Part shown: positions 1 through 64,000 of the stretch, piece after piece
Numbering within the stretch: position 1 is the stretch's first letter
Layout: every line of letters begins with the position of its first letter
Sequence record: MZ443783.1
Length of the DNA: 64,000 nucleotides
Reading direction: 5' to 3' (one strand)
Notes under the pieces: generated by a model
Database searches by the model: none
What the model was told of the DNA's origin: nothing
Seen by the model: the letters and a program-made list of their open reading frames with translations, nothing else
Translations under genes and position numbers: made by a program

Positions 1-2148
1 GAAGGTTCAACCGATGCCGAGTACGTTGCTGGTCAGTTGAAAACGTTCGGCGTTAAGGTCGACCCGAAAACTATCTTCGGTGTGCGTGACGATAAAGACG
101 GTAGCTGGATCGTTAAGCCTAAGATCCGTTACTACGCACCAGACAACGGTGAGCGCTTCTTCGATTATATGTCGATGCTGCGTCGTCGTCTGCCTGACAA
201 AATCGTTGAGAAAGACGGCACCGCGTATTACATCTTTGAGAACAACAAAGAGAACGCGAAGAAGCTGGCAGGCAAGTACGATAAGAAATGGTTCAGCCGT
301 AACAACCAGTTCAAAGTACCTGCGCCAGACGGCCACATGCAGGCGATGGTTATCGTTGACTCCTATCCTGCGATGATGCCAGATCAGGTCGATGACGATG
401 ACGGCTCGAAAGCAATGGCGTTGCAAGCGCGTATGTTCTCTGACGGCATCAAACGTTTCCGTGGTGGTATGCGTCGTAAGATGATGACCATCGTGGGCGT
501 TAACCAGTTGCGTCAGAAGCCTGCTGTGATGTTCGGTAGCCCTGAGTACGAGCCTGGTGGTGACGCGTTGAAGTTCTACTGCTTCGACCGTGACACTCTG
601 ATTCGTACTGACCACGGCGTATTGACTGCACCGCAGATTAAAGCGCTGATGGACGAAGGCAAAGAAGTTGCCGTTGAGTCGTTCGATGGTTATCAGAAAA
701 TCAACGGCGCATGGCTTGTCAATGACGCTCCGTTCCCGTTCGAACTGAATGCTGGTGGTCATGTGTATGTTGGCTCGGCCGAACATCGCCAGTTCACGTT
801 CATGCACGATCTGACTGCCGAAGGTACTCCAGTTCTGCGTCCTGAATGGAACACGCTGAATCAACTGGCGCAGTACCCAGAGCAGAAAGGTCAGTACGCT
901 GGTCTGCGTGTACCACCAGTTAAGGAACTGAAAGAGAATGTTCCTGACGCCTTCGATGAAGCCTCACAACTGGTAAGCAATCTGCTTGGAAACTGCGACC
1001 CTGTTAGCAAGCAACTGCCGCTGGTGACTCACGGTGATACCACCTACGCTGCAAACTGTCTGTTCATCGACACTGTGGGCGAAGACACCGACACTGGTTC
1101 GTTCTCGTTCTGGGTAGAGAAGTTACTGGCCATCGGCGTATTTGCTTACGCTGACGAAAGCGGTATCTGGATTCCAGGTCTGAACAAACACGAACTGGAA
1201 GCGGCTGTAGCGCAGGACGAACTCGGTGCGTTTGCTGGTATCAGTTTTGAAGCGACCTGTCGTCAACGTCAGACTCAAATGCTGACCGTGATTGTCGATC
1301 ACTTCCCTGAGCTGGTACGTTACGTTCTGGACTATCAGTTGCAGACGGGCAAAGACAAAATCTATCTGGCGCCTGAGAACGACTTCGCACAAGCGCTTGA
1401 CCTGATTCTGCACAAAGAGATCGCTGGTTACGACGACTACTATGACCTGCTGATGTTCCAGCTGGCGTATGTCGATGACTGGTACAACTTCGATTCCTCA
1501 ATTCTGCCTGTGCCGTTTACGCTTCGTGCGCTCAACGAACAGCGTGAGTTCTGGGACGTGAACGTTGAAGAAACGTCGGTAGTAATCACCAACGGCTTCG
1601 TCAGTCACAACAGCGACGTGCGTGTGCGACTGGCTTCTCGTGCGGTACCAGAAGGCTGGCCGAAACTGAAAGATGCTCCTGGCATCGTCGGTGAGAAGTC
1701 GGTAACAGTTGAAGGAGGTACTGACCGCTATCGCTTCATCGCTGCTAAGACCATCAAGAACAAGATGGGCGGCATCCCTAACCAGCAGACGTGGTTACGT
1801 TTGTGGGAAGCTGACGGTAACGGTGAAGCTCGCGGTTTCGACCCAGTGTTCGATACGTGGCACTACCTGAAAACTCTGGGTCTGGTCAATGGTAGCCGTA
1901 AGTCGTTCAAGCTGAAAGCTCCGTGCCCGCTCGCATCTGATGTTAAGATGGATTGGGATGACTTCCGTACACTCATCAACGGCAGCAAAGAACAAGTTGT
2001 TGGCGTGTGTAAGAAACTGAAAGTCAAACCTGCGGGCCTGCGTCTGTGGTGCTTCAAGTTCGTTCAGTCCACTAAGGGCAACGAAATGTTGAAGAACGCA
2101 ATCAGTAAGTCTGCCAAGAAGTCTGATGACGACGACGGCGACGAGTAA
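1..2148 (+). CDS. recA: RecA/UvsX recombinase, intein-containing, 5'-truncated by window edge
   Basis: Frame is open from base 1. RecA motifs VIVDSYPAM (Walker B), LQARMFS, VNQLRQKPAVMFGSPEYEPGGDALKFY|SDVRVRL and AAKTIKNK. Confidence 0.93.
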   Translation, partial: EGSTDAEYVAGQLKTFGVKVDPKTIFGVRDDKDGSWIVKPKIRYYAPDNGERFFDYMSMLRRRLPDKIVEKDGTAYYIFENNKENAKKLAGKYDKKWFSRNNQFKVPAPDGHMQAMVIVDSYPAMMPDQVDDDDGSKAMALQARMFSDGIKRFRGGMRRKMMTIVGVNQLRQKPAVMFGSPEYEPGGDALKFYCFDRDTLIRTDHGVLTAPQIKALMDEGKEVAVESFDGYQKINGAWLVNDAPFPFELNAGGHVYVGSAEHRQFTFMHDLTAEGTPVLRPEWNTLNQLAQYPEQKGQYAGLRVPPVKELKENVPDAFDEASQLVSNLLGNCDPVSKQLPLVTHGDTTYAANCLFIDTVGEDTDTGSFSFWVEKLLAIGVFAYADESGIWIPGLNKHELEAAVAQDELGAFAGISFEATCRQRQTQMLTVIVDHFPELVRYVLDYQLQTGKDKIYLAPENDFAQALDLILHKEIAGYDDYYDLLMFQLAYVDDWYNFDSSILPVPFTLRALNEQREFWDVNVEETSVVITNGFVSHNSDVRVRLASRAVPEGWPKLKDAPGIVGEKSVTVEGGTDRYRFIAAKTIKNKMGGIPNQQTWLRLWEADGNGEARGFDPVFDTWHYLKTLGLVNGSRKSFKLKAPCPLASDVKMDWDDFRTLINGSKEQVVGVCKKLKVKPAGLRLWCFKFVQSTKGNEMLKNAISKSAKKSDDDDGDE
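580..1611 (+). mobile_element. Intein (344 aa) in RecA
   Basis: Starts CFDRDTLI (block A), has SAEH (block B), ends NGFVSHN followed by +1 Ser. Removal restores ALKFY-SDVRVRL. Confidence 0.92.
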
Positions 2149-2154
2149 TAAATA

Positions 2155-2180
2155 GGCGGGCTTCGGCTCGCCCTTTCTTT
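2155..2180 (+). terminator. Intrinsic terminator after recA
   Basis: GGCGGGC-TTCG-GCTCGCC then CTTTCTTT. Confidence 0.8.
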
Positions 2181-2190
2181 GGAGAAAGAA

Positions 2191-2619
2191 ATGCGCACTC
2201 AAATCTATACGGCTGATATCGTCAATCTGGAAACAGTGGTCGTTGACGAAGAAGGTCAAGAGACACGCAGTCCGACAATCGTTCCTAATCTCGAAGGCGA
2301 ACGTGATCTGACTGTTAGCACTCTCGGTACTATCATGGCTACCGTGACCGCTGAACCAAATCCTGACGCTCGCATGATCGTTCTGGTGTCACGCGCTCTG
2401 TTCCCTGCTTTCGCAGACCCTGAAGGTGACCTGTTCGATATCTTCGATCCGATCGAACGTGTTGCTGATGTTGTTGCTGGAAACGTCGGCAGCATTCTCG
2501 GTATGCAGGTAGTAATCAACGATAAGTCCGACGACAACGTTCTGGCTATCGCTGATGTTCTTGATACCGAAGCTGGCGTTACTATTCGCACCTTCGGCGC
2601 TGCGCTCGTTCGCGCGTAA
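2191..2619 (+). CDS. Hypothetical protein
   Basis: ATG 2191 after GGAG; no family motif recognised. Confidence 0.8.
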   Translation: MRTQIYTADIVNLETVVVDEEGQETRSPTIVPNLEGERDLTVSTLGTIMATVTAEPNPDARMIVLVSRALFPAFADPEGDLFDIFDPIERVADVVAGNVGSILGMQVVINDKSDDNVLAIADVLDTEAGVTIRTFGAALVRA

Positions 2620-2625
2620 GTAAAC

Positions 2626-2653
2626 TTGTGCGGGATAATGCTTTCCCGCACAA
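2626..2653. repeat. Perfect 10-bp inverted repeat
   Basis: TTGTGCGGGA-N8-TCCCGCACAA. Confidence 0.85.
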
Positions 2654-2660
2654 TCCCTCT

Positions 2661-2713
2661 CTCGATAGGCAATACGCCACGAGAAAACAAACCACTCGAT
2701 AGGCAATACGCCA
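2661..2713. repeat. 19-bp direct repeat, two copies, 34-bp period
   Basis: CTCGATAGGCAATACGCCA at 2661-2679 and 2695-2713. Confidence 0.95.
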
Positions 2714-2723
2714 GGAGTAATGT

Positions 2724-3425
2724 ATGAAAAAGATTCAACACGTAACACTTCCGACCGATGCACTCAACGGACTCATTCATGGCTATTACCACCATAGCAA
2801 AACCACTGATGAATTTTGCAGATCGTTGATCTATATTGACGTTACCGACCGCAGCGCCTCAGATGCGCTGTATGCTATATTGAAACGTGAGCCGACAAAA
2901 GGCATTGTCCCTATGGGATATGATTGCTTACGAGAAGCACGTGGGCACACTGCTCCAGCACAACTCGCAATCGTATTGTCCAACAACCTGTTGCATATAG
3001 ATAATACGAAGATGGCTGGAGGCGTACAGGCCATCTTTAACGCTCTGGCCAGAACCACGCACACCAACGATACTCAAATAACTGTGTACGGCGAGCCTGG
3101 AGTAAGTAAGATTCTCAACATAATGCGCGACATTCAATATAAAGAATATATTAACGCGCCTGAATCCGACATTGTGCTTGGCGACTTTAACCTTGAGTCG
3201 AACATGACTATAGACCATTTCGTTCACATGGCTATCGATCCTAAGTTCGAAGAAGCTATCCGCAATTCTCCTGCCACAGAATTTAAACTGGGCAGCAGTT
3301 TCATGTTCATGCACCCAGATGAATTGACTAAGGTTGTACGCATGGTCCGCCGTTGCAGTAAAATCTGCATCATGCACCCTGACATTCATCGCTATTACTT
3401 TGAGAACGTAATCTGTAAATACTAA
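2724..3425 (+). CDS. Hypothetical protein, paralog of 4575..5342
   Basis: GGAG RBS. C-terminal FMHPDEL..KICIMHPDIHRYYFE matches the pattern in 4575. Confidence 0.8.
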   Translation: MKKIQHVTLPTDALNGLIHGYYHHSKTTDEFCRSLIYIDVTDRSASDALYAILKREPTKGIVPMGYDCLREARGHTAPAQLAIVLSNNLLHIDNTKMAGGVQAIFNALARTTHTNDTQITVYGEPGVSKILNIMRDIQYKEYINAPESDIVLGDFNLESNMTIDHFVHMAIDPKFEEAIRNSPATEFKLGSSFMFMHPDELTKVVRMVRRCSKICIMHPDIHRYYFENVICKY

Positions 3426-3473
3426 TCACCAAACCGAACACATTGCTGTGTGTAGTCTAGCCCGACTTGGGCA

Positions 3474-3504
3474 GGGGAGAGCCGGATGGCCTCCCCATTT
3501 TTTT
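3474..3504 (+). terminator. Intrinsic terminator
   Basis: GGGGAG(A)GCC-GGAT-GGCCTCCCC followed by ATTTTTTT. Confidence 0.75.
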
Positions 3505-3527
3505 ATCTACACGCTGCGGAGAACAGT

Positions 3528-4529
3528 ATGTCTAAAACGAAGTCAACTCCACAGACCTTCCTCGACCTATTCTTAAAGGATGTTAAGCTCTTTCTGCCAA
3601 GGTTCGACAAAGGACTGGACGCGTACTTATTGAAGTGCAAAGGCAAGCCGGGTCCTTATGGCGTATCGCTTCATCAATACATGAAGTGGCTAAATCCTGT
3701 AGCGCGACTTCCTGCCAACGCAAGCGAAGTGTCTATCATCACATCAGGCTACCTGCATTACTTTTGGCAACTCGCTAAACCTAACTTTGTGTTGGAGCCT
3801 GTGCTTGTCAATCATTTGGTTGAGTCTGTGTTGCCTGACGAACTCCCGGCTGAGATTCTTCAACGTCTGCCTTACTGGAGTCAGTGGATTACGTTGCCTC
3901 TGCATCTGGTAAGCAAAGACAATATTCTGGATCTGGACTTCGATGGTGCTTTCGTTGGGTATACATCAATCGACAACAGACCTGCGCTTGTCCTTGCGGC
4001 ACCGTTTGTTTCCAACAATCAAAACATGCGCTCGAACGACTTCACACCGTTCGTTACATCGCATGTATTTCTTGATGCTCCTGTACGTCCAGAGTTTTTG
4101 GTAAGGAACAGCCACATACTCAACGTTGATGCAGACGCAATGAGCAAAGAAGCATACACCGTATTGATAATGAACATTCACCACTTCCTGGTGAAAGTGA
4201 TCAACTGTGTCATGTATATCTGCTCGCAACAGGAAGCACTGTATCAGGAAGGTCATTCTCAACCTAAGCCGCAGCGTCTAGGTAAGAGCTATCGCATCAC
4301 GCCACCGAAAGATGATCGCATGATCACGGTGGGCGCCGAGATGACCAAGATACTCAAAGACTTCGAAGCAGAAGTCGAATCGTGTGCTCGCGCTTTCAAT
4401 GGGCGTAAGCCGCATATACGAAAAGCGCACTACCACCACTTCTGGACAGGACCGAAAGTAGGAGTTCGTACCCTTGTCTGTAAGTGGTTGCCACCAAGTA
4501 TTGTTCGCGGCACCATCGTAGAGCAATAA
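3528..4529 (+). CDS. AcrVA2-like protein (anti-CRISPR/FinQ-related family)
   Basis: ATG 3528 after GGAG. LPDELPAEILQRLPYW and C-terminal KPHIRKAHYHHFWTG..KWLPPSIV match AcrVA2 motifs as recalled. Confidence 0.7.
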   Translation: MSKTKSTPQTFLDLFLKDVKLFLPRFDKGLDAYLLKCKGKPGPYGVSLHQYMKWLNPVARLPANASEVSIITSGYLHYFWQLAKPNFVLEPVLVNHLVESVLPDELPAEILQRLPYWSQWITLPLHLVSKDNILDLDFDGAFVGYTSIDNRPALVLAAPFVSNNQNMRSNDFTPFVTSHVFLDAPVRPEFLVRNSHILNVDADAMSKEAYTVLIMNIHHFLVKVINCVMYICSQQEALYQEGHSQPKPQRLGKSYRITPPKDDRMITVGAEMTKILKDFEAEVESCARAFNGRKPHIRKAHYHHFWTGPKVGVRTLVCKWLPPSIVRGTIVEQ

Positions 4530-4574
4530 CTTTTATCTCAACTCCACGTATGGGCGTTATGCCCGGAGGCTATT

Positions 4575-5342
4575 ATGAAATCTCGTGTACAACATGCGTA
4601 TATTCCTGATATGGAATCGTTTGACCCTTACGTCCGCTCTCTGTGCCATATGGCGCGAGCACTGGACACACCGAACTCTAACTACGGTAAGTTGAAACGT
4701 GTCGTGATCATCGGTACGTCGAAGCGTGTGGTTGAGGCATACGTTAAGCAGTTACTCAACACAAACACGCTGCCGCACACTCTCATTTGTTTTGGCGTAG
4801 ACGAACCGCCTATCAGTCACCGTGATTATACCTACGCTGGCGCCCACGTTGTGCTGATGCACGATCTGACCTACGTTGATAGCGGCACAATGGACAAGGT
4901 CGCCACGCGTGTGATTGAAATCATCGACAGCCTCAAACAGAAGCCCGGCGAAACAGAACTTAAAAATTCCGAGCTGTCTATGGTGTATTCGAATCCTCTG
5001 CTGTGGCGATCCATTATCGACTACGGTGCTTCCGTTTCTCTGCGCATGAATGGTAGCAATATTGAATACCGTAGCGGTCTGGTGTCGTCTATTGGCTTCG
5101 ATGCGTTGTTACGTTGTGAAAGCAATGCAGACTACCATGAACTTCGCGCTGATAAGATTACGATCGGTCTGGAGTTCTTCTGCGTACACACGGACTACCT
5201 GCTGTCAAAAGTACACAACCTGCTGTGGTCGCTCGCTTGTGACGACTGCAAATTCAAAAAGACGCACCGTATTATCTTCCATGAAGACTTCCGACGCTTA
5301 TTCTTCGAAGAATATCTCTTGAGGGACTTCCAGGGCTTTTAA
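4575..5342 (+). CDS. Hypothetical protein, paralog of 2724..3425
   Basis: GGAGG RBS. C-terminal FCVHTDYL..HRIIFHEDFRRLFFE. Confidence 0.8.
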   Translation: MKSRVQHAYIPDMESFDPYVRSLCHMARALDTPNSNYGKLKRVVIIGTSKRVVEAYVKQLLNTNTLPHTLICFGVDEPPISHRDYTYAGAHVVLMHDLTYVDSGTMDKVATRVIEIIDSLKQKPGETELKNSELSMVYSNPLLWRSIIDYGASVSLRMNGSNIEYRSGLVSSIGFDALLRCESNADYHELRADKITIGLEFFCVHTDYLLSKVHNLLWSLACDDCKFKKTHRIIFHEDFRRLFFEEYLLRDFQGF

Positions 5343-5415
5343 GATTATTCTTAGCCTGCTCTCTAATTTCAATATGTTGGCAAGTAGTGCTGACATATCG
5401 TTATTGGAGAATAAC

Positions 5416-5676
5416 ATGTGCGAACGTAGCCATTTGCGGTTGAAGTACCTCGCACGGTCATCTGGCTGGTGCAATAATAAAGTAAACGCTTGTAGTGAGC
5501 GGAAGGCGAAGAATGTACAATGCGAAGAATTTTTGGCAGCGACCAAAGATTGCCGCAGCGAACAGAAGTCGTCCAGTGTTGTTTCATTCTTCAAAGGTCA
5601 TGAGCTGGTTGGTCAGGCTATATGGCATGAGATAGAGGGAGACAGCACACTTCAATTCCGGTTGCTACTTGCTTAA
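5416..5676 (+). CDS. Small Cys-rich hypothetical protein
   Basis: ATG 5416 after TGGAGA; terminator follows. Confidence 0.55.
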   Translation: MCERSHLRLKYLARSSGWCNNKVNACSERKAKNVQCEEFLAATKDCRSEQKSSSVVSFFKGHELVGQAIWHEIEGDSTLQFRLLLA

Positions 5677-5682
5677 CGACAG

Positions 5683-5723
5683 AGGGCCCATCAGAGTAAT
5701 ATCTGGTGGGCCCTTTCTTCTTT
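5683..5723 (+). terminator. Intrinsic terminator
   Basis: AGGGCCCATCAGA/TCTGGTGGGCCCT stem, then TTCTTCTTT. Confidence 0.75.
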
Positions 5724-5774
5724 CTATGCTAATTTTTAACGTCATTACACACCAACCGACTTCGGGGTATCACT

Positions 5775-7463
5775 ATGTCTTTGATTAAGATCGAAGGCGT
5801 CCAATCATTATCTGCGCCTACCAAAGCCCAGAAAGACGCCGCAATTTATATGTTTGGTTCTAAGGGCCATTCAATCGTCGCCGTACTCGACAAGTTCAGT
5901 CGTGTAAAAGAACTGCGTACTGCCCACATTGACGGTCTGCTCAAGCTGATGAAAGAAGGTGAAGATGACGAGATCGTCAAGTTCACTGCATCGGCTGCTG
6001 GTAAGAAATCTCTGGCTGCGGCCAAGCAATTCGCTACAGCCAAAACTCTGGCTATGTCCATCAAAGCGCTGAAACTGATTCGCGTTCCGATGAAGTGGAT
6101 CGCTGGTCACTCTGATGCAGCAGCGGCCCGTATCACCGAGACGAAAGAAATTCGCGCTCGTAAGACTGCTGGCAACAAGCCAGAGAAGCCAATCAAACTC
6201 GATAATCCTCATGCGCCAGAAGCGACAACGGCCGAACAGACCAAGCAGAACTCTGCCTTGAGCAAAATCTACAAGCTGCCTAAAAACGGCAATGGTTATG
6301 ACAATAAACTGTCTCCGCAGTGGAACGCCCTGATTAAAACAATCAACACTACCTTCAAAGGGATGTTCGCTGCCAAGTGGATCAAAGCCGAAGGTGCTAT
6401 TCGCATCACGCCTAAAGGTCCTGGGTATCGCTCAATCCCTGAAGCCTTCTTGGGTGCTATCCCTGAAGACAATAGCTGGCAGATGTATACCGTGTCACCG
6501 CGCGGGCAGGTTGAAGGCTACGCTATCGGCAATCAACTGACTATGGCTTCTGTTGCTATATTCATGCGTGACTTCATGGCGACCAAGAAGACTCCTGATG
6601 TTGCAGCCATCAATAAGATGGTTGCTGGCGCTACTGCGTTCAACACAGAAGTCCTGCACACCGAAGAGAACAGCCCAGAACTGAAAGAACTGGGTGATGC
6701 TCAACGCAAGCTGGACGCAGAAGGTGTAGCAAAAGGCGCCATCAACTCTGTTACCAAGATCACTTCGGCTAACGTGTCTAAGATTACACGTGGAGCGCAG
6801 ATTAAGATCGAAGAACAGTTGAACAGCAAGCTGGGGAATGTTCTGTATAACGCAAACTTCCGTGAGAAAGGCACCTACCCAGCGCTCGATGGTTACCTGT
6901 TTGAAATGACTCAGGCGACTAAGCATAGCGGTTCGGGCAACAAGTACGCAGCGTTCGCACTGATTCCTCCTCAGAAAGGTACTCAACTTGCAGGTCAGAC
7001 TTGGCGTGTAGCGGCATTTAACATGGGCCGCCAGACTGCCACTGACCTGATTGATATCGGTGCTAAGTTCTCTCTGGCGAAAGTGAAGTCTGCTATCAAA
7101 CAGATTGACGGCGTTTCTTCTGCAAAGTACACACCGTCAGGTAAGTCGCCTGACTCTTTGGTGGATGAAATCGCAGAAACCCCTGCTCGTAAAATCGCAG
7201 CAATGCCTTTACAGGGACGCGAAGAATACTTCAACGCCCTGAACGCTGTCATTCAGCGTAACATGCCTCACGCAAACGTGATTGTGTCTTCTGATGGCCT
7301 GACGATAACAAAAGGCAGTAAGATGCACACCGTGAGCCTGACTGATAAAGGCTGGTTCATTAAGACTGGCGCCACAGGCAAACCAAAACGTATCGGCGTA
7401 ACGTTCGATATTGTTGACCTGCTCGGCATGATCGACAAGAGCATTCTCAAACCTAAAGCGTAA
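5775..7463 (+). CDS. Large Lys/Ala-rich hypothetical protein
   Basis: 562-aa ORF with highly biased codon usage, between two terminators. Confidence 0.85.
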   Translation: MSLIKIEGVQSLSAPTKAQKDAAIYMFGSKGHSIVAVLDKFSRVKELRTAHIDGLLKLMKEGEDDEIVKFTASAAGKKSLAAAKQFATAKTLAMSIKALKLIRVPMKWIAGHSDAAAARITETKEIRARKTAGNKPEKPIKLDNPHAPEATTAEQTKQNSALSKIYKLPKNGNGYDNKLSPQWNALIKTINTTFKGMFAAKWIKAEGAIRITPKGPGYRSIPEAFLGAIPEDNSWQMYTVSPRGQVEGYAIGNQLTMASVAIFMRDFMATKKTPDVAAINKMVAGATAFNTEVLHTEENSPELKELGDAQRKLDAEGVAKGAINSVTKITSANVSKITRGAQIKIEEQLNSKLGNVLYNANFREKGTYPALDGYLFEMTQATKHSGSGNKYAAFALIPPQKGTQLAGQTWRVAAFNMGRQTATDLIDIGAKFSLAKVKSAIKQIDGVSSAKYTPSGKSPDSLVDEIAETPARKIAAMPLQGREEYFNALNAVIQRNMPHANVIVSSDGLTITKGSKMHTVSLTDKGWFIKTGATGKPKRIGVTFDIVDLLGMIDKSILKPKA

Positions 7464-7465
7464 TC

Positions 7466-7494
7466 AAAAGGGGTGGCTTCGGCTGCCCCTTTTT
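7466..7494 (+). terminator. Intrinsic terminator (possibly bidirectional)
   Basis: AAAAGGGGTGGC-TTCG-GCTGCCCCTTTTT. Confidence 0.9.
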
Positions 7495-7520
7495 GCGTCT
7501 ATATGCGCCACAAATCTGAT

Positions 7521-7580
7521 GAACTCTGCACATAATAGGATGAAATCGCCATGTACGCGCCCGTGCGCCCGTGATACAAT
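7521..7580 (+). promoter_or_regulatory. Promoter cassette P1
   Basis: GAACTCTGCA-N7-GGATGAAAT; TG-n-TACAAT at 7575, 37 bp from the GG. Confidence 0.8.
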
Positions 7581-7633
7581 ACACGTAGACGCTACATGTC
7601 GTAGCGCATACAACTACTGCCGAGGGGCACACA

Positions 7634-8008
7634 ATGACTGCTATCAAATTTGATTCTGTTTACGACATTCTTACCGAGATGGACGAATGCGCCAGAGATG
7701 TTGACTTCACCAAGACTCTTGGCTTCGACCCAATCAAAGTAGAAATTCTGCAATGCGGTCTGCAAGAAGATCTCGGCGTGTACGCGTGTTTGCCGAACGC
7801 CACAAACATTCTGATTGCCGATTCGACTGACCTGTTCTCTGAGCACCTTAAAGGTGACGGCGAAATCACAGTCTGCCGAATCTTAACGCCTAACGGCGAG
7901 ATGTTCGATGAGCCAGAAGTCGAAGTCAAACAGCTTGGCACGTTCAATGATTTTGATTCAGCTTATGCTGCATGGTTAGCGGCGATTAACGAAGAAATCG
8001 ACAAATAA
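7634..8008 (+). CDS. Hypothetical protein
   Basis: First gene after P1; GAGG-loop RBS. Confidence 0.85.
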   Translation: MTAIKFDSVYDILTEMDECARDVDFTKTLGFDPIKVEILQCGLQEDLGVYACLPNATNILIADSTDLFSEHLKGDGEITVCRILTPNGEMFDEPEVEVKQLGTFNDFDSAYAAWLAAINEEIDK

Positions 8009-8053
8009 TAGGTCAAAAGCGCTGTAGCAATGCAGCGCTATTTATCGTACTAT
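7995..8053 (+). promoter_or_regulatory. Promoter cassette P2 (overlaps terminator-like hairpin 8018-8043)
   Basis: ACA-N7-GGTCAAAAG; TACTAT at 8048, 37 bp from the GG. Confidence 0.65.
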
Positions 8054-8105
8054 GTAATCTCTGGCGCAATGATGCGCACATACAACACTTGCCGAGGGGC
8101 ACACA

Positions 8106-8807
8106 ATGAAAGCAGCAAACTTTGACGTAGCATTTAACGCGAAAGACGAAGCAACCTTAAACGCATACGCAGCGAAAATTCTCGAAGCGCTTAACGCTCT
8201 GGGGCGTTATGACCTGAAGATCAATATCATCTTCGGCACTGACCCGTTCGGCGAACGCCCTGATTTTGTGAATGACCCGAACGGTTTTCGCGTTACACAG
8301 AACGGCGAAGAAATTTTTGATATCTACACGCCGACAGAAAAACAGATTGAAGGCGATGCGTCAGATGCTTTCATCTACGCTTCATGGGCCGACGGCGAAG
8401 CGCCGTGGGGTAAAGACGTGTCAGACAATGACATTGCAGAAATCGCCGAACACCTGAACGCTGCAATCCCGCGTGTCGGCCGTGTATTCAACGAATCTGA
8501 TCGTCAGATGCTGCAAAAACTCGCCGACACTTTGAACGCTCGTATGGATCGTACCGATGCGCGAGTGATCGTAACGAACGGCGCCGAAGACGATCTCATT
8601 GTTATGGTTGTTGGTTACGACGAAGAAGAAGATGAAGTCAGTGATGAATACGGCTTCTTCTTGAGCCTGCCGTACACCGATGAAGGCGGCACAGACGAGA
8701 AATACAGTCTGCACTACGCTGGCTACCCAGGCGTGAACGACCACTCATATAGCTCTGCTGACCTCGACGAGATCTCAGAAGAAATCGAAGCGCTCGATCT
8801 GCTCTAA
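8106..8807 (+). CDS. Acidic hypothetical protein
   Basis: First gene after P2; GAGG-loop RBS. Confidence 0.85.
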   Translation: MKAANFDVAFNAKDEATLNAYAAKILEALNALGRYDLKINIIFGTDPFGERPDFVNDPNGFRVTQNGEEIFDIYTPTEKQIEGDASDAFIYASWADGEAPWGKDVSDNDIAEIAEHLNAAIPRVGRVFNESDRQMLQKLADTLNARMDRTDARVIVTNGAEDDLIVMVVGYDEEEDEVSDEYGFFLSLPYTDEGGTDEKYSLHYAGYPGVNDHSYSSADLDEISEEIEALDLL

Positions 8808-8869
8808 TCACTAACTAACTGCGGGGTTACGGCCCCGCTTACTTCACAATCTAATTGAGAGAACATGCC

Positions 8870-9484
8870 ATGAACCTTATCAATACTTTTTTCGTTAAAC
8901 GCTCTTACGCTTCTCTGGCCGCAGGTAACTTTGCAATCGACGCCAAGCACGTACAAGAGCTGGTTGAATGTGAGTGTATGATCGTACACGTAGACACAGG
9001 CCACCGTAATGCGTTCGCGTTGAAGAACATCTCTATTACGCCTATCGACGAGCACAACGTTCGCATTACGTTCGACCCGCTGACCGATGCACACGCGATG
9101 CCTGTGACTGTCATGCCGAAAGATCTGAAAGGCAGCATTGAAGTCTACGGCATGTATGTAGAAGACCTGAAAGACGTGCCACGTTTCAGCGTGTCGAATG
9201 ACGCATCAGGCAACAATCCAAATCTGCTGTCGCTTGACCTCGAAAGCCGTCAGCGTTTCGTTCAATACTTCGGTGGCATGTGTACGCTGACTGACCTGTG
9301 CCTGACTCTGCATGAGAAAGGCATTCACGTTGTCGATATCCACAACAACGTTAAGCAGCACGATCACGGCGTTGGCGTTTTCACTCAGCGCTATCGCACC
9401 GCATTCGAACTCAACAAAGACAATGGCATTAAGCGCCACAACGACGACTATCCTGTTTTGGCTCGCATGACCGTTTTAATGTAA
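8870..9484 (+). CDS. Hypothetical protein
   Basis: Tiles the + strand; hairpins on both sides. Confidence 0.8.
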   Translation: MNLINTFFVKRSYASLAAGNFAIDAKHVQELVECECMIVHVDTGHRNAFALKNISITPIDEHNVRITFDPLTDAHAMPVTVMPKDLKGSIEVYGMYVEDLKDVPRFSVSNDASGNNPNLLSLDLESRQRFVQYFGGMCTLTDLCLTLHEKGIHVVDIHNNVKQHDHGVGVFTQRYRTAFELNKDNGIKRHNDDYPVLARMTVLM

Positions 9485-9493
9485 ACACACCTT

Positions 9494-9518
9494 GCCTCGC
9501 ATACCGCGGGGCTTTTCT
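9494..9518 (+). terminator. Intrinsic terminator
   Basis: GCCTCGC-ATACC-GCGGGGC then TTTTCT. Confidence 0.65.
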
Positions 9519-9532
9519 ATTTGGAGAATGCT

Positions 9533-9793
9533 ATGCACCACTATACGCGTGAAGAACTGGAAGAAATGAACTGCATCGAACTGGACCAGCTTGCAAACGA
9601 GCGCGGTCTGCTGGAAGATAAAGACGATGACGACGATCTGGACAATGACCTGCTCATCGGCATGATTCTTGACGACCAGAACGATACTCGCGTTGCTGAC
9701 GAGATGGAAGAAGATCGTCAGCAACATTATCGTCGCCTCGATGAAGAACAGCAGGCGCGTGAGGGCAAAGACGGTTCAGACGACTATTGCTGA
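9533..9793 (+). CDS. Small acidic protein with HeH/Rho-N-like module
   Basis: LEEMNCIELDQLANERGL..LDNDLLIGMIL pattern; GGAG RBS. Confidence 0.7.
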   Translation: MHHYTREELEEMNCIELDQLANERGLLEDKDDDDDLDNDLLIGMILDDQNDTRVADEMEEDRQQHYRRLDEEQQAREGKDGSDDYC

Positions 9794-9806
9794 TTAAGTA
9801 AACCAA

Positions 9807-10228
9807 GAGGCTGCCAGCGCTGGTGGCCTCACTCACAAGAAGGAGCAATAATGAAGCGCAAAGTAATATTGATAGACACGGCAGAGTTTCACAACCAACC
9901 CATCTCGTTTCCATCGATCATTGATTTTGACGGCATAGACACGGTGGTGTTTGTTGTGAAGTCAAATGGTGAGCACGGAGGCATTGATTATCTTGGTGCG
10001 TACTGTGCAACACAAATGACAGTTGGCTATACGAAAGTGCCTATGGCGCAGACGTTGAATATCGACGAATATGGCGTTGTGCCACTCGAAGATGATATGA
10101 AGGCCAAGCTACTTCACACCAACCAGTACGTTGACGAAGTGCCTGAGCAACATCAAAGCATCTACAGCGCGAAGACTGAAATCCTCTTCGCAGAGTAACC
10201 ACAAGGGCTGCCATTATTGGTGGCCCTT
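9807..10228. repeat. Paired hairpins flanking one ORF (9807-9830, 10203-10228)
   Basis: GGCTGCCA-N4-TGGTGGCC in both; loops GCGC and TTAT. The second has a U-tract (terminator). Confidence 0.85.
9851..10198 (+). CDS. Hypothetical protein
   Basis: AAGGAG RBS. Confidence 0.8.
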   Translation: MKRKVILIDTAEFHNQPISFPSIIDFDGIDTVVFVVKSNGEHGGIDYLGAYCATQMTVGYTKVPMAQTLNIDEYGVVPLEDDMKAKLLHTNQYVDEVPEQHQSIYSAKTEILFAE

Positions 10229-10275
10229 TTTCATTTCTGTAAATACCTCGTACATTCACTGATGCGAGAAACACA

Positions 10276-10647
10276 ATGCGCCGCTTTCTGACAGTCTTCA
10301 ATGTCACTCAACAGGAGTTTGACGAACTACGCTTCTATCGCCACAAGCTCAACATCGTAACCACTTTGCGCCGCACTCACGGCATACTGCTGGTGGTACG
10401 TGAGACAGGCCGTGTGTTCAATGCCTCAACCGCCCTGTATCAACAAGCCGAAGAATACGACTTGCGCCGCGTAGACTTCACTGGTCCTGTCGAAGTGACC
10501 AAAGAGTTAGGCGAACGCTTCTCTGAACTCAAGCAGGCAATCGCAAACAACCTGCAGGATAAAAGCATCAACTACTTTGGCCGCACTCTCTCGCTCGACG
10601 AAACTCAAGAGCGATTGTACGCCACTAAACTGGAGATACTCGTATGA
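10276..10647 (+). CDS. Hypothetical protein
   Basis: Tiles the + strand; ATGA overlap with next gene. Confidence 0.8.
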   Translation: MRRFLTVFNVTQQEFDELRFYRHKLNIVTTLRRTHGILLVVRETGRVFNASTALYQQAEEYDLRRVDFTGPVEVTKELGERFSELKQAIANNLQDKSINYFGRTLSLDETQERLYATKLEILV

Positions 10648-10886
10648 CAACAATCGGTGCCTCGCTTGGTGCTCGCTTCGCTGCCACATCTTCGGAGCGT
10701 TGTTCTTCCCGCAAGAAAGCCAAGCCGCGCAACAAGACGCTGACTGCCGCAACAACTGCCGACATTCATAGCGCTGTCGAACGCCTGGCAATCAAGCTGG
10801 ACACAACACGCTCGAACGTAATCGAGATCGCACTCAAAGAACTGTGCGCGAAACATGGCATAGCGATAGGCGATACCGATGAGTAA
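10644..10886 (+). CDS. Putative ribbon-helix-helix DNA-binding protein
   Basis: Basic N-terminus, then TLTAATTADIHSAVERLAIKLDTTRSNVIEIALKEL (CopG/RHH-like). Confidence 0.55.
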   Translation: MTTIGASLGARFAATSSERCSSRKKAKPRNKTLTAATTADIHSAVERLAIKLDTTRSNVIEIALKELCAKHGIAIGDTDE

Positions 10887-11226
10887 CTTTATCTACTGTA
10901 GGCTGTACGGCGTTCAACATCGCCTGAATGTAGAGGGCATCGACTTCTCACAACAGACCGTATCGTATATGGTGTCTGCCTCTGATATGCTGCGCATGAT
11001 GCCGCGCATTCAGGTAGGTGCGGCCTATGACACGTACACGCCATACAATGTGCTCAAGGCAGGACGTGCTGACTTCAAGATCAAAAAGATTGAGAAGATA
11101 AGCGCTGACGAGTGGCGCTATTCGTTTGTTGATTATGCTGATACGCCGTTCAACACAATTCTTAAACGGAGGTCGTATGTCGATAGGACTAGTGAAAGTA
11201 GTAGGCTTAAAAGACAAAGCACCTAA
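10879..11226 (+). CDS. Hypothetical protein
   Basis: Overlapping tiling on the + strand. Confidence 0.75.
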   Translation: MSNFIYCRLYGVQHRLNVEGIDFSQQTVSYMVSASDMLRMMPRIQVGAAYDTYTPYNVLKAGRADFKIKKIEKISADEWRYSFVDYADTPFNTILKRRSYVDRTSESSRLKRQST

Positions 11227-11809
11227 GGGATTTGATTTAGATATCTGTCCTGTATCACGCGACGACGATTGGTGGTCGCTGAGTCCATTCTATCTCGGGC
11301 CTTGTCGTACACCGAGCGGCATTATGTTCCACAACATGGAGAACATGTGGCAGTATAGCAAGGTGTACGAAGAACACCTAGTCAACTCGAATGATTTGTT
11401 TCATGGTGAAGTATCTGCCGAGTGGTGGGAATGGCATTTGAAAGGCAGTACAACCGAACAGGCGCATCGCTATCCAGCGGGGAAGGGTCGAAAGGCCCTG
11501 TTCTCGAAATGGGGCGACTTGCGCCTTTCGTACATTCCCGCACGAAAACAAATCTACGTGCCCGAATATGCGAAGCTGGTAATCCACAAGCCGAAGTTTA
11601 AACGCCTGCTTAAGGATTATAAGAAAGGTGCCAAGATAGTCCTCAGAGATTATGACACCTACGATATTCAAAAGGCCTATCCAGATTCTCGTAGTCCGTG
11701 GCTGTCGGCCATTCAAAACGAGAACGCAAAATTCGGCCATGCGTTTGTCATTGCATTGGCCTTGATGTTCCACGAACGACCACTATGGTACAATCAATGG
11801 GTAATCTGA
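11177..11809 (+). CDS. Putative NADAR-superfamily-like protein
   Basis: ATG 11177 after GGAGG. LSPFYLGP and MENMWQYSKVY resemble the NADAR E-x-x-[FW]Q-x-x-K motif; also ARKQIY. Confidence 0.45.
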   Translation: MSIGLVKVVGLKDKAPKGFDLDICPVSRDDDWWSLSPFYLGPCRTPSGIMFHNMENMWQYSKVYEEHLVNSNDLFHGEVSAEWWEWHLKGSTTEQAHRYPAGKGRKALFSKWGDLRLSYIPARKQIYVPEYAKLVIHKPKFKRLLKDYKKGAKIVLRDYDTYDIQKAYPDSRSPWLSAIQNENAKFGHAFVIALALMFHERPLWYNQWVI

Positions 11810-12117
11810 CCAGATACGTAGCCTGCATTGAGTTGTCTACGCGCGAAGGAAATATGAATCTGCCGATTCTACCTCGCTGTGAACTACAAGCATTTGTTCT
11901 TGACGGACACACGCAAACTAAAGTGCCTATCAAACTTAATGCCACAAACGTCATCAATGTGATGGGCAAAACGTGTGGTAGTCTGCAATGGTTTGATTGT
12001 GTGAATCTGCTCATATGGTCATCGTTTGAGCCAGGCAGGTTCACGCTGTATATTGAACGTGCTTGCAAAACAGACGAGACTACAGACGACCAGCAATCTG
12101 CTGAACTCTGCAAATAA
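11797..12117 (+). CDS. Hypothetical protein (ends AELCK inside the P3 box)
   Basis: Tiles the + strand; start uncertain. Confidence 0.7.
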   Translation: MGNLTRYVACIELSTREGNMNLPILPRCELQAFVLDGHTQTKVPIKLNATNVINVMGKTCGSLQWFDCVNLLIWSSFEPGRFTLYIERACKTDETTDDQQSAELCK

Positions 12118-12162
12118 TAGGCTGAAATAGCCATTCAGTCAGATACGCTCCTATGATATACT
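12103..12162 (+). promoter_or_regulatory. Promoter cassette P3
   Basis: GAACTCTGCA-N7-GGCTGAAAT; TG-n-TATACT at 12157 (37 bp). Confidence 0.85.
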
Positions 12163-12207
12163 ATACGTGAGCGCAGTGCTCATAAAACTAACGCTGAGGA
12201 GCGTATC

Positions 12208-12657
12208 ATGACTACTTTATCTATCGTTGATTTGAAGACCCCTGCGGAATTTACTACCCACCTGACTTTCGGTCACATGGAAGAACTGCGAGCCAGCCTT
12301 GAGCGCGCCTTAAATCGTTCTGATCTCGAGGTGTATGTTGAATGCGATTCGAACTACACACTCGAAGAAGCAAACACCGACGGTCCTGACCAGCTGGTGG
12401 GCGATCATGAATGTATTAACGTTCACGTTCGTTATGCGGGAATGTCGTTCGATGAAGCGACGGCGAAAGGCGTGTGGGATATTTTACTGCAAACCCCGCA
12501 CGAAGATAATAGCATGTCCGAGTGGTCTAACTCATACATCATGTATGTGGCAGATGAAAACCTCGACGCGCTGGAAGAAGTGACGATAGAAAACGGGAAT
12601 CCTCGTATGATGGAAACTCTCGTTGATCGTATTAACTACTGGCTGCCAAAACTCTAA
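12208..12657 (+). CDS. Acidic hypothetical protein
   Basis: First gene after P3; GAGG-loop RBS. Confidence 0.85.
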   Translation: MTTLSIVDLKTPAEFTTHLTFGHMEELRASLERALNRSDLEVYVECDSNYTLEEANTDGPDQLVGDHECINVHVRYAGMSFDEATAKGVWDILLQTPHEDNSMSEWSNSYIMYVADENLDALEEVTIENGNPRMMETLVDRINYWLPKL

Positions 12658-12659
12658 GC

Positions 12660-13082
12660 GATTTGTGAAGGGCATTTGCGAGTGCCCTTTGAAAATCAAA
12701 CACCATAAGCTGAGGAGCTTAACATGTCATCTTCTACTACTCTGACTTTCATCTTCCCAGAAATGACCACTCTGGAAGTATCTATCGGTAATGGCATTGT
12801 GCCTGCGTATCTGGGTCTCGCAGAAAATAGAGACATAACATTCAGCGACGTTAAGGCGCTGCGTCTGATGGGTGACTCAAACATCGTGGGTGCCATGTCA
12901 CGCTTCGACCAGTCGATGTTGAATCTGCTGATCGACCGTCACATGTCACATGAGAATGTTCGCTGCCGTGACGCCATCGACGCGGGCACCGAGCACTTCC
13001 CGTCTACTTGTCTTTATCTGAAAGTAGCGCACCACCGCTAAGATTTGTGAAGGGCATTCCAACGAGTGCCCTTTGAAAATCA
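12660..13082. repeat. Paired ~40-bp imperfect palindromes flanking one ORF (12660-12698, 13042-13082)
   Basis: GATTTGTGAAGGGCATT-(TGC or CCAAC)-GAGTGCCCTTTGAAAATCA. Confidence 0.95.
12724..13041 (+). CDS. Hypothetical protein
   Basis: GAGG-loop RBS. Confidence 0.8.
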   Translation: MSSSTTLTFIFPEMTTLEVSIGNGIVPAYLGLAENRDITFSDVKALRLMGDSNIVGAMSRFDQSMLNLLIDRHMSHENVRCRDAIDAGTEHFPSTCLYLKVAHHR

Positions 13083-13106
13083 CAACCTGTTCTGAGGAGA
13101 ACAACA

Positions 13107-13460
13107 ATGCCAGCAACTGAACTGCCTATCGACGCTCGCGCTTTTGACGACCTGAGCAATAACAACTTCCTGCAAGTGTGCAACGCGATCTCTTTCTGCG
13201 TGTCTCGCGGTGACCTTGAGTTTCGTCATCATATCAAAGGTCGCCACATCGACGTTGCGTATCGCGCTGGTGGTAACAACGTTTTTGGTATCAGCCGCTG
13301 CCGCATCCTGATGCCGTCCGAAGTTCTGCGTGAAGATATCGTAGAAGACTTCGAGATCATTCACGGCGATGCAGTCATTCAGATTGAACGCCAGAAAGAT
13401 TCGTTCTCGACGTTGCAACGTATCGCAGGTGCAGTCGAAGCGTGTATGCCTAAGAAGTGA
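13107..13460 (+). CDS. Hypothetical protein
   Basis: GAGG-loop RBS. Confidence 0.8.
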   Translation: MPATELPIDARAFDDLSNNNFLQVCNAISFCVSRGDLEFRHHIKGRHIDVAYRAGGNNVFGISRCRILMPSEVLREDIVEDFEIIHGDAVIQIERQKDSFSTLQRIAGAVEACMPKK

Positions 13461-13525
13461 TTGTTGCTCGCAGGTTCTTACGAGAGCCTGCTGTCAACAT
13501 AACCCTATAAGCTGAGGAGCTTAAC

Positions 13526-13933
13526 ATGAAACAATATCCACAACGCGGCCGTGTGTACACGCTGAAAGAAATCGAAAACGAACTGGAACTGCGTGACAGC
13601 CCGTTTCTGCGCTTCTGCCCGCAGAAAGTTCGTATGGTCGGTGAGAAAGAAGCAGGCATTCAGGTAATTCAGCAATCGCATATCGCCAACCTGTCTGACG
13701 TTGAAGGTTGGGCAGACACCGAGTGGTCGTATGTGCGCGAGACCGAAGAGTGGATTCCGCTTTTCCGTGCCGTTAACGACGCTGAGGTTGAAGCGCTCTG
13801 CGTTATCGAGCCTGACACGTCTGAGTTTCGTTCGGGTGATGGCATGTTCATCTACCCGAAAGGCGCTGTATGCAAGCAGTACACGCCTTATGACAAAAAG
13901 ATTCACGGCGATCTGCTGGTGGCAGTAGAATAA
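13526..13933 (+). CDS. Hypothetical protein
   Basis: RBS ATAAGCTGAGGAGCTTAACATG is identical to that of 12724. Confidence 0.8.
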   Translation: MKQYPQRGRVYTLKEIENELELRDSPFLRFCPQKVRMVGEKEAGIQVIQQSHIANLSDVEGWADTEWSYVRETEEWIPLFRAVNDAEVEALCVIEPDTSEFRSGDGMFIYPKGAVCKQYTPYDKKIHGDLLVAVE

Positions 13934-13940
13934 CAAAACA

Positions 13941-13973
13941 GGGATGCTCATGAAGGTGGGCGTCCCATTTCTC
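13941..13973 (+). terminator. Probable intrinsic terminator
   Basis: GGGATGCTCAT-GAAG-GTGGGCGTCCC then ATTTCTC. Confidence 0.65.
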
Positions 13974-13989
13974 ATTTAAGGACAAATCT

Positions 13990-14499
13990 ATGATTCCCGA
14001 AGTCACCCACATCTTCAACGTAATGATGACCAGCCTGAAAGACGTTCGCAGTGTTGAGCGCCTGCACCTCATTAACAAGAGTGCCGTGCGCTTTCATCTC
14101 AAAGGCAAACATTTTGACGTGCGTGGTCAGTACCCGCTGTTCTCTGTCCACGAAATCGAAGGCTCCACTATGGCTTACTCACGGGCAGCCAAAGAGATTG
14201 AATCCCAACTCAATGGTGAACCTATCGAAGAAGTCGAAGACAACACGCATGACGCAGCACTGGACGATGTGCTGATCGCTCATGTTGACAACATGGCCGA
14301 AGATCGTGTTCGCGCATACAATGAAGAATGTGGCGGCCCTGACTTAGACCCAATCAATATGCAGCGCACTTGGCTAAAGACCCACTTCCTGCATATCGGC
14401 CACAACACACCTGACCTGCTAGAGACTGTGCTCTACATGGAAGGAAAAGAAAGGAGAGAAGAACTGGCGAAAGCCATTAAGGGGGTATTATGTTTTTAG
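13990..14499 (+). CDS. Hypothetical protein
   Basis: AAGGA RBS. Confidence 0.8.
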   Translation: MIPEVTHIFNVMMTSLKDVRSVERLHLINKSAVRFHLKGKHFDVRGQYPLFSVHEIEGSTMAYSRAAKEIESQLNGEPIEEVEDNTHDAALDDVLIAHVDNMAEDRVRAYNEECGGPDLDPINMQRTWLKTHFLHIGHNTPDLLETVLYMEGKERREELAKAIKGVLCF

Positions 14500-14771
14500 C
14501 GTGGTTTAAATATCGGCGCGCCAAGAAACGTAACGAGTTCATGGCAGAAGTCGTGTCTGCAATAGCAAAACTGAATCAGCGTGATCGCGACCTGTTGTGT
14601 CGTGCAATCAGTCTACCAGCAACTGCTGACGGTCTGTTTGCGTTAACTAACATGCCGCGTAAAGAGCTGGCTGTACAATGCAATCAGTATTACGCCCATG
14701 TGTCGGGCAATAAATGGAACGTGTACGATGCGTTCTGCAAAGTCATTCATACCGCAAGAAAAGGAAAGTAA
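14490..14771 (+). CDS. Hypothetical protein
   Basis: Overlapping tiling. Confidence 0.75.
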   Translation: MFLAWFKYRRAKKRNEFMAEVVSAIAKLNQRDRDLLCRAISLPATADGLFALTNMPRKELAVQCNQYYAHVSGNKWNVYDAFCKVIHTARKGK

Positions 14772-14773
14772 CC

Positions 14774-15214
14774 ATGAACGAAATAGATATTCTGATCCGT
14801 GAGTTCTCTCGGGCGTATCTGAAAGCAGAAGCATCACCTTTCGGTAACGTCGCATATCACGTACAAGACCAAACAGACGGCCTGAAAAACATTGCACTCT
14901 ATCTGCGTTTTCGTTCTGGTCCGCAAGCTCTTTGGCAGCGACCGTGTTTGGTGCTCGCCACAATTGATGTTCGTGACTCGGGTAAAGGTACATTCAGTGA
15001 GTTGCTTCGTCGCACAAAAGACCTGTGCCGCGAACGTGACTGGATTCTTCAAATTGAAAACGTCCTGACACCGCAGTTCAGGAAGTTCTTGCAGCGTGGT
15101 GGCTTCAAGCCGTTCGGTGTAGACAAAGACGTACCGTTCGGCAGTCTCTATTGGTTCTACGACGAGACAATCCCGCAGCAATGTGCGATGTACCCAGAGA
15201 GGGCACACCCATGA
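14774..15214 (+). CDS. Putative GNAT-fold acetyltransferase
   Basis: LATIDVRDSGKGTFSELL (motif A-like) and ENVLTPQFRKFLQRGGF (motif B-like). Confidence 0.5.
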   Translation: MNEIDILIREFSRAYLKAEASPFGNVAYHVQDQTDGLKNIALYLRFRSGPQALWQRPCLVLATIDVRDSGKGTFSELLRRTKDLCRERDWILQIENVLTPQFRKFLQRGGFKPFGVDKDVPFGSLYWFYDETIPQQCAMYPERAHP

Positions 15215-15651
15215 TTAACTGGCCTGTAGTTCTCTGTGGATTCTTTCCACTGATCGCTTGCTATATAACAATTCCGTGGTTCCGTGCTGCTGTTAACCGT
15301 AGACTGACGTTCAAGCCGTTCGACTATGATGCGCTTGACGAGATACTGACTGACGGCATGCCTGAGAAGTTGACGATCTCCTGTCTACAGGCTACGTACC
15401 GCGTCAACTCACCTGCGCATTCGCATATTGATATTTACGCACACAAGGACAATGTTGCTGTTGTTCGAATGTTGGTGGACCCTAACTTCCCGATAGCACG
15501 TTGTTTCCATGACGTGTTGAACGCGAACATAAACGCATTCGCTGTGAAGTCACATAGACCACCGACACTCATAATCAATCAGTGTCTCTATCCTGTCGTT
15601 GAATATGAGTACGACGACACGTACCTGTTGATTTACCTTAAACATAAATAA
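15211..15651 (+). CDS. Hypothetical protein with N-terminal hydrophobic segment
   Basis: ATG 15211; WPVVLCGFFPLIACYITIPW. Confidence 0.75.
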   Translation: MINWPVVLCGFFPLIACYITIPWFRAAVNRRLTFKPFDYDALDEILTDGMPEKLTISCLQATYRVNSPAHSHIDIYAHKDNVAVVRMLVDPNFPIARCFHDVLNANINAFAVKSHRPPTLIINQCLYPVVEYEYDDTYLLIYLKHK

Positions 15652-15660
15652 GGGACTATC

Positions 15661-15960
15661 ATGGTCACCCAACAACAACTATCGGAGTTTGCGCGGCTGC
15701 CTACACTGCACCGTAAAGTGATACTTCGCAGTATGCAGGTTGAGATGTTGGGTGCCTTGCCTGAGCTTACTGACATTGTGCGTGAAATGCTTTATCGTGC
15801 AATTGTCGTTGATGTAGCTCAAGCTGAATTGGCACTCCTTGCTGCTCGCCAAATGTGTGAGAATAAGGACGTTCGTAAAAGCATTGATGACCTACTTCAA
15901 TTCGCTGCGCGTCTGCATGACGTTGCAACTGATAACTTTCTTTCTGGAGATTTACTATGA
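15661..15960 (+). CDS. Hypothetical protein
   Basis: AGGGA RBS. Confidence 0.75.
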   Translation: MVTQQQLSEFARLPTLHRKVILRSMQVEMLGALPELTDIVREMLYRAIVVDVAQAELALLAARQMCENKDVRKSIDDLLQFAARLHDVATDNFLSGDLL

Positions 15961-17021
15961 ATAAGACCGTTGGCCTGATGATTGATGAAGACGTAATGAA
16001 CTGGCTGGACATGCTGCTTGCGGGTGAACTGAGCAATGTCTTAGGTGCGTTGAACAATATCGTGTACGCCCGCCGGCAGGAACTGTCTGTCGAACGTCTG
16101 ACCGAAGACGAAGATATTGGTGCGCTCTCTCATAAAGAGCTGGAGATCATTCTGCGTTACGCTGCTCCTAATCATGAGTACGATACGACGGTGCTGTCGA
16201 ATGAACAACTGCTTCGTCTGGCGATGGATGCACAGGGCATCATCTCCTACACATTGCCGAGTCATAGTTCGCCTATCATGGTTAAACGTGCTTTCGCTAA
16301 CGGCAACGTGTGCTCACTGCTTGGCAGTTTTTCGAATCGTGCTGATATCGTCATGGCTGTACATCACTGGGAATGTGGTCTGTCCAACATCTCGCTCGAC
16401 GGTGTGACTGGTAACGACGAACGCCCAGACGAACAAGGCATGTACCTGTGCTACGATGAGCACAAGCAAGTTCGTTATGGCCGACTGTTCAAGAATGCCA
16501 ACGACGGCTGGACATTCAGCGAGTATTATTCTGCTGGTGGATCTACTACGTGGCTTGAAGCGAGTCCAAACAATGCGCTTGATGGTGACGACCTGCCGAT
16601 CAGCCTGCTGACTAACTGGGTATTCGTTGTTCCAGATCGTTCGCCGTCTATTCTCAAACCTGCTGAGGGATTCAAGCGTCTGTCCGACACACAACGCATC
16701 TTCCTGTATCTGCGTAGCCTGAGTCCTCACGTTAAAGCTGAGATCGTCGCACACTTCGACGGCGTTCTGGACAATCGATCATTCACCTCTGTCGATCAGA
16801 TTGGTCGCCTGACTGAAAAAGACTGGCGCGATGCTGCGATTGCTATCGGTGAAGAAGAAAGTGGCCAAGAAGGTCCTCACTACTGGGATGATCGTAGTGC
16901 GTGGGCTTGCTTCGTCGCTGTGCTCAACTCTCTGTGCTTCGACATGGACACACGCGACTTCCAACCGCAGTATGAGTACCAGGCCAACGACGACACTATG
17001 GAAGAAGACAACAATGGCTAA
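15957..17021 (+). CDS. Hypothetical protein
   Basis: GGAG RBS; possible HeH-like segment near the N-terminus. Confidence 0.8.
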   Translation: MNKTVGLMIDEDVMNWLDMLLAGELSNVLGALNNIVYARRQELSVERLTEDEDIGALSHKELEIILRYAAPNHEYDTTVLSNEQLLRLAMDAQGIISYTLPSHSSPIMVKRAFANGNVCSLLGSFSNRADIVMAVHHWECGLSNISLDGVTGNDERPDEQGMYLCYDEHKQVRYGRLFKNANDGWTFSEYYSAGGSTTWLEASPNNALDGDDLPISLLTNWVFVVPDRSPSILKPAEGFKRLSDTQRIFLYLRSLSPHVKAEIVAHFDGVLDNRSFTSVDQIGRLTEKDWRDAAIAIGEEESGQEGPHYWDDRSAWACFVAVLNSLCFDMDTRDFQPQYEYQANDDTMEEDNNG

Positions 17022-17547
17022 ATCACTCGGCGTATACATGACTTACATTCTGCGTCACAAGCCGCAGGATATCGGAATCGCAATGGACACCCAGGGTTGG
17101 GTGTCTGTTCTGGACTTCTTGCAGAAAGCAAAGTATGTCAAACAGGTCACTCTCGAAATGCTGATTGCAGAAGTTGAGGCGGACGAGAAAGGCCGTTTCG
17201 AGTTCAACTCTAACCGCTCCAAGATTCGTTGTGTGCAAGGCCATTCGGTTGAGAACGTTATTCTGCATCTTGAACCGTTCACTGACCTTGCGCCTTTGTA
17301 TCACGGTACGGCAGATAAGAACGTGGCATCAATCATGCACGAAGGTATCACGAAGCGGAAACGCAAACACGTCCACATCAGCCGTGAAATCGAAACAGCC
17401 GAGAACGTTGGTCGTCGTCACGGTGCACCTGTTGTGTTTCAGATTGATACACAGGCAATGATCACTCACGGCTATAAGTTTTACCGAGCCGAGAATGGAG
17501 TCATCCTGACCGATCACGTACCGTCCAGATATATCAAGTTGGTGTGA
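17014..17547 (+). CDS. kptA: RNA 2'-phosphotransferase (Tpt1/KptA)
   Basis: YILRHKP, GWVSV, RFE, IRCVQGHS, LYHGT, RKHVHIS, GRRHG, NGVILTDHVP. Confidence 0.95.
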   Translation: MAKSLGVYMTYILRHKPQDIGIAMDTQGWVSVLDFLQKAKYVKQVTLEMLIAEVEADEKGRFEFNSNRSKIRCVQGHSVENVILHLEPFTDLAPLYHGTADKNVASIMHEGITKRKRKHVHISREIETAENVGRRHGAPVVFQIDTQAMITHGYKFYRAENGVILTDHVPSRYIKLV

Positions 17548-17548
17548 T

Positions 17549-17950
17549 ATGGAAAAGACGTACATGACACATTGGGGATCGCGCTACGTGCGGTCCTCCT
17601 CCGGCAAGTGGTATTCAGTTCATGGACGTGAAGGTACTTGGGTAACTAACCGCTACGGTACCTCATTCTATCGTAGCGGTTCAGAGGTATGGCGGGACAT
17701 AACTCTTGCCGACCGAGAGTCATTAGAACGCGAATTACTCAAACGCACCCGCAATGACTTCAAGGAAAATAAGCTCAAGTATAACCACTGGGGCAAAGTG
17801 GTGTTGACCATAGCTCGCCAGTCAGAAGATGAAAAGAATGAGCACACGGCAGAACTTGCTGTGATGCTTGAAGCGCTTAGACAGACTTTCTATGGACAGA
17901 AGGTACAGCAACTAAGCACAATTCTGGATGAAATAGCCGTTAAAGACTAA
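17549..17950 (+). CDS. Hypothetical protein
   Basis: Tiles the + strand; 3' end contains the P4 box. Confidence 0.75.
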   Translation: MEKTYMTHWGSRYVRSSSGKWYSVHGREGTWVTNRYGTSFYRSGSEVWRDITLADRESLERELLKRTRNDFKENKLKYNHWGKVVLTIARQSEDEKNEHTAELAVMLEALRQTFYGQKVQQLSTILDEIAVKD

Positions 17951-17968
17951 GCTCGTTTGTGATATAAT
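17910..17968 (+). promoter_or_regulatory. Promoter cassette P4
   Basis: CAACTAAGCA-N7-GGATGAAAT; TG-n-TATAAT at 17963 (37 bp). Confidence 0.85.
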
Positions 17969-18017
17969 AGAGATCAACGCTAGACACTCGTTTAGCTACT
18001 TACATGAGGATATGTAT

Positions 18018-18353
18018 ATGAAAAAGTCAAAAGTTAAAGCAGAAGTTGTTGCACCTACTATCGAAGGTCGTTCATTCACGTTATATAACGCCTCGCCTGT
18101 TCCCGAATTGTCCGTAACACCGTTTGCAGGCCGTGATGCGTTTTTACCTCTACTGCGTAAAGTTCAGGATGCTGCTCAACTGGAGCGTATTCGTGGTATG
18201 TCCTGTTGTCCGTACTGCCGTGAAACAATGATGTTAGGCGAGTACACCAAAGACAACTGGCTGTGGTCATATTCATATCAGCACATGATCGAACACCACA
18301 ACGTAACGCCGTCCGCAGAATTTATTGCATACGTCGAAGCCGCTTCTAAATAA
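18018..18353 (+). CDS. Hypothetical protein (CCPYC...HMIEHH, possible metal binding)
   Basis: First gene after P4. Confidence 0.8.
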   Translation: MKKSKVKAEVVAPTIEGRSFTLYNASPVPELSVTPFAGRDAFLPLLRKVQDAAQLERIRGMSCCPYCRETMMLGEYTKDNWLWSYSYQHMIEHHNVTPSAEFIAYVEAASK

Positions 18354-18373
18354 TCCGAACTGCACCAGAGGAC

Positions 18374-19900
18374 ATGAACATGAAAAAGATTAAACACACT
18401 TTCCGCCTGACCGATTTGGTACACATCGCAAAACTTCCTGCAGGTATGTCCAAATTCCACGAAGGCTCGGATGCTATTGTTGTCGGCCGCAACGAAGATA
18501 GCGACCAATATATTCTGCACGTTAAAAACGTTGGTGAGCTTTCGTGGTACGAAGGTAAATCACTGACGTTGATCAGTCACAACAACGGCGAACTGCTTGA
18601 CCAGTGGGAAGCAGGTGACTACGGTCGTGATAAGAAAAAGAAACGCAAGATCCCAAAAGAACTGCGTAACTTCACGGCTATCTTGCCTGTGACCTGCAAC
18701 GCCGATTGTTCGTTCTGCCCTGAGAAAGAAATGGAGCAGAAAGCCAACCAGAAAGAATGGCAAGATGGTTTGATTGCAGAGATCAAACGCATGTACAAGA
18801 AAACGAAGTTCGACCACGTATCAATCAGCGGCGGCGAACCGACGTTGCGTACAAAGTTCCTGTTCGAAACGATCGACCGTATTCAGAAAGAAACGCCGAT
18901 CAAGAAAGTCGGTCTGACTTCTAACGGTCAGTTCCTTGAGAAACCAAACAGTACGTTCGACTTCTTAGACCGTAACACTACGCCTGAGATGACCAGCAAG
19001 CTGTCGCATCTGAATATCAGTATGCACTCGTTCAACCGCGACCTTGCGAACAAGATCATGGGCGTGAACTACAAACAGACTCTGGAAGATTTAGTTCGCT
19101 TCCGCCGTCAGCTCGGCCGTGACGTTAGCTTCCACATTAACTTCGTGATCAATGACCAGACTGGTTCGATTACGGAAGAGTTCAAGAGGGCCGCAAACTT
19201 CATGCGCGCCAATCCATTTATCGACGTTGTGTTCCGTGTTGATTACAACGACGTTGAACTGTCGAAAGCTCTGCGTGACTACGCTATGGAATATGAAGCG
19301 TGGCAGGAAGCAAGTCGCATCGCTGTGGCTACTCGCAAGAAGTGCAAAGTGAAAGAGCCTCGCGCACCTCACATTGTTCAGAAGTTTGATCGCTTCTTCG
19401 GCGGCCAGAATCTCGATGACGTTGAAAGCGCTTGGACTACAGGTTGCCCGTCGTGCTTCACTCATGCGTCGAACGTTGTCAATAACAGTCGCGCATATTT
19501 GAAAGCGTCTTCCTACGAACCTAATGAAGACGAAGCGGAGTACACTGAGCTGGTGTATCACATGGACGGCGCTCTGTATTGGGACTGGACTCGTAATGAC
19601 CCTGTACCAGCTCCGCGTAGCAAGCGTTTTGACTTCGAGATGAAAGAAGAAGAAGACAAGGCGTGGGAACATGGTTCTGTGGCCGAAGCGATTAACGCCA
19701 ATCGTTGTTCATTTGGACCTGCTGCACCGCATCACTGCTCTTACGATTCTACTGGCACAACGGTCGCACCGAAAGCTGCGAAGAAACCTAAGAAAGTGAC
19801 ACCCGCCAAGAAAACGAAGAAGGTGGGTGGAAAAGTTTCGAGCGTTCCTGGTGCTGCTCCTGGTGTTTGCGGCTACGGCAATAGTCGTTGTGGTTATTAA
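18374..19900 (+). CDS. Radical SAM enzyme with extra N-terminal domain and Cys-repeat basic tail
   Basis: CNADCSFC (CxxxCxxC), SISGGEPTL, LTSNG, LNISMHS. Confidence 0.9.
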   Translation: MNMKKIKHTFRLTDLVHIAKLPAGMSKFHEGSDAIVVGRNEDSDQYILHVKNVGELSWYEGKSLTLISHNNGELLDQWEAGDYGRDKKKKRKIPKELRNFTAILPVTCNADCSFCPEKEMEQKANQKEWQDGLIAEIKRMYKKTKFDHVSISGGEPTLRTKFLFETIDRIQKETPIKKVGLTSNGQFLEKPNSTFDFLDRNTTPEMTSKLSHLNISMHSFNRDLANKIMGVNYKQTLEDLVRFRRQLGRDVSFHINFVINDQTGSITEEFKRAANFMRANPFIDVVFRVDYNDVELSKALRDYAMEYEAWQEASRIAVATRKKCKVKEPRAPHIVQKFDRFFGGQNLDDVESAWTTGCPSCFTHASNVVNNSRAYLKASSYEPNEDEAEYTELVYHMDGALYWDWTRNDPVPAPRSKRFDFEMKEEEDKAWEHGSVAEAINANRCSFGPAAPHHCSYDSTGTTVAPKAAKKPKKVTPAKKTKKVGGKVSSVPGAAPGVCGYGNSRCGY

Positions 19901-19912
19901 GAGGAAAATGAA

Positions 19913-20275
19913 ATGAATGAACGTCGCAACTATTACTACGACAGTCCGTTCTACTACGGACTGATCACTTGGCGCAAACGCCTATTCATCGTCGTGGCCT
20001 TCTTTGTCTTCATCGTAATGTTTCATGCAGACAAACCTCCAGTCGTACACAATCAGTGGACGATAACTGCCATTATCTTTGGCCTGATGTTTGCTTTCTG
20101 TTATATAAGAATGCGTTTCTATGAAACGTATCTACTGGAGGCGATGGGTCCATTAGACAACAACACGGTTATCGGTAGTCTATCCTTCGAAGGACTTGAG
20201 CGCCGTCACGAACTCTGGTACGAAAAGAAGTTCGGACACAAACCACCTAAGACTAACACACGGAGCATCGACTAA
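19913..20275 (+). CDS. Putative two-TM membrane protein
   Basis: Two hydrophobic stretches; AGAGGA RBS. Confidence 0.75.
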   Translation: MNERRNYYYDSPFYYGLITWRKRLFIVVAFFVFIVMFHADKPPVVHNQWTITAIIFGLMFAFCYIRMRFYETYLLEAMGPLDNNTVIGSLSFEGLERRHELWYEKKFGHKPPKTNTRSID

Positions 20276-20652
20276 TGGCACTCATGTTTACTGAGAAGCA
20301 TCGCAAACAATTCGGACGTGACAGCAAAGACCCGCAGTATCATGGAGATGCGTGTGAGGCAGTCTACACTCACGGCATGGAGTTGTTGCGTGAGTACAAA
20401 CGTCTGGCGTTGCTCATCGGCGCGAAGCGTAGGACGCGCATTGATAAAGGTGCGCCTATAACCAAGTGCTTCCGCAAGCAGTGGATTGAAGACAAGAAGT
20501 TGGCGAACGAAGACACGCGACCTATCGCCGTGTTGATTGTTCGCTTTAAAGAAGTAGCTGTGTTATTGAAACTGGCGCGTATGAACTATACCGACCTACA
20601 TACTCGTCGTCACGGCTTTACTCGTCCTAGCTACTTCCACTGGAGAGACTAA
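20275..20652 (+). CDS. Hypothetical protein
   Basis: TAATG coupling. Confidence 0.75.
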   Translation: MALMFTEKHRKQFGRDSKDPQYHGDACEAVYTHGMELLREYKRLALLIGAKRRTRIDKGAPITKCFRKQWIEDKKLANEDTRPIAVLIVRFKEVAVLLKLARMNYTDLHTRRHGFTRPSYFHWRD

Positions 20653-20653
20653 C

Positions 20654-21226
20654 ATGGAAAAGAAGTTCTGCAAACTGGCACACATCGGTGCTGACGTGAT
20701 TATGCCTGCTATCCTGTACGCATTGAACGAAAAGATGCAGGCAGGCGTCAAAGTAGATCTGGCCGAAGCGTATACGTTGTTGAACGACACACAGGCTGTG
20801 TATCTTACTCAGGCAAGCGGTCAGCCTGATCGCTATTACGATCAACTCACGCCAACCATTCGAGCGCTTCTGGCGAAGTATGAAATAGAGTGGGCACTCG
20901 ACCACGTTGCGCTTACTAAATACTGTCAATCGTATATGGAGAGCAAAGGCTTCACTCCTGTTGAAGACGGTGTGTACTCATATCCAGAAGTTGTTGCGTA
21001 TAACAATTACGACCGCGTGTTCCTACGTTCGTTGATTGGTGTTGCAGACTACAATCTGCTGGAAGCTGCAATCCAGGAAGAGATGGACGTTGTGGCCGAG
21101 ATGGACGAGATTGATAAGAAACTCGACCGTGTAGAAGATGGCTGTTGTTCTGAATGCGGCAAAGAACTTGAACCCGATATTGAAGGTCCGTTCATGTGCC
21201 TAGAATGTGACGATGACGGAGAATAA
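20654..21226 (+). CDS. Hypothetical protein with C-terminal C4 zinc ribbon
   Basis: CSEC...CLEC. Confidence 0.8.
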   Translation: MEKKFCKLAHIGADVIMPAILYALNEKMQAGVKVDLAEAYTLLNDTQAVYLTQASGQPDRYYDQLTPTIRALLAKYEIEWALDHVALTKYCQSYMESKGFTPVEDGVYSYPEVVAYNNYDRVFLRSLIGVADYNLLEAAIQEEMDVVAEMDEIDKKLDRVEDGCCSECGKELEPDIEGPFMCLECDDDGE

Positions 21227-21228
21227 AA

Positions 21229-21492
21229 ATGGCTGTAGGCTTTGTAAAAGATGATGGCGTTAATGACACCATCGAAGCTAACCTGAATAACGAGATTGAT
21301 CGCGCCCGTGCTGAACTGCTAGGCAAAGGCACCACACACTGCATCAACCCTGACTGTGGCGCAGAGATTCCGTTGATGCGCCGTGTCGCTATGCCGAATG
21401 CTCGTTACTGTGTGGCCTGTCAATCAAGCCACGATGGTTCGGCTGTTAGCCACTACAATCGTCGCGGCTCAAAAGATTCTCAACTGAGGTAG
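21229..21492 (+). CDS. ybiI: DksA/TraR-family C4 zinc finger, YbiI-like
   Basis: CINPDC..EIPLMRR.AMP..YCVAC and C-terminal YNRRGSKDSQLR, as in enterobacterial YbiI. Confidence 0.9.
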   Translation: MAVGFVKDDGVNDTIEANLNNEIDRARAELLGKGTTHCINPDCGAEIPLMRRVAMPNARYCVACQSSHDGSAVSHYNRRGSKDSQLR

Positions 21493-21494
21493 TT

Positions 21495-21719
21495 ATGAAT
21501 ATTAAAGCTAACCCTGAAGTGACATACATGCTTGAAGGCTTCTTCCCTGATAGAAACATCTGGGTGATCATTCATTCAGATCTTAAAGAAAAGGTTGATA
21601 TCTCTGAGTTGTTAGATCAGTTGAAGATTGACCCGAAGTGTCCACGTAGTCCTGCCACTGCGTTTCGTATGGTGCAGGTAACACGCGACGTTGTTCAATT
21701 CATGGAGGTTGTTAAATGA
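21495..21719 (+). CDS. Hypothetical protein
   Basis: GAGG RBS. Confidence 0.75.
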   Translation: MNIKANPEVTYMLEGFFPDRNIWVIIHSDLKEKVDISELLDQLKIDPKCPRSPATAFRMVQVTRDVVQFMEVVK

Positions 21720-21859
21720 ATGATGAAGAACGTAAAGAACCATACTCACGCTGTACTGACTGCCGTACGCCTCTAGCAGAGGATGAAGTGTACGGCGAGT
21801 GGGATGACCTGTGCGAGAATTGCTGTGCTGACCGTGAAGATGAAGGGGAGTCTACATAA
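21716..21859 (+). CDS. 47-aa acidic zinc-finger-like protein (not in ORF track)
   Basis: GGAGG RBS; MNDEERKEPYSRCTDC..DDLCENCC..EGEST; ATGA and TAATG coupling on both sides. Confidence 0.8.
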   Translation: MNDEERKEPYSRCTDCRTPLAEDEVYGEWDDLCENCCADREDEGEST

Positions 21860-22176
21860 TGCTGCGTAAACTTTGGGTAGCTTTGGGATTCAAATTCCCT
21901 ACTGTGGCCGACGCCATGCGTAAGCGTCAGGCCTGCACACGCGTTGGCTATAAGAGCTACTGCGTTATGAATCGTGCTGGATTCGCAGAAGCATTTACTC
22001 ACCACCTGCATGAGTATCGTGATTCCAGCCCTTCGCTGGCTGTGCTCAATAAACACAAGCATGAAGAAGTAGCGGCCAAGGCACAGCGTATGGACTATCC
22101 GTGCGTTGTTGTTTTTGCTGACGATGGCTTCTCTGCAATTGCAATTGATGCGCCTACCATGGAGCGCCACGTATGA
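21859..22176 (+). CDS. Hypothetical protein
   Basis: Coupled tiling. Confidence 0.75.
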   Translation: MLRKLWVALGFKFPTVADAMRKRQACTRVGYKSYCVMNRAGFAEAFTHHLHEYRDSSPSLAVLNKHKHEEVAAKAQRMDYPCVVVFADDGFSAIAIDAPTMERHV

Positions 22177-22526
22177 AACTCAAAAACACACCACGCTGGC
22201 TGTGGCTGTACGTTAAACAACTCTACTTAATGTGTCTGTTGCTTAAGGATGAATATGACCTTATCCGACTGGAGCATGAGTCAGAAGTTCTTGACGCTCT
22301 GCAAAGATTGACCGAACGGGACATGGCTAATAGCACAGATATAGGTGTACGCGTTCTGTTGTTCTTTAAGGAACACAAGAAACCACGTAGCGCAAAATAT
22401 AACCTGCCTTACTTGTGGCCTAAGCGCGACCTAATTCGTTTGCTCAACCAGAATGGTGTTGCAGTAGGCCCCGTGCCGAACTACTTTGTAGCACTCCATC
22501 AACTCGTCGATAAGGGTTTCAAGTGA
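22173..22526 (+). CDS. Hypothetical protein
   Basis: Coupled tiling. Confidence 0.75.
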   Translation: MKLKNTPRWLWLYVKQLYLMCLLLKDEYDLIRLEHESEVLDALQRLTERDMANSTDIGVRVLLFFKEHKKPRSAKYNLPYLWPKRDLIRLLNQNGVAVGPVPNYFVALHQLVDKGFK

Positions 22527-22861
22527 TGAAGACAGTAATCTGTTCTGTAAATGCTGTACACGGTAAGCGTGTGCTGCCAATCTTCTTTCAAGAGGAAGAA
22601 GAAAAGTTTTATATAGGCAGTGACTTCTGGAAAAGTCTGAACCTGCGCGACGACCTGTTCATTGAACCCCAAACAGAGCAAGTCATCCACAACGACGAGC
22701 GCATGAATCGCACCGAGTTCATTCGTGTCTCTACCGTGCGTGATGTTATTCATGCACTGCATCGTTGTCGCAATTATATCCGCTACTTTGAGTATATCTC
22801 CGACGAGGAAATTGATAGCCTCGCCGAAGCACTCGAACATTGGGAAAAACCAGAGGACTAA
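22523..22861 (+). CDS. Hypothetical protein
   Basis: Coupled tiling. Confidence 0.75.
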   Translation: MMKTVICSVNAVHGKRVLPIFFQEEEEKFYIGSDFWKSLNLRDDLFIEPQTEQVIHNDERMNRTEFIRVSTVRDVIHALHRCRNYIRYFEYISDEEIDSLAEALEHWEKPED

Positions 22862-22863
22862 TC

Positions 22864-23487
22864 ATGAACACCACAATTCAATTTCTCATGGATGAGAACG
22901 AGATAGAAGATGCACTCACTGCCTATCACACTGACCCTACCGATGAAAACAAACGTCGTGTGATTGAAACGATTTTGAGTGAGTCTAAACACGCACCAAA
23001 ACCAGACATTGAACCTGAGGCGCATCGCATTATATTTGTGCCGTCCGTAACTACACTTAGAAGTGAGCCTGCTGTTACGCAATATGCTTCTTTCAGCGGT
23101 GAGATTGACAAGATGCTTATGGCCACTGCTAAATTGGCTAAGCGCGTTGTAGACAAAATTCATGAAGCAGGTAGTTCCGCTGTGTTTGTTCGCTTCGATC
23201 CAGAAGAATGGTATTCTTATCGCATTCCTATTCTTTGGGGATTCTACGATCTGGCGTTAGAAGCGAAAACGCTGGACGGGATTGATTCCTCCATGCGCGA
23301 CCTCATGCGCAAGGTAGGCAATCTGCCTTTCGATGAAGATGTTGAAGCCTTCTACGGAAGAATAAATCGTTATGTGACTGAGGGAGAGCATGAAGGCTGT
23401 TTGCGCTCCATCACTCAAATGGTGGACACTAAGTTCACGCGCAACTTACCTCAAACCGAAACCGAAGAAGAAGGTGAAGAAGAATGA
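22864..23487 (+). CDS. Hypothetical protein
   Basis: AGAGGA RBS. Confidence 0.8.
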   Translation: MNTTIQFLMDENEIEDALTAYHTDPTDENKRRVIETILSESKHAPKPDIEPEAHRIIFVPSVTTLRSEPAVTQYASFSGEIDKMLMATAKLAKRVVDKIHEAGSSAVFVRFDPEEWYSYRIPILWGFYDLALEAKTLDGIDSSMRDLMRKVGNLPFDEDVEAFYGRINRYVTEGEHEGCLRSITQMVDTKFTRNLPQTETEEEGEEE

Positions 23488-23855
23488 TTAGACAAATGCC
23501 AAGACAGATCTCGACCAAAGACTTTAGCTACTCTATTGATGGCTTTGCGGCAAAAGTCAATCTCGAAAACTACACGGCAATCGTTCGTGGTAATTGGCGT
23601 TTGCTTCGTGGTACAGACACAAGCGGTAACTTCACGACCGTACTCATCGGTCCGTATGCAGTGTCGCCTGACCTGACGGGTTATCAGATTCTCGTTGCTG
23701 CTGGTTATCAGCCTGTTGACGCAATGCAAGCGCTTGGTCTTGACCACAATCACCTGCGCACCATGCAGAAAGAACACCGTAAGCGCGTAGCTCAATCGAA
23801 AGCAGCACCGCGCCGTGGCAACACTAATTCACTCGACGATCTCCAGGGGAAGTAA
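23484..23855 (+). CDS. Hypothetical protein
   Basis: Coupled tiling. Confidence 0.75.
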   Translation: MIRQMPRQISTKDFSYSIDGFAAKVNLENYTAIVRGNWRLLRGTDTSGNFTTVLIGPYAVSPDLTGYQILVAAGYQPVDAMQALGLDHNHLRTMQKEHRKRVAQSKAAPRRGNTNSLDDLQGK

Positions 23856-23856
23856 C

Positions 23857-24600
23857 ATGAAACAGTTATTCGTAGGCAGTCACCCAAACACCGTTCGCTT
23901 TTCTGACCTCGACGGTCGTGACCGTATCTGTGAGATTCGTGCCATGATCGCTGACGCGTATCGCATGTTGCGTGATTCTATTGGTGAACAGGCGAAGAAC
24001 GAAACGAATACTTTCCACGGTCCGTGGCTTGTGTTTCGTAATCTCATGAACGATCACCCTGCTGCCTGTCTGGAAGAGTTCCGCCACGCCTCTATCTACT
24101 TCGATGCAGATACCGAAGGTAAGGTGACTGAGATTGCTGACCTGATTGAACAGCACATCGAACTGACTCGCCAATCGATCTGTTTGAAAGGCGCTAATCA
24201 ACATCAGGCCGATGCAATGATTGGCATTGCAAGCACTGGTGGACGAATCGAAACGACTGTTATGCAGGGTCTGGGCAAAACACGCCAGAACAACCCGCAC
24301 CGCACTTTAGCAGAAGACCTGCGTAAGTACCTCAACACGTTCAAAGATCATGATGGTACCTTTGAATTGTGTACGTTGTTGACTAAGCTCTACGGTAAAC
24401 CGTCGTTCGACACGTATGCTGATAGTACGGTAGATGAGATGTTTGACGAAACGTGTCAGGCAATTCAAAGTGCGAATGAGCCTATCGACCAGGTATATGA
24501 TATGGTGTGTCGTGCAATCCTTTCGTTCGGTCTGCCTGCTATGCCCGCAGACAGTGATGACCAGGCGGCTGATGATGAAAACTTTGCTCTCCGCGGTTAA
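23857..24600 (+). CDS. Hypothetical protein
   Basis: AGGGGA RBS before ATG 23857. Confidence 0.8.
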   Translation: MKQLFVGSHPNTVRFSDLDGRDRICEIRAMIADAYRMLRDSIGEQAKNETNTFHGPWLVFRNLMNDHPAACLEEFRHASIYFDADTEGKVTEIADLIEQHIELTRQSICLKGANQHQADAMIGIASTGGRIETTVMQGLGKTRQNNPHRTLAEDLRKYLNTFKDHDGTFELCTLLTKLYGKPSFDTYADSTVDEMFDETCQAIQSANEPIDQVYDMVCRAILSFGLPAMPADSDDQAADDENFALRG

Positions 24601-24778
24601 AATCTATTGGCGTGAAGCGATGATACTGGCTGTGCTTGTGGTCATCGCTGTCGCTCTCCCTTTCTTAGAAGTGCGCAACCCAGTTCTGGTGATGCTTGTT
24701 GCTGTCATCGTTGCTGCGTACTTCATTGCTACTTGGGCATGTAAGCCTGTATACGGATCAGACGATGAAAAAGAATGA
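24575..24778 (+). CDS. Small two-TM membrane protein
   Basis: Two hydrophobic helices. Confidence 0.7.
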   Translation: MKTLLSAVKIYWREAMILAVLVVIAVALPFLEVRNPVLVMLVAVIVAAYFIATWACKPVYGSDDEKE

Positions 24779-25316
24779 AATCAAACTGAGTGCCGCAGAC
24801 ATTGCAGCAGGTATCATCTGCATTAACGAAGCTCTGGCCAAACACGGCCTGTCATGTGCAGAAGGTGATGTTGGTTACGAAACAGTGTACACCGACGATC
24901 ACGGTGAAACACAGGGAGGCTGGTACGCCGAGTTCGATAAGAAGTCCCGCGACAAGCTGCGTGAATCAAAACAGGTGTCATGGCGTAATTGCGGTATGCT
25001 TAGTGGCGACACGATTGATAGCATTCTACGCACAATCGACAGTCTCAAGTTCCGCAACCATGCTAAAGAGCCTACGCCGTTGCAGTTGAAAATGGCGGAG
25101 AATGTTAAGAGCAAGGTCGAAGCAACTAAGGCAGCGCTTGAAGTGTACAACTCGGCAGCGCCTCTTTCTGACTCTGACCTGCGTTTGTGTATCGAGCACT
25201 TCCGTACTCTGGATAAAGCTGCGCAGGCAGACCCGATGCTTGCTCTGTGTAAGCTACATGTAACACTCAATCTCGAAACACTCTTAGGCTACAAAGAAGC
25301 ACGTAAGCGTAAGTAA
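24765..25316 (+). CDS. Hypothetical protein
   Basis: Tiling. Confidence 0.75.
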   Translation: MKKNEIKLSAADIAAGIICINEALAKHGLSCAEGDVGYETVYTDDHGETQGGWYAEFDKKSRDKLRESKQVSWRNCGMLSGDTIDSILRTIDSLKFRNHAKEPTPLQLKMAENVKSKVEATKAALEVYNSAAPLSDSDLRLCIEHFRTLDKAAQADPMLALCKLHVTLNLETLLGYKEARKRK

Positions 25317-25371
25317 CCAATCAGGGAGGTCCTTAGCGGGATCTCCCTATGTCATTTCTGGAGCATTTCTC

Positions 25372-26352
25372 ATGCGTTTTGGTTTCGCCTGCAAATTGCT
25401 TGACGCAAACAACAAACAACCATTCACGAATAAGAGCCTTAGCTATAAACATTTCTCTGCGCTGTCTGCTACTGACCAACATGCAAAACTTCTGGACGTT
25501 GTTACGCACAACCTGACTTCGTTGCTCAACATGATTAAACACGTTGGCCGACTGCGTACAGACCTACGTATGTTTCGAATCACCAGTGAGTTGCTTCCAC
25601 TCTACACTCACCCTAAAGTGTTTCACATGTACATGCGCCATGACGTTGTTACTCTTACTGAGTCGCTACTCGCCTTGTGTGGTGAAGCGGCTCGACGCCA
25701 TGACGTGCGATTATCATTTCACCCAGGTCAGTTCACGGTACTCGCATCTGACCGACCTGATGTTGTCCAGAACTCAATAGCCGAACTTGAGTACCATGCG
25801 TACTGTGCATATCACATGGGATATGGTCGCCGCTTCCAAGACTTCAAAATCAATATTCACCTTAGCGGTAGACTTGGTGCTTCTGGTTTCAGACAAGCGC
25901 ATTCGAAACTTTCTGATCGCTGCCGAAACATGTTGACCGTAGAGAACGACGAAATCACTTCCAGCCTCGAAGATGTTTTGTGTCTGGCAGACATATGCCC
26001 GATTGTCCTCGACATTCATCATCACTGGGTAATGACCAACGAATACATACAACCGACCGACGATCGTGTTCAGCGTGTCATTGATTCTTGGCGCGGCGTA
26101 AGACCAGTAGCGCATTACTCTGTGTCGAAGCCTGAGTTCGTACCGTCGCGCGGACTCCCTGATCAGAACAAGCTGTCCGCTAATCGAATGCAGTTACGTG
26201 CTCATGCTGATTACTACCACAACGAAGACGTAAACGAGTGGGCCACTAGTTTCACTGATTTTGACCTTATGTGTGAGTCAAAAGCGAAAAATAGGGCTAG
26301 ACTGAAACTGGCGTGTTTTAGCGTCAACTCTGCAAATAATTGGACAAAATGA
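25372..26352 (+). CDS. uvsE: UV-damage endonuclease (UVDE/UvsE)
   Basis: RFGFACK, MFRITSELLP, RLSFHPGQFTVLAS, INIH, LTVENDE, IVLDIHHH, HYSVS, AHADY, DLMCESKAK. Confidence 0.95.
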   Translation: MRFGFACKLLDANNKQPFTNKSLSYKHFSALSATDQHAKLLDVVTHNLTSLLNMIKHVGRLRTDLRMFRITSELLPLYTHPKVFHMYMRHDVVTLTESLLALCGEAARRHDVRLSFHPGQFTVLASDRPDVVQNSIAELEYHAYCAYHMGYGRRFQDFKINIHLSGRLGASGFRQAHSKLSDRCRNMLTVENDEITSSLEDVLCLADICPIVLDIHHHWVMTNEYIQPTDDRVQRVIDSWRGVRPVAHYSVSKPEFVPSRGLPDQNKLSANRMQLRAHADYYHNEDVNEWATSFTDFDLMCESKAKNRARLKLACFSVNSANNWTK

Positions 26353-26385
26353 GGCTTGTTTACGAAGGTAGCCCTGTGATACACT
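26326..26385 (+). promoter_or_regulatory. Promoter cassette P5
   Basis: CAACTCTGCA-N7-GGACAAAAT; TTGTTT-N17-TACACT with TG extension (38 bp). Confidence 0.85.
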
Positions 26386-26437
26386 AGATATGAGCGTTAT
26401 CGCTCGTATAACTAGACTGACACAAGGAAATAAGACA

Positions 26438-26740
26438 ATGTTCAATACTACTACCATCGTAAAGAAATCTGGTGCTGCAAACGCTACCAATCATTCGTTC
26501 GGTATTACAGGTATCACGCCAACCAATCGCATCTCCTGCATCTGGCCTGGCGCTCTGGAAGTTCCGGCTGACATTAAACGTTGGTGCCGTGCTAACGAAA
26601 TCATGAATGACCTTGACGCTTACATGCGTGTTCGTTTTAAAGGTCGTCGTGCTGATATCCTGAACTTGGTTGCTCGTCATCTGGCGCCAAACAATCCTGA
26701 ACTGGCTGTGCGTATTCTTGCAACTATCACTGAGGCCTAA
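26438..26740 (+). CDS. Hypothetical protein
   Basis: First gene after P5; AAGGA RBS. Confidence 0.8.
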   Translation: MFNTTTIVKKSGAANATNHSFGITGITPTNRISCIWPGALEVPADIKRWCRANEIMNDLDAYMRVRFKGRRADILNLVARHLAPNNPELAVRILATITEA

Positions 26741-26741
26741 A

Positions 26742-27005
26742 ATGAAAGTCCAATCTATGGAAGCTGTTTACGGTGCTACAAACACCAACACTCCGCTTGT
26801 GGAGAAACGCGGCTTTCGTTCTGTCGAATCGAAGTATGTCGATGGAACGGAGGTTAGATTACAACGGTTGTCGCATGACATACATGAACGTCAGGTGGTG
26901 GGCTACGATCAATTTGGTCGGGCAGTGTACGGAACATATGTACCACCATCTACGTTCGAAGTGCGTGACAGCAAGGAAAGCGAACCGAATAAGACGGCGC
27001 CCTAG
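26742..27005 (+). CDS. Hypothetical protein
   Basis: GAGG RBS. Confidence 0.7.
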   Translation: MKVQSMEAVYGATNTNTPLVEKRGFRSVESKYVDGTEVRLQRLSHDIHERQVVGYDQFGRAVYGTYVPPSTFEVRDSKESEPNKTAP

Positions 27006-27078
27006 CAAGCTCACAACCAGAAGCCATAGAATAACAAACAATAAATTCATGCGCTGACCTATCGTGGGGTGTCTTAAA

Positions 27079-27456
27079 ATGATCGTTATATGTAATAGCT
27101 CGAAAGAATTTTCAGCCGACCGTTTGGCTCATGGCGACGCATTTGTTTTTGGGAAGACTCGCATGTTGTTACGTGCGGACTTCATCGTCCTGACAGACAA
27201 AAACAATGCGGTATTCGTAATACGCAAATCTGATGTTGTTTGGTCTCCCGAGCTTACGGGCGCAACGCATGTGATTAAAATCCGGGCGTATGCCCAGGTT
27301 AAGCCGTTTGAACTCAACGCAGCATGTCCGCAGTTTAACAGTCGTGTGTTCGGAACAATCGCGTTTCGTAACCCACACTTTGAGCACCGTCTTGGTAGCT
27401 TGAAATATGTAGAGACAATCTTCGGAGGTTTACATGGCACGGTATCATGTGTTTAG
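27079..27456 (+). CDS. Hypothetical protein
   Basis: GGGGTG RBS-like sequence. Confidence 0.6.
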   Translation: MIVICNSSKEFSADRLAHGDAFVFGKTRMLLRADFIVLTDKNNAVFVIRKSDVVWSPELTGATHVIKIRAYAQVKPFELNAACPQFNSRVFGTIAFRNPHFEHRLGSLKYVETIFGGLHGTVSCV

Positions 27457-27685
27457 TGCGACTCATAAATACTACGGTGAAGCATACGAAGGAACTTGGC
27501 TCAAAGAGATAACTCTCAACGGGCACCAAGTCCTCAACGCAGAGTTCCCTAACTTCGAGGCCGCGAAAGAATGCGCCGACAAGTTGCATGAGGTTTGCGA
27601 TATTGGGTGGATCGTGTATAACGCTTTTTCTGAACGCGCTATGTACGATACCCGCACGGTACAAGGCGAGTCTGTAAAGAACTAA
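27434..27685 (+). CDS. Hypothetical protein
   Basis: GGAGG RBS. Confidence 0.75.
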   Translation: MARYHVFSATHKYYGEAYEGTWLKEITLNGHQVLNAEFPNFEAAKECADKLHEVCDIGWIVYNAFSERAMYDTRTVQGESVKN

Positions 27686-27757
27686 CAGGCCCGCCAGTTA
27701 TCCCTAAACGTGATGCTCACGGGCGTCACACAAATTTTCACAATACGAGGCTATAAA

Positions 27758-28267
27758 ATGAAATTCACCGCAATCGCTATCGCACTGGTTATGTCTGCTT
27801 CCGCTTCCGCTGCAAACTATGTGGCACCAGCTCCTGCTGCTGGCATGAAATCTTCTGGCATGACTATCAGCGACAAGCTGGACGATAGCTGCCAGAAGAA
27901 ACTTAATCAGGCGATCGACCTGCGTCATTCAGTGATTGACTTCGCTGTGTCGAAAGATGCAATCGACACTGTAGCCGCTTGGCCGCTTGTGTGTTCACCG
28001 ACTGTTGAGTCTGCGTCGGTTACTGTTGAACGTATCGGCAGTGACATTACGATCACCTACGTCAATAACGACAAGTCGCTGGCGAATCTTAGCCTCGTGT
28101 TGCAGCGCGTAGAGTCCACTACAGAAGACGATGCACCTGCGTATCAGATCGTTCAGATTGGTGACCTGAATGCTATGGGCTATCAGGAACAAACTGACGT
28201 GAAAGAGTGGCTGCTTGATTGTTATGCGGCTACTGTGCAGGACTACATGGCTGTAGTGAGGAACTGA
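27758..28267 (+). CDS. Putative exported (periplasmic) protein
   Basis: Sec-type signal MKFTAIAIALVMSASASA|A. Confidence 0.75.
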   Translation: MKFTAIAIALVMSASASAANYVAPAPAAGMKSSGMTISDKLDDSCQKKLNQAIDLRHSVIDFAVSKDAIDTVAAWPLVCSPTVESASVTVERIGSDITITYVNNDKSLANLSLVLQRVESTTEDDAPAYQIVQIGDLNAMGYQEQTDVKEWLLDCYAATVQDYMAVVRN

Positions 28268-28572
28268 TGAAAGGAAAGAAGTTAGACGTATTTTTGCAGC
28301 AACGCACGGCAATGAACAAAATCGCGTCCAGCCCGCAAGACTGGGAGACGTACAAAGAAATGCTGTTGAACATACGGCTTGCCGTTGCTGTTGACCCTCG
28401 ACCTGATGCTGCTGTACGCCACTTAGCACGTACATGGCACGCCGAAAAGAAATATGCGCTCCCTGTCTGTCAGGCTACGCTTCTGAAACTGATGACGTTG
28501 AAGAAAGCAAACCAAACGCTTGAAGAAATGATCGCGCTTTACATTGACCTTGAGGAAGGACCGAAGAAATGA
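28267..28572 (+). CDS. Hypothetical protein
   Basis: GAGGA RBS; TGATG coupling. Confidence 0.75.
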   Translation: MKGKKLDVFLQQRTAMNKIASSPQDWETYKEMLLNIRLAVAVDPRPDAAVRHLARTWHAEKKYALPVCQATLLKLMTLKKANQTLEEMIALYIDLEEGPKK

Positions 28573-29762
28573 CCGAAGCTGAAATGAACATCGACCACAT
28601 TCGCAACGCCACGAAATCTATCTTCACTTCTGGCACCGTTCAGCAACGTGACGCTCTGCGTTCAATCGCTAACACTGTACTTGCACCTAACGCCATGTTT
28701 GCGTGTGAAGTCGAGGCGCCTGATGTGGAAACCGCGTATCGTCTGCTGGAAGAAATCAAATTCACTGGTGACGGCACTAACATGCTTCCTGCCGATGAAG
28801 TGTATGCGCTCGATTCCATTCTGAGTAAGAAGTGGAAGAAAGACTTCTTTGAAGCAGTGCGTAATATCGCGCTGACAATGTACTGCACCGACCCGGCTAC
28901 TTCGGGTAAAGGCTTTTGGCCACGCAATCAAGGCGAGTTCAATCAGTTGATCACTCGCGCTTTCGTCTGGGTGTTGGCTCAAGAAGGTCTGAAAAACGTA
29001 TTGAAAGATCCGACTGTCGTTAGCCATACACGTCTGGCTCAATTTATGATCGCAACGCAACTCGTAGGCAAAGACGAACCTAATCTGCGCCACTTCACAA
29101 CGTACCGTCCGTATCAGGACACTGGTGGTGTGAACTGCGACAACATTCTGCCTGAGTCTTATCTCGAACAAATTCGCGCAGAACGCCGTGCAGGCCAGCC
29201 GCCAGAATATGAAGCTGCCAAGAACATGTCGTTCTCTGACCTGGCTGATTTGTGTGAGCGCTTGAACGTCATTGGTCCGGGTTCGACTAAACCCGTAACC
29301 TGTAATTGTGCTGTCGGTGAGCTTTGCGGATGCGAAGAAGACGAATACCAGACGCGTGATGATTTTGACGAAGACCAGGAGGAGTTGCTGGAAGAGTTCT
29401 ATCGTAAATTCGGCTTCCCTCACGATGAAGATGAAGACGAGCCCGAAGAAGAAATCTGGCGTGAAGGTATCTCGCTCATGGAAGTTGAGGTCGACCTGCC
29501 TACTGTGCGTCTGACTCTTCCAGAAGCCGGTGTCCGCAAAGACTCACGCATGAAAAAGCCGATGCAGAAATCTCGCCGTAACAAGATTCTGCTTACGGCT
29601 GAACAACAAATCTGGCACAAGGTTGACACTGACCCTGTGTCCGCAGATCGTCGCTTCGCTATCAGCCTCGTATCTCGTCATACGTGCGGTGTTAGTCGCC
29701 CTGTAGCCACGCAGCGTGAAGCACTGGCAATTGCTGCCGCTCTCGCTGAACTCTGCAAGTAA
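28569..29762 (+). CDS. Hypothetical protein (ends AELCK inside the P6 box)
   Basis: 397-aa ORF with acidic linker. Confidence 0.85.
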   Translation: MTEAEMNIDHIRNATKSIFTSGTVQQRDALRSIANTVLAPNAMFACEVEAPDVETAYRLLEEIKFTGDGTNMLPADEVYALDSILSKKWKKDFFEAVRNIALTMYCTDPATSGKGFWPRNQGEFNQLITRAFVWVLAQEGLKNVLKDPTVVSHTRLAQFMIATQLVGKDEPNLRHFTTYRPYQDTGGVNCDNILPESYLEQIRAERRAGQPPEYEAAKNMSFSDLADLCERLNVIGPGSTKPVTCNCAVGELCGCEEDEYQTRDDFDEDQEELLEEFYRKFGFPHDEDEDEPEEEIWREGISLMEVEVDLPTVRLTLPEAGVRKDSRMKKPMQKSRRNKILLTAEQQIWHKVDTDPVSADRRFAISLVSRHTCGVSRPVATQREALAIAAALAELCK

Positions 29763-29807
29763 CTGGTCAGAATAGCGCTTCTTCGTGGGGCGCTTCTATG
29801 ATATAAT
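29748..29807 (+). promoter_or_regulatory. Promoter cassette P6
   Basis: GAACTCTGCA-N7-GGTCAGAAT; TG-n-TATAAT at 29802 (37 bp). Confidence 0.85.
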
Positions 29808-29873
29808 CATAGATAGAGCAATATCGCTCTCAACGTTTTATCAACCATACGTTTAAACACGGGATTGTCATTT

Positions 29874-30176
29874 ATGTCACGCACTATTTCACGCAAGAAA
29901 GCCTTAGAGTTAATGTCCAAAACTTATAACGCCAAGCACCCTGAATATCTTCCACGCCTGATGGCCGAAGATATGGATTCGAAAGACCTATTCGAATTCC
30001 GTGAAGATGTTGTCGCCCAGATTCGTGCTGGGAAAGATCCCGTTAAGGTTGTTGATGATATGATCGACAACGCAATTCGTGTGACTCTGGTTCGTCGTCG
30101 TTCGAGCAATGATTATAATCCGAAGATTGCCGACGTACTGACTGATGAAATTCGTGACCTGCTTCGTAACCTGTAA
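29874..30176 (+). CDS. Hypothetical protein
   Basis: First gene after P6. Confidence 0.75.
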   Translation: MSRTISRKKALELMSKTYNAKHPEYLPRLMAEDMDSKDLFEFREDVVAQIRAGKDPVKVVDDMIDNAIRVTLVRRRSSNDYNPKIADVLTDEIRDLLRNL

Positions 30177-30184
30177 GGAATAAA

Positions 30185-30736
30185 ATGAAAAGCTACGGTT
30201 ACTTCTACATGTTGAACCATATCGCAATGGCCGTAGACGCACCCAACAAGGAAGTTGGGTTTAAATCAATGGTTGAACTGGATATGTTTAATCGCGCGTC
30301 TATTTTTACTCGACCTGATGCAGAGCCTCGTGCCGCGCAACTCGTCAAAGACCTGACTGCTGCTATCTACCCTGTCGGTGACTGTCACCCGACCGTAGAG
30401 CAACGCATGATGCTGGTGCAAGCGTTGCATGACCAAGAGCTGGAAAAGATTCTTGGTTCGATTCGTTTCTTCGTGCCGTTCGCATACACGAAAGAAGAAC
30501 TGTGCGACACGTTCGGCTTCTTCGACAACGGTGATACGTTGAGCATTCCGTATTTTCTGCGTCACCACTTCATGGACGACCAAGCAGTCTTCTATGACGG
30601 CAAGCTGACCAGCTTCGCGTATTCGTGTACGCACGGCGAAGTGTCGCAGACTGCCAGACAGTATGGCCTGTTCCCTGCATACGCTTACGGTAAGAACGAC
30701 ATACCTGAGCAATTCAAACATCTGCCTCTATTCTAG
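30185..30736 (+). CDS. Hypothetical protein
   Basis: AAGGA RBS. Confidence 0.8.
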   Translation: MKSYGYFYMLNHIAMAVDAPNKEVGFKSMVELDMFNRASIFTRPDAEPRAAQLVKDLTAAIYPVGDCHPTVEQRMMLVQALHDQELEKILGSIRFFVPFAYTKEELCDTFGFFDNGDTLSIPYFLRHHFMDDQAVFYDGKLTSFAYSCTHGEVSQTARQYGLFPAYAYGKNDIPEQFKHLPLF

Positions 30737-30744
30737 GAGACACT

Positions 30745-31209
30745 ATGGGAGTAGTTAAAGGCATAACCGCTACCACGTTCCCTGCACGTGGGCGTGACGA
30801 GGGCCAGAAGATTGCTCTCAAGACTCGCTGGGGAATCTACCCAGCTGTTATCGTGCGTCAAGACAACGACAATCCGTACAACGAGATTTGGAAGATCGAT
30901 GCAAAGAATCTTCCTCGTCGTTACTTTACTGAGGTCGATGACCTGTTCGTGTCTCGCAAGTTCATTGAGAACTATCCGAAGCTCTCGCCTATCTGCGAGA
31001 AAAGCGAGTACGAAGGCAAGTTCGTTGACGTTGTGTTTGACCATGACGTCCAGAACAAATGTGAAGGGATTGTCGTCACACATCGCAATGCTCTGCTGGT
31101 CATTCTGATAACGACAGGTCCGCATGAAGGTCGTTATGTCACAGGCAAAGAATGTCAGTACGCCGTGAAGCCGCGCACGGTTAAGGACCTGATCGATGAA
31201 AACGAATAA
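30745..31209 (+). CDS. Hypothetical protein
   Basis: AGGAG RBS. Confidence 0.8.
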   Translation: MGVVKGITATTFPARGRDEGQKIALKTRWGIYPAVIVRQDNDNPYNEIWKIDAKNLPRRYFTEVDDLFVSRKFIENYPKLSPICEKSEYEGKFVDVVFDHDVQNKCEGIVVTHRNALLVILITTGPHEGRYVTGKECQYAVKPRTVKDLIDENE

Positions 31210-31477
31210 AGGTAATTTCCTTGAGCGCTTGAAGTCCGGCGAAACTTTTTACATGCACATTAGCGGTAAGAAGAAGGGCCAACCACGTCAAGGTGTTTCG
31301 TTAGGCCATGACGCTCGATACAAAGACCTGATGATGGCTATAGGTGGTGTGGCATTCACTCACGGGTATAAGAACGTTCAGGTATCATTTAGTCGCAACA
31401 TCATGGCAGACGCTGATGGTGTTGTGGTGTTTCGTGTTAAACAATCAATCACTGTTAAAGAAGAAAGGACGTACTAA
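31196..31477 (+). CDS. Hypothetical protein
   Basis: AAGGA RBS; TAATG coupling to dut. Confidence 0.75.
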   Translation: MKTNKGNFLERLKSGETFYMHISGKKKGQPRQGVSLGHDARYKDLMMAIGGVAFTHGYKNVQVSFSRNIMADADGVVVFRVKQSITVKEERTY

Positions 31478-32004
31478 TGCAATTCTTAATCAAGCCAGAA
31501 GATCGTTTCCCGAATTTCATCCCGCCTAAACGCGCTACAGCAAAAGCTGCGGGCTTCGACCTGTTCGCGCAGGAAGATATGATCATCACGGGCGACACCG
31601 TGCTGTTCGATCTGGGCTTCCGCACTAAAGTGCCAAAAGACCACGTTGCTATCATCTTCCCACGTAGCGGCCTAGGCGCTAAGTTCCAGGTGCAGTTGGC
31701 AAACACGAACGGTGTTATCGACGCAGACTACACTGGCATCTGGATGGCTGCTCTGCATCTCGGCGGTAAAGGTACGCAGGTGCAACAACTCGACTGGCTG
31801 AGTGCTGCATACGAGCAATCCAGCTTCACCGAAATCCCTGACATTGACGACGACGAAGATCAGAAAGCGTTGTTGATTAAACGCGGTGATGCGTTTGCGC
31901 AGGTGTTGTTCTTCCCTGTGCCAGAAGTCGAAGTGGTTATCACGCACGAACCTCTGCCTGAAACAGATCGTGGTGACGGCGGCTTCGGTTCCACAACGAA
32001 GTGA
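31477..32004 (+). CDS. dut: Trimeric dUTPase with ~30-aa acidic insertion
   Basis: AGFDL, PRSGL, GVIDADYTG, GDAFAQ, RGDGGFGST (motifs I-V). Confidence 0.97.
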   Translation: MQFLIKPEDRFPNFIPPKRATAKAAGFDLFAQEDMIITGDTVLFDLGFRTKVPKDHVAIIFPRSGLGAKFQVQLANTNGVIDADYTGIWMAALHLGGKGTQVQQLDWLSAAYEQSSFTEIPDIDDDEDQKALLIKRGDAFAQVLFFPVPEVEVVITHEPLPETDRGDGGFGSTTK

Positions 32005-32216
32005 TTTACTTCTGGCTGATCTTCGCAGCGTACTACGTTGTCGGCATTGTCGTGTTTGTCCGTGACCTAAAAGAAACGTCCGACGATGTGATGCTGATGC
32101 GCCAGTTCAATGAAGAACTGAACCACATGACCAATCTTGAACTAGTTTGGGATGCGGTAAAACTTTTGCTATTCGTGGTGTTCATCCACATTCCTTGTTG
32201 GATTCTCCGCGTATAG
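32001..32216 (+). CDS. Small membrane protein
   Basis: Two hydrophobic segments; GTG start overlapping the dut stop. Confidence 0.65.
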   Translation: MIYFWLIFAAYYVVGIVVFVRDLKETSDDVMLMRQFNEELNHMTNLELVWDAVKLLLFVVFIHIPCWILRV

Positions 32217-32231
32217 TGACGTTACTCACAC

Positions 32232-32259
32232 GAGGAGCCTTACGTGGGCTCCTCATTAT
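32232..32259 (+). terminator. Terminator-like hairpin
   Basis: GAGGAGCC-TTACGTG-GGCTCCTC; weak U tract. Confidence 0.55.
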
Positions 32260-32274
32260 CGTAATATAAATGCT

Positions 32275-32589
32275 ATGGGAAAGAAAACTTATCTGCTGCC
32301 CCGCGAGCGCCCTAGCCCTCTGCCGAACTTACGTGCCTATCTCGCGTATCTCGCCCGGAAGCCTAACGCTAACCGCGAAGTATTAGAAACGTATTGCAAT
32401 CAGAGTCTGGCCCAAATGCGCCGTGAGCGGTTCTTTGTTGGTAAGCTCTTTGCCTATAAAGTGTATACGAAGTCGAACAAGCTCGCATACACGGTCGTAT
32501 GGATTGACCCATACAACTATGACTGCCTTGTTCTGAATCACCAAAGGAGATGCGTAGAGTTTAAAAATTTATACGGCCTGCTTTTATAG
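32275..32589 (+). CDS. Basic hypothetical protein
   Basis: Tiling; no clear RBS. Confidence 0.65.
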   Translation: MGKKTYLLPRERPSPLPNLRAYLAYLARKPNANREVLETYCNQSLAQMRRERFFVGKLFAYKVYTKSNKLAYTVVWIDPYNYDCLVLNHQRRCVEFKNLYGLLL

Positions 32590-32626
32590 TTAGGTCCTAG
32601 CGCCTTCACACTAGGAGATTCTTCCA

Positions 32627-33307
32627 ATGATAACTGTTCTTAACAATCGTACCGACGAGGTAATGAAACGCCTAAACGTAGCAGTATGGGTTTGTGTTGC
32701 TTTCGCATTTGCTGTTTTAATCGCAGTGTTGAATACGCCCGCTAACGCCAGCATGTCTACAGGCCCTGACAACGCCATTGATATGTCTTCAACCGTGTCA
32801 CTCGATCCCTCCAATCGTGTGGCGACTAAATACAAGGAGATCGAAAAGGCAGTAGCAGTAAAAGACGAACGAAGGCCAAAACGCTATGTAACACGCGAGC
32901 GCCTCCGACAACTCTATGCGCACTTGCCTCATCCAACAGACCTTGGCAAGCAAATTGATTTGGCCGCAGAGAAGTACGGAGTAGACGCAAAACTCGTTCT
33001 CTCCATCTGCGTTTCCGAGTCGCATCTTCGTGCAAAGGTCAGAAACAAGTCTGGCGCAACTGGCTTATGTCAGATTATGCCAGACATGCACGGCCGTTCT
33101 GTTAAAGAACTTCTGGACTACCGAGTCAATGTTGATCAGGCAGCCCAAATCGTAGCGCTACTAAACAAGCAGTGTAAGGGGCGACGCGCTTGCGTCATTC
33201 AGGCTTACAACACTGGTTGGGGAGCATATTTAAAAGGTGTACGTTCACCACAATACTTAGCTAAAGTTCAGACCGAGTATCGCCGCAAGCATACTCCTTC
33301 TTCCTAA
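32627..33307 (+). CDS. SLT-family lytic transglycosylase with N-terminal signal/anchor
   Basis: AAEKYGVDAKLVLSICVSES (catalytic Glu), SGATGLCQIMP, AYNTG; hydrophobic N-terminal helix. Confidence 0.9.
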   Translation: MITVLNNRTDEVMKRLNVAVWVCVAFAFAVLIAVLNTPANASMSTGPDNAIDMSSTVSLDPSNRVATKYKEIEKAVAVKDERRPKRYVTRERLRQLYAHLPHPTDLGKQIDLAAEKYGVDAKLVLSICVSESHLRAKVRNKSGATGLCQIMPDMHGRSVKELLDYRVNVDQAAQIVALLNKQCKGRRACVIQAYNTGWGAYLKGVRSPQYLAKVQTEYRRKHTPSS

Positions 33308-33319
33308 GAGGATATAATA

Positions 33320-33970
33320 ATGAGCATCAATATCGCCGCGCTGTACAAAATGCAATTCCAGTTGTTGAAGCCGCTGTCTCCACGTCAAGAGTTTGCTCTC
33401 GTTGTGCTGCTCTCCGATGACCTGCGTGACGGTGATGTTAAAGCACTGGCAGAAGTAATCATCCGCGACTACCCGCATGTAGGCCGTCTGTATGACGCGT
33501 TCGCTGCGGCTAATCAGTTTGAGAATGCGGTACCGTTCATCGTACCTGTGCTGAACTCCGAAGAAGTGACAGAAGAAATCTTCTGCATTCGTGACCACGC
33601 GCTTGTCGTTGCACCTGAACTGCGTGACCTTCTGAGTCAGGCTCTGGACCGTGTCGAACAGATGCGTGAAAGTCCTGATGAACTGCGTTTCTGCGAAGGC
33701 GCCAAGCCACTTCAACTTGGCTGGTTCATTGATTGTATGCTCGACGCATATAACTGCGGTGTGTTGCCTATGATCGTGCGCCCTACGAAAGACCAGCAAG
33801 CGATGCGTGATGACCGTCTGCTGTCTTTTGAAATGCTGCGTGATAGCAACATGTTCTCTGGAAGTCTTGACTTTACCAAGGCGCTACAGCCGAGCGAACG
33901 TGCTCGTGTTATCGCCCAGCAGTTGTTAGCACGTTTGCGCCATAACTCGCTGCGTGTGGTGACACAATAA
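33320..33970 (+). CDS. Hypothetical protein
   Basis: AGAGGA RBS. Confidence 0.8.
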   Translation: MSINIAALYKMQFQLLKPLSPRQEFALVVLLSDDLRDGDVKALAEVIIRDYPHVGRLYDAFAAANQFENAVPFIVPVLNSEEVTEEIFCIRDHALVVAPELRDLLSQALDRVEQMRESPDELRFCEGAKPLQLGWFIDCMLDAYNCGVLPMIVRPTKDQQAMRDDRLLSFEMLRDSNMFSGSLDFTKALQPSERARVIAQQLLARLRHNSLRVVTQ

Positions 33971-33975
33971 AACCC

Positions 33976-34006
33976 AACGGGAGACCTTAACTGGTTTCCC
34001 GTTTTT
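33976..34006 (+). terminator. Intrinsic terminator
   Basis: AACGGGAGACC-TTAACT-GGTTTCCCGTT then TTT. Confidence 0.85.
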
Positions 34007-34039
34007 CATTTCTGCGCAAATTTTCTAAGGACTACCACA

Positions 34040-34981
34040 ATGACTAAAATGATCAACATGCCGTTCGCCACATCTTCAATTCGTAGCTCTTTCTTCTCTG
34101 CGAAAGTTCGTGAACTCGATCTCCAGAACGTCTGGAGTCACGTTGTATCAAACAACAATCCACAATGGCACGGCGACCCGTTGCTGCACCACATGCACTA
34201 TCATTCTACCGAGCACATGAAGCAAGTAACTGCTCTCGCTCTGTGGCTGCTGAACGAAGAAGCTGAACAGCCGTGGCAGTATGACTTGGGTGCGCTGCCG
34301 CTGGCTGTCGCGTGTATGTTCCACGATATGCACCATTCTCTCGGCCGCTTGAGCGATGCAGTCAACGTGCGTAATGCACAAGACGCTTTCAAACAATATG
34401 TGGCTGTATGTGAAGACCAACGCATTATCGACCAGCAGGAAATCATTCTCGAACTGATAGGCGTTACGGAATTCCCGTACATGAAGAACCGCCAGCCGAA
34501 GAATCTGGTTGAGCGTTGCATTCGTGATGCGGATATTCTTTACGGTATGCAGGACGATGCGCTGGACGTTGTGATGTTCGCACTACGTCGTGAGGTGAAT
34601 CGTGCTGTGAACAAGCCAACACACTTCACGTCAGAACAATGGGCGGCAGGTCGTGTTGACTTCCTCATGTCTGTGGAGATGTATACGCCTACAGCAAACG
34701 CGATCATGGACTGGCTGTTGGCACAAGACAACGATCACAATCATCAGTCTAAGATTGATAGCTGGATGCGGGACAACGTTATCTTCCGCGATACGTCAGC
34801 ACACAAGCTCCAGGCCAATGACGTGTTGTTCATCGACACTGAGGCAGATAGTGCGCCGAAGCGCCGTTTGATCGAGCGTGTTGAGTCAGTACATCCGTAC
34901 ATCAACTTCTACTTCCATGACGGTGAAGCTATCTCGCTGCGTGACGGCGAGAGCTGTGTCGTTTGCGAAAGACGCAAATAA
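34040..34981 (+). CDS. HD-domain phosphohydrolase
   Basis: YHSTEH ... ACMFHDMHH ... IRDADIL (H..HD..D). Confidence 0.85.
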   Translation: MTKMINMPFATSSIRSSFFSAKVRELDLQNVWSHVVSNNNPQWHGDPLLHHMHYHSTEHMKQVTALALWLLNEEAEQPWQYDLGALPLAVACMFHDMHHSLGRLSDAVNVRNAQDAFKQYVAVCEDQRIIDQQEIILELIGVTEFPYMKNRQPKNLVERCIRDADILYGMQDDALDVVMFALRREVNRAVNKPTHFTSEQWAAGRVDFLMSVEMYTPTANAIMDWLLAQDNDHNHQSKIDSWMRDNVIFRDTSAHKLQANDVLFIDTEADSAPKRRLIERVESVHPYINFYFHDGEAISLRDGESCVVCERRK

Positions 34982-35025
34982 TAGGCTGAAATAGACGTAT
35001 ACGAACCACGTGCCTATGATATACT
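34968..35025 (+). promoter_or_regulatory. Promoter cassette P7
   Basis: GCA-N7-GGCTGAAAT; TG-n-TATACT at 35020 (36 bp). Confidence 0.85.
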
Positions 35026-35057
35026 ACGCATAGGCACACATAATAGAGAGAACTCGA

Positions 35058-35762
35058 ATGAAATACTTGAAGCGCATTCATCCAGGTGTGGACGCAAGTC
35101 TGTTTGCAATTAACGGAATCGTAATACCGATGGCTTTCTTCTACATGGACGTCACTGTCCATGATCAGGAGCGCGGTGACAAAGAAATAAAGCTCGGTGT
35201 GCGTATGAATCCACACGTTCCTGTAGAATCCTATCTGCCTGGCGTGGACTACAGAACGTATATTCCAGTGTTGGCCTGCGACCCATCTGATGACGAAGGG
35301 TTCCATACGGAGCTGGGGTTCATTGACATTAACAGTCGCTATGTTGATCTGCATCACCAGAAGCGAACGTATCTTGCTTATCTAGGTTCGTTGCCTGATG
35401 TTGCGGAGTCCGATGTGCGCGACAAACGATATGTATGTCCGATAGACATACGCCAAATACCGCCACATCCTGACATGCCTCAACGTTTCCGCAACACACC
35501 ACGTTACGGCGCAACGATTCGCACTGATTACCTGCGTACCTCTGCCATCGATCAGATCGACGATGAAACGTGGGAAGCGCTGCGCACCATCGACCACGCT
35601 AAAGGTACTACGTGGTCACAGTTTTTAGACGCCGCAACGTCAGGGCGCTTCACGCCACACGATGATCTGTCAGACTGTTTGGAGAACATCGACCACGAGT
35701 ACATGCCTGAGCATATCTTCAAGCGTATTCGTATTGCTCAATTCGAGAAAAGAAGGAACTGA
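35058..35762 (+). CDS. Hypothetical protein
   Basis: First gene after P7. Confidence 0.8.
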   Translation: MKYLKRIHPGVDASLFAINGIVIPMAFFYMDVTVHDQERGDKEIKLGVRMNPHVPVESYLPGVDYRTYIPVLACDPSDDEGFHTELGFIDINSRYVDLHHQKRTYLAYLGSLPDVAESDVRDKRYVCPIDIRQIPPHPDMPQRFRNTPRYGATIRTDYLRTSAIDQIDDETWEALRTIDHAKGTTWSQFLDAATSGRFTPHDDLSDCLENIDHEYMPEHIFKRIRIAQFEKRRN

Positions 35763-35764
35763 TC

Positions 35765-35995
35765 ATGATGCACGATTTGTATAAGGTGAGTGCTATCCTG
35801 TTCTACACGCTAGGCGCTATGGCTTTCCTTGCACATATCGTAGGCTTCATGAAGAACTGGATGAAAATTCAGGAGATGCGCCAGAAGGCAAAAGCGAAAG
35901 CCGCTAAGGTGCGCTCTCCGCTGCAAGACATTAAACGCCGTCTGCGTAAAGCAGAAGAACGCGCACGGCATCGCCCACGTAAACTGAGAGATTGA
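35765..35995 (+). CDS. Small protein with one TM segment and basic tail
   Basis: AAGGA RBS. Confidence 0.7.
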   Translation: MMHDLYKVSAILFYTLGAMAFLAHIVGFMKNWMKIQEMRQKAKAKAAKVRSPLQDIKRRLRKAEERARHRPRKLRD

Positions 35996-36306
35996 TTATG
36001 CCTACTATTAACCGCAACGATGATCTGGAAAAGAAAGTACAACGCGCCCTTGAAATCTGCTGGAATGAAACGGCAAAGAACAACGAAGGTCCAACCACCT
36101 ACGCGTTTCTCGCTTCTTCATTTGCTGCTGATGGTAAGAACTTGTTCGAAGGCGAGTTGAAGATGATCAACGTGATGCTGCGTGATGCAGTGAACATCAA
36201 CATGTATGGTCGCCACGTTGCTACTGTGTACACAAGCAATAAAGGCTTCATGGTAGCATTCCAGCCTGTTGCTGACCTCGAAGATATTGTTGAACTGGAG
36301 TTATGA
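35992..36306 (+). CDS. Hypothetical protein
   Basis: Tiling. Confidence 0.75.
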   Translation: MIMPTINRNDDLEKKVQRALEICWNETAKNNEGPTTYAFLASSFAADGKNLFEGELKMINVMLRDAVNINMYGRHVATVYTSNKGFMVAFQPVADLEDIVELEL

Positions 36307-36881
36307 TGGAACAGATTGATATGTTCGATACGCAGGGTGCGCATGAAATTTCTGAGTACGCAGAACTTGATCAAGACCGTTTGCATCCATCTGTGGTTAC
36401 ACGCAATGATCGCCGTGTGTTTGCTGCGTTTGGCGATCCTGTACTCAGTGAAGAATATCTCACTAAGTGGCCTAGTATGCGGCCAGGCAAATTGAAGTTT
36501 CGCAAGAAGCTGGTTATGGTCCAGGAGTTTGTGCTCGTCACGCACGACAAGCTCAAGGCGAGCCTGCTCAAGAAACAGGGCAACGTTCGACAGACAGGTA
36601 ATATCGACCCGCAGTACCTGATCAATGTGTACAATCACACCGAGAAGGTAGCGTTGTTCATGCGTGACTTTGAAGACTTCATGGAACACTTCATGAATGC
36701 CGTTCACCTGTTTACGGTCGCAACTGTGTATGACGGTCGTCTGTTAATCTTTGCGGAGAACGGCGCTCCTGTTATTACCTCAGAAGAAACGTTGGCGATG
36801 CTCACCGAAATCGAGCACTTCATCAACCGTAGTAAAGTGTATCGCGTACATTCACAAAACGCCATCTACCGTACAATCTAA
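36303..36881 (+). CDS. Hypothetical protein
   Basis: GGAG RBS; ATGA coupling. Confidence 0.8.
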   Translation: MMEQIDMFDTQGAHEISEYAELDQDRLHPSVVTRNDRRVFAAFGDPVLSEEYLTKWPSMRPGKLKFRKKLVMVQEFVLVTHDKLKASLLKKQGNVRQTGNIDPQYLINVYNHTEKVALFMRDFEDFMEHFMNAVHLFTVATVYDGRLLIFAENGAPVITSEETLAMLTEIEHFINRSKVYRVHSQNAIYRTI

Positions 36882-36917
36882 CCTGAGCGCTTACGGGCGC
36901 TCTACTGGAGAAACATT

Positions 36918-38354
36918 ATGTCATTCGATCTTCGTCAAAACTTACTGCTTGTTCGTGACGCTGCCTTGACAGGTAAGCCGCTGTTCTATTTCTACAACGC
37001 CATGGGACGTGAGATGGTTCTTACTGGCGATGTGTTGCGTGAAATCATTGATCGTCAGAAAGAAGGTACGCTCTGCACTAACACTTACTGGGGTTTCGCT
37101 TCTGACCCTACGCTGGAAGTTTGGTCGTTCGACGATAACAATGACCTAATGCTTCACCATCACGTAGGCAAGTCCTGCAAAACGTTCCTGCCGTATGAGA
37201 TGATTGAGAGTGCGCATGAAGGCTTCAAGCCAATCAATGGTCTGTTCATCGAAGACAGCCTGCGCCGTATCATCCGTATTCATCTCAAGGCAACGTGCCG
37301 TGAAGAACAAAAGATCACTTGGTTCGCCGATCTGCCTGAGCCTGAAATGCGTAGTATGTTGTTGTCTCTCGGTGTTGGTCCTATGCGTGTGTCGCGTGAA
37401 GACAAAGAAGGTTTGATCAAACTTCATGACCGCTGGCTCGAAGACTTCGACGACAAATACAAGTACACGCACAACGCAATCGGCTTGGACGACAACGAAA
37501 AAATTCCTGCTGACTATCGCCCTGAACGCATTCGTGATCTTACGAAGCGTATGATGGCTAACGGTAAGACTCAGGAAATGATGGACCAAACTCTGAATGA
37601 CCTGCTGCGTCAGTGTCGTATCAGAGGCGATATCCCACATCCTGGTCGTAACTTCAATCGTTACCAATTGACCTGCTACTATGCAACGCATTTGATCTTT
37701 GCGCAAGATGCGAAAGAGAAAATGGTTGAACTGATCGATAATCCGCAATTCGTGGTCAACTTTATTTATGGTTGGTACCCGGACTACACATGGATTACGA
37801 TCAACGAAGAAACGTTCGAGTATCAGCGGTCTCTGGTACGTGCCGCGCTGATCAGTTTGCAGAGTCATGTGCAAAATGAAGTTGGCGTATACAAGATCGA
37901 TCATGGTATGGTTACGTTCGCAGATAACTTTGACCCACACGCAGACGAAGAACCAGAAGATGACGGTCTGGTGGATGACGAAGAAGACGAGATTGAAAAT
38001 GAACCTGAGCAGGAACGTGTGCCGCTGCCACGTAAATTCCCGGTGATGTTGCATCATAACCGCATCAACCACGATGTTATTCGTCGCTCTTTGGTTCAGA
38101 TGAAGATCATTGCGAGCCAGAGCGCTCTCAATAAACTGTTTAAGAAAGACGGTTTGACCGTTGCCCAGCAACACGCAGCATATCGTACAATGCTGAAAAA
38201 TGTTGTTCTGGACCCAGCACGGGACGTACTGAGCAAGCTGTCTGATTCGTCTTTATGTGCGCTGGCCATGAGCCTGACTAAGCTGAAAGACGGTGATGGC
38301 TATCCTCGTGACAATGCGTACCTGAAAGAACTAATTAAACACGCGGTCAAGTGA
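36918..38354 (+). CDS. Hypothetical protein with acidic linker and possible HeH-like segments
   Basis: 478-aa ORF; GGAG RBS. Confidence 0.85.
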   Translation: MSFDLRQNLLLVRDAALTGKPLFYFYNAMGREMVLTGDVLREIIDRQKEGTLCTNTYWGFASDPTLEVWSFDDNNDLMLHHHVGKSCKTFLPYEMIESAHEGFKPINGLFIEDSLRRIIRIHLKATCREEQKITWFADLPEPEMRSMLLSLGVGPMRVSREDKEGLIKLHDRWLEDFDDKYKYTHNAIGLDDNEKIPADYRPERIRDLTKRMMANGKTQEMMDQTLNDLLRQCRIRGDIPHPGRNFNRYQLTCYYATHLIFAQDAKEKMVELIDNPQFVVNFIYGWYPDYTWITINEETFEYQRSLVRAALISLQSHVQNEVGVYKIDHGMVTFADNFDPHADEEPEDDGLVDDEEDEIENEPEQERVPLPRKFPVMLHHNRINHDVIRRSLVQMKIIASQSALNKLFKKDGLTVAQQHAAYRTMLKNVVLDPARDVLSKLSDSSLCALAMSLTKLKDGDGYPRDNAYLKELIKHAVK

Positions 38355-38388
38355 ATCGTAAACATACCTATCATTGAAGGGAAACAAA

Positions 38389-38811
38389 ATGCAATTCGAA
38401 CAAAACATTCTGGTAGTTAATCGTGTGGCTCTTATCATGGGCGATGACCTCGTAGCTAAATGGGGTGAGGCTGCAAACGCCAATCGCGATCAGGCTGCGT
38501 ATGCGACCATCGTTATTCTGTCTCGTCTTCAACAAAAGGTTATTGCTGCCCTTGCTGCGGAAAACCCAGAAGCCTGCTGCCGTCCTGATTTGCTTTGGAC
38601 CGACTACGGTTCAATCTCAACCTCAGGCCTGTTTGTCATTGCTTCCTCTGCGGACCGTGAAGTGTTGAATCACTTCGAAGACCATGACTACCTGAATCAT
38701 CTGCACACAATCAAACGTGTTGCTGAGGAGAATGGATTCACGTTAACCGTTACGCCAGTGAAGCACTTATTCCCATTCGCTAACACTGAAATTCCAGCTA
38801 ACATGAAATGA
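38389..38811 (+). CDS. Hypothetical protein
   Basis: AAGGGA RBS before ATG 38389. Confidence 0.8.
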   Translation: MQFEQNILVVNRVALIMGDDLVAKWGEAANANRDQAAYATIVILSRLQQKVIAALAAENPEACCRPDLLWTDYGSISTSGLFVIASSADREVLNHFEDHDYLNHLHTIKRVAEENGFTLTVTPVKHLFPFANTEIPANMK

Positions 38812-38819
38812 GGTGACCT

Positions 38820-39119
38820 ATGCCACGCGAACAAATTCTGATGAATGACGTTGCTATCGTCCTGACCATGAGCGAACGTCGTGCGTTCTTGGGACCTAAA
38901 GCTGATGGCTTCGTGTACTTGCCGTCGAAAGAAGCTCTCACGAAGTTTGAGGCTCATATCAAACGTTATGGTAGTCGTGATGAGTATGCGTTCATTGAAC
39001 ACCGCGAACTGCACTCTTTGAACTCTGCTGGGATTGTGGCTATCGCTCACGCTGTCGAATCTGACTCCGAGCGCCCGTGGTTGTGGACGAAAGAAGACTT
39101 CCGCGTTAAGCTCTGGTAA
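38820..39119 (+). CDS. Hypothetical protein
   Basis: GAGGTG RBS. Confidence 0.8.
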   Translation: MPREQILMNDVAIVLTMSERRAFLGPKADGFVYLPSKEALTKFEAHIKRYGSRDEYAFIEHRELHSLNSAGIVAIAHAVESDSERPWLWTKEDFRVKLW

Positions 39120-39172
39120 GCATAAAACTGGCTAAAATCGTGGTATCAATTTAAGCCCGACTGTGATATACT
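39113..39172 (+). promoter_or_regulatory. Promoter cassette P8
   Basis: GCA-N7-GGCTAAAATCGTGG; TG-n-TATACT at 39167 (37 bp). Confidence 0.85.
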
Positions 39173-39222
39173 AAAAGCGTAGCGATGCTGCGCTTTTTCA
39201 CTTATGTCTGAGGAGACAACAA

Positions 39223-39687
39223 ATGATTGAAGAAATCAAACCCACCATGTCGGATATTGAATTGCAGGACCAGATGATCGATGCGGCTGCCCAGAAGCTG
39301 ATTGAACTGAAACCTGAATGGGTGGACGTTTGTGCGGCTGCACTTCGTTTATATCTGACCGTGTGTGAAGAAATTGGCGGTCCTATTCCAGAACTGCGGT
39401 TCGTCCACAACTCCAAGCCGTGCCGTCTTCAATTCAATTTGAAAGAGTCGGTGGAAGGTGCCGAGTTCGTGGCGAACGAAATCGACAAAGACAAGCAGAT
39501 GGCTATTGTCGATGAAATGTTGAAAACTGCCGAAGCGTGTCCGAACGGCCACTCGATGTTGGACTTCGCTATTTGCTCTGGACGCCTGTTCATGATTGGT
39601 TATGATGGCCTTGCTGGTACGCTCGATAAGATTTGCTTCTGTGCCAACAAGAAAAACTATTCCATGACTCTGGTTAAAGGTGAATAA
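39223..39687 (+). CDS. Hypothetical protein
   Basis: First gene after P8; GAGG-loop RBS. Confidence 0.85.
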   Translation: MIEEIKPTMSDIELQDQMIDAAAQKLIELKPEWVDVCAAALRLYLTVCEEIGGPIPELRFVHNSKPCRLQFNLKESVEGAEFVANEIDKDKQMAIVDEMLKTAEACPNGHSMLDFAICSGRLFMIGYDGLAGTLDKICFCANKKNYSMTLVKGE

Positions 39688-39688
39688 C

Positions 39689-40372
39689 ATGAAACCTGAC
39701 TACACTCTGCTTAAACGTAGTAAGACGCACGAAGATGTTTTCGCTTTCGTGTTTGACGGCGAGTTGCTTGTTCAATTCAAAGCTGTCCAGTTGCATAAAG
39801 CTCTGACCGAAACGCTCAAAGCAAACTGCATCAATGAAGTCGATATCCTGTGGCGTGACGGTACGCGTACGGTCCAACAACTGGTTGTGCATCATACGCG
39901 TGAGTTCGTACAGTTCGACACTATCGTCCACAACTACAGCGTGTGCCTGATGCTTCGCGCACAAGGCGTTGGTCATTCGCTTGCTGTGCCTGTCGATGTT
40001 CGTTCTATGTATGATGCCGACGGCCTGATGATCAGTGAGATTCGCATTGATAGTGAAACAGTCGCTGATCTGATGCGTCACATTAAAACCACGCCATACA
40101 TTGATCCAGAAGAAGATGACGATGTTGGCGATATGGACGAAGATGATGATTGGGATGACGATGATCTCGATCCGACCGAGTTCCACGATATCGAAACAGA
40201 ATCTATTGCCGATAACAAATTGCAGATTGGCGACTGGGGATATCGCGCCCACGACTGGGCGATCACTCTGACCGACGAACAGGTAGACCGCATTCACTTC
40301 CTCGAAGTCGGCATTGACCCTGACATTGAACTGCCTATTGCAGATGATGCTAAGAAGGACGCATTCTTCTAA
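39689..40372 (+). CDS. Hypothetical protein with acidic linker
   Basis: AAGGTG RBS. Confidence 0.8.
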   Translation: MKPDYTLLKRSKTHEDVFAFVFDGELLVQFKAVQLHKALTETLKANCINEVDILWRDGTRTVQQLVVHHTREFVQFDTIVHNYSVCLMLRAQGVGHSLAVPVDVRSMYDADGLMISEIRIDSETVADLMRHIKTTPYIDPEEDDDVGDMDEDDDWDDDDLDPTEFHDIETESIADNKLQIGDWGYRAHDWAITLTDEQVDRIHFLEVGIDPDIELPIADDAKKDAFF

Positions 40373-40563
40373 TGAAAACGATCAACGAACAAGTCAACGA
40401 ATTGAAACAGCGCGGCGTGCTTATCATCGAAGAACACCAGAAGCATACGCTGCCAGATTTGACCTTCACGCTCGACTGTATGTGTCTGCCTCATACGAAG
40501 CGTGAAGTAGAGACAACCACGCGCGGCCGCGTTGTTAAAATTCGCCTGACAAACATTCACTAA
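40372..40563 (+). CDS. Small hypothetical protein
   Basis: TAATG coupling. Confidence 0.7.
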   Translation: MKTINEQVNELKQRGVLIIEEHQKHTLPDLTFTLDCMCLPHTKREVETTTRGRVVKIRLTNIH

Positions 40564-40576
40564 CTTTTGTGGTCTT

Positions 40577-40652
40577 GGCCCGCCCGTCCAGAAATGCTCA
40601 CCCCCAATGAGGTGTCTCGCGCAGGGGCATGACGGTCACCGGGTCCTTTTTA
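40577..40652 (+). ncRNA. Candidate structured RNA or attenuator ending in U5
   Basis: Nested stems 40577-82/40640-45, 40584-88/40631-35 and 40594-99/40625-30, then TTTTT. Confidence 0.4.
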
Positions 40653-40707
40653 GAGCGCACTACAGAGTACGCTGTACAAAGTAAACAACAAAACAGGAGG
40701 CTGTTAT

Positions 40708-41052
40708 ATGCGTTTCACCGAAGTATCAAAAGACGCACAGGTTGCGTTAATGTCTAGCGCACTTGCGGGAGTAATTGAGGCATTCACCCGCGAAGAAGAT
40801 GATGAAGGCCGCAAGATTCTAGTTCTGGCCCTCAAGCAAGTCGGTCTGACGGTAGATGAGTTCAGCGCACTTATCTCTGACTTGTCGCCAGAAGTTGAGC
40901 TTGAGATCGTTCGCGTTATGGAAGCTGCTGATGCCGAAGCGGATGAAGAAGACGCAGACAGCGAACTCGACACGATGGAAGAGCGCCCAGGCAACCTGAA
41001 CGATGCGCCGAACATTAATGCAGACGGCTGGGAGAATCTCAAAGATGAGTAG
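40708..41052 (+). CDS. Acidic hypothetical protein
   Basis: GAGG-loop RBS. Confidence 0.85.
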   Translation: MRFTEVSKDAQVALMSSALAGVIEAFTREEDDEGRKILVLALKQVGLTVDEFSALISDLSPEVELEIVRVMEAADAEADEEDADSELDTMEERPGNLNDAPNINADGWENLKDE

Positions 41053-41248
41053 TCAAGATGATGTGAATGGTAGAATTGCTGCGGCCGACGAGCAACGTCA
41101 GAAAGAGCGTGAATCACGCTATGATGATTGGTCGATTGACGACCTGCGTGATGCTCTGCTTGAGAATGGTCTTGTATTTGACGGTGAAGACGTAGACGAC
41201 TACAGCCGCGCAGACTGTATCAGACTGCTACTGGCTGATGGCTTCTAA
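41045..41248 (+). CDS. Small acidic protein with HeH-like module
   Basis: YDDWSIDDLRDALLENGL..YSRADCIRLLL. Confidence 0.75.
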   Translation: MSSQDDVNGRIAAADEQRQKERESRYDDWSIDDLRDALLENGLVFDGEDVDDYSRADCIRLLLADGF

Positions 41249-41301
41249 GCACAAAACTGGACAAAATCGTGGTTGTCTCAAATAGCTGCCTGAACTATAC
41301 T
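41242..41301 (+). promoter_or_regulatory. Promoter cassette P9
   Basis: GCA-N7-GGACAAAATCGTGG-TTGTCT-N17-TATACT. Confidence 0.9.
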
Positions 41302-41307
41302 ATATAG

Positions 41308-41505
41308 ACAGCGAGACAACTATCTCTCTGTATGCCTTTGTTATTGCTTGACCGTGTGTTTTTCGATTTTCCCGGACGCACGGTCCTTTTTAAAGTGGAC
41401 TTCGCTGAGGTTCCTTTAAAAAGGGTTCGATACCCTTTGAGCGCGTCGGGCTTTACGCGGTTTCCGCCTTACGTGCTCTCATGCTAAACCGCAAAGGAAA
41501 TTGAA
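41308..41505 (+). ncRNA. Candidate small RNA or structured 5' leader from P9
   Basis: 10-bp stem 41350-59/41376-85 followed by U5, then three further hairpins before ATG 41506. Confidence 0.45.
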
Positions 41506-42264
41506 ATGCCTACTACTTCACGTCCTAAGACAGAAGACAAGTTTTCCCGTGCTCGCGCCGCCAAAAACTCACCTGAGCGTCAGGCCGCGGCCACCAAGAA
41601 AACGCCACGAGGTCCTTCCTCGGTTCGTCCTAAATCAACGGCAGATCGTGAGCCTAAGATTCGTGACGAGGAGCGTGTGTACAATCTCGTACATGCAATT
41701 CTGAGCGCGTGGAAAGCTGATGTGGGTCATGCCGAACACACGGCAGCCTCTGCTGGTATCATCAAAGTGTCTCGCCGTAAGATTGAAGGTGCCTTGCGTG
41801 ACCTCAAGAATACGCGCTTCACTAAGATCCCGACGCTCATTAATGACGTCCTCGTGTATAACGAAGTCTGCAATGAGTTCGGGCAGTGGGTATATGTCGA
41901 GCATGACAGTCCTGATTGGATTTTCGTGCGCTTGCCTGAAAACAGCACACCTGTGATTCGTGCTGATATCAGCTACGACAAGACAGGCAAAACGTCTGCG
42001 TCTGTTTCGACTTCCAGCGAAGTGTTGCTGGAGGACTTTGACGAAGACGAAGAAGATGAAATCCCTGAGAACGTCGAATATGACGACGAGGATGATTCTG
42101 ATGTGAACGAAGAAGAGGACGACGAGGAGGAGTACCAGTCCTGGTCCCTCAGCCAACTTCAAAACTTTGCTAAGGCCGAAGGTTACATCTGCATCAAAGA
42201 TGAAGGTTGGAACGACCGCCAGACGCTTCTTGCTCGCATCCTGAATAAGGGAGCAATCAAATGA
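41506..42264 (+). CDS. Protein with basic N-terminus, acidic tract and C-terminal HeH-like module
   Basis: C-terminal YQSWSLSQLQNFAKAEG..NDRQTLLARIL. Confidence 0.85.
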   Translation: MPTTSRPKTEDKFSRARAAKNSPERQAAATKKTPRGPSSVRPKSTADREPKIRDEERVYNLVHAILSAWKADVGHAEHTAASAGIIKVSRRKIEGALRDLKNTRFTKIPTLINDVLVYNEVCNEFGQWVYVEHDSPDWIFVRLPENSTPVIRADISYDKTGKTSASVSTSSEVLLEDFDEDEEDEIPENVEYDDEDDSDVNEEEDDEEEYQSWSLSQLQNFAKAEGYICIKDEGWNDRQTLLARILNKGAIK

Positions 42265-42710
42265 GTCTGACTATTCGCTCTGCTGCCGAAACTGCTGCAA
42301 TGATCATTGAAAACGTCACTCTCTACTCTCAAGAGAAGGGGCACGAATATCCGCTGCCGCGCTTTAAGATGCCCGACAATGCGATACGTCGAATCTCTGG
42401 TCATGCTCGCGTTCTGCCTGAAAGCTATATTGAGCAACTGTCTATCGAGCTGCAACAAATCGACTGGATGATGCTGCGGTATAACGCCGGCGAGTTCTTG
42501 TTCATGCACTACGATATCCCAAAGAACTGGACGCGACTGAGTGCGAAGCGTGTGGTCCCTAATGACGACCCTGCCGCTGAGTACGATACGTGGACGCTTC
42601 CTGAACTTCAGGGCTTCGCTCAACGTAACGACTTTTTGCAGCCTGACGAAGAGGGCTTCAACGATAGAGCGTCACTGATTCGCGCTATCATGCTAGGCGA
42701 GACCCATTGA
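42261..42710 (+). CDS. Hypothetical protein with C-terminal HeH-like module
   Basis: YDTWTLPELQGFAQRND..NDRASLIRAIM, homologous to the 41506 C-terminus. Confidence 0.85.
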   Translation: MSLTIRSAAETAAMIIENVTLYSQEKGHEYPLPRFKMPDNAIRRISGHARVLPESYIEQLSIELQQIDWMMLRYNAGEFLFMHYDIPKNWTRLSAKRVVPNDDPAAEYDTWTLPELQGFAQRNDFLQPDEEGFNDRASLIRAIMLGETH

Positions 42711-42729
42711 GTAGGGGGAAGATAATCGA

Positions 42730-42876
42730 ATGAACAAATCTAAGCGGGACGCAGAAGACCCCGACATTGCTAAAATGCGCAAGCGTCTGGTAGATGCGAA
42801 AATCATCAAGCCAGAAGCTGCTGTGAAGCTGTCAAGCAATGACATTGTGAAGCTGTACACTTACTACAGCGTATAA
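42730..42876 (+). CDS. 48-aa protein (not in ORF track)
   Basis: GGGGGAAG RBS; MRKRLVDAKIIKPEAAVKLSSNDIVKLY resembles modules in 43042 and 52780. Confidence 0.7.
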   Translation: MNKSKRDAEDPDIAKMRKRLVDAKIIKPEAAVKLSSNDIVKLYTYYSV

Positions 42877-42885
42877 GCAATAATG

Positions 42886-42911
42886 AGCAGGCAGTGAACG
42901 TGCTGCCTGCT
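42886..42911 (+). terminator. Terminator-like hairpin before P10
   Basis: AGCAGGCAG/CTGCCTGCT 9-bp stem; weak U tract. Confidence 0.5.
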
Positions 42912-42917
42912 ATCTGC

Positions 42918-42978
42918 GAAGTATGCAGAAAACTGGACAAAATCGTGGTTGTTATCTGAAAGCAACCTATGCTATACT
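42918..42978 (+). promoter_or_regulatory. Promoter cassette P10
   Basis: GAAGTATGCA-N7-GGACAAAATCGTGG-TTGTTA-N18-TATACT with TG extension. Confidence 0.9.
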
Positions 42979-43041
42979 TAATGCAGACGCAATATCGCGT
43001 CGGCAAGCAAATCAAACAACAAATACTGAGGAGTATTAATC

Positions 43042-44649
43042 ATGGCACGTCTGGAAACTAACACTAACCTGGTTGGCAAAACTATCATCCTGCTGAACGG
43101 CACCAAATCTAAAATCGAAGATGCAATCGCGTCTGGCTATAAAGTGAAGGGCCAGTCAAAACGTATCGCCACCCGCTGCGTCATCAAAGAAGGTTCTCAC
43201 TTCCGCGAAATTGAGCGCATGAACATGAGCCAGCTGGAAGATACTGGTGAAGGTTACGTTAAACTGAAAGATGCGAAAGCGTCTGGTAAGAAAGCTGGCG
43301 CGAAAGAGAAAGAGCCGAAAGCGTCTGGCAAGAAGACTGGCGGCAAAGCTACGGCCAAAGAGAAAGAGCCGAAAGTTCGCCGTAAGTCTTCTAAAGAGCA
43401 AGGCGATGAGTATCAGGCTCTGGCGAAAGAAATCATCAAAGGCGGCAAACGTGCTGCGCCAGTTGAAATCGACGAGATCGATGGCGACCTGACTGATACC
43501 GTTGCTCAACGTCTGGTAGACGTACTGAACAATACCGAAATCGCCAAGCTGTGCGCTGACAACAAAACGCCGATCGCTAACGCCATCGAAGTTGCTTACG
43601 GCGCTGAGTTCGCACCTGAAACAAACGTCATGCAGATCACGCTGAGCCTGCAATACGCGAAGCCTGTTAAAATGCAGTCATCTTCTACGCTGGAAAACGC
43701 CGATGCAATCGCGGCCCGTGCTAAGAAAATGATCGCGCCGAAGCTGTCTAAGAAAATCGCTAAGGCGATTCGTGAAGCGTTCGGCCTGGAAGACGCCGCC
43801 GAGCTTGAAGCTGGTACCGTGTTGTTGTCTGACGGCGCTGAGTTCGTCTTCTGCGGCGAGAGCGCGAAGCACCTCGGCAAAGCGCTGCTGTATGTTGTAG
43901 AGACCGACAAGTTCAAATCTGTTGTAGGCTCTGCGCTGGCTGATTACGAAATTGATCAGGAAGAAGAAGAGGAAGAAGAGGAAGACCTCGAGGAAGAGGA
44001 GTCTGAGGAGGAAGAAGAAGAGGAGGAGGAGGAAGAAGAGGAGGAGGAAGAAGAAGACGGCGAAGAAGAAGACGGCGAAGAAGACGACGGTGAGTCTGAC
44101 GATACTGAATACCAGTATGTGGCCGTGACCAAAGATCATACCAACATGATCAACAAGAAAGTCACCGCTAAGTATCACGCCGCGCTGGCTGAGCGCTTCA
44201 ACACAACCGAAGAAGCTCTGGTCCCTGGCCTCGTGTTGACTGACGGCGAAACAACGTTCGCTTACCTGGGCTGTGATAGCAAAGGTGGTCTGCTGGTCAT
44301 CGACGTTGAAGCTGAGGAGAACGAAGAAGACGTTCTGCTGTATAGCAAAGCCGATATCAAAGAACTGACCGACTTCAATCCTGTGCTGGATGACGTAGAA
44401 GGCGCTGCCGATGATGAAGGCGAAGAAGAAGACGGTGAAGAAGAAGACGGTGAAGAAGAAGACGGTGAAGAAGAAGACGGTGAAGAGGAAGAAGACGACG
44501 AAGACTTCGACTTCGATGATGTTCCTGCCGTTGACCTGAAAGATCTGTCCGAAGACGAACTGCGTGACCGTGTCGTTGAAGCCGGCCTGACCACCGTGCG
44601 TAAAGCTGACAAAATGAACGCGGCTCAACTGCGCAAGCTCCTGAAATAA
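43042..44649 (+). CDS. Multidomain protein with poly-Glu/Asp tracts
   Basis: First gene after P10. Two internal repeats of a beta-rich domain, long E/D runs, C-terminal HeH-like module. Confidence 0.9.
   Translation: MARLETNTNLVGKTIILLNGTKSKIEDAIASGYKVKGQSKRIATRCVIKEGSHFREIERMNMSQLEDTGEGYVKLKDAKASGKKAGAKEKEPKASGKKTGGKATAKEKEPKVRRKSSKEQGDEYQALAKEIIKGGKRAAPVEIDEIDGDLTDTVAQRLVDVLNNTEIAKLCADNKTPIANAIEVAYGAEFAPETNVMQITLSLQYAKPVKMQSSSTLENADAIAARAKKMIAPKLSKKIAKAIREAFGLEDAAELEAGTVLLSDGAEFVFCGESAKHLGKALLYVVETDKFKSVVGSALADYEIDQEEEEEEEEDLEEEESEEEEEEEEEEEEEEEEEDGEEEDGEEDDGESDDTEYQYVAVTKDHTNMINKKVTAKYHAALAERFNTTEEALVPGLVLTDGETTFAYLGCDSKGGLLVIDVEAEENEEDVLLYSKADIKELTDFNPVLDDVEGAADDEGEEEDGEEEDGEEEDGEEEDGEEEEDDEDFDFDDVPAVDLKDLSEDELRDRVVEAGLTTVRKADKMNAAQLRKLLK
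44419..44478 (+). repeat. 15-bp tandem repeat x4 (GEEED)
   Basis: GG(C/T)GAAGAAGAAGAC repeated four times. Confidence 0.95.
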
Positions 44650-44674
44650 ACCTGTAGTATCGCAACACTGAATA

Positions 44675-44701
44675 ATGTACGCCTCAGACAGGGGCGTACA
44701 T
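44675..44701. terminator. Intergenic hairpin
   Basis: ATGTACGCCTC-AGACA-GGGGCGTACAT; no U tract. Confidence 0.5.
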
Positions 44702-44732
44702 CTGACAACTAAGCTGATTGAGGAATCACACT

Positions 44733-45983
44733 ATGTCAAACGCAAACAAAATTCTGCTTAACGCCCGTGTTCGTCGTACTGATGGCACCATCACTTACAT
44801 CAACAAAGTAAACGCTAACGGTTATAGCACCGACGCGAAAGGCCCGCAGATTCCTGTGAAGCGCATTGTGTTCGCAGGCAAAACGCTGAAAGAGATTGAA
44901 CAGCCATTCGCAAAAGGCGAGTACGTGATTGTGCAGGGTGTCGCTGTGAAGTTGAACAAGCGCCAGCAACGTGAACTGGCTGATGGTACTCTCGACGAGA
45001 AAGCGCTGCGTCCTGAGTTTGGCCGTTTGGTTACCATCGACCCTGAAACAGGCAAAGCAACTGACGGCAAGAAAGTGAAGCCGAAAGCTGACAAGAAAGA
45101 CGGTGGCCTGAAAGCTACGCGCAAGCATAGCGGCGATACCAGCACGAAGAAAGAGCGCAAAGCTGAGAAGGCGAATCTGAAAGACGACCTTGACTTCATT
45201 CAGTCTGACAAGATTGACCGTAAAGCCGAACTCGTCAAGCTCCTCGATGGCTCTATCGCTGACGCGAATACGAAAGAGCGCCGTAAGCAATTGTCCGAAG
45301 CGTTTGACATGGACTGGAAAGATCTTAAAAAGCACGGCGGTAAAGGTGTTGTCAAACATCTCGGCCGCAAGGCAGCACAAAGCGCCGTTGACCGTCTGTC
45401 TGCTACGCTGACGCAAGACGCATTCATCAAACAAATGCCGACTGAGTTGAAGCGCCTGATTCAAGACCGTCGTCTGGTTCTGAATAAGCGTCAGATTGAA
45501 GCTGTACTCTCTGCATTGGGTCTGGACGTTAAGTTCTACGCCATCGCAATGCAAACGCTGCTGGGTAACCTGTCGCTCGCTGTAGACGACACGGCCGTGA
45601 ATCCCAAAGCAGGTAAGAAAGCAAAGAAGCGCAAACCAGCAAAGCCTGAGTATGCGTCTGATAAAGAAATAAAGCGCCGTATCAAAAAGATGAAAGTCAG
45701 TTTGATCATGCCTCCTAAGAGCGAAATCAAAACGGCTAAAGCTCACCTGAAACAAGCGAAAGCCATTCTCGCCGACAAGCTGGGTATCTCGGCGAAAGAT
45801 ATCAAGCGCGGTCTGATCGTGCATCATAAGAACGGCGTTGACTACATGTTCGTTGCGTGTGACCTGCGCGGACCAATCTTCATCGACAAAGATGGTGATC
45901 CGTCTGTGTATACCTACGCCAACCTCGAATCGACTTTCGACTTCACGCTGGCGAAATCTTCTGAGCTGGATGAGGCTGTATGA
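44733..45983 (+). CDS. Lys-rich protein, apparent paralog of 43042
   Basis: GAGG-loop RBS; shares N-terminal and C-terminal domain patterns with 43042. Confidence 0.9.
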   Translation: MSNANKILLNARVRRTDGTITYINKVNANGYSTDAKGPQIPVKRIVFAGKTLKEIEQPFAKGEYVIVQGVAVKLNKRQQRELADGTLDEKALRPEFGRLVTIDPETGKATDGKKVKPKADKKDGGLKATRKHSGDTSTKKERKAEKANLKDDLDFIQSDKIDRKAELVKLLDGSIADANTKERRKQLSEAFDMDWKDLKKHGGKGVVKHLGRKAAQSAVDRLSATLTQDAFIKQMPTELKRLIQDRRLVLNKRQIEAVLSALGLDVKFYAIAMQTLLGNLSLAVDDTAVNPKAGKKAKKRKPAKPEYASDKEIKRRIKKMKVSLIMPPKSEIKTAKAHLKQAKAILADKLGISAKDIKRGLIVHHKNGVDYMFVACDLRGPIFIDKDGDPSVYTYANLESTFDFTLAKSSELDEAV

Positions 45984-46363
45984 CAAATAACGAAATACTC
46001 CTGTCTGGTATGTTTGCTCAACTGTATGCGCGGCTGGTAACGGCCGCAATACTGAAAACGCATGTGTTCTATTCTGACTTGGCCCCGATAGTATTCGGCA
46101 TCCAACTGTCCGAAGTGAGCACTGCGCAATATGACGCTCTGTGGAGTTTAGTAGCGACTTCTATGAGCGTCGATATCTCGCATGGAAGAGCACCGCTTGC
46201 TGCGCTCTATGTGTCGCGGTCAACTGATGATAAGAAGCCGAGCCGCAAGTTCTTCCGTGAGTATCACAAGATTACAGGCAAGCATCTGTCGGACAAAGAG
46301 TGGCAAGCACTCGTCCAGCAGGTGTACACTCAATACGAATCAAATCTCCGAGAGCCATCATGA
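45980..46363 (+). CDS. Hypothetical protein
   Basis: ATGA coupling. Confidence 0.75.
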   Translation: MTNNEILLSGMFAQLYARLVTAAILKTHVFYSDLAPIVFGIQLSEVSTAQYDALWSLVATSMSVDISHGRAPLAALYVSRSTDDKKPSRKFFREYHKITGKHLSDKEWQALVQQVYTQYESNLREPS

Positions 46364-46821
46364 AAAAAGCAAAGGTAGTAATTAGTCGTGGTGGATATCG
46401 ACCGGCCTCCCACGAAGAAGCACAAAAGCTGGTGGTCGAAATGTTGTTAGCTTCAATCGGCGTTGACCCTACTATACTGAGCCAGCAAATGCTGTTGAAC
46501 GTTGCGAACTATAACTTCCTGACGTCAATCGCAGATACAGGCAAAGCAAATAACGCGAACCAGACAACTCTGCATAAAACTGTAAAAGAACTTAATGCGT
46601 TTTGTAGATTGCACAAGATTCCGCTGGGCTTGCTAATTATGCCCCATACATCGGCTAGTGATTATGCTGGTGATGAGGTTGTAGCGATTCCGTGGGAGCA
46701 TGTGCGTAAAAACACATTAAGCCAGAACGCTGTCAATTCCCTGTTCCAAACAGTCGAAGCTGATGGCTATCCGCAGTTTGTGACTGACGCGAAAACAGTA
46801 GAGGAATACAATGTTTTATGA
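46360..46821 (+). CDS. Hypothetical protein
   Basis: ATGA coupling. Confidence 0.75.
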   Translation: MKKAKVVISRGGYRPASHEEAQKLVVEMLLASIGVDPTILSQQMLLNVANYNFLTSIADTGKANNANQTTLHKTVKELNAFCRLHKIPLGLLIMPHTSASDYAGDEVVAIPWEHVRKNTLSQNAVNSLFQTVEADGYPQFVTDAKTVEEYNVL

Positions 46822-48091
46822 TCACGTATTCAACCACGACGAAAAGCTAACGCTCTTGTCGGTGGCTGAGTCTAAATTTCTGGTGCGGCTCGACTGCCCT
46901 GATTACTTGAAGAAGTCGAAGCACTCAATTGAGATTCGCCACACTGTAACGAACCGCGGCGAGCAACGTCGAAGCGGTGTTGTGAATACAACCTTTGTTC
47001 CGCGTATTCATACTGCAACCGTTCAGCGTTTGGTGCGTGAAGTTCGTGACAATGCTAACGTTAGTTCTGCGAACAGCCTAGCCGCGTTGTTCGAACTTGG
47101 CCTGGGTGTGCCTAAGCAAAAGGACATTGCAACGTACCTGCGAGACTACTCGCGTGATAACGATAAGAAGGGCGTGGGCATCAAATATATCCGCAAACTG
47201 ATTAACGAGTATCATCGCAAGCACCGTCATAGTTTTGCAGGAAGTCGCTGGCTGATGCCTGCTGTGTACACCGCGAACTTGCTGAACATGCAGTCATTCA
47301 TTCATCTGAAAGAAGACGGTTACAGCAAGAAGGTCAAAGTGCCTGACGGTCTGCCTGTTGTTCTGATCTACCAGAACACGAACCACGCCGAAGCTGAGTT
47401 CTCTTTGTGTGACGCGTTTGCGATTAGCCCACTGGGTTATCCGATGCCGTTCGCCCAGATTGCTCTGCGTCCTGAGTTCAAAGCTGCACCGAAGACCTTC
47501 CGCTCTAAAGCGTTACGCGGCAAAGGTATGTATAGCATGGTGATGGGCATCATGCACTGGGAGAACGGCGATGCACTGTCGAACTTCCGCGAACTGATGG
47601 CTATCGACGACGAGCCGTATCTGACTCTGCTTGGCGATGAGCAATACGCTGACCGACGCAGCCCTGAGTATCAGGCTCTGTTGGACAAACGTGCTGAGTT
47701 CCATGAGCAACGCCACGAGCATAACGAAGCGATTGCGAAGTATGGCAACACGACCCGTACGCTCAAGCCTAAGCAGGTGGAACGACTCGAACGTGCGGAA
47801 GCCTTCTTCAAAGAACGCAAGGCGTTTATGGACGAGTTTGATAAGTTCGAGAAGAAAGAGAACCATCACGCTGCGAAGAAATTCGCTGTGGCCCGAGCGC
47901 AGTTTGCTGCCGTTGATTGTGGTACCGTTATCGACCGTTCAACCTACATGGCGGTTGCTTCCGGCCTTGATACTGTAAACAAGATTCTCACGAAGTGGGG
48001 ATTTACGACGGTCGACACTGTTAATAGTAGTTTGAAGAAGTCTATCCTTACATATGACCCAACGACCGCTACTCGCGTCTGGTCTGTGTAA
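46811..48091 (+). CDS. Hypothetical protein
   Basis: GAGGA RBS; 426 aa. Confidence 0.85.
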   Translation: MFYDHVFNHDEKLTLLSVAESKFLVRLDCPDYLKKSKHSIEIRHTVTNRGEQRRSGVVNTTFVPRIHTATVQRLVREVRDNANVSSANSLAALFELGLGVPKQKDIATYLRDYSRDNDKKGVGIKYIRKLINEYHRKHRHSFAGSRWLMPAVYTANLLNMQSFIHLKEDGYSKKVKVPDGLPVVLIYQNTNHAEAEFSLCDAFAISPLGYPMPFAQIALRPEFKAAPKTFRSKALRGKGMYSMVMGIMHWENGDALSNFRELMAIDDEPYLTLLGDEQYADRRSPEYQALLDKRAEFHEQRHEHNEAIAKYGNTTRTLKPKQVERLERAEAFFKERKAFMDEFDKFEKKENHHAAKKFAVARAQFAAVDCGTVIDRSTYMAVASGLDTVNKILTKWGFTTVDTVNSSLKKSILTYDPTTATRVWSV

Positions 48092-48115
48092 ACCACTTAT
48101 CTGAGGAGATAACGC

Positions 48116-51112
48116 ATGTCATCTAATACTAATAATCTGGGCGCTGCTGCAACATTCGGCTCTGAGACTCAAAAGCAATTGAACGACCAACAACGTCGTG
48201 CTCATTCTGCTGAGTCGGGCCACGTAAACAAATGTACCATCGTTGTACTGACTTCCCTGAATGCCAACAATCGTTTCTCGTACATGTCTGCCGACGAGCA
48301 ACTGCGTGAACACGATATCGTGGGCAAAGTAATGGACCGTCTGCCTGGTTTGATCGAACGTGCGTCTGGCGTTTCTTCTGACCCAAACAGTGCGTACCAC
48401 ATTCTGCATCCGAACAACGGCGTGCCGACCCGCATCGACGAGCGCATCAAAGTCGGTGAAGCTGATTCTGTCATCGTTTCATATACTGTAAATAAAGCAG
48501 TGTCAGAAATGTATGGCAGTTTGTCACTGGCTCTGTTTAGTGCTGGCGAAGGTGATATCGCAGACCTCGCGGCTGAGTATGGTATTCACTCCATCTCAAT
48601 CGTTGAAGAGGCGAAAGCGCCTGACTACATCAAAGCTCTTGCCGAACAGGTAGAAGCTCTGAAAATTGTAAATCTCACTAGCATTGACGAAGCTGATGGT
48701 GCTCTTGAGAAGCCTGTCATTAATTACAGCGCTCTGCCGGGCAATCCAATCAACGTACTGTCTGGCGCTGTTCGTACCTTCATCATGCAATCTATCAGCG
48801 GCGAAGTCTTTGCTGCAATTCCAAATAACGGAGAATTGAACGTGAAACAACCTACCAACGCAACGCCGGTTAATCTGGACGAAGACTTCGACGCAGAAGA
48901 CGAAGTGGTGGACCAGCAGGGCGAAGGCGAAGAAGGCGAAGAGCCTACCGGTACTGACCTGTTCGGCTACAAAGCAGAAGCGCTGGACATTGGCCAGATG
49001 ACCGAAGCGCTCGAAGCTCTGTCGTATGACGTTAGCGCGATGGACGAAGCAGGCATTCGTGAGTCGTTCGAAACTGAGCAACAAATCTGGCTGGAAAAGA
49101 ACGACAACGCCGAGTCTGATGAAGACGAAGACGATGGCGAAGAAGTTGAAGACGACGAAGACGAAGCTGGCGATGACGAACCTCTGAACCCGGCTCTGTA
49201 TCTGGCTCACCTGCTGTCTGCTGATATGCTGGACCGCCGCGCTCTGAAAACTCTGGTGCTGTCGCAGGACCTGAAGGTGTACAAGTCTGACACCGAAGAA
49301 ACTCTGACAACCAAGTTGTTGGAATCGGTTGAAGACGCAACCGAAGAAGAACTGGTCGAAATGCTGACCGTGTTCGTTGGCCTGCTGGACGAGAAAGAAA
49401 TTGATTGTCCGAACATGCGCGCCGCTCTGGCTTCTGATGAAGATTCCGAAGAAGATTCTGAGGAAGAAGAAGACGAAGAAGAGGAGTCTGAGGAAGAAGA
49501 CGAAGACGAATCTGCTGTTGCCGATGAAGACGAAGTGCAACATCAAATCGACGCCGTTGAAGATCCCCTCGACTACTTCCAGTTCCCGGGCGGCGCACTG
49601 ACTGCCGAGCAACGTATCGCTGCTGTCGAAGCGATGGGCGAAAACACCGAAGGCATGTCTATCGTGCAGGTGATGAAAGCGTTCCAGCGTATTCAAACCC
49701 AGACCAACGAAATCGACGTTGAGTCCGAAGGCGAAAGCAACGTTGCAGAACTCGAAGCGCTGCTCGGTCAGTACGACGAAGCGACCGTTCAGCATGTAGC
49801 TGAAAGCCTGGGCATCCTCGTTGACGAATGCGAAACCGTTGACGATATGATCGAAGCGATTGCTAACGGCGGTAGCGAAGACGACTTCGCGGCTGTTGAA
49901 GAAATCGCAACCAACTACGGTATCGACCTGTCTGAAATTGCAGACGGTGATGATCTGGACTTCGTTGATGCGCTGCTGGCCGTGCTGCCTGCGTTCCTGT
50001 CTGACGACGAGCAGGAAGAAGAAGAAGAAGAAGACGACGCCGAAGAAGACGAAGCGGAAGAAGTTGAAGAAGTCGCTGATGTTGACACCGACGTTGTTGA
50101 AAACGATAGCCTGCGTTTCGTCAAAGACGTTAACACCGAAAACTCTGCCGGCCCGATGCTGTCTGTTGAAATGGACCAGTCGCTGGTGATTAACTTCACT
50201 TTGACTGACGGTGATACCTACAGCGAAATCGAATCTGAGCTGTCTGATATCAACGGCGTAAACTACCGCTATCCGTTCAACATGGGTAAAGCTGGTAAAG
50301 CACCTGGCGCGATGCTGCTGCCTGCCCAGTCTCTGATTGAGATTACTGAGCGCACTCGCACTACTCGCTTCCTGGCCGATCCGAAAACGTTCGACGTTGC
50401 ACTGTGGGCGCAGAGCCTCGAAGCAACTCTGGCTGCTGAAATCGCTGCTGTCCTGTATGAAGGCCGCATCGAAGACGGTCAAGACCCAAGCGAAGCGGGC
50501 ATTGTTGTCGGTGACTTCCTGGACGAAGAGGAACTGGAAGCGGCCACTGAACTCGGTCACATCGACCCTGAGCAGTTCGACGAAATGCAAGGCGACCACC
50601 TGCCTATCTCCAGCCTGTACAGCGCTCGTTCTCGTGTGCGTCCAGTGCGTGTAGATACCGCTTACGTTGCTCTGCATACCACCGTGCTGAACGTTGCAGT
50701 CCCTGGTTTCTGGGGCGATGCGCCAGTACAACGTATGGTTCAGGCCGCTGTCAACCGTGTCATTACAATGGCGCAGGACGTTGAAGGCATCAAAGTGTAC
50801 GCAGGATTCACTATGGAATCTGCCGCACTGCTGAACAACGACCGCCTGTTCGAAGCGCTGTCTACGCTGCGTGAGATCGAGAACGTCCAGTCTTACTCTG
50901 CTGCTGACGCTGCGAACTTCGACGATGCCGAAGACGTGATCGAAGTGGCAGGTGCGCTCGACTCTCGTGACCTGCCACTGTCTATCCTGTCAAGCGGTCT
51001 GGCTGCTGCGACCTTTGACAACGGCGGTGACCTGACCGTTCTGGTTCCATGCTCTGTCGTCGAAGAAGAAGACGAAGTGGACGAAGACGAAGACGACGGC
51101 GAAGACGAATAA
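48116..51112 (+). CDS. 998-aa extremely acidic multidomain protein
   Basis: GAGG-loop RBS; several E/D tracts separating small helical modules. Confidence 0.9.
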   Translation: MSSNTNNLGAAATFGSETQKQLNDQQRRAHSAESGHVNKCTIVVLTSLNANNRFSYMSADEQLREHDIVGKVMDRLPGLIERASGVSSDPNSAYHILHPNNGVPTRIDERIKVGEADSVIVSYTVNKAVSEMYGSLSLALFSAGEGDIADLAAEYGIHSISIVEEAKAPDYIKALAEQVEALKIVNLTSIDEADGALEKPVINYSALPGNPINVLSGAVRTFIMQSISGEVFAAIPNNGELNVKQPTNATPVNLDEDFDAEDEVVDQQGEGEEGEEPTGTDLFGYKAEALDIGQMTEALEALSYDVSAMDEAGIRESFETEQQIWLEKNDNAESDEDEDDGEEVEDDEDEAGDDEPLNPALYLAHLLSADMLDRRALKTLVLSQDLKVYKSDTEETLTTKLLESVEDATEEELVEMLTVFVGLLDEKEIDCPNMRAALASDEDSEEDSEEEEDEEEESEEEDEDESAVADEDEVQHQIDAVEDPLDYFQFPGGALTAEQRIAAVEAMGENTEGMSIVQVMKAFQRIQTQTNEIDVESEGESNVAELEALLGQYDEATVQHVAESLGILVDECETVDDMIEAIANGGSEDDFAAVEEIATNYGIDLSEIADGDDLDFVDALLAVLPAFLSDDEQEEEEEEDDAEEDEAEEVEEVADVDTDVVENDSLRFVKDVNTENSAGPMLSVEMDQSLVINFTLTDGDTYSEIESELSDINGVNYRYPFNMGKAGKAPGAMLLPAQSLIEITERTRTTRFLADPKTFDVALWAQSLEATLAAEIAAVLYEGRIEDGQDPSEAGIVVGDFLDEEELEAATELGHIDPEQFDEMQGDHLPISSLYSARSRVRPVRVDTAYVALHTTVLNVAVPGFWGDAPVQRMVQAAVNRVITMAQDVEGIKVYAGFTMESAALLNNDRLFEALSTLREIENVQSYSAADAANFDDAEDVIEVAGALDSRDLPLSILSSGLAAATFDNGGDLTVLVPCSVVEEEDEVDEDEDDGEDE

Positions 51113-51120
51113 TATCGTCT

Positions 51121-51153
51121 AAACGAGTGGCTCGAAAGGGCCACTCGTTTTCT
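51121..51153 (+). terminator. Intrinsic terminator
   Basis: AAACGAGTGGCTC-GAAA-GGGCCACTCGTTT then TCTT. Confidence 0.9.
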
Positions 51154-51168
51154 TGGGGATCTGTAAAC

Positions 51169-51990
51169 ATGACACAAGAAGTAGACCACGGAGCTAACAT
51201 CGTTCAGATGATTGGTGACCGTGACGAGAAAATCCGCGAACTGACCACGAACTACCGCGAAGTGCATGGTCAGAAGGTTGACCTCGAAGCTGAGTTGAAT
51301 GTCTTTGCGAATGAGAACAAAGACCTCCGCTTAACGATTCGCCGCAACGAACGTACTCATGCCGCCGAGATTGCTCTGCGTGATGAACGCATTCGTGAAG
51401 TGGTTGGTTTCTGCAACGAAGAAACTCGCGCAAAAGCTGAGTTATCCGCAGAACTTGAATCTGTAAAACAAAAGAGCGCACCGGCAATTGCCCTGCCATT
51501 CGTTTTGCAGATGATAATGTCTGCTGGCGTAGCGCACTACCACGCGATCATCGCTCAATGCGCTATCGCTGCTGTTAACCGCGCAACAAATAAAGTTGCC
51601 CGCGAGTTGCGTGAAATTTATGATAACGATAATGTAGTGAAGCATCCTTCGCTGTATCGTGTCGCAACCCGCCTGTGTAAACAGCTCGATGTTGACCTGC
51701 CGTCTGTTCCTGAATTGCAGAAGCACCTCAAAGAACATGTGGCGCAGAACATCGACTTCTACCTGAAGGACCCGCAGTACGATCTGTCTGAATCTGCCTT
51801 GCGTCAGATTATCGCTGCGAAAAACAATGCCGCACATTATGGCTCTTATGGCCGTGACGTGTATCAGATGTTTGACTGGCTACCAGCTCTGACTGCAAGC
51901 CTGGAAGACGTTGAAGATGACTACAACGATTTGGTGGAACAATCTGTCTATCAAGTCTGTCGTAATCTGATTAACGATAGCTTTTCATAA
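51169..51990 (+). CDS. Coiled-coil hypothetical protein
   Basis: GGGGA RBS; heptad-like N-terminal half. Confidence 0.8.
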   Translation: MTQEVDHGANIVQMIGDRDEKIRELTTNYREVHGQKVDLEAELNVFANENKDLRLTIRRNERTHAAEIALRDERIREVVGFCNEETRAKAELSAELESVKQKSAPAIALPFVLQMIMSAGVAHYHAIIAQCAIAAVNRATNKVARELREIYDNDNVVKHPSLYRVATRLCKQLDVDLPSVPELQKHLKEHVAQNIDFYLKDPQYDLSESALRQIIAAKNNAAHYGSYGRDVYQMFDWLPALTASLEDVEDDYNDLVEQSVYQVCRNLINDSFS

Positions 51991-52744
51991 TCTGTAAAAG
52001 TTACCTGCAATCAAAACTGTAAACACTAATTGAAGTTCGAACCGAGCGACAAGCTCACACTTATAAAATCCCGGAGCATTAACAATGGCTAAAGCACCAA
52101 AGACTTCACTGACACCTACCCTGGTTTCTCGTATCGCTAAAAAATCCGGCTCTATCGGTACTTCAAAAGTTAAGCCGTCTGACCTGCCGCACGATATCGT
52201 GATGGAAACCGTGTTGCCTGTTGAGCTGATTGGCTTCATTACCGACCGCACCGAAAACAGCGTTACCATTCGTCACAAAAAAGGTCACGGTTCTTCTGCG
52301 CAAATCGTTTCTACCTTCGGCCCGAACCAACTGCTGTCCGTGCTGGGCGAAGCTGGTTCTCACGGTAGCGTTATCGCTCTGATTAATGCGCCGGTTCGTG
52401 AGTACAAAGGCTTCAACGTTAAATACAAAGGCTCAACGCTGATCGCTACCTCTGTTGAGACTGGCGAAGTTGTTGAAGTGAACACCGCACTGCCTGGCAT
52501 TACCGTTCGCGCTACTGTGAACGAAACTGCTGCCGCTAAAAAGTACGGTACGCCGCTGCCTACCAAAGCTAAAAAGCTGGACAAAGGCGACAAAGCTGGC
52601 AAATCTGCGAAAGCGGTAAAGAAAGTAAAAAAGTAAGTAAGTCTGACGAAGACTTCTAACTTTCGAAATCTGTAAATATTAAGTATGCAGCGGGCTAAAA
52701 TGTTCCGCTGCCTGTCTCTCGAAATCTGTAAATCTTAATTGAAG
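51991..52744 (+). promoter_or_regulatory. Cluster of CTGTAAA motifs (candidate second promoter class)
   Basis: Copies at 51991, 52016, 52669 and 52725. CTGTAAA-N3-TAATTGAAG occurs twice and TCGAAATCTGTAAAT twice. Confidence 0.5.
52085..52636 (+). CDS. Basic hypothetical protein
   Basis: GGAG RBS; Lys-rich termini; strong codon bias. Confidence 0.85.
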   Translation: MAKAPKTSLTPTLVSRIAKKSGSIGTSKVKPSDLPHDIVMETVLPVELIGFITDRTENSVTIRHKKGHGSSAQIVSTFGPNQLLSVLGEAGSHGSVIALINAPVREYKGFNVKYKGSTLIATSVETGEVVEVNTALPGITVRATVNETAAAKKYGTPLPTKAKKLDKGDKAGKSAKAVKKVKK

Positions 52745-52779
52745 CAACGTCGCTTCTAATCAAACAGGAAATAAATACC

Positions 52780-53553
52780 ATGGCTAAAGCAACCGCAAAT
52801 ACCGCAGCAATCGTTCTGGCTAAAATGCTGGGCGTAGTTATCGAAAACGCCGACGCGAAAGAAATCGCAGCAATCCTGAAAGAAGCCGGTCTGACTGTCT
52901 CTGGCGGTAAAGTGGTAAAAGCTGAAAAAGGCGGTAAAGCTGCTAAAGGCAAAAAGGCCAAAGCACCTACCGTTGCTGAAATCGTCGCTGCCATCAAGGA
53001 CGAAGAAGAACTGGACATCTCCGGCGTAAGCGAAGATGACCTGCGCGCCGCTGTAGTTAAAGCGAAACTGTCCACCGCTAAGAAAGCAAAAGCGCTGGAC
53101 GAAGATGACCTGCGCGATCTGCTGAACGAAAACCTGGGCGGCGAGTCCGATGAGGACGAAGACGAGGACGAAGACGAGGACGAAGACGACTCGGACGACG
53201 AAGATGAAGACGGCGACGACGAAGACGAAGACGACGAAGACTCTGATGAAGAAGAAGAGGACGACGAAGACGACGAAGACGGCGACGACGATGAAGAAGA
53301 AGACGAAGACGAGGATGAAGATGAGGACGAAGATGAAGATGATCTCGACCTCGACTCCCTCGACAAGAAAGAGCTGTTAGCTCTGGTCCTCGAACACAAG
53401 CTGGCGCCGGCTAAGAAAGCCAAGAAAATGGACGAAGATGAACTGCGCGAACTGTGCGAAGAACACTTCGGCGGCGAAGATGACGAAGACGAAGATGAGG
53501 ACGAAGACGACGAAGACTTCGACGATGAAGACGAAGACGAAGACGACGAATAA
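52780..53553 (+). CDS. Poly-Asp/Glu protein with two HeH-like repeats
   Basis: SEDDLRAAVVKAKL..KAKALDEDDLRDLL and DKKELLALVLEHKL..KAKKMDEDELRELC, separated by ~60 consecutive almost-all D/E residues. Confidence 0.9.
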   Translation: MAKATANTAAIVLAKMLGVVIENADAKEIAAILKEAGLTVSGGKVVKAEKGGKAAKGKKAKAPTVAEIVAAIKDEEELDISGVSEDDLRAAVVKAKLSTAKKAKALDEDDLRDLLNENLGGESDEDEDEDEDEDEDDSDDEDEDGDDEDEDDEDSDEEEEDDEDDEDGDDDEEEDEDEDEDEDEDEDDLDLDSLDKKELLALVLEHKLAPAKKAKKMDEDELRELCEEHFGGEDDEDEDEDEDDEDFDDEDEDEDDE

Positions 53554-53572
53554 GTCCTGATCTGAACCGGCC

Positions 53573-53746
53573 GCCCCTCTAGTTCTAACGAATGAGCGAG
53601 GGGCAAATATTCGTGTTAAAATGATGCGAATATTTTTGTAAAAAGTTTCAAAATTCCTGTTGTCGTATGTTGAACATAATAATGTATGACTACAGGAAAT
53701 CAAACCTGAATAAATTTATCTTTTCATCCAGCGGTGAAAACGCCGC
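53573..53746. repeat. Four consecutive inverted repeats in AT-rich intergenic DNA
   Basis: 53573-53604, 53605-53635, 53656-53696 and 53731-53746. Confidence 0.75.
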
Positions 53747-53771
53747 ATCAAATATAAAGTAAGGAACTATC

Positions 53772-54290
53772 ATGTCCAAGAAAGCAATTAGCGGCCTGAA
53801 CAAAGAAATCCGCGCAATCGAAAAATCTGAAAAAGCTCTGACCAAAACCGCTGGCGAAATCACCAAACAGTCCGAAGCGCTGGCTGCTCGTCGTGCTGGT
53901 CTGAGTGCCCAGGTCGAAGCTCTGCAAAACGACGGCGCGGCTCCTGCTGCTAAACCTGCTAAAGCGAAAGCCGCTAAAGCAGAGAAAGCTGCTAAGCCTG
54001 CCAAAGCTGAAAAAGCTGGCAAAAAAGCTAAAGCTGAAAAAGCTGAAAAACCTGCTAAGGCTAAAAAAGCCAAAGCTGAGAAAGCTGAGAAGCCTGCTAA
54101 AGCAGACAAAAAAGCAAAAGCCGCCAAAGCTGAAAAGCCGGCCAAAGCTGAAAAAGCTGGTAAGAAAGCTAAAGCAGAAAAACCTGCTAAAGCTGAAAAA
54201 GCCGGCAAGAAAGTGAAAGCAGACAAAGCTGGCAAAGCCGGTAAGAAAAGCAAAAAAGAAGCCGAAGACTTCGACTTCGATATGGAATAA
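53772..54290 (+). CDS. Histone H1/AlgP-like Lys-Ala-Pro repeat protein
   Basis: N-terminal coiled coil, many (P)AKAEKA(GKK) repeats, acidic tip EDFDFDME. Confidence 0.8.
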   Translation: MSKKAISGLNKEIRAIEKSEKALTKTAGEITKQSEALAARRAGLSAQVEALQNDGAAPAAKPAKAKAAKAEKAAKPAKAEKAGKKAKAEKAEKPAKAKKAKAEKAEKPAKADKKAKAAKAEKPAKAEKAGKKAKAEKPAKAEKAGKKVKADKAGKAGKKSKKEAEDFDFDME

Positions 54291-54322
54291 GCAAGCGCCG
54301 CGCATTAGCGGTACTTGATTCG

Positions 54323-54354
54323 AAAGGGCAGCGCTGACGAGCGTTTGCCCTTTT
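54323..54354 (+). terminator. Intrinsic terminator
   Basis: AAAGGGCAGCGCT-GACG-AGCGTTTGCCCTTTT. Confidence 0.85.
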
Positions 54355-54387
54355 GTCATATCTGTGTCAATTTTCGAGGTGAATCGA

Positions 54388-54870
54388 ATGTCTGCCGAAC
54401 ATCTGCTTAACGACGACCTGCCTGACGACTCCTTAGTTGTCCCTGCCCTCAAACAGGACAAGCCTTCCTATTACGACTTGATGACGCTACGCTTAGAAGC
54501 TGGCGCACGTCTTGCTCGCTCCCTTAAAACTCTGGTCGATGCGCGTGTCATTCACGGTCCAGCGTTAAACGACCTGCTCCCAGCCGCATTGCGTATCGCT
54601 GAAACCCACTGGGCTGATATCTGCAATGGCCTAACTCCTGTCCACGACGAGAGCAATAAAATCACGCTTGTCGGTAATCTCCCTGCCTGCATCGAAGCGT
54701 TCCGCATTGTCGTCATGGAACATGCACAACGTAACGCACTGGAACTTGAGTGCCGTAACATGGTGGCACACGACGATGGCTTTAAGCTGCTGACTCGCCC
54801 ACAACTGCTGCATATTGAACCTAAACATGTCTGCGATGGAAACTGCGACCATGACTCAAAAACTGTCTGA
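54388..54870 (+). CDS. Hypothetical protein
   Basis: GAGGTG RBS before ATG 54388. Confidence 0.8.
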   Translation: MSAEHLLNDDLPDDSLVVPALKQDKPSYYDLMTLRLEAGARLARSLKTLVDARVIHGPALNDLLPAALRIAETHWADICNGLTPVHDESNKITLVGNLPACIEAFRIVVMEHAQRNALELECRNMVAHDDGFKLLTRPQLLHIEPKHVCDGNCDHDSKTV

Positions 54871-55393
54871 GCAACTCAACCGATATTTCAACCTCATGGA
54901 GAAAATCCGTGAGCAACTGTTCCGCACTCTGCCTGTGTCCGACCGTTACATGTGCATCGTAAGTTTCAGCACACAATACCAGGCACTGCAATGCGACCTC
55001 GTTAGCAAAGAGAGTCTGCTCCCTGCTAAACTCCTCGAGGGCCTGACTGGTCAAGAGCTGGTGGTGTACGGAACAATCAAAGCCCAGATTGAAAAGTGGG
55101 TTGCAGACGGTATGGTGGACGACTTCCCTATCGCACAACATGCCGACACGTATGCTCAATATCGTGTGTCTGTTGGTGATGCAGAAGCAGACCGGAGCCG
55201 TCAGACGATAGCTGATGAGGACTTGGCTGCGTATGTTGAGTCGCTTCCCAAGTCAGATGCCCTGAAATACGTTGACCCTCTGAGCAAGTATGAGCTGGCT
55301 ATTCTCTGCAAAGCATGGGGCATTCCCCAAGATGCCAGTGAGACTGTCATGCTGTCTCTCATCAAGGGTCATATTCTGCGCCGCGCTCCCTAA
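54851..55393 (+). CDS. Hypothetical protein with C-terminal HeH-like module
   Basis: LSKYELAILCKAWGIPQDASETVMLSLI; start uncertain. Confidence 0.75.
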   Translation: MTQKLSEQLNRYFNLMEKIREQLFRTLPVSDRYMCIVSFSTQYQALQCDLVSKESLLPAKLLEGLTGQELVVYGTIKAQIEKWVADGMVDDFPIAQHADTYAQYRVSVGDAEADRSRQTIADEDLAAYVESLPKSDALKYVDPLSKYELAILCKAWGIPQDASETVMLSLIKGHILRRAP

Positions 55394-55396
55394 CTC

Positions 55397-55456
55397 AAAC
55401 TCTGCATATTTCTGGACAGAACCTGAGTAGCGTCTAATACTTTCGTATGATATAAT
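55397..55456 (+). promoter_or_regulatory. Promoter cassette P11 (gyrB-gyrA)
   Basis: AAACTCTGCA-N7-GGACAGAAC; TG-n-TATAAT at 55451 (37 bp). Confidence 0.85.
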
Positions 55457-55521
55457 AGCTTGAGACAAGTAGTGTCTGAACATGCTAATATCGAGTAGTT
55501 AAACGCTACTCATAGGAGAAC

Positions 55522-57555
55522 ATGAAAATGGCCAAAGCGCCGAAGGCTGCCAAAGTTAAAAAGAATACCGGTGATGGTTCCCAAGAAGGGTTCGTCATTG
55601 CGGAAGGACTTGACGGGATTCGTTTGAATCCGGGAATGTACATGGGTGAACGTGGCGCCGACATGGCGTACCGCGGAGTTAAGGAGCCTGTTGATAACGT
55701 CTATGACGAATTGATGGCGGGCCGCACCAAAGTTCTGGAAGTTGTGATTGACTACGACAACGACCTGAACATCGTAGCCGATATGGCGAAAGGCATTCCG
55801 ACCGACTTCAAGAAACTGAAAGACGGTTCGAAAGAAACTATCATGACCGCAGCGTTTAGCCGTGCTCATGCTGGTGGTAAGTTCAACGACCAAGCATATA
55901 AGACCTCTGCCGGTACTCACGGCGTAGGCGTTGCCGCACTGAATGCAATCTCCAGTCAGTTGCGTGTGTGGTCAATGTACAAAGGTGGCTGCGCATACCA
56001 GATGTGGGAATGCGGTGTTGCCAAGTCTGGTAAAGACCCTAAGCAGGTCAAAGCCGTAGACAAAGATGTTATGAGTCTGCTGCGTGAAAAGAAACACAGC
56101 AAGTACGGTACGATTGTCGCATGGACCCTCGACCAGACCGTTGTGTCTGCTGACGTACAGCGCGGTAAGAAGTTGCCGAAGAACTATCGTCACGCTTCGC
56201 CAGACCCAGCACGTATCGGTGAGTGGCTTCGCAACATGTCGCTGCTTAACCCAGGCTTCGAGATTCGCCTGACGCTTATCAAGAAAGGCAAGCGTAAAGA
56301 GTTCACTTTCCACAACAAGAAAGACCTTGCGTTTATCGTGAAGACGATGGTAGACGAACGCGAGTTGGAGATCGTCGGTAAGCCGTTCACGTTCCAACAT
56401 GAGAACATCACGGCAGCGCTTGCGTGGACTAACCATGCAGACACTGACAACTTCCTGTCTTTCGTTAACACCAGCCCTACAGTTGACGGCGGGTGGCACG
56501 TTGTTGGTTTCCGTGACGCGCTGTTTGAAGCTATCAAGCCTTTCATGAAAGAGCCGAAAGGTAAAGGCAAGAAGAAGCAGGGATTCAAACAAGAAGACTT
56601 GCTCATCGGCCTGACTGGTATGTTCGACTGGCGTATGCACGGTGCTCAATACACCTCACAGGTTAAAGATAAGCTGGCGAGTCGTGTTGAGAAAGAAGTG
56701 TACGAGCTGATGAAAGACCAGCTTGTGAAATACTTCAAGGACAATAAGAAGGTCGCAACGACGATCATCAAACGCGCCGAAGCAATGAACAAAGGCCGCG
56801 AAGAATTGTCCGCAGTCGTGAAGTCTATGGCAGACACGAAGAAGAAGCTGAAAGGCAACTCGCTTCCTGCTGACCTGATCTCTGCGCTCAAGTGTAAGCC
56901 GCATGAGCGTGAGCTTATCGTGGTGGAAGGTGATTCTGCTGGTGGTACTGCTAAACATGCGCGTAACCCTGACCATCAGGAAGTTATGCTCGCTGGTGGT
57001 AAGCCACTGAATGGTCTGAAAGCAAGTCTGGCTGACGTGCTCAAGCACAAAGAAGTGCAGGGCATGTTGGTGTCTGTAGGCGCTGACCTGAAATCGCTTG
57101 ACCCGAAAGCTGAAAACCCAGTGTTGAGCACGAAAAACCTGCGTATCGGTAACTTGCTCTTCCTGATGGATGCTGACCCTGACGGCTTCCACATCGCAAC
57201 GTTGTTCTTGGGCGTTATCTATCGTCTGCTGCCTGATCTGATGAAAGAAGGTCGTGTGTGGATTGTCGATGCACCTCTGTACAACGTGATGCACAAAGGC
57301 ATTCACTACGGCGGTATGACGTTTGAAGAATGCCGCTCTAAAGCACCGTCTGCTGTAAAAGACAAAGAGATTGTACGCGCTAAAGGTTGGGGTGAAGTTG
57401 AGCCTGACGTCCTTGAAGCAATCGCGTTCAATCCGAAGACACGCCGTTTGATTCGCGTTAACCCATTCGTTAGCGTAGAGCAAGAGCGTTTCTTCCGTGG
57501 TGTTGTGGCAGAAGATGCCGTGCATCGTCGTCGTCTGCTGGGTCTGGAGGATTAA
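55522..57555 (+). CDS. gyrB: Type IIA topoisomerase B subunit (GyrB/ParE-like)
   Basis: IRLNPGMYMG, EPVDNVYDE, HAGGKF, SAGTHGVGVAALNAIS, VEGDSAGG, PLNG, LMDADPDGFHI, KGWGE. Confidence 0.95.
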   Translation: MKMAKAPKAAKVKKNTGDGSQEGFVIAEGLDGIRLNPGMYMGERGADMAYRGVKEPVDNVYDELMAGRTKVLEVVIDYDNDLNIVADMAKGIPTDFKKLKDGSKETIMTAAFSRAHAGGKFNDQAYKTSAGTHGVGVAALNAISSQLRVWSMYKGGCAYQMWECGVAKSGKDPKQVKAVDKDVMSLLREKKHSKYGTIVAWTLDQTVVSADVQRGKKLPKNYRHASPDPARIGEWLRNMSLLNPGFEIRLTLIKKGKRKEFTFHNKKDLAFIVKTMVDERELEIVGKPFTFQHENITAALAWTNHADTDNFLSFVNTSPTVDGGWHVVGFRDALFEAIKPFMKEPKGKGKKKQGFKQEDLLIGLTGMFDWRMHGAQYTSQVKDKLASRVEKEVYELMKDQLVKYFKDNKKVATTIIKRAEAMNKGREELSAVVKSMADTKKKLKGNSLPADLISALKCKPHERELIVVEGDSAGGTAKHARNPDHQEVMLAGGKPLNGLKASLADVLKHKEVQGMLVSVGADLKSLDPKAENPVLSTKNLRIGNLLFLMDADPDGFHIATLFLGVIYRLLPDLMKEGRVWIVDAPLYNVMHKGIHYGGMTFEECRSKAPSAVKDKEIVRAKGWGEVEPDVLEAIAFNPKTRRLIRVNPFVSVEQERFFRGVVAEDAVHRRRLLGLED

Positions 57556-57557
57556 TC

Positions 57558-57812
57558 ATGTTCAACGTTTCAAACTTACCTGACGGCACAATGGTACGTT
57601 TTCTTGATATGCCTGCTGTGCAATACCCACCACTGACTGAGGAACAAAACAGTCAGTGTGAGTCATTGTATGGGCAAGCGCGTGAACTGGCGAAGAACGT
57701 TAATGTGTCTGGGTTCACTGTCGTTGACGGCAAACTGAATGAGCGTGTGCAGGTTCAAATGAGCCGCACCACTCTCGATAAGATCAATGCGATTGCCAAG
57801 GGAGAACAGTAA
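57558..57812 (+). CDS. Small hypothetical protein between the topoisomerase subunits
   Basis: GGAGG RBS; TAATG coupling to gyrA. Confidence 0.75.
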   Translation: MFNVSNLPDGTMVRFLDMPAVQYPPLTEEQNSQCESLYGQARELAKNVNVSGFTVVDGKLNERVQVQMSRTTLDKINAIAKGEQ

Positions 57813-59464
57813 TGGCAATTACGCCGAAGAAAGTAAAAAAGGTTAAAGCGACTGCGGTAGCAAAAGCCGCTAAGCCTGCAAAGCTCAAGTCGAAAGCGGT
57901 ATCTGCCGACGACATTAAGAAGAAGAAAAAGAAAAGCACCGAAACATCCGCAACAACGGCGGTCGGCACTTCTCTCTATCCGATGCTGGGACAAGATGAG
58001 TCGCTGATTCGTGACGAGAACCTCGCGGACTATACGCGCCGCGCTCTCTTCCAGTATGGCTCATACGTTGTTGAAGACCGCGCTATCGCTGACTACCGTG
58101 ACGGTCTCAAGCCTGTGCACCGTGCGCTGCTTTGGTCTCTATGTGACTTGGGCTTACGTCCAGGCGGAGCGTTCAAGAAGTCTGCGCGTACCGTTGGTGA
58201 TGCGTTAGGTAAGTATCACCCGCACGGCGATGCTGCTTGTTACGGTGCGATGGTAACGATTGCGAATACAGTGCCACCAGCCGTAGCTGGCCAAGGTAAC
58301 TGGGGAGACCCTGTAGCACCTGCTGCTGCGATGCGTTATACCGAAGCGAAGATGAGTAAGTTTGCGGGTAGTTTCCTGCTGGACCCAGACTATCTCGAAG
58401 TGACGCCGATGGTAGACAACTTCTCGAACGACATGAAGATACCTCTGTATCTGCCCGCGCTGCTGCCGTACATGTTGTTCAATGGTAGTGTGCCTGCTCC
58501 AGCGTATGGCGTTAAGTGCGGTAACCCATCGTTCAGCTTCACGTCAGTCAGTAAGGTCGTGTGTGACATGCTTGCTGGCAAAGAGTACGATGCGAAGAAG
58601 CTGGCGAAGACGCTTGAGATTAACCACGAGTACGGTTGTCTTGATGCAAGCTCCGATGCTGACTATCTCGCATTGATTGAAACAGGTCGTGGCAAAGTCA
58701 CATACGAACCTCAGATGAAGGTCGATGAGAAGACGAAGACCATCACTGTGCAAACGTATGTGCCTGGCGGTATGTCCAACAATGCAGCCATCACGAAGAA
58801 GCTGGAGAAGATTGCAGAGTGGTCTGGTGTTGTCTCTGCGTCGAACGCCAGCTCGAAGAAGAACAAAGACGCGGGCCCGTGGGGTGCAGCGTTTGCGATT
58901 CGTTGTCGTGGCAGTGAAGACCTGCTGTATGAGATTGCGGAGAAGGTGAAGAAAGAAATCACCAGCGCCATTAACTACTCTCTCGGTGTGACAGTGCGCC
59001 GCGCTGATGCCTCAAACAAGTTCATGTACCTGAGCTACGTGAAGTATTTCAAAGCGTGGATTGCGTATCGCATTAAGCTGGAAACTGCGATGCTCACCAA
59101 CAAGAAGGCGAAAGCAGAGAAAGCCCTTCATCTGCAAGAAGTCTACCTGTGGGCAGTTGACAACATGAAGCAACTGCTGGCCGCACTACCGAAAGCCCTG
59201 ACCGCAGAAGACCCAGACAAGATGCTGGCGAAGCTATGTAAGATTCCTGTTGAAGATGCGAAAATCATCCTCGACCGTCAAGTGCGTAAACTGGCGAAGC
59301 TGGAACGAGCTGGGCTGGTGGCCAAAATTAAGGAAATCAAGGCCGAGATTGCAGAGTATAAAGCTGGACTGAAAGAGCCGGGTAAATACGCTGCTGCTGG
59401 AACGGCTGCTAAAGTTAAGGCATACCTGAAATCGCCTGACGATAAGCTGCCTGTCGGTCTGTAA
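57812..59464 (+). CDS. gyrA: Type IIA topoisomerase A subunit (GyrA/ParC-like), no C-terminal pinwheel
   Basis: DRAIADYRDGLKPVHR, KKSARTVGDALGKYHPHGD, GQGNWG, AAMRYTE (catalytic Tyr). Confidence 0.95.
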   Translation: MAITPKKVKKVKATAVAKAAKPAKLKSKAVSADDIKKKKKKSTETSATTAVGTSLYPMLGQDESLIRDENLADYTRRALFQYGSYVVEDRAIADYRDGLKPVHRALLWSLCDLGLRPGGAFKKSARTVGDALGKYHPHGDAACYGAMVTIANTVPPAVAGQGNWGDPVAPAAAMRYTEAKMSKFAGSFLLDPDYLEVTPMVDNFSNDMKIPLYLPALLPYMLFNGSVPAPAYGVKCGNPSFSFTSVSKVVCDMLAGKEYDAKKLAKTLEINHEYGCLDASSDADYLALIETGRGKVTYEPQMKVDEKTKTITVQTYVPGGMSNNAAITKKLEKIAEWSGVVSASNASSKKNKDAGPWGAAFAIRCRGSEDLLYEIAEKVKKEITSAINYSLGVTVRRADASNKFMYLSYVKYFKAWIAYRIKLETAMLTNKKAKAEKALHLQEVYLWAVDNMKQLLAALPKALTAEDPDKMLAKLCKIPVEDAKIILDRQVRKLAKLERAGLVAKIKEIKAEIAEYKAGLKEPGKYAAAGTAAKVKAYLKSPDDKLPVGL

Positions 59465-59479
59465 GAAATCTGTAAATAC

Positions 59480-59537
59480 AACTAAGCATATTCTAGGACG
59501 AAACGCGGTTGTATCTGTACGTCAATTCTGTTACAAT
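59480..59537 (+). promoter_or_regulatory. Promoter cassette P12
   Basis: CAACTAAGCA-N7-GGACGAAAC; TTGTAT-N17-TACAAT with TG extension (36 bp). Confidence 0.85.
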
Positions 59538-59543
59538 TGACTT

Positions 59544-59783
59544 GTTGGGGATAGCTGTCTGTTGGGAGATGGACAGCTATCCAAATCTATAACAGGAGGG
59601 TAAGGTAGCGCAGCAAATATTCACTCAGGAAAAATAAACCGAGCCTAAAAGGCCGACCGCTACGGCATACTCAGAGTGAGCACCGTACGCAATACTATTA
59701 ATCGACCCACGTAATGCTAATATGATATCGTATCGGCATTCGAAGTGTCGCTAGGGCCGGCAGGATATGGTCCTCAACTCTTA
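59544..59783 (+). ncRNA. Candidate long structured leader or small RNA from P12
   Basis: About 240 nt with no good ORF; perfect 11-bp stem 59549-59/59572-82. Confidence 0.35.
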
Positions 59784-61073
59784 ATGAAGTTTGGAAATCC
59801 ACAGATGAAAAATCAGGTAAACAACCTTAAAGCTGGTTTAGAGAAGGTTAATGCAGCGTTGACCTCACTCCGTTCAGGCAAGAATTTGAAACGCCAGCAT
59901 GTTGTTGATTCATTGGGAACGCCTACGGATATTTTGGCTGACCTCACAAAAGCATTAAAGAGTAATACCTACAAGTCGTACCCCGATGTATTGCAGTTGC
60001 GTGATTCTGTACGCGCAACATGCACCACCTGCCTAAGCCTGTCAGAACAAGTGGCCGCTCGTCGCATCAAGCCACGCGAACTGATGGAAAAGCTCGGACA
60101 GATTGTGAAGTCGTTTGATGCCGACGCCAAGTTGGCCAAGTCGTGCTTAGGTTACCTGCCTGAGTCACGCAAAACTCTCAGTCTCGATGATCTCCCAGAA
60201 GACAGCAAAGAGCGTTTGAAGGCGCTGCAAGCTATCGACAAAGAGGTGTACGAGAACGAAGCGAACGACAAGGCTATGCGCCGTGAGCAACGTGAAGACG
60301 CAGCGACTGCTAAGACCAGCCGCGTGTTGCAGCGCCTCAAGGACTCATACGCCCACAAAGTCCCGAGAACGTTCAACAAAGCTATTCAAATAATCCAACT
60401 TCCTGTGATGGCTCGATTCGGTACGCTCGCCATGAGTCCTGAATCGTTATCGCGCATGGGCTTCAAAATCGAAACCGCTGGTCTGCACTCAACCCCTAGT
60501 TCAGACTTAGGTATCATTTTCGAAAACCAACTTCTCATGTTCTTCCGCATGTCCGACGCGAAAGAGATGGCCGAAGAAGCTGCGCGTGATCACAAGATGC
60601 TTGATGGAACCCTCGTCGAACGCAAACGCCTCCAGAAAGAACGTAACGCAGAACGCCGCGATCTCAAGAAGCTGAATAAGCTCCTCGAAGAATCGAAGTC
60701 GCTCAAAGCTCGTCGTGCTATCCGCGAACAAATCGCAGATACGCAGACAGAGATTGACGACATTACGGCGAAGCTCGATGCGATGGACAGCAAAGTGCGT
60801 GAGTCAGGTTCCCGCGAGCGTGTGTATCGTCAGATGAAGACCTCTAGCGATCACGCAATGCTGGATTATCTTAACCCCATTGTCGATATGATTAACGAGA
60901 AGGGTAGCTCCACGTTAGGTCTGTTTACTACCATGCCGTTGCGCGGCGTGATGAAGGACGCAGACGTGTATTGTGCTTGGCTTATGGAAAAATCAGCGAT
61001 CAACTTGTTGCTGCGCCATACTGGCGGTGACGTGAAGTTGCAGAACTGGTTCTTGCCGTGGACTAATGGCTAA
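59784..61073 (+). CDS. Coiled-coil hypothetical protein
   Basis: Long ORF; start could be 59784 or 59805. Confidence 0.85.
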   Translation: MKFGNPQMKNQVNNLKAGLEKVNAALTSLRSGKNLKRQHVVDSLGTPTDILADLTKALKSNTYKSYPDVLQLRDSVRATCTTCLSLSEQVAARRIKPRELMEKLGQIVKSFDADAKLAKSCLGYLPESRKTLSLDDLPEDSKERLKALQAIDKEVYENEANDKAMRREQREDAATAKTSRVLQRLKDSYAHKVPRTFNKAIQIIQLPVMARFGTLAMSPESLSRMGFKIETAGLHSTPSSDLGIIFENQLLMFFRMSDAKEMAEEAARDHKMLDGTLVERKRLQKERNAERRDLKKLNKLLEESKSLKARRAIREQIADTQTEIDDITAKLDAMDSKVRESGSRERVYRQMKTSSDHAMLDYLNPIVDMINEKGSSTLGLFTTMPLRGVMKDADVYCAWLMEKSAINLLLRHTGGDVKLQNWFLPWTNG

Positions 61074-61605
61074 CGAAAACCGACTGCCGGCGGTAGTGAA
61101 AGGTGAGTTGACTCAGTGTGTGATATGCGGTAGATTTACGCGCAACATTCACTGGCACCACACGACACCTCGCTCATTGGGTGGCGAGCATATGCTCCAA
61201 ATCCCTATAGACGGTGACTGCCACACAACGCTTCACGCAAAAGCAGAAGCTGTGGTAGCGAAGTTAGCAGGCAACCGTAAGCAACCTGTTGGGACTTTCT
61301 GGGATGACCCAGAAGTAGAGCAACGGGCACAAACGTGGTTGAGTATTCTGGTCGATGCGATGCTTAATCCTCCTGTGCAGCCTGGACAGAAAGAAGTCCT
61401 GTTGCCGATGATTAAAGTCGATATGACAACCAGACATGCTCTCGAACTCTTGAAGCGCGACACGCCTGGCATTACTAATATGAGCCAAGTGTTGCGATAT
61501 TGTATTGAGACAACATTAAAATCGAAGGGGTTAAAAAATGGCGAATCAAAAAGTACGCACTCTGGACATCAAAGCAATCGTAAAAAGCGAACTGACCTGT
61601 GGTGA
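61066..61605 (+). CDS. HNH-domain protein with possible C-terminal RHH
   Basis: CVIC..HWHHTTPRSLGG..DCHTTLH; C-terminal MIKVDMTTRHALELLK..NMSQVLRYCI. Confidence 0.7.
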   Translation: MANENRLPAVVKGELTQCVICGRFTRNIHWHHTTPRSLGGEHMLQIPIDGDCHTTLHAKAEAVVAKLAGNRKQPVGTFWDDPEVEQRAQTWLSILVDAMLNPPVQPGQKEVLLPMIKVDMTTRHALELLKRDTPGITNMSQVLRYCIETTLKSKGLKNGESKSTHSGHQSNRKKRTDLW

Positions 61606-62404
61606 CTGCCGAGGACTGACTCGTGATGCACTTTTACCGACTGCCGAGAAACCATGTGCTACGCAAGGTCAGTTGGCTGATTCTAAGATCTGCAAACACT
61701 ATCGCTCTGACAGCCAATCGCTGACAGACCTGATGACCGAGCACGGTGATTCACTTGTTGGGCTTTTTAACACGTTCAAAAACTTCTCTGACAAAGACCT
61801 GCGCGTTGTCGCTGGTATGCTGCTGGCAGAGTCGAAAACACGCCGTCATGGTGTGCGTATGGGGCAAGCTGTATTCGTTCGTTATCAAGGCCGTGAGACA
61901 CGCAACTACCTGAACAACTTCATGGCAGCGCGTGTGCTTGACGTAGACGACAACACGATCCGCCTTATTTCCGAGAAAGGTGATATCGTTCTGACGTATG
62001 CGAACACTGGCTTCAATGGTCCGTCCGTGTATACCAAGAAGCAATTTGCTAAACTGCGTACCGAGATGATCAAGGCAGGCCGCCTTGTTGATCCAGAGCG
62101 CGAGATCAAAACTGCCAAACGCCTTCTCCCACAAGAAGACAATGTTAACTTCTCCGCACCAAGCGAACTCGATGGCTTCTCTGTTCCTCTGATGGAAGAC
62201 GTTGCCAAAGGTCGTGGCGGCAAGCGCAAAGGCAAGAAGACCCAGACGCTGGTTGATATTGTTAGCATGATCGAGAACGGTCATGACATGGGCGCAGAGC
62301 AAGACGAGTCAGGTGTGATGAGTCTTGGTGGTAACAGCTATCGCCACAAGAAGAAAAAACTTAACGTCGGTAAGAACGGCGTGGTTGAAATGGGCGATAT
62401 GTAA
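61538..62404 (+). CDS. Hypothetical protein with N-terminal Cys cluster
   Basis: AAGGGG RBS; CGDC..C..C pattern. Confidence 0.8.
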   Translation: MANQKVRTLDIKAIVKSELTCGDCRGLTRDALLPTAEKPCATQGQLADSKICKHYRSDSQSLTDLMTEHGDSLVGLFNTFKNFSDKDLRVVAGMLLAESKTRRHGVRMGQAVFVRYQGRETRNYLNNFMAARVLDVDDNTIRLISEKGDIVLTYANTGFNGPSVYTKKQFAKLRTEMIKAGRLVDPEREIKTAKRLLPQEDNVNFSAPSELDGFSVPLMEDVAKGRGGKRKGKKTQTLVDIVSMIENGHDMGAEQDESGVMSLGGNSYRHKKKKLNVGKNGVVEMGDM

Positions 62405-62460
62405 GTTAAGGTCTACACAGCAAATTCACTTCTAACTATACGAACAGGATCTCGGAAAAA

Positions 62461-63603
62461 ATGATCACAACAGAAGAATCAGGCCTTAATGAATATCTCT
62501 CTAACCGTCTGGGCATTGAGGAAGGCTCAGAGGCATTTCGTCGAGTATACGCTGCAACAATTCGTTATGTGGGCAGCGGGTATAAATCTATCGCGGGTTA
62601 TCACCGTGACTTGCAAGCAGCCGTTGACTTTAAGCAGTTCGAATTTACTGCTCCTGACTTGCGCATTGATATTTCTTCCGTGTGTCGTTTCACGTTGAAG
62701 ATGCGGTTCTTCGTGCTGGCCGTATGTCTGCATAAAGACCCTGTAGCAACCATTCAAAAATATGCGCTGTATGGCCTGTCGAAGCGTGAAGCTGTTCTCG
62801 CCTGGAATTTGATTCTCAAGGACGATGCGCAGCGTAAGCAGATACGCCGTATAGCTAAACAAAAATCCAAGTCAAGGGGAGGCCTTGATATTACGATGGT
62901 AAGCAGCCGTGAACTTCGTTTGCGTCTGGAGCAGACCTCAAGTCTGTTCGCCATCATCCACAGAAGTGCAAAAGGCCTTGTGCGCAAGAAGCTGAACTGG
63001 GTCTGCAAGAGTGAGAACATACCTCAGGCAGATATGACCTGCGACATTATGTGTAAGGTGTTGCTGTCATACTATCAATCCTTACCGAATCGTTTCAGTG
63101 AGGGCCACCAGCTCAACTATCTTCGCGCTTCTCTGACGAATCGTATTAACAACATGAACAACTACTACAGTGCAGATTGCCGTAAGCGTATGCACAAGGT
63201 AGGTGAAGACAAGTATGAGATCTTGGTTATGTCTGACAATCAGATGTGGCACAACCCAGATGATGATAGTTCAAACTCATATGAAGACATGTTGGGTGAA
63301 GATGCTCGCATTCACACGGAGCAGATGGAAAACAATCTGACCATCAATCGGCTTCTGGAGGAGGCCGAAGGTACCAAACGCCACAAACTGTATCAAACGG
63401 TTCTCGGTCGTGATTGTGCCGAGTTCACTGACTATCTGCGCGAGAACGGAATGCTTAAACAGACCATGACGTGTGCCACACAGTGGCTCATGGCTAAGCC
63501 TACGAAATTCATTCGCAAGACTCTGGCCAACTGGCTTGAGGTTAGCATTGATGCCGTAACAGGTGGTCTGGAAACATTACGCGGTTCATTACAGGTAGCA
63601 TGA
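62461..63603 (+). CDS. Putative sigma70-family phage sigma factor
   Basis: Region-2-like LVRKKL..QADMTCDIMCKVL..LNYLRASLTNRINN; region-4-like TLANWLEVSIDAV..LETLRGSL. Confidence 0.55.
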   Translation: MITTEESGLNEYLSNRLGIEEGSEAFRRVYAATIRYVGSGYKSIAGYHRDLQAAVDFKQFEFTAPDLRIDISSVCRFTLKMRFFVLAVCLHKDPVATIQKYALYGLSKREAVLAWNLILKDDAQRKQIRRIAKQKSKSRGGLDITMVSSRELRLRLEQTSSLFAIIHRSAKGLVRKKLNWVCKSENIPQADMTCDIMCKVLLSYYQSLPNRFSEGHQLNYLRASLTNRINNMNNYYSADCRKRMHKVGEDKYEILVMSDNQMWHNPDDDSSNSYEDMLGEDARIHTEQMENNLTINRLLEEAEGTKRHKLYQTVLGRDCAEFTDYLRENGMLKQTMTCATQWLMAKPTKFIRKTLANWLEVSIDAVTGGLETLRGSLQVA

Positions 63604-63992
63604 GAGGTCACCATATAGTTATGCAGCAAGCAATCATTAACACTGACGTAGAGCGCTCTGCACTTGCGCTGTTCAGCCGTCCTCAGTTGGATGAGGACTA
63701 TAAGCGTACCGTACTGTATCTCGTGTATAAGACTGTAAATCGTAATGGCATGATGCAGGTGAATCGTCTGCTGTTCGAATTGAGCCAGAAGTACGAACTC
63801 AACAAAGAAGATGTGAAGTCTGCTATCGGTGCTCTCAAAGCTCCGTACGCATTCAACGCGCTCTCTGTGTTTGTACCTCGTGCAGATACCAAAGCAAACC
63901 GTGTGTGCCGTGTGAACTCGAATACTGCAATTGAAAACTGGATTGCAGAGGTAGAGCAAACGCGTCCTCATATCACTCGCTTGTTGCAGTAG
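63600..63992 (+). CDS. Hypothetical protein
   Basis: ATGA coupling to the sigma-like gene. Confidence 0.75.
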   Translation: MRGHHIVMQQAIINTDVERSALALFSRPQLDEDYKRTVLYLVYKTVNRNGMMQVNRLLFELSQKYELNKEDVKSAIGALKAPYAFNALSVFVPRADTKANRVCRVNSNTAIENWIAEVEQTRPHITRLLQ

Positions 63993-64000
63993 GGGCATAA

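Follow-up and report, generated by a model that had tools for sequence, protein, structure and literature searches.

The stretch from 2724 to 5716, directly downstream of SSB and UvsX (the replication/recombination block) in an Alexandravirus-type jumbo-phage genome, is read here, with confidence slightly better than even, as an accessory patch shuffled by recombination rather than as an obligate three-subunit system. The window that we analysed is the last 64 kb of the Erwinia phage pEa_SNUABM_28 genome (Alexandravirus, 267 kb; MZ443783.1). Gain, loss and exchange have affected genes A, B and C of the patch independently. Gene B joins a known family, that of the anti-CRISPR protein AcrVA2, and A and C belong to a family previously unannotated. 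The layout in which two paralogs bracket an AcrVA2-like gene does not warrant annotation as a three-component system.

The anchor SSB-UvsX-N142 is conserved and the variable patch comes after it (Table 1). N142, encoded between UvsX and A, is acidic (pI 4.05), occupies the same place in every Alexandravirus, Y3 and Snuvirus relative and has no family match in Pfam, PHROGs, PADLOC or NCBIfam. The insert of UvsX gave no intein match in Pfam or PDB. Gene A sits with the UvsX unit, and a terminator-like hairpin sets it apart from B, C and the small gene behind them. This hairpin, with an RNA fold of -18 kcal/mol (z -2.4), would terminate transcription; in 14 of 17 relatives an equivalent hairpin with a T-run precedes B, and among these are relatives that have no A. 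The spacer between B and C is constant (44-49 nt), and among the relatives compared it never contains a hairpin with a T-run. The 86-aa gene is predicted to close the B-C transcription unit, and the hairpin that follows has 15 pairs, 8 of them G-C (-28.1 kcal/mol, z -6.0). In most relatives an equivalent gene of 86-100 aa comes after C; searches with the 86-aa gene itself gave no PADLOC or NCBIfam match and found no known relatives. A scan for sigma-70 promoters stayed at background (7 found, 5.2 expected), and no known RNA was recognised by Rfam between 2000 and 6000. The start of B proposed in the preliminary description is the same as in GenBank and is the most likely one; an upstream ATG at 3486 falls within the terminator-like hairpin.

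Table 1. Features of the accessory patch and its upstream neighbour (positions in the window)
Feature	Position	Strand	Size	Basis
Acidic gene N142	2179..2619 (GenBank start 2191)	+	146 aa	ORF; GenBank CDS
Gene A	2724..3425	+	233 aa	ORF; GenBank CDS QZE58808, hypothetical protein
Terminator-like hairpin with seven-T run, between A and B	3474..3504	+		Sequence and RNA fold
Gene B, AcrVA2/FinQ family	3528..4529	+	333 aa	ORF; GenBank QZE58809, hypothetical protein
Gene C	4575..5342	+	255 aa	ORF; GenBank CDS QZE58810, hypothetical protein
Small gene	5416..5676	+	86 aa	GenBank CDS QZE58811
Strong intrinsic-terminator-like hairpin, end of unit	5681..5716	+		Terminator scan and fold

Independent gain, loss and exchange of A, B and C

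Related phages carry all three genes, B with C, A with B, A alone or B alone. Yoloswag, pEa_SNUABM_5 and L013 lack C, and B is missing beside A in the Yersinia phage fHe-Yen9-02, in L015 and L133 and in the Salmondviruses. Six Alexandraviruses have no A yet have UvsX, N142, B and C. A tally of organisms by tblastn showed an A-like gene and no B-like gene in the Salmondviruses JA11, JA29 and JA33; in JA13 both are present, about 155 kb apart. C-like members also occur in unrelated contexts without B, and in one contig, L014, B is directly preceded by a tandem pair of A-like copies. Such independent gain, loss and swapping suggests a shuffled patch and not a three-part machine.

It had been proposed that A and C are accessory or adaptor subunits which give specificity to B or regulate it. 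In IMG/VR, 15 of 80 B loci have a neighbour of the A/C family, and all 15 belong to one jumbo-phage clade. Outside that clade such a neighbour was found at none of 65 AcrVA2-like loci, and 47 other B lineages have no neighbour family of any kind in common. The linkage to AcrVA2 homologs is thus unconserved outside the clade and is broken by independent losses inside it, which argues against the proposal. Within the clade, every B at the locus adjoins at least one A/C gene (about 20 distinct genomes from five genera), and in Alexandravirus, Sasquatchvirus and Snuvirus C is always immediately downstream of B. A functional link between B and C that is specific to this clade is conceivable; shared ancestry and synteny account for the pattern as well.

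The divergence of A, B and C does not co-vary beyond that of the phage backbone, a result which also speaks against adaptors. Mantel correlations were 0.17 for A-B, 0.28 for A-C and 0.32 for B-C, compared with 0.73 for C-UvsX and 0.77 for UvsX-N142. Values of dN/dS (0.05-0.15 for A, 0.05-0.15 for B and 0.04-0.26 for C) indicate that all three genes are functional and under purifying selection. Between adjacent genes of a single genome pair the synonymous divergence jumps, which points to recombination breakpoints between genes, and B is found as several deeply diverged alleles in near-identical genomic backgrounds.

The patch resembles hypervariable accessory regions of the moron or counter-defence kind in that divergent alleles are swapped between similar genomes, genes vary in presence and absence, purifying selection acts within alleles and synonymous divergence jumps. 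In a related contig, moreover, an Acb1-family gene lies a few genes upstream. Unlike such regions, the patch has only one gene, B, that resembles a known counter-defence protein (PADLOC); the patch as a whole may be labelled counter-defence only putatively.

Gene B and the AcrVA2/FinQ family

The preliminary description called B AcrVA2-like, and the searches bear this out. Judged by its sequence, B qualifies as a bona fide protein of the AcrVA2/FinQ family, and it keeps the C-terminal HxR..H on which the activity of AcrVA2 depends. As a single sequence it matched AcrVA2 (PDB 7CI1) in phmmer with an E of 7e-5, and a profile of 16 relatives matched it with an E of 6.6e-19 over AcrVA2 residues 57-317 of 323; the match to phrog_6160 had an E of 3e-49. 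The key residues of AcrVA2 are H286, R288, H291 and W79 (bioRxiv 10.1101/2022.11.29.518452). The HxR..H and the W that follows it are each found in 15 of 15 B homologs covering these columns, and the column equivalent to W79 holds W in 15 homologs and Y in two; B keeps, like the HxR..H, the tryptophan whose mutation weakens AcrVA2. The AcrVA2 family has a conserved C-terminus and variable N-terminal and middle parts (bioRxiv 10.1101/2022.11.29.518452), and B shares this pattern, with conservation highest at the C-terminus and lowest in residues 1-30 and 151-210. B differs from AcrVA2 in having low sequence identity to it and no conservation of the presumed target-binding part. The setting differs as well, B lying by replication genes in a lytic jumbo phage and AcrVA2 by AcrVA1 in a prophage anti-CRISPR locus. 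The B homolog in L013 is marked PF26125 (AcrVA2-like) in a precomputed table. No homology links B to A or to C (hhalign E >0.1), hence a chimeric protein in L010 does not owe its origin to any likeness of B and C.

AcrVA2 is active alone when expressed from a plasmid in a foreign host, Pseudomonas, and its family is widespread on mobile elements without Cas12a, which is the usual situation (bioRxiv 10.1101/2022.11.29.518452). By analogy, B would act alone as well, using its variable N-terminal and middle part to bind one particular protein of the host or of a rival element while this is still a nascent chain; loss of the mRNA of that protein would follow. The mobile element that carries B likewise has a host, Erwinia amylovora, that to our knowledge has no Cas12a, so the target of B is presumably another protein. 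A host without Cas12a fits the published idea that the family turns its mRNA-silencing trick on other targets. With B, a well-supported gene of the AcrVA2/FinQ family is now on record for lytic jumbo phages that infect a plant pathogen, and its alleles form a natural series for asking where in the protein the choice of target is decided.

Predicted fold and candidate roles of A and C

The A/C family is restricted to jumbo phages and comprises only 27 representative clusters among 1.84 billion proteins. Members of the C family came from 13 jumbo-phage genomes of IMG/VR and a single mis-binned MAG contig, 185,579 bacterial and archaeal genomes yielding no others, and a merged A/C profile added two further relatives only in a word-indexed protein search. 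An HMM scan of the whole 267-kb genome detected no third member of the family and a single AcrVA2-like gene. Searches of A, C and their alignments against Pfam, PHROGs, NCBIfam, PADLOC and PDB sequences and profiles gave chance-level matches only, and no description of the A/C family came to light.

AlphaFold models of A (pLDDT 91.3, pTM 0.82) and C (pLDDT 89.4, pTM 0.84) are confident and compact, each with two alpha/beta lobes. The lobes look RecA-like and form a compact pair, for which the core of SF2 helicases is the nearest, though weak, match. In Foldseek searches, SF2 helicase cores were nearest to the C model (E 3e-4 to 2e-2, probability up to 0.99, TM ~0.3). The A model matched SF2 cores weakly, including DEAD-box helicases and RadD (E 7e-3 to 2e-2); for RadD the probability was 0.97-0.99 and the rmsd 4.5-4.8 over ~140 columns, and matches to flavodoxin-like hydrolases compete with the helicase-like assignment. 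In BFVD, predicted members of the family itself (TM 0.71-0.99 to the A model) were followed by helicases, origin-binding proteins and terminase ATPase lobes. With their two alpha/beta lobes the models of A and C recall the SF2 cores of the DEAD-box proteins DbpA, CshA, DDX21, eIF4A and Dbp5 and of RadD, and the cores matched also include RIG-I-like, DEAH/RHA and viral NS3-type helicases. In contrast to these, A and C measure 233 and 255 aa where a normal core has roughly 370-450, lack Walker A (motif I) and Walker B/DExD (motif II) with the sites unconserved, reach a global TM of only ~0.3 and match no helicase family by sequence (Pfam, NCBIfam, PHROG, PDB). They resemble SF2 helicases in predicted fold and are not members of that family.

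The preliminary description had likened VVIIGTSK and HVVLMHDL of C to degenerate Walker A and B motifs of DnaC/IstB-type ATPases. The placement stands, the two segments falling at a strand-loop-helix and at a strand end of a predicted P-loop-NTPase-type fold; the motifs themselves do not. The Walker A pattern GxxxxGK[ST], also in its relaxed [AG] form, and the Walker B pattern of four hydrophobic residues followed by D[DE] are absent from A and C. The positions are not conserved across the family either: G47, S49, K50 and R51 of C are conserved within the C subfamily only, an alignment of 46 sequences has D in 22 and G in 20 at column 47 and E in 14 and K in 11 at column 50, and MHD of C aligns with SNN in A. 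With the DnaC/IstB AAA+ proteins, A and C have in common a general alpha/beta P-loop-NTPase-like architecture, including the strand-loop-helix at VVIIGTSK. This likeness is abandoned, since the nearest folds are SF2 helicase cores and the best 50 PDB fold matches of A or C include no AAA+ loader and nothing of DnaC/IstB type; the Walker patterns are absent and Pfam and PDB gave no sequence match. From the models, our verdict is an unannotated, jumbo-phage-restricted family of apparent pseudo-NTPases. Its members are predicted to have a motif-less, half-size, helicase-like core, and the confidence of the predicted fold makes them concrete candidates for structural and expression work. Within a shuffled accessory patch, A and C would be non-catalytic binding proteins that act separately, most likely sequestering or modulating, in the infected cell, some protein or nucleic acid of the host or the phage, which is a generic role.

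Alternatively, the A-like subfamily could be a motif-less helicase-like accessory of the UvsX/SSB recombination module, its proximity to B being incidental and its role loosely analogous to that of the helicase-like partners of RecA-family recombinases. An A-like gene comes directly after UvsX, with or without a small acidic gene, wherever flank and backbone suffice (Alexandravirus, Sasquatchvirus, Snuvirus, Yoloswagvirus, Rivsvirus, Salmondvirus, fHe-Yen9-02, L014, L015 and L133). A lies on the UvsX side of the terminator-like hairpin, and RadD, among its fold matches, is an SF2-type DNA-repair protein. However, all these phages are syntenic relatives, so that the adjacency may be inherited and not functional, and the fold match is weak. 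The six Alexandraviruses that dispense with A keep UvsX and N142 along with B and C; few genes of the region diverge as fast as A, and its mean pairwise identity of 46%, against 85% for UvsX, is unusual for a core recombination partner. We regard such a role as unlikely.

Another explanation, which we consider distinctly improbable, is that A, C or both are helicase-core-like cofactors of B in this clade, for example RNA- or ribosome-handling partners that give specificity to B-triggered mRNA loss or execute it. The only two family members of the genome bracket B, every B at the locus in the clade has one or more of them adjacent, the B-C spacing is constant and free of terminators, and the tandem A-like pair of L014 directly precedes B. 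The modelled A/C fold resembles DEAD-box-type cores, and the machinery that degrades mRNA in the AcrVA2 mechanism is not known. On the other hand, AcrVA2 works by itself in a heterologous host (bioRxiv 10.1101/2022.11.29.518452), a point that weighs equally against adaptor subunits, and the 65 B loci outside the clade have neither such a neighbour nor a partner family in common. A, B and C are each found without the others; the tblastn tally gave JA11, JA29 and JA33 an A-like gene and no B-like one, and in JA13 the A-like and B-like genes are far apart. Allelic classes do not co-vary, a pI of ~6.6 gives no basic nucleic-acid-binding signature, and a hairpin with a T-run stands between A and B. 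In its most specific form, in which A and C would be a miniature helicase-core-like pseudo-NTPase serving the AcrVA2-like protein of Enterobacterales jumbo phages as an RNA- or ribosome-handling cofactor, the model-based idea is a long shot. If true, it would offer a first handle on the machinery with which AcrVA2-family proteins destroy the mRNA of proteins recognised as nascent chains.

A and C are very distant paralogs

A and C are true paralogs, from a small family with two subfamilies that separated long ago. A direct BLASTP comparison of the two proteins was not significant (best E 0.089 over 17 residues), hence the paralogy is established by family profiles. Comparison of the A family (18 sequences) with the C family (19 sequences) in hhalign gave a probability of 96%, an E of 1.4e-9 and a score of 68 over 220 columns that are collinear end to end, whereas none of 22 reversed or column-shuffled controls scored above 19 or had an E below 0.067. 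The HMM-HMM similarity is therefore significant, and the two genes are diverged paralogs as first suspected. The next-best matches of the A-family HMM were members of the C family (E 2.7e-5 to 0.08), and the order of strands and helices is identical in the AlphaFold models of A and C. A BFVD protein of 252 aa, which has the length of the C family and is a probable member of it, matched the A model with a TM of 0.77 and an E of 4e-9 at 14% identity. That the resemblance is due to chance or composition, which would make the bracket layout meaningless, is supported by the pairwise BLASTP result but has practically no probability left, having been refuted already by the profile comparison with its controls, and it is contradicted also by the reciprocal HMM matches that join the families, by the confident models with the same secondary-structure order and by the BFVD protein.

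Of the shared motifs on which the kinship was first suggested, the middle one, VL-x3-L-x2-[IV]D-x3-M, fits A (residue 84) and C (residue 93) exactly. Both C-terminal motifs hold up as well, although in A the pattern first written for each misses by one residue; the versions that fit are F-x(1,2)-[MV]H[PT]D-x-L and H[PE]D-x2-R-x2-FE. Of the 187 ORFs of at least 100 aa in the window, no others than A and C have any of the shared motifs. The mean column identity of the C-family alignment is 71%. Among 46 aligned sequences from both subfamilies there are zero invariant columns, and in alignments of 23 and 21 sequences only P, L, S, G and F are invariant. The gene that follows the A-like gene in the Yersinia phage fHe-Yen9-02 was considered as a family member and rejected on comparison. 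In a rough tree, the A-like and C-like proteins form deep clades.

Gene B and the AcrVA2/FinQ family

The window forms the final 64 kb of the Erwinia phage pEa_SNUABM_28 record (MZ443783.1, Alexandravirus, 267,143 bp), to which bases 2100-5800 matched at 100% identity. Genes A, B and C lie on its plus strand, downstream of an SSB-like gene, a UvsX/RecA-like gene (Pfam RecA, 1.9e-23; PHROG UvsX-like, 5e-47) and a small acidic gene, here denoted N142. The start of B was taken as 3528, since it is preceded by GGAG and the ATG of the alternative longer frame, at 3486, lies within a hairpin followed by seven T.

Genes and sequence elements at the A-B-C locus of MZ443783.1
Feature	Position	Size	Remarks
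UvsX/RecA-like gene	37-2148		truncated at the window's left edge
insertion in UvsX/RecA-like gene	580-1611	344 aa	Cys first, His-Asn last, Ser next
N142	2179-2619	146 aa	GenBank start 2191
hairpin after N142 stop	2626-2653	10 bp	stable; -18.1 kcal/mol, z -7.0; no T-run on + strand
direct repeat, exact	2661-2679; 2695-2713	19 nt	starts 34 nt apart, just upstream of A start
gene A	2724-3425	233 aa	annotated hypothetical protein
gene B	3528-4529	333 aa	annotated hypothetical protein
gene C	4575-5342	255 aa	annotated hypothetical protein
hairpin between C and 86-aa gene	5360-5410		stable; 79-nt stretch -24.6 kcal/mol, z -4.3; no T-run
terminator-like element, strong	5681-5716		after small gene downstream of C

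AcrVA2, of which FinQ is a homolog, binds the nascent Cas12a N-terminus and triggers loss of Cas12a mRNA; it is active by itself when plasmid-borne in Pseudomonas, requires H286, R288 and H291, with contributions from W79 and D89, and has orthologs that are common on plasmids and megaphages, mostly in settings that lack Cas12a (bioRxiv 10.1101/2022.11.29.518452). As a single sequence, B matched the solved AcrVA2 (7CI1) with E 7e-5, and a profile of 16 relatives matched it with E 6.6e-19 over residues 57-317 of 323. The H, R and H residues and the W after them were unchanged in each of the 15 B-family sequences that cover these columns. Conservation was highest at the C-terminus (58% mean pairwise identity) and lowest in residues 1-30 and 151-210 (15-20%). 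The middle gene had been called AcrVA2-like in the preliminary description, and by every sequence feature tested B belongs to the AcrVA2/FinQ family. A homolog in another Erwinia phage, RisingSun gp126 (L023 3764-4765), is annotated 'putative mycothiosynthase', which looks like a mis-annotation because of its match to the B family.

Paralogy and predicted fold of A and C

Pairwise BLASTP of A against C was not significant (best E 0.089 over 17 residues). We gathered relatives of A and C (16 and 27 clusters, respectively, among 5.8 billion proteins), added more distant copies from related phage records, and aligned the two families as A1 and A2. Profile-profile comparison matched them end to end over 220 columns (probability 96%, E 1.4e-9), while 22 reversed or column-shuffled controls reached a top score of 19 and E >= 0.067. 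The next-best matches of the A-family HMM were C-family proteins, and a joint MAFFT alignment of the families was collinear. Three motifs previously proposed as shared were all present, each in only these two of 187 ORFs in the window, two of them after a one-residue register change in A. Together these comparisons confirm the earlier proposal that A and C are diverged paralogs. A whole-genome HMM scan of pEa_SNUABM_28 found them to be the sole members of their family, and found one B. In a rough neighbour-joining tree A-like and C-like proteins formed two deep clades, which makes the duplication an ancient one that did not take place locally around B.

Neither A nor C was recognized by curated libraries or by PDB sequence search. 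A profile of both subfamilies detected only 27 clusters among 1.84 billion representative proteins; the ones traced to their contigs belonged to phage records or to contigs from metagenomes, many of them 170-270 kb long. The C family occurred in 13 IMG/VR jumbo-phage genomes. Its sole match in 185,579 bacterial and archaeal genomes was a 9.2-kb contig (L119, JAVWLC010000071.1, labelled MAG: Raoultibacter sp.; 60% identity), which is most likely a piece of a jumbo phage assigned to that MAG by a binning error.

From a 46-sequence alignment AlphaFold gave confident models of both A (pLDDT 91.3, pTM 0.82) and C (pLDDT 89.4, pTM 0.84). Each has two alpha/beta lobes, and the strands and helices come in the same order in both. 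Foldseek placed the C model nearest, though weakly, to SF2 helicase cores in the PDB (NS3-type, DDX21, DbpA, RIG-I, HrpB and the reverse-gyrase helicase domain; E 3e-4 to 2e-2, probability <= 0.99), with TM only ~0.3, perhaps because the lobes are oriented differently. Matches of the A model were weaker and mixed, including a flavodoxin-like acetylhydrolase (E 3e-3), the DEAD-box proteins DbpA, CshA, Dbp5 and eIF4A (weak), and RadD (weak; probability 0.99, rmsd 4.5 Å over 136 columns). Among predicted viral structures the A model aligned with members of its family (TM 0.71-0.99) and, at 14% identity, with a 252-aa protein whose length fits the C family (TM 0.77); helicases, origin-binding proteins and ATPase lobes of terminases came next.

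The degenerate Walker A/B of DnaC/IstB type formerly suggested for C pointed to the right kind of fold and the wrong family: the nearest folds are SF2 helicase cores, neither A nor C contains a Walker A or B pattern, and the proposed positions are conserved within the C subfamily only. The 46-sequence alignment had no invariant column; in smaller joint alignments the invariant residues were only P, L, S, G and F. The pI of both proteins is ~6.6. We read A and C as a miniature RecA-like family, shaped like a helicase core, that would have lost NTP binding.

Occurrence and linkage of A, B and C

Gene content at related loci (L-numbers denote loci on other phage or metagenome contigs)
Arrangement	Phages or loci
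A, B and C	16 Alexandravirus isolates, Sasquatchvirus (Y3, pEp_SNUABM_52), Snuvirus
B and C without A	pEa_SNUABM_30, 23/31, 40/3/20
A and B without C	Yoloswag, pEa_SNUABM_5, L013
two A-like copies, then B	L014
A-like directly after UvsX, without B	Yersinia phage fHe-Yen9-02, L015, L133
A-like after RecA, B ~155 kb away beside RelA/SpoT-like gene	Salmondvirus JA13
C-like in unrelated contexts, without B	L011, L012, L134
B alone	RisingSun, FBKp24, Asesino

The preliminary description cast A and C as adaptor or regulatory subunits of B. Among 80 B-homolog loci in IMG/VR, 15 had an A/C-family neighbour, all within this jumbo-phage clade; the other 65 had none, and their 47 B lineages had no common neighbour family. 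In the 12 genomes with all three genes, mean pairwise identity was 46% for A, 50% for B, 67% for C and 85% for UvsX. Mantel correlations of A-B (0.17), A-C (0.28) and B-C (0.32) were below those of C-UvsX (0.73) and UvsX-N142 (0.77). Thus the separate occurrence of the genes, their lack of linkage outside the clade and the low correlations argue against such subunits, and we favour a patch of accessory genes that act independently. Gene-wide dN/dS was 0.04-0.26 for all genes, with no sign of relaxed or positive selection. For a given genome pair, synonymous divergence jumped from one gene to the next (e.g. B 0.50 versus C 2.1, or C 0.53 versus saturated B), an indication that recombination has reshuffled old alleles.

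The constant position of the A-like gene and the weak RadD-like match suggest a link of this subfamily to UvsX and SSB, against which stand the natural A-less phages and the fast divergence of A. A functional B-C link specific to the clade is possible: in Alexandravirus, Sasquatchvirus and Snuvirus C always adjoins B at constant spacing with no terminator between, and no B at this locus lacks an A/C-family neighbour, but shared ancestry accounts for the same facts. That the A/C family is a cofactor of B is improbable, and we keep this reading because A and C are helicase-like in shape and the mRNA decay machinery behind AcrVA2 is still unknown (bioRxiv 10.1101/2022.11.29.518452).

Several relatives had further notable features. 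In JA13 (L020 3854-5478) the AcrVA2-like gene, far from the A-like gene, overlaps the start of a gene annotated as (p)ppGpp synthetase/hydrolase-like; the JA13 relatives JA11, JA29 and JA33 have an A-like gene, with no B-like gene listed in the tblastn organism tally. On an Alexandravirus-like 266-kb contig (GCA_007314735.1; L010 6001-7131) a single 376-aa protein takes the place of B and C, matching B at its front and the second half of C at its back, one in-frame deletion having removed the HxR..H region of B. The tandem A-like genes of L014 (2135-2851 and 3002-3856) directly precede B; the second (284 aa) matched the A profile over its first ~110 residues only (E 1.1e-8) and did not match the C profile. 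The 258-kb contig of L133, otherwise collinear with Yoloswag, carries a few genes upstream of SSB-RecA-A-like a gene (120-590) marked PF23474 (Acb1) and PF13563 (2',5' RNA ligase family), which probably serves counter-defence.

Predicted transcription units and flanking elements

A hairpin with a T-run precedes B in 14 of 17 relatives, A-less ones included, and none was present in the B-C spacer (44-49 nt) of any relative; the predicted transcription units are therefore UvsX-N142-A, and B-C-small gene up to the terminator-like element.

The insertion in the UvsX/RecA-like gene bears an intein-like signature and had no Pfam or PDB match. RecA of Dickeya phage JA13 (501 aa) lacks exactly this stretch, with 68-71% identity on either side, and L015 has a homolog of 1197 aa to which PF14890 (Intein_splicing) is assigned. 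The direct repeat upstream of A is unique within the window (0.01 matches expected) and is present as one copy at the same place in pEa_SNUABM_35 and in 0 of 31 other loci; it may be a regulatory site.

Follow-up and report, generated by a model that had tools for sequence, protein, structure and literature searches.

Genomic context of the AcrVA2-like gene

The DNA analysed was a 64-kb stretch (the window) that was 100% identical to Erwinia phage pEa_SNUABM_28 (MZ443783.1, Alexandravirus, 267,143 bp), a strictly lytic Erwinia jumbo phage. A sequence-only reading of the window had predicted an enterobacterial-type jumbo phage, and the 267-kb genome agrees with this. It had also pointed to a gene at 3528-4529 as AcrVA2-like, and all the peptide strings that it quoted were found in the + strand translation of these positions. 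The gene is carried on a mobile genetic element and was present in single copy, both in the window and in the whole phage record. Neither a second copy nor a C-terminal-only paralog was found in the window with the family profile at E ≤ 10. The features of the locus were as follows.

1..2148, + strand: RecA/UvsX-like recombinase gene, 3' part (843 aa; Pfam RecA, 9.6e-17; PHROG 97, UvsX-like); conserved left anchor
2191..3425, + strand: g250 (142 aa) and g251 (233 aa), upstream part of a hypervariable island
3436..3507, + strand: upstream non-coding junction, conserved, with two small hairpins at about 3439-3453 and 3460-3472, followed by an intrinsic terminator that has its stem at 3474-3496 and its T-run at 3498-3504
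3518..3523, + strand: putative Shine-Dalgarno sequence GGAGAA, read from the sequence, 4 nt 5' of ATG 3528
3528..4529, + strand: AcrVA2/FinQ-family gene pEaSNUABM28_00252, 333 aa, intact open reading frame, annotated as hypothetical protein
4530..4574, + strand: downstream junction, conserved in the alignment, with a small hairpin and the predicted ribosome-binding site (GGAGG) of the next gene
4575..5342, + strand: g253, 255 aa, function not assigned; 45-nt gap to the preceding gene, with no intervening terminator
5416..5676, + strand: g254, 86 aa, function not assigned; conserved, with 45-95% identity among relatives; final gene before the terminator
5681..5716, + strand: strong intrinsic terminator from the terminator scan (15-bp stem), ending the presumed AcrVA2-like/g253/g254 unit

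The 333-aa reading frame starts at ATG 3528, in agreement with the GenBank start, and stops at 4527-4529. A start at ATG 3486, which would give a longer frame of 347 aa, was discarded. This codon falls within the loop of the intrinsic terminator hairpin and a Shine-Dalgarno sequence precedes ATG 3528, therefore the true start was placed at 3528.

The upstream terminator had a predicted folding energy of -25.3 kcal/mol (z -3.4). Conservation of the junction around it was about 90% among five Alexandravirus phages, and Y3 and SNUABM_46 had a recognisable version with the stems kept. A role as a repeated phage promoter was dismissed, with one exact copy in the window and 8 near-matches against 6.1 expected by chance. 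No gathering-level Rfam match was found in the 64 kb, and a sub-threshold match to RprA, which scored 25.5 bits where 70 were required (E=0.39), was attributed to chance. Downstream, the terminator scan found no terminator-like site on the + strand between 4529 and 5681, and g253 is probably co-transcribed with the AcrVA2-like gene.

The flanking small genes were variable. In relatives whose RecA-like gene was 55-95% identical, g250 and g251 were either missing or 31-93% identical, and g253, with 37-87% identity among relatives, was missing in Yoloswag and SNUABM_5. No family match was obtained for g250 and g251, nothing significant for g251 among PDB sequences, and no Pfam, PHROG or PDB match for g253. 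The possibility that g251 is a paralog of the 233-aa gene at 8106-8807 was discarded (E=4.9). When the region was examined as a potential acr locus, the nine neighbour proteins had no Pfam or PHROG match, the RecA/UvsX-like gene excepted, and no acr or aca (HTH regulator) gene was recognised among them. The genomes of Alexandravirus are annotated almost throughout with hypothetical proteins.

Homology to AcrVA2 and FinQ

Searches against PDB sequences retrieved AcrVA2, both with the single protein by phmmer (7ci1_A, E=7.1e-5, chain residues 65-316 of 323) and with a profile of 15 relatives (7CI1, E=1.2e-29, chain residues 34-163 and 197-318). The second-ranked PDB match after AcrVA2 had an E-value of 0.82. 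The resemblance is far above chance level and, on these alignments, the 333-aa protein is a genuine near full-length homolog of AcrVA2, as the sequence-only reading had held. Its suggestion of kinship with the fertility inhibitor FinQ was likewise confirmed by tblastn, which matched query residues 79-323 to plasmid genes annotated as 'protein FinQ' (E=2e-6 to 5e-4). A further match was to PHROG 6160, a group without functional label (E=3.2e-49, profile positions 45-321 of 322).

Relatives were gathered by tblastn of phage and plasmid records, from a representative library, and by contig scans. The library yielded 1,775 clusters at E ≤ 1e-3, with a median length of 333 aa among the 150 best. 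Relatives were found on phages and plasmids (52 of the 75 plasmids were predicted to be conjugative) and also in bacterial chromosomes of many phyla. IMG/VR added no new environmental relatives: five of its six contigs had the same lengths and coordinates as isolate genomes already in the set. For the other distant members of the family, namely FinQ and the relatives from plasmids and from non-syntenic phages, identity was about 19-24%. Pfam, NCBIfam and PADLOC gave zero family matches for the 333-aa protein, and Pfam and NCBIfam gave none for any of the 15 aligned relatives, FinQ and RisingSun gp126 included. An AlphaFold model from single-sequence input (mean pLDDT 33.9, pTM 0.26) was too poor for a fold search against the three-domain 7CI1.

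Conserved and variable parts of the protein

Four regions were distinguished in the protein.

3528..3752, + strand: residues 1-75, hypervariable N-terminal stretch, largely specific to the jumbo-phage clade
3753..3932, + strand: residues 76-135, moderately conserved core with W80, E90, P107, P115 and W117
3933..4382, + strand: residues 136-285, variable middle region, with the protein's most variable part at residues 136-215
4383..4526, + strand: residues 286-333, C-terminal module with H296-x-R298-x-x-H301-x-H303-x-x-W306-x-G308 (codons 4413-4451) and W320

Conservation was concentrated in the C-terminal module. Its 48 residues were 33-95% identical in all relatives, and the module was the highest-identity segment in 12 of 14 aligned relatives and in all 10 of the library representatives compared. 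The regions outside it shared only about 10-25% identity with distant family members. The histidine motif that the sequence-only reading had noticed is intact in the 333-aa protein; the C-terminal motif, H296, R298 and H301 included, was invariant in all 15 aligned relatives and present in 125 of the 150 best library representatives. These three residues align with H286, R288 and H291 of AcrVA2, which are required for mRNA down-regulation and dispensable for target binding (10.1101/2022.11.29.518452).

The core region also holds residues with known counterparts. In the pairwise alignment to 7ci1_A, W80 corresponds to AcrVA2 W79, and E90 to D89, a conservative change; the substitutions W79A and D89A reduce AcrVA2 activity (10.1101/2022.11.29.518452). 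P107, P115 and W117, the latter two forming a P115-x-W117 motif, were invariant in the alignment. Most cellular and plasmid relatives align from about residue 80 on, and residues 1-75 were only 10-24% identical to relatives beyond their own allele class. Identity to other allele classes was 7-21% for residues 136-215 and 17-34% for residues 216-285. The SNUABM_22 allele was 96% identical, with 8 of the 12 amino-acid differences in residues 128-215. The comparison with this allele gave a dN/dS of 0.08, indicating purifying selection on the gene and no support for positive selection between close alleles.

Divergent alleles in a fixed slot

Nine jumbo phages, from five named genera plus one unclassified phage, carried the AcrVA2-like gene in a fixed slot, 3' of the genes for SSB and the RecA/UvsX-like protein. 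The gene order in all nine was SSB, RecA-like, small genes and AcrVA2-like, and the gene lies within a long block of genes on the same strand. It is accessory in distribution: in Dickeya phage JA29 and Yersinia phage fHe-Yen9-02, no AcrVA2-like ORF was found within 7 kb of the RecA-like gene.

The gene was the most divergent of its neighbourhood. Alexandravirus allele classes were at most 33% identical to each other, compared with 84-94% for the RecA-like neighbour, and conservation across them was limited to the ~50 residues at the C-terminal end and to the junctions on both flanks. DNA similarity to the divergent SNUABM_40 allele was lost at position 3504 and came back at 4427. The phB78 allele was 56% identical to that of Y3, a phage of another genus, and thus closer to it than to alleles of its own genus. 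Synonymous divergence was locally raised, with dS values of 0.21 for the AcrVA2-like gene and 0.19 for g253, and 0.05-0.11 in genes outside that pair. At least three deeply divergent alleles share one fixed slot in related lytic phages on one host species, and this diversity looks like old alleles exchanged via recombination. The presumed recognition part is exchanged between phages like a cassette, with a conserved junction on either side, so that phages of the same genus carry alleles with probably different targets.

Proposed function and target

Through its C-terminal part, AcrVA2 associates with both ribosomes and polysomes and brings in a cellular RNase; AcrVA2 itself reportedly does not cleave the mRNA (PMC13728456). 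By homology, the C-terminal module of the phage protein (residues ~286-333, with H296, R298 and H301) would link it to ribosomes in the act of translation and start the decay of their mRNA. Recognition of a nascent N-terminal peptide, belonging to one specific target protein, would fall to the variable N-terminal and middle regions (residues 1 to ~285). Synthesis of the target would then be shut off co-translationally, its mRNA being degraded by the recruited host RNase. Such a target would be a protein made during infection, either a host defence component or something encoded by a competing mobile element. The association with ribosomes, the decay of the mRNA, the non-Cas12a target and the placing of specificity in the variable part are all inferred.

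A target other than Cas12a is plausible. The functional motif is kept but the front part of the protein is highly variable, so the protein probably silences something else; identity to distant family members in the presumed recognition parts was no more than 10-20%. The absence of Cas12a in the phage hosts is taken from the literature. We put a probability of about 0.6 on this explanation as a whole, our preferred one: positions 3528-4529 encode a functional member of the AcrVA2/FinQ family, carried as an accessory gene and working in the two parts described, whose target is most likely not Cas12a and whose recognition part is swapped between phages.

A further-reaching reading of the locus is more tentative. 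In jumbo phages of Erwinia and Dickeya, the slot 3' of the RecA/UvsX-like gene may contain a natural allelic series of nascent-peptide readers, in which a constant C-terminal module for ribosome and decay coupling is combined with interchangeable recognition cassettes of ~300 residues, exchanged among phages at the two conserved junctions, each class silencing a different protein of the host or of a rival element. We regard this series as possible rather than probable. Several points count against the preferred explanation above or fit it poorly. E. amylovora is a genetically uniform species, and such uniformity fits poorly with host-driven diversification of alleles. Defence proteins that are in the cell before a lytic phage infects it are untouched by a block of biogenesis, as raised by Marino et al. 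(10.1101/2022.11.29.518452), therefore the benefit to a strictly lytic phage is not obvious. Finally, the mechanism by which AcrVA2 triggers decay has been only partly worked out (10.1101/2022.11.29.518452).

Alternative explanations

The most literal alternative, that the gene is a type V-A anti-CRISPR silencing Cas12a in the phage hosts as AcrVA2 does, has the homology and the retained functional His/Arg motif in its favour. [quoted passage not shown] The low identity to distant members outside the C-terminal module, with ~20% overall to FinQ and plasmid relatives, and the neighbourhood, where no other acr- or aca-like genes were recognised, also argue against it. A FinQ-like action against rival mobile elements, silencing genes that belong to plasmids, prophages, satellites or co-infecting phages sharing the cell, is less easily set aside, although we still consider it unlikely. 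FinQ inhibits F-plasmid transfer and lowers tra mRNA, and biogenesis inhibition suits targets that are newly expressed during infection (10.1101/2022.11.29.518452). Very different allele classes, several of them, co-occur among phages that were isolated in one country on the same host species, which suits diverse mobile rivals better than a uniform host. However, the phage context differs from the leading and transfer-region context of finQ on plasmids. The mechanism would moreover be the same as in the preferred explanation, with only the class of target differing.

Two further alternatives depart from silencing of a foreign or host protein. The protein might share the fold of AcrVA2 and have a different activity, its His/Arg cluster being the catalytic or metal site of a ribosome-independent enzyme (a nuclease or other), or it might act simply by binding a finished target and blocking it. 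AcrVA2 is also able to bind apo-Cas12a in its mature form, as well as an internal peptide (10.1101/2022.11.29.518452), its decay mechanism is only partly resolved, and the RisingSun homolog is named 'putative mycothiosynthase'. This name was unsupported, as 0 of 15 homologs, among them RisingSun gp126, matched Pfam or NCBIfam. Binding of Cas12a by AcrVA2 is not inhibitory alone (10.1101/2022.11.29.518452), and AcrVA2 itself reportedly does not cleave the mRNA (PMC13728456); a different activity is rather unlikely, a shade more so than the FinQ-like action. Still less credible is a regulator of the phage's own expression, which, as one element of a temporal programme, would silence certain phage proteins (early ones, for instance) while they are being translated. 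The location in a long same-strand block would suit such a role, and so would the fixed position, seen in nine phages of five genera, beside genes for replication and recombination. Conservation and a universal presence would be expected of a timing regulator, whereas this gene is the most divergent of its neighbourhood and is lacking from the homologous slot in JA29 and fHe-Yen9-02, and members on plasmids and chromosomes of many phyla argue for a role in conflict.

Significance and comparison with known systems

To our knowledge, no bacterial protein other than AcrVA2 has so far been found to read a nascent peptide and bring about the destruction of the mRNA that encodes it, and we know of no targets of its homologs in Cas12a-less hosts beyond the old FinQ observations. 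The jumbo phage gene offers a concrete, cultivable case, favourable for the discovery of new targets and for mapping, purely by comparison, which parts determine specificity. Should the allelic-series reading be true, the slot would provide a ready-made set of non-Cas12a targets for co-translational silencing and a view of how specificity evolves. Recognising a probable counter-defence gene also improves the annotation of Alexandravirus phages, which are under development as fire-blight biocontrol agents (PMC9686651).

The sequence-only reading had presented a non-Cas12a target as new, which overstated its novelty. Marino et al. reported about 1,800 orthologs, on plasmids and megaphages and mostly without Cas12a, and proposed other targets for them (10.1101/2022.11.29.518452). 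AcrVA2-like proteins in huge phages were reported by Al-Shayeb et al. Since the idea of other targets was already published, our finding extends current understanding and does not change it.

AcrVA2 itself, from a Moraxella bovoculi prophage (PDB 7CI1/7CI2), is similar in length (322-323 aa versus 333 aa) and alignable over chain residues ~34-318. Both proteins are carried on mobile elements and have the W, P-x-W and H-x-R-x-x-H-x-H-x-x-W-x-G motifs in common. In contrast, the phmmer score is weak (E=7e-5), and there is essentially no sequence relationship in the first 75 residues or in the middle region. The carrier here is a strictly lytic jumbo phage and not a prophage, its host is reported with type I-E CRISPR and not Cas12a (PMC9004355), and no partner such as AcrVA1 was recognised near the pEa_SNUABM_28 gene.

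FinQ, the fertility inhibitor of IncI1-type plasmids, belongs to the same family, shares all invariant motif residues and sets a precedent for a family member with a non-Cas12a target (10.1101/2022.11.29.518452). It is only 19% identical to the pEa_SNUABM_28 protein, and finQ lies beside plasmid transfer and maintenance genes (trb, exc, hok), whereas the phage gene lies 3' of recombination genes on a lytic phage genome. The AcrVA2-like proteins of huge phages and ORF43 of Shewanella phage vB_SbaS_Y11 are comparable in that they occur in lytic or huge phages of hosts without known Cas12a. Those reports concern presence only, whereas here the gene is placed in a slot that is syntenic and behaves as a hypervariable cassette, and a single phage genus contains several of its allele classes.

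Identification of the AcrVA2-like gene

The window was identical (100%) to Erwinia phage pEa_SNUABM_28 (MZ443783.1, Alexandravirus, 267,143 bp; host Erwinia amylovora), with record base 203,144 as window base 1. All annotated genes of window 1-64000 are on the + strand and labelled hypothetical. Neither tRNA genes nor gathering-level Rfam RNAs were found in the 64 kb. Long low-complexity coding repeats are present in the genes at 43042-44649, 48116-51112, 52780-53553 and 53772-54290, with D/E-rich runs at about 43.9-44.5 kb, 49.1-50.1 kb and 53.1-53.6 kb, and K/A-rich runs at about 52.5-54.3 kb.

Features of the AcrVA2-like locus, in window positions.
1-2148, continuing upstream of the window, +, RecA/UvsX-like recombinase, 843 aa, unusually long
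2191-5342, +, hypervariable island, from the RecA/UvsX-like gene to g254
3436-3507, +, upstream non-coding element of ~70 nt, two small hairpins and an intrinsic terminator
3474-3496 (stem) and 3498-3504 (T-run), +, intrinsic terminator, -25.3 kcal/mol, z -3.4
3518-3523, +, ribosome-binding site GGAGAA, preceding ATG 3528
3528-4529, +, AcrVA2-like gene, GenBank CDS pEaSNUABM28_00252, 333 aa, "hypothetical protein"
4575-5342, +, g253, no terminator between it and the AcrVA2-like gene
5416-5676, +, g254, no terminator before it in the run from the AcrVA2-like gene
5681-5716, +, strong terminator after g254

The AcrVA2-like gene is single-copy, in the window as in the whole phage. A longer open reading frame of 347 aa was rejected because its ATG, at 3486, lies inside the intrinsic terminator loop; together with the ribosome-binding site, this sets the start at 3528. 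The protein N-terminus (3528-3542) reads Met-Ser-Lys-Thr, and Ser-Lys-Thr also occurs in LSKT, the motif on nascent Cas12a reportedly read by AcrVA2. Three shared residues are statistically meaningless, and in the relatives the tripeptide is Ser-Lys-Ser.

The protein is a relative of AcrVA2. Searched as a single sequence against all PDB chain sequences, it matched AcrVA2 (7ci1_A, E=7.1e-5, chain 65-316 of 323) and no other chain significantly. A profile built from the window protein and 14 aligned relatives, taken from annotated records of phages and plasmids, matched AcrVA2 at E=1.2e-29 (chain 34-163 and 197-318), with the next PDB match at E=0.82. By tblastn, plasmid genes annotated "protein FinQ" were matched at E of about 2e-6. 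The sequence-only reading had recognized the gene as AcrVA2-like from short peptide strings, all of which are present in the translation of 3528-4529, and had proposed comparison with AcrVA2 and FinQ; its identification was right, and both proteins were matched. PHROGs assigned the protein to phrog_6160 (E=3e-49), which has no functional label. No Pfam-A, NCBIfam or PADLOC model matched it, nor did any Pfam-A or NCBIfam model match FinQ, which explains the "hypothetical" label in every source. The gp126 of Erwinia phage RisingSun (L010 4764-5765), a homolog of this family, is named 'putative mycothiosynthase' in GenBank; this looks mis-annotated, because gp126 matched no Pfam or NCBIfam family.

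In AcrVA2, H286, R288 and H291 are required for down-regulation of Cas12a mRNA, not for binding, and W79 and D89 contribute (Marino et al., bioRxiv 10.1101/2022.11.29.518452). In the alignments, H286/R288/H291/W79/D89 correspond to H296/R298/H301/W80/E90 of the window protein. H296, R298, H301, H303, W306, G308, W320, P107, P115 and W117 were invariant in all 15 sequences of the profile alignment, and the motif H-x-R-[RK]-x-H-x-H-x-x-W was found in 125 of the 150 best library representatives.

The family is large and divergent. An exhaustive phmmer search of 1.84 billion representative proteins gave 1,775 clusters at E<=1e-3 and just 7 at E<=1e-30, with a median length of 333 aa among the best 150. 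When one genome per species was scanned with the motif as seed, 204 loci were found over many phyla (Pseudomonadota, Desulfobacterota, Acidobacteriota, Planctomycetota, Bacillota, Chloroflexota, Deinococcota, Leptospira and others). The closest of these had 27% identity, nearly all aligned to residues about 80-326 only, and Erwinia was absent among the best 80. Six IMG/VR contigs matched, agreeing in length and coordinates with known isolate genomes where compared. Among other Enterobacterales jumbo phages, relatives occur in RisingSun (gp126), Klebsiella FBKp24 and its kin, and Asesino; the C-terminal module alone was matched in several further phages and Acinetobacter plasmids.

Genomic slot and hypervariability

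Nine jumbo phages carry the gene in the same slot: five Alexandravirus, Sasquatchvirus Y3, Yoloswagvirus, Rivsvirus SNUABM_5 and the unclassified SNUABM_46. Gene order runs from SSB through a RecA/UvsX-like recombinase of ~840 aa and one or two small genes to the AcrVA2-like gene, usually followed by a ~253-aa gene. Other genes occupy this slot in Dickeya JA29 (Salmondvirus) and Yersinia fHe-Yen9-02, where the family profile gave no match within 7 kb; the AcrVA2-like gene is thus accessory. The recombinase has a 1,167-aa version in fHe-Yen9-02; in the 843-aa protein of pEa_SNUABM_28, the Pfam RecA match is limited to about 80 residues. The AcrVA2-like gene, preceded by a terminator (3474-3504), probably forms one transcription unit with g253 and g254, probably reached via read-through or an unrecognised phage promoter.

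Identity of the AcrVA2-like protein was 73, 74, 33, 33, 30, 28, 28 and 27% in comparison with relatives that have 55-95% identity in the RecA-like protein. Alexandravirus alone has at least three allele classes (SNUABM_28/Alexandra/AD1; SNUABM_40; phB78), with mutual identity <=33% and RecA-like identity of 84-94%; AD1 and SNUABM_40, for example, share 33% and 93%, respectively. The phB78 allele is nearer to that of Y3, from another genus (56%), than to any Alexandravirus allele. The phages of these classes share host species and country of isolation.

DNA similarity between the window and SNUABM_40 extends until 3504, is lost, and returns at 4427, with about 100 nt left to the stop codon. Both junctions are conserved: on the upstream side the element with hairpins and terminator, on the other side the 3' end with the downstream leader. 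The last 48 residues have 33-95% identity in all relatives; for residues 1-75 and 136-215, identity to relatives of other allele classes is only 7-24%. Between the closest alleles, SNUABM_28 and SNUABM_22 (12 amino-acid differences, 8 of them within residues 128-215), dN/dS was 0.08; dS was 0.21 for the AcrVA2-like gene and 0.19 for g253, compared to 0.05-0.11 for genes outside this pair. From these comparisons, the gene looks constrained and functional, its recognition part resembling old, divergent alleles exchanged by recombination. The overall pattern does not resemble a decaying gene or simple positive selection.

The element at 3436-3507, single-copy in the window, is about 90% conserved in the five Alexandravirus phages and recognisable, with stems kept, in Y3 and SNUABM_46; both flanking coding sequences are hypervariable. 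It matched no Rfam family. It may act in regulation, as a leader or attenuator, and may also be the left recombination junction of the cassette. Within the island, of slightly lower GC (46-49% vs 51-53%), the small upstream genes g250 and g251, the AcrVA2-like gene and g253 are replaced or diverge much faster than the flanks. For g250, g251 and g253, no family or solved structure was matched.

Proposed mechanism and target

A 2026 editorial on the published version of the Marino et al. study (PMC13728456) describes ribosome and polysome association for the C-terminal part of AcrVA2, and recruitment of a cellular enzyme that degrades the not-yet-translated 3' part of the mRNA. By homology, recognition of one specific target through its nascent N-terminus would fall to the variable N-terminal and middle regions, and coupling to translating ribosomes and mRNA decay to the constant C-terminal module; the mRNA of the recognised target would then be destroyed. 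Cas12a is an unlikely target, because E. amylovora is described in the literature, from which the absence of Cas12a is taken, with a type I-E CRISPR system and a remnant type I-F array (PMC9004355), and because most members of the family are found where Cas12a is lacking (Marino et al., bioRxiv 10.1101/2022.11.29.518452).

The phages considered here are strictly lytic (PMC9686651) and biogenesis inhibition leaves pre-existing proteins untouched (Marino et al., bioRxiv 10.1101/2022.11.29.518452); therefore, the target would be made during infection. It should be either a component of host defence that is induced or turns over rapidly or, in a FinQ-like role, a protein encoded by a competitor such as a plasmid, prophage, satellite or co-infecting phage. 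The FinQ-like option fits somewhat better to many alleles co-circulating on one host species, E. amylovora being genetically uniform. It is less likely that the gene serves the timing programme of the phage itself, since no gene in its neighbourhood is more divergent and sister lineages lack it.

Comparison with known systems

About 1,800 orthologs have been reported from plasmids and megaphages, as a rule in the absence of Cas12a, with FinQ named as the precedent for a non-Cas12a target (Marino et al., bioRxiv 10.1101/2022.11.29.518452). The non-Cas12a target proposed in the sequence-only reading is thus reasonable, but as the published expectation for the family it is not a new idea. AcrVA2-like proteins in huge phages were noted by Al-Shayeb et al., and an AcrVA2 homolog was described earlier in a lytic phage of a Shewanella host with type I-E. 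New here are the placement of an unannotated gene and its syntenic relatives in the AcrVA2/FinQ family, and the description of their slot as cassette-like and hypervariable, its junctions being conserved and the C-terminal module constant.

Follow-up and report, generated by a model that had tools for sequence, protein, structure and literature searches.

The last 64 kb of the 267-kb genome of Erwinia phage pEa_SNUABM_28 (Alexandravirus), a jumbo phage whose host is the fire-blight bacterium, form the window analysed here; they carry a gene module that belongs to the core of the "hairy" jumbo myoviruses in the PaBG/Alexandra/Y3 lineage, and the encoded proteins are largely disordered, with opposite and tightly conserved net charge. 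Because these charges are near constant in distant relatives, the charged proteins probably act together on DNA, to judge from their sequences; the best reading, which we infer and hold tentatively, is that of a replication-phase polyelectrolyte module that would organise DNA. An earlier note had claimed that acidic and Lys-rich proteins are interleaved here, and the case proves stronger than claimed: the charges stand in the translations and are conserved in eight lineages. Along the cluster, acidic genes (40708, 41506, 43042, 48116 and 52780, named by first position) are interspersed with basic ones (44733, 52085 and 53772):

40708..41052, + strand: acidic protein, 114 aa, 27% D/E, net −22 (translation); variable accessory
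41003..41248, + strand: acidic protein, 81 aa, with a C-terminal helix-loop-helix-like module (translation)
41506..42264, + strand: 252-aa protein with an acid tract (run 12) and a C-terminal helix-loop-helix-like module
42261..42710, + strand: 149-aa protein, phrog_26231
43042..44649, + strand: acidic protein, 535 aa, net −78, acid run 58 (translation)
44733..45983, + strand: basic protein, 416 aa, net +31, pI 9.8 (translation)
45980..46363, + strand: conserved module protein, 127 aa; NCTB_074 match, E 6.6e-5
46360..46821, + strand: conserved protein, 153 aa
46811..48091, + strand: basic protein, 426 aa, net +13; NCTB_075 match, E 1.4e-12
48116..51112, + strand: giant acidic protein, 998 aa, net −190 (translation)
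51166..51990, + strand: conserved protein, 274 aa
52085..52636, + strand: basic protein, 183 aa, net +15, pI 10.0 (translation)
52780..53553, + strand: super-acidic protein, 257 aa, 46% D/E, net −90 (translation)
53772..54290, + strand: Lys-rich protein, 172 aa, 28% K, net +27 (translation)

The main acidic proteins are 43042, 48116 and 52780, the main basic ones 44733, 52085 and 53772. Acid runs of at least 22 residues occur in six genes of an approximate genome-wide set of ~324, and three of the six lie inside the cluster block of ~15 genes (hypergeometric P = 0.0015). The conserved core spans 43042-54290, while the genes at 40708-42876 are variable accessories: in phage Y3, a 40708-like gene is directly followed by the 535-aa gene, the accessories between being skipped. 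Six enterobacterial genera keep the gene order and the net charges, and Pseudomonas phage PaBG and marine phage NCTB do so for most of the genes. Over the eight lineages, lengths drift and identities fall to about 25-30% while order and charge persist: net charge is −94.5±4.3 for the super-acidic protein (which ranges from 150 to 294 aa), +27.9±1.7 for the Lys-rich coiled-coil protein and +13.9±1.5 for the beta-core protein. This constancy of charge amid drifting sequence and length marks the oppositely charged proteins as a selected, co-inherited unit rather than compositional noise. The charges do not cancel: the cluster sums to about −420 on the acidic side and about +86 on the basic side, so the sequences do not look like a simple, self-contained coacervate pair, and the polyanions must have partners outside the cluster, for which host proteins are equally possible.

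The super-acidic 257-aa protein (acid run 72) begins with a helical part, a Lys linker, a first helix-loop-helix module and a poly-D/E tract of ~70 residues; a second module comes next, and then a tail of poly-D/E whose end is invariant and contains Phe. AF2 models it as structured helix-loop-helix modules embedded in disorder, with pLDDT reaching 77-87 only at residues 61-120 and 190-230; it has 11 relatives among 5.8e9 proteins, and NCTB_078 matches it (E 4e-23). The 535-aa protein opens with a small beta domain and a Lys-rich linker, continues with two globular repeat copies with poly-Glu between them and a DFDF motif, and closes with a helix-loop-helix module; its orthologues are NCTB_073 (E 2.6e-26) and PaBG_00131 (E 8e-6; hhalign probability 94%). 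It shares an N-terminal domain of ~56 aa with the basic 416-aa protein (hhalign probability 84%, E 7.9e-6), which is confined to the enterobacterial clade and has no counterpart found in PaBG or NCTB. The 998-aa protein carries several poly-D/E tracts between globular N- and C-terminal regions; it is weakly linked to NCTB_076 (probability 19%), and no link to PaBG_00127 was found. For the 274-aa gene that follows it, a longer reading that starts at 51049 and has poly-Arg at its N-terminus was rejected as acid-tract repeats read out of frame.

Among the basic proteins, the 426-aa one keeps a net charge of +13 to +17 in six genera. The 183-aa protein, whose gene is conserved more widely than any other in the module (62 representative clusters), has an all-beta core (residues ~36-145; AF2 pLDDT ~90) flanked by disordered Lys-rich tails and is matched by PaBG_00126 and NCTB_077 at E ~3e-21. 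In Foldseek its core has no match among solved structures in the PDB, OB folds and SSBs included; among predicted viral structures (BFVD) it matches Alexandra, PaBG and three others at E <= 7e-4. In some relatives a poly-D/E tail is naturally fused onto the beta-core protein, and the tips of this family are acidic in 35 of 62 members and acidic with an aromatic residue in 22 of 62. The 172-aa protein starts with a helix of ~50 aa that is heptad-periodic (P <= 0.016 in 6/7 lineages), continues with K/A/E/P tandem repeats with periods of 9/18/27/45 and ends in an acidic-aromatic tip; its counterparts are PaBG_00124 (hhalign probability 96%, E 4e-9) and NCTB_079 (E 2e-12).

Can any of these proteins be named? 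No Pfam, NCBIfam, PDB or Foldseek match does so for a charged protein of the module, and searches revealed no recognised DNA-binding domain anywhere in the module. The description "histone-like" therefore holds for composition and architecture but not for fold: neither a histone fold nor a match to Hc1, the chlamydial H1-like protein, was found. The statement that most of the proteins carry HeH-like modules was too strong: such modules are seen in 52780 (two), 43042, 41003, 41506, 42261 and possibly 54827 and 42730, and the three Lys-rich proteins show no apparent one. In Pfam, hits of cluster proteins to HeH, SAP or LEM all stay below threshold, so HeH/SAP membership is not significant, although AlphaFold predicts the helix-loop-helix modules nonetheless. 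What survives of the chromatin or condensate interpretation in the earlier note is a selected, co-inherited charged unit, kept in eight lineages and tied to DNA transactions; its histone and HeH elements find no significant support.

The tie to DNA transactions comes from the neighbours and the promoters. As had been noted, a topoisomerase lies directly downstream of the cluster; Pfam identifies it as a phage topoisomerase II:

55522..59464, + strand: phage topoisomerase II
55522-57555, + strand: GyrB-like subunit (Pfam DNA_gyraseB, 4e-27)
57558-57812, + strand: small ORF between the subunits
57812-59464, + strand: ParC/GyrA-like subunit (Pfam DNA_topoisoIV, 8e-57)

Both subunits begin with Lys-rich N-terminal extensions, and Lys-rich tails are found on topo II, the clamp loader and a ParB-like protein. 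The module adjoins topo II in six enterobacterial genera and in NCTB, and in PaBG it lies between the topo IV subunit A gene and sigma/SSB/RecA/DnaB genes. The sigma-like genes also placed downstream by the earlier note are not seen within the window, but an RpoD-like gene does follow the module in PaBG. The regulatory signals are:

40692-40705, + strand: GAGG-loop RBS of 40708
41257..41301, + strand: σ70-type promoter behind a 20-nt element
42933..42978, + strand: presumably early, σ70-type promoter of the 535-aa gene, TG-extended −10, kept in 8/8 lineages
43022-43037, + strand: GAGG-loop RBS of 43042
44675-44701, + strand: hairpin 3' of 43042
48097-48112, + strand: GAGG-loop RBS of 48116
51989..52023, + strand: two CTGTAAA middle-type promoter motifs upstream of 52085
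52667..52732, + strand: two tandem CTGTAAA promoter motifs (52667-52676, 52723-52732)
52687-52711, + strand: hairpin between the tandem motifs (−14.4 kcal/mol, z −2.9)
53573-53604, + strand: hairpin 3' of 52780
53662..53690, + strand: imperfect palindrome or 5' hairpin upstream of 53772 (−12.3 kcal/mol, z −2.0)
54316..54358, + strand: terminator-like hairpin and U-run ending the 53772 unit (−26.4 kcal/mol, z −3.65)

CTGTAAA occurs 21 times (0.5 expected); it also precedes DNA polymerase, clamp-loader and methyltransferase genes, and it serves two of the three small genes, 52085 and 52780. Adjoining topo II and replication or recombination genes and sharing this motif with replication genes, the unit is tied to DNA transactions. 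Genes 52085, 52780 and 53772 form separate hairpin-flanked units; the tandem motifs with their hairpin before 52780 are kept in six genera, as is the 53662..53690 hairpin, which shows compensatory changes. The 20-nt element before the 41257..41301 promoter is identical to 42933-42952 (two exact copies; 0.01 expected). As for the "strong promoters" attributed to the cluster, a plain σ70 scan gives no enrichment (14 sites, 11.6 expected), but conserved promoter motifs exist. The proposed GAGG-loop RBSs are confirmed for 40708, 43042, 44733 and 48116; the window has 12 such hairpins (2.1 expected), every one just before an ATG, eight of them serving genes outside the cluster.

How might such proteins work together? 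In the model we favour, the polycations (the 172-aa, 183-aa beta-core, 416-aa and 426-aa proteins) would coat phage DNA during replication, the 172-aa protein dimerising through its N-terminal coiled coil and presenting a Lys/Ala/Glu/Pro repeat tail with a short acidic tip. The polyanions (257, 535 and 998 aa), strings of poly-D/E with small helix-loop-helix modules and Phe-containing acidic motifs, would vie with DNA for the polycations, and also for the Lys-rich tails on topo II, clamp loader and ParB-like protein. This competition could chaperone and buffer basic proteins and set the condensation of replicating DNA beside the topoisomerase; the model stops short of proposing a separate phase or compartment. 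The acidic-aromatic tips on basic proteins may compete from within the same molecule or serve as docking peptides, as do the acidic tails at the C-terminus of SSBs and on HMGB1.

Several known systems resemble parts of the module. Eukaryotic linker histone H1 with prothymosin-α, and histones with nucleoplasmin and other acidic chaperones, form oppositely charged, largely disordered pairs; the phage module shares their long poly-D/E tracts and, with histone chaperones, acidic stretches with aromatic anchor residues, but it has neither a histone fold nor a nucleoplasmin core, belongs to a bacterial virus and is far from charge-balanced, so this is resemblance only, not membership. Eukaryotic proteins also combine SAP domains with acidic tracts, and the phage modules recall SAP/HeH/LEM units (~35-40 residues, two helices around an extended Lys-rich loop, beside acid tracts), but all their Pfam hits are sub-threshold, and the PDB yields no match by sequence or fold. 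In architecture, the 172-aa protein corresponds to AlgP and PhaF, histone-H1-like nucleoid-associated or tethering proteins of Pseudomonas: AlgP combines a coiled-coil domain at its N-terminus with a disordered domain of KPAA repeats and a short tip, and binds both DNA and a polyanionic condensate, polyphosphate, whereas PhaF tethers granules to the nucleoid (PMC11894788). The three-part layout is common to both (a coiled-coil-type N-terminal helix, long disordered Lys/Ala/Pro-rich repeats and a tip of other composition), but sequence homology is undetectable, the phage repeats are far shorter and include Glu, the tip carries acidic and aromatic residues, the putative polyanion partner is a phage protein rather than polyphosphate, and DNA binding is a prediction. 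Hc1-type H1-like proteins reported in large aquatic "moraphages" set a precedent for a Lys-rich H1-like protein from a large phage, with a proposed role in DNA compaction (PMC12619734); those proteins match Pfam PF07432, which 53772 does not, and no acidic partner module is described for them. The chimallin-bounded nucleus is another jumbo-phage way to organise replicating DNA; all known nucleus-forming phages are reported to be Chimalliviridae (PMC11724907), whereas Alexandravirus is another lineage and no shell protein is implied in the module.

The acidic excess, which requires cationic partners outside the cluster, is also what one would expect if the polyanions were flexible DNA mimics that sequester host nucleoid-associated proteins, restriction or other nucleases, or RNA polymerase, with the Lys-rich proteins compacting or silencing the nucleoid of the host. 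Such a host takeover is possible, if on the unlikely side. Other phages offer established examples of acidic DNA mimics with restriction enzymes or nucleoid proteins as their targets; σ70-type promoters typical of early genes precede the 535-aa gene and 41506, that of the 535-aa gene fitting takeover as well as the replication-phase model, and the + strand block around the cluster is rich in small ORFan genes, as early regions typically are. However, no known DNA-mimic family is matched: T7 Ocr, ArdA, T4 Arn and SPO1 Gp46 are small folded mimics with patterned surface charge, and although they too are strongly acidic phage proteins that imitate DNA charge and bind DNA-binding proteins, the module carries its charge in disordered, homopolymer-like tracts of 60-100 residues. 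Moreover, the promoters of 52085 and 52780 are of the replication class rather than the early one, pairing and fusion with phage basic proteins are conserved, and the module is kept across Pseudomonas, Enterobacterales and marine hosts, which argues for a phage-internal target rather than a host-specific one.

We think it improbable that the module is a replisome or recombination hub, in which acidic tails ending in aromatic or hydrophobic residues would serve as docking peptides for polymerase, helicase, topoisomerase or recombinase and the tracts would be linkers. The acidic C-terminal tails of bacterial SSB, T7 gp2.5 and T4 gp32 mediate auto-inhibition and partner docking, and in them, as here, a basic or DNA-binding body precedes an acidic tail with a hydrophobic or aromatic end; acidic-aromatic tips occur on the 172-aa and 257-aa proteins and many 183-aa family members (the 22 of 62 above), DFDF lies within the 535-aa family, the 183-aa layout of basic N-terminal segment, beta core and tail recalls single-strand-binding proteins, and the module adjoins topo II, SSB, RecA/UvsX and DnaB. 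But the Foldseek search of the core gave no OB-fold or SSB match, the tails sit on Lys-repeat proteins, an annotated SSB is already encoded elsewhere in the genome, and tracts of 70-100 D/E residues with fixed net charge far exceed what linkers need.

A place in or around the virion, as internal head or ejected proteins packaged with the DNA or as assembly chaperones for very basic late proteins, is a similarly doubtful prospect. Highly charged internal proteins are common in jumbo-phage heads; the head module of this genome has acidic gp142, gp145 (net −137) and gp153, and the very basic late proteins gp189 (+64) and gp198 (+42) could need an acidic chaperone. Against this, the cluster sits on the strand block opposite to the structural genes and contains no copy of the late structural motif [AG]CTAATTT, 16 of whose 17 occurrences are on the structural strand. 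PaBG gp123-132, the counterparts, are absent from the 14 identified PaBG virion proteins, weak evidence since this sole virion proteome of the lineage is shallow and covers just abundant bands. The earlier note's own alternative of plain structural virion parts is thus unsupported.

Very unlikely, and already disfavoured, is neutral expansion of slippage-prone GAA/GAC and AAA/GCT repeats in unrelated ORFan genes without concerted function: the tracts are tandem DNA repeats and acid runs vary among relatives (24-58 and 58-83), but net charge stays within ±5% over eight lineages, and order, termini, modules and dedicated promoters and terminators are conserved. We give equally little credence to translation-related mimicry, with a uL6-like beta core and an acidic protein whose helical N-terminus and acidic-aromatic end imitate ribosomal stalk proteins: the top Foldseek hits of the core are ribosomal uL6 chains and the PaBG authors note that several proteins resemble ribosomal ones (PMC7412058), but the uL6 hits are non-significant (E 0.04-0.3, TM-scores 0.15, rmsd above 14 Å) and the module is linked to DNA-metabolism genes, not translation genes.

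Among the accessory genes, hhalign gives no significant likeness between the 114-aa protein and the N-terminus of the 257-aa one (E 0.057), and 41003 scores E 0.0017 (19.1 bits) against Pfam Ish1, below the 26.6-bit cutoff. The C-terminal modules of 41506 and 42261 are homologous, as paralogues (BLASTP E 1e-8).

Erwinia phage pEa_SNUABM_28, a member of the genus Alexandravirus with which positions 40000-60000 of the window show 100% identity, is related to the phages Alexandra, Dickeya phage AD1, Y3, Yoloswag, the Dickeya JA phages, and Yersinia phage fHe-Yen9-02 and, more remotely, to the Pseudomonas phages PaBG and Lu11 and the marine phage NCTB; the whole group, the last three included, is called "hairy Myoviridae" or the "Lupandier" group. 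In the records of pEa_SNUABM_28 (MZ443783.1, 267,143 bp; 203,143 is added to a window position to obtain that of the record) and of the relatives examined, all genes between 40.7 and 54.3 kb of the window are labeled "hypothetical protein". The cluster of charged proteins that the earlier note described here is real, as the translations attest, and is conserved in gene order and net charge in eight lineages (six enterobacterial genera, PaBG, and NCTB).

Charged products of the cluster, by gene start in the window and strand, with the net-charge range of each family in the six enterobacterial genera
40708, +: 27% Asp/Glu
41506, +: carries an Asp/Glu tract
43042, +: 535 aa, 27% Asp/Glu, longest acid run 58, net -78 (family -56 to -78)
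44733, +: 416 aa, net +31 (family +22 to +31)
46811, +: 426 aa, net +13 (family +13 to +17)
48116, +: 998 aa, acid run 26, net -190 (family -174 to -201)
52085, +: 183 aa, net +15 (family +13 to +16)
52780, +: 257 aa, 46% Asp/Glu, acid run 72, net -90 (family -89 to -100)
53772, +: 172 aa, 28% Lys, net +27 (family +26 to +30)

At the DNA level the acid tracts are tandem GAA/GAC repeats, and the Lys-rich tail of 53772 consists of tandem AAA/GCT/GAA units of 9-45 nt (periods 9, 18, 27, and 45; span 53952-54238). Acid runs of at least 22 residues occur in 6 of the 324 genes of an approximate genome-wide set; three of the six lie within the ~15-gene block of the cluster (P = 0.0015) and the other three in the head-morphogenesis module. 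The acidic set of that module, seen in the close relative pEa_16 (NC_061441.1 104949-105368, 107343-109367, and 116695-118557), comprises gp142, gp145 (679 aa, net -137, annotated as "ATPase"), and gp153, encoded beside the major head protein and protease; a scaffold or internal role is likely for them, and they are separate from the cluster studied here. Two kinds of apparent coding signal were discarded as frame artifacts of the repeats: a poly-Arg "N-terminus" of ORF 51049 (51049-51165), and long antisense ORFs over the acid tracts (711, 437, and 316 aa; including 48596-50731, - strand), which are not genes.

The cluster keeps the same order, with products of about 535, 416, 127, 153, 426, 998, 280, 183, 257, and 172 aa, upstream of topoisomerase II in all six enterobacterial genera, in agreement with the position assigned to it earlier; the "sigma-like genes" also placed downstream are not seen within the window. 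If the sequences of these proteins drift, what is it that is kept? Among the six genera, identity of the 998-aa protein drops to about 31-39% while the charges hold. The pattern extends to PaBG (net charges -60, +14, -93, and +31 for 00131, 00126, 00125, and 00124) and to NCTB (-118, +29, -85, +11, -100, and +28 for 073, 075, 076, 077, 078, and 079), where the module ends just 5' of gyrB. Homology to these distant counterparts is detected for the 535-aa family (NCTB, E 2.6e-26; PaBG, E 8e-6, hhalign probability 94%), the 426-aa family (NCTB, E 1.4e-12), the 183-aa family (PaBG and NCTB, each E about 3e-21; the PaBG protein also by Foldseek on predicted viral structures, E 3e-12), the 257-aa family (NCTB, E 4e-23), and the 172-aa family (PaBG, hhalign probability 96%; NCTB, E 2e-12). 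PaBG_00125 is a positional analog only, because hhalign against the 257-aa family gave a degenerate alignment; so are PaBG_00127 and NCTB_076, whose orthology with the 998-aa protein is unproven by profile comparison. Across the eight lineages, net charge is -94.5±4.3 for the super-acidic protein, whose length varies between 150 and 294 aa, +27.9±1.7 for the Lys-rich protein, and +13.9±1.5 for the beta-core protein. Such constancy reflects selection for charge and is not a product of drift: this is a deeply conserved, wholly unannotated module whose net charge has stayed constant under selection while its sequences drifted.

Neither the cluster proteins nor their PaBG and NCTB counterparts have a named family in Pfam, NCBIfam, PHROGs, or PADLOC; single-protein and profile searches of PDB sequences returned nothing, Foldseek searches of both AF2 models against the PDB nothing significant, and Rfam nothing in 40-56 kb. 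The literature search found no study of the cluster genes and, the PaBG particle proteome apart, no transcriptome or proteome for the lineage. Eleven relatives of the 257-aa family were found among 5.8 billion proteins, each on a contig consistent with this clade; for the C-terminal region of the 998-aa protein the number is 29. The 183-aa family reaches more widely, to 26 close relatives and 62 representative clusters. Because no tool names a function, any functional reading has to be inferred.

The AF2 model of 52780, built on a 10-sequence alignment, is confident only at residues 61-120 and 190-230 (pLDDT 77-87), each of which forms a helix, a short helix, and a helix (residues 85-94, 100-103, and 108-118; 196-205, 211-214, and 219-230); the acid tracts are disordered, and the C-terminal end, a single Phe amid Asp/Glu, is invariant in the family. 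Two short helices and an extended loop within ~35 residues is the helix-extended-helix (HeH) layout, and the modeled modules have it. No HeH, SAP, LEM, or Ish1 match reached its Pfam cutoff (Ish1, the best, 19.7 bits vs 26.6; SAP 15.1 vs 23.9; LEM 10.9 vs 24), SAP was touched by only 2 of 15 aligned modules (E ~0.04), the 15-module profile found nothing relevant among PDB sequences, and Foldseek gave no match below E 7 for the whole, mostly disordered 52780 model, in which short modules are hard to detect. We therefore call the predicted modules helix-loop-helix, compatible with HeH in size and secondary structure. Searched with a narrow HMM of the 52780 modules, the genome yielded no additional copy, and 40708 was rejected as a paralog of the 52780 N-terminus (E 0.057). 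Another acidic protein with such a module, 43042, is a mosaic: an N-terminal beta-type domain of ~56 aa, shared with the basic 44733 (hhalign probability 84%, E 7.9e-6; found only by profile-profile comparison, BLASTP giving no match), is followed by a Lys-rich linker, a globular unit present twice and split by poly-Glu, and a DFDF motif. Its C-terminal module is a homolog of the 52780 modules (PHROG cross-hit E 3e-6). The earlier assertion that most proteins of the cluster carry HeH-like modules was too strong, since none is apparent in the three Lys-rich proteins. Long poly-Asp/Glu tracts, as in acidic histone chaperones, are present in 43042 (58), 48116 (26), and 52780 (72); no chaperone core domain (nucleoplasmin, prothymosin-like) was matched above the Pfam cutoff, and Nop14 and SPT6_acidic were sub-threshold, compositional hits.

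The basic proteins are built differently from one another. 52085 is predicted by AF2 to have an all-beta core (residues 36-145, pLDDT about 90) between disordered Lys-rich tails; Foldseek found no significant PDB match for this core (best TM-score 0.24; the top weak matches are to ribosomal uL6), and no OB-fold or SSB chain is among the matches to the confident model. In 53772, an N-terminal helix (residues 5-53) shows heptad periodicity (P <= 0.016 in six of seven lineages) and leads into K/A/E/P repeats, after which comes an acidic tip containing two aromatic residues; the Lys/Ala/Pro-rich repeat domain is kept in eight lineages and the acidic-aromatic tip in every lineage compared. Its nearest architectural analog is AlgP/PhaF, by a similar three-part layout and not by homology: AlgP begins with a coiled-coil domain, continues with a disordered domain of Lys/Ala/Pro repeats, and closes with a short tip; it binds both DNA and a polyanionic condensate (PMC11894788). 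Searches with 53772 gave weak coiled-coil models and nothing else in Pfam or NCBIfam, no Hc1 (PF07432), and PHROG matches without function, and no histone-fold family matched any cluster protein; "histone-like" thus survives as a description of composition and architecture. Other large phages are also reported to encode an H1-like protein (PMC12619734).

Acidic and basic parts also meet in one chain. Several 183-aa-family clusters have the beta core joined to a poly-Asp/Glu tail of 60-100 residues (P0124, net -72; P0091, net -36), and a fusion of this sort is classical evidence that the parts work together; on the sole metagenomic contig examined, a fused gene is followed by separate poly-acid and Lys-rich coiled-coil genes (L014 4240-5019). 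The natural fusions of the core are P0124, P0091, P0121, and P0089, the partner being a poly-Asp/Glu tail or Asp/Phe/Gly repeats. Disordered Lys-rich tails recur elsewhere in the genome: on both topoisomerase II subunits (window 55522-55580 and 57812-57960), the clamp loader (C-terminus), a ParB-like protein (N-terminus), and several unnamed proteins. Outside topoisomerase II, the loci concerned are pEa_16 gp046, gp213, gp227, gp184, gp189, gp198, and gp207 and window 18374-19900; of these, gp189 is a late, very basic, H1-like protein (net +64).

When would these genes be expressed? Three promoter types can be made out in the DNA: sigma-70-type, replication-class, and late. Sigma-70-type promoters with an identical 20-nt upstream element serve 41506 (at 41257) and 43042 (at 42933), the latter recognizable in eight of eight lineages; a sigma-70 consensus scan showed no enrichment. 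The element itself (41257-41276 = 42933-42952; 0.01 copies expected) lies immediately 5' of the promoters and could serve as an UP-like element or as a binding site for a regulator. The motif A[AT]CTGTAAA[TC]A has 21 sites in 264 kb vs 0.5 expected; in pEa_16 it lies 5' of the DNA polymerase, clamp-loader, and DNA methyltransferase genes and in the SSB region.

Sites of the two phage promoter-like motifs, A[AT]CTGTAAA[TC]A and [AG]CTAATTT; those 5' of 52085, 52780, and the gene after topoisomerase II are of the former
Window 3410
Window 51989 and 52014, 5' of 52085
Window 52667 and 52723, 5' of 52780, with a hairpin between them
Window 59467, 5' of the gene after topoisomerase II
pEa_16, loci L004-L007

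The layout at 52780, a double motif with an intervening hairpin, is kept in six genera. A strong terminator-like hairpin (-26.4 kcal/mol, z -3.65) lies downstream of 53772, and stable hairpins also lie 3' of 43042 and 52780. The three small genes (52085, 52780, and 53772) thus look like separate, probably highly expressed units, which we infer to be switched on with replication. An imperfect palindrome or hairpin 5' of the 172-aa gene (53662-53690), kept in six genera with compensatory changes, is a candidate operator or 5'-UTR structure. The late motif, [AG]CTAATTT, lies 5' of structural genes, on the structural strand in 16 of 17 cases, and is absent from the cluster; together, the CTGTAAA and CTAATTT motifs offer a readable middle/late map for an unannotated lineage.

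What would such a module do? We favor, tentatively, a replication-phase polyelectrolyte system, to which the AlgP/PhaF-like layout, the precedent of H1-like proteins in large phages, and the Lys tails on topoisomerase II, the clamp loader, and the ParB-like protein all point. The polycations would coat DNA, and the polyanions would vie with DNA for the polycations and the Lys-tailed enzymes. The module resembles both eukaryotic H1/acidic-chaperone logic and bacterial AlgP-polyanion condensate logic. The earlier suggestion of oppositely charged partners on DNA is reasonable to this extent, with conservation, fusion, linkage, and promoter class in its support. If the module organizes phage DNA, it would provide a tractable bacterial-virus model for polyelectrolyte-driven genome organization and give a role to a core ORFan block in a lineage used for biocontrol of fire blight and soft rot.

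Could these proteins go further and form a shell-less protein-polyelectrolyte phase, a condensate or compartment around replicating phage DNA? This is possible, if unsupported, and we think it unlikely. Poly-Asp/Glu scaffolds would combine with H1-like polycations in a complex coacervate, its composition set by the fixed net charges (about -95, +28, and +14), and Lys-rich tails would be the entry tickets for topoisomerase II, the clamp loader, and the ParB-like protein. Jumbo phages that lack chimallin have 250-kb genomes to replicate in the open cytoplasm. Unlike phages that build a chimallin nucleus, pEa_SNUABM_28 is classified outside Chimalliviridae, and no chimallin gene is annotated in the lineage records examined; a phase, if true, would be a second, chimallin-independent route to compartmentalized replication in jumbo phages.

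The most durable rival to a polyelectrolyte system is that the polyanions are decoys that bind host proteins. It is kept alive by arithmetic: the acidic proteins of the cluster sum to about -420 and the basic ones to about +86, and so unbalanced a charge requires partners from outside the cluster. The acid tracts are disordered in AF2, and no anti-restriction DNA mimic of the Ocr/ArdA type was matched in Pfam, NCBIfam, or the defense-system models of PADLOC; decoys, which we consider somewhat unlikely, would be a new, disordered class of DNA mimic. Less probable still is docking on the replisome by acidic tips. Each of the three small proteins has acidic tips that end in Phe, Leu, Trp, or Met; such a tip is present in 35 of 62 members of the 183-aa family, and 22 of 62 have one with an aromatic residue. 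An acidic tip with a hydrophobic or aromatic end, as in SSB, is thus shared by the 172-aa protein in all lineages and by some 183-aa members, but the OB-fold core of SSB was not found.

A virion or chaperone role is about as improbable as docking. Among the relatives, a particle proteome has been published for PaBG alone; it lists 14 Coomassie-visible bands: gp76, 80, 81, 83, 94, 191, 202, 213, 214, 215, 240, 257, 261, and 263 (PMC7412058). PaBG gp123-132, which include the cluster counterparts, are absent from this 14-protein list (PMC7412058), which is shallow and so makes for weak evidence; the Y3 GenBank record leaves particle proteins unmarked and is of no use for virion membership. Taken with strand, position, and promoter class, the late motif being absent, the list disfavors a structural role, and the proviso that these might be plain structural virion parts finds no support. 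Neutral repeats and translation mimicry are each very improbable.

One further feature concerns translation. Perfect hairpins with a stem of 4-6 bp and a 4-nt GAGG loop number 12 in the window vs 2.1 expected, all on the + strand and all about 2-9 nt before an ATG; the other 200 kb of the close relative have only 5.

GAGG-loop hairpins in the window, all + strand
7622, 8094, 12196, 12712, 13094, 13514, 28552, 39210, 40697, 43028, 44720, 48103

Many products of the genes that follow are acidic. The stems vary by gene, and orthologs show compensatory changes (e.g., AATACT/AGTATT vs AATTCT/AGAATT). Single hairpins are weak and energetically unremarkable (about -4 kcal/mol, z about -1), so the case is made by number, position, and covariation; each could be a loop-presented Shine-Dalgarno sequence or a translational operator. 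The 998-aa ortholog Alexandra_334 (L001 14619-17615) has an annotated start upstream of that in the other genera, with no GAGG-loop ribosome-binding site there; this start codon is probably a misannotation.
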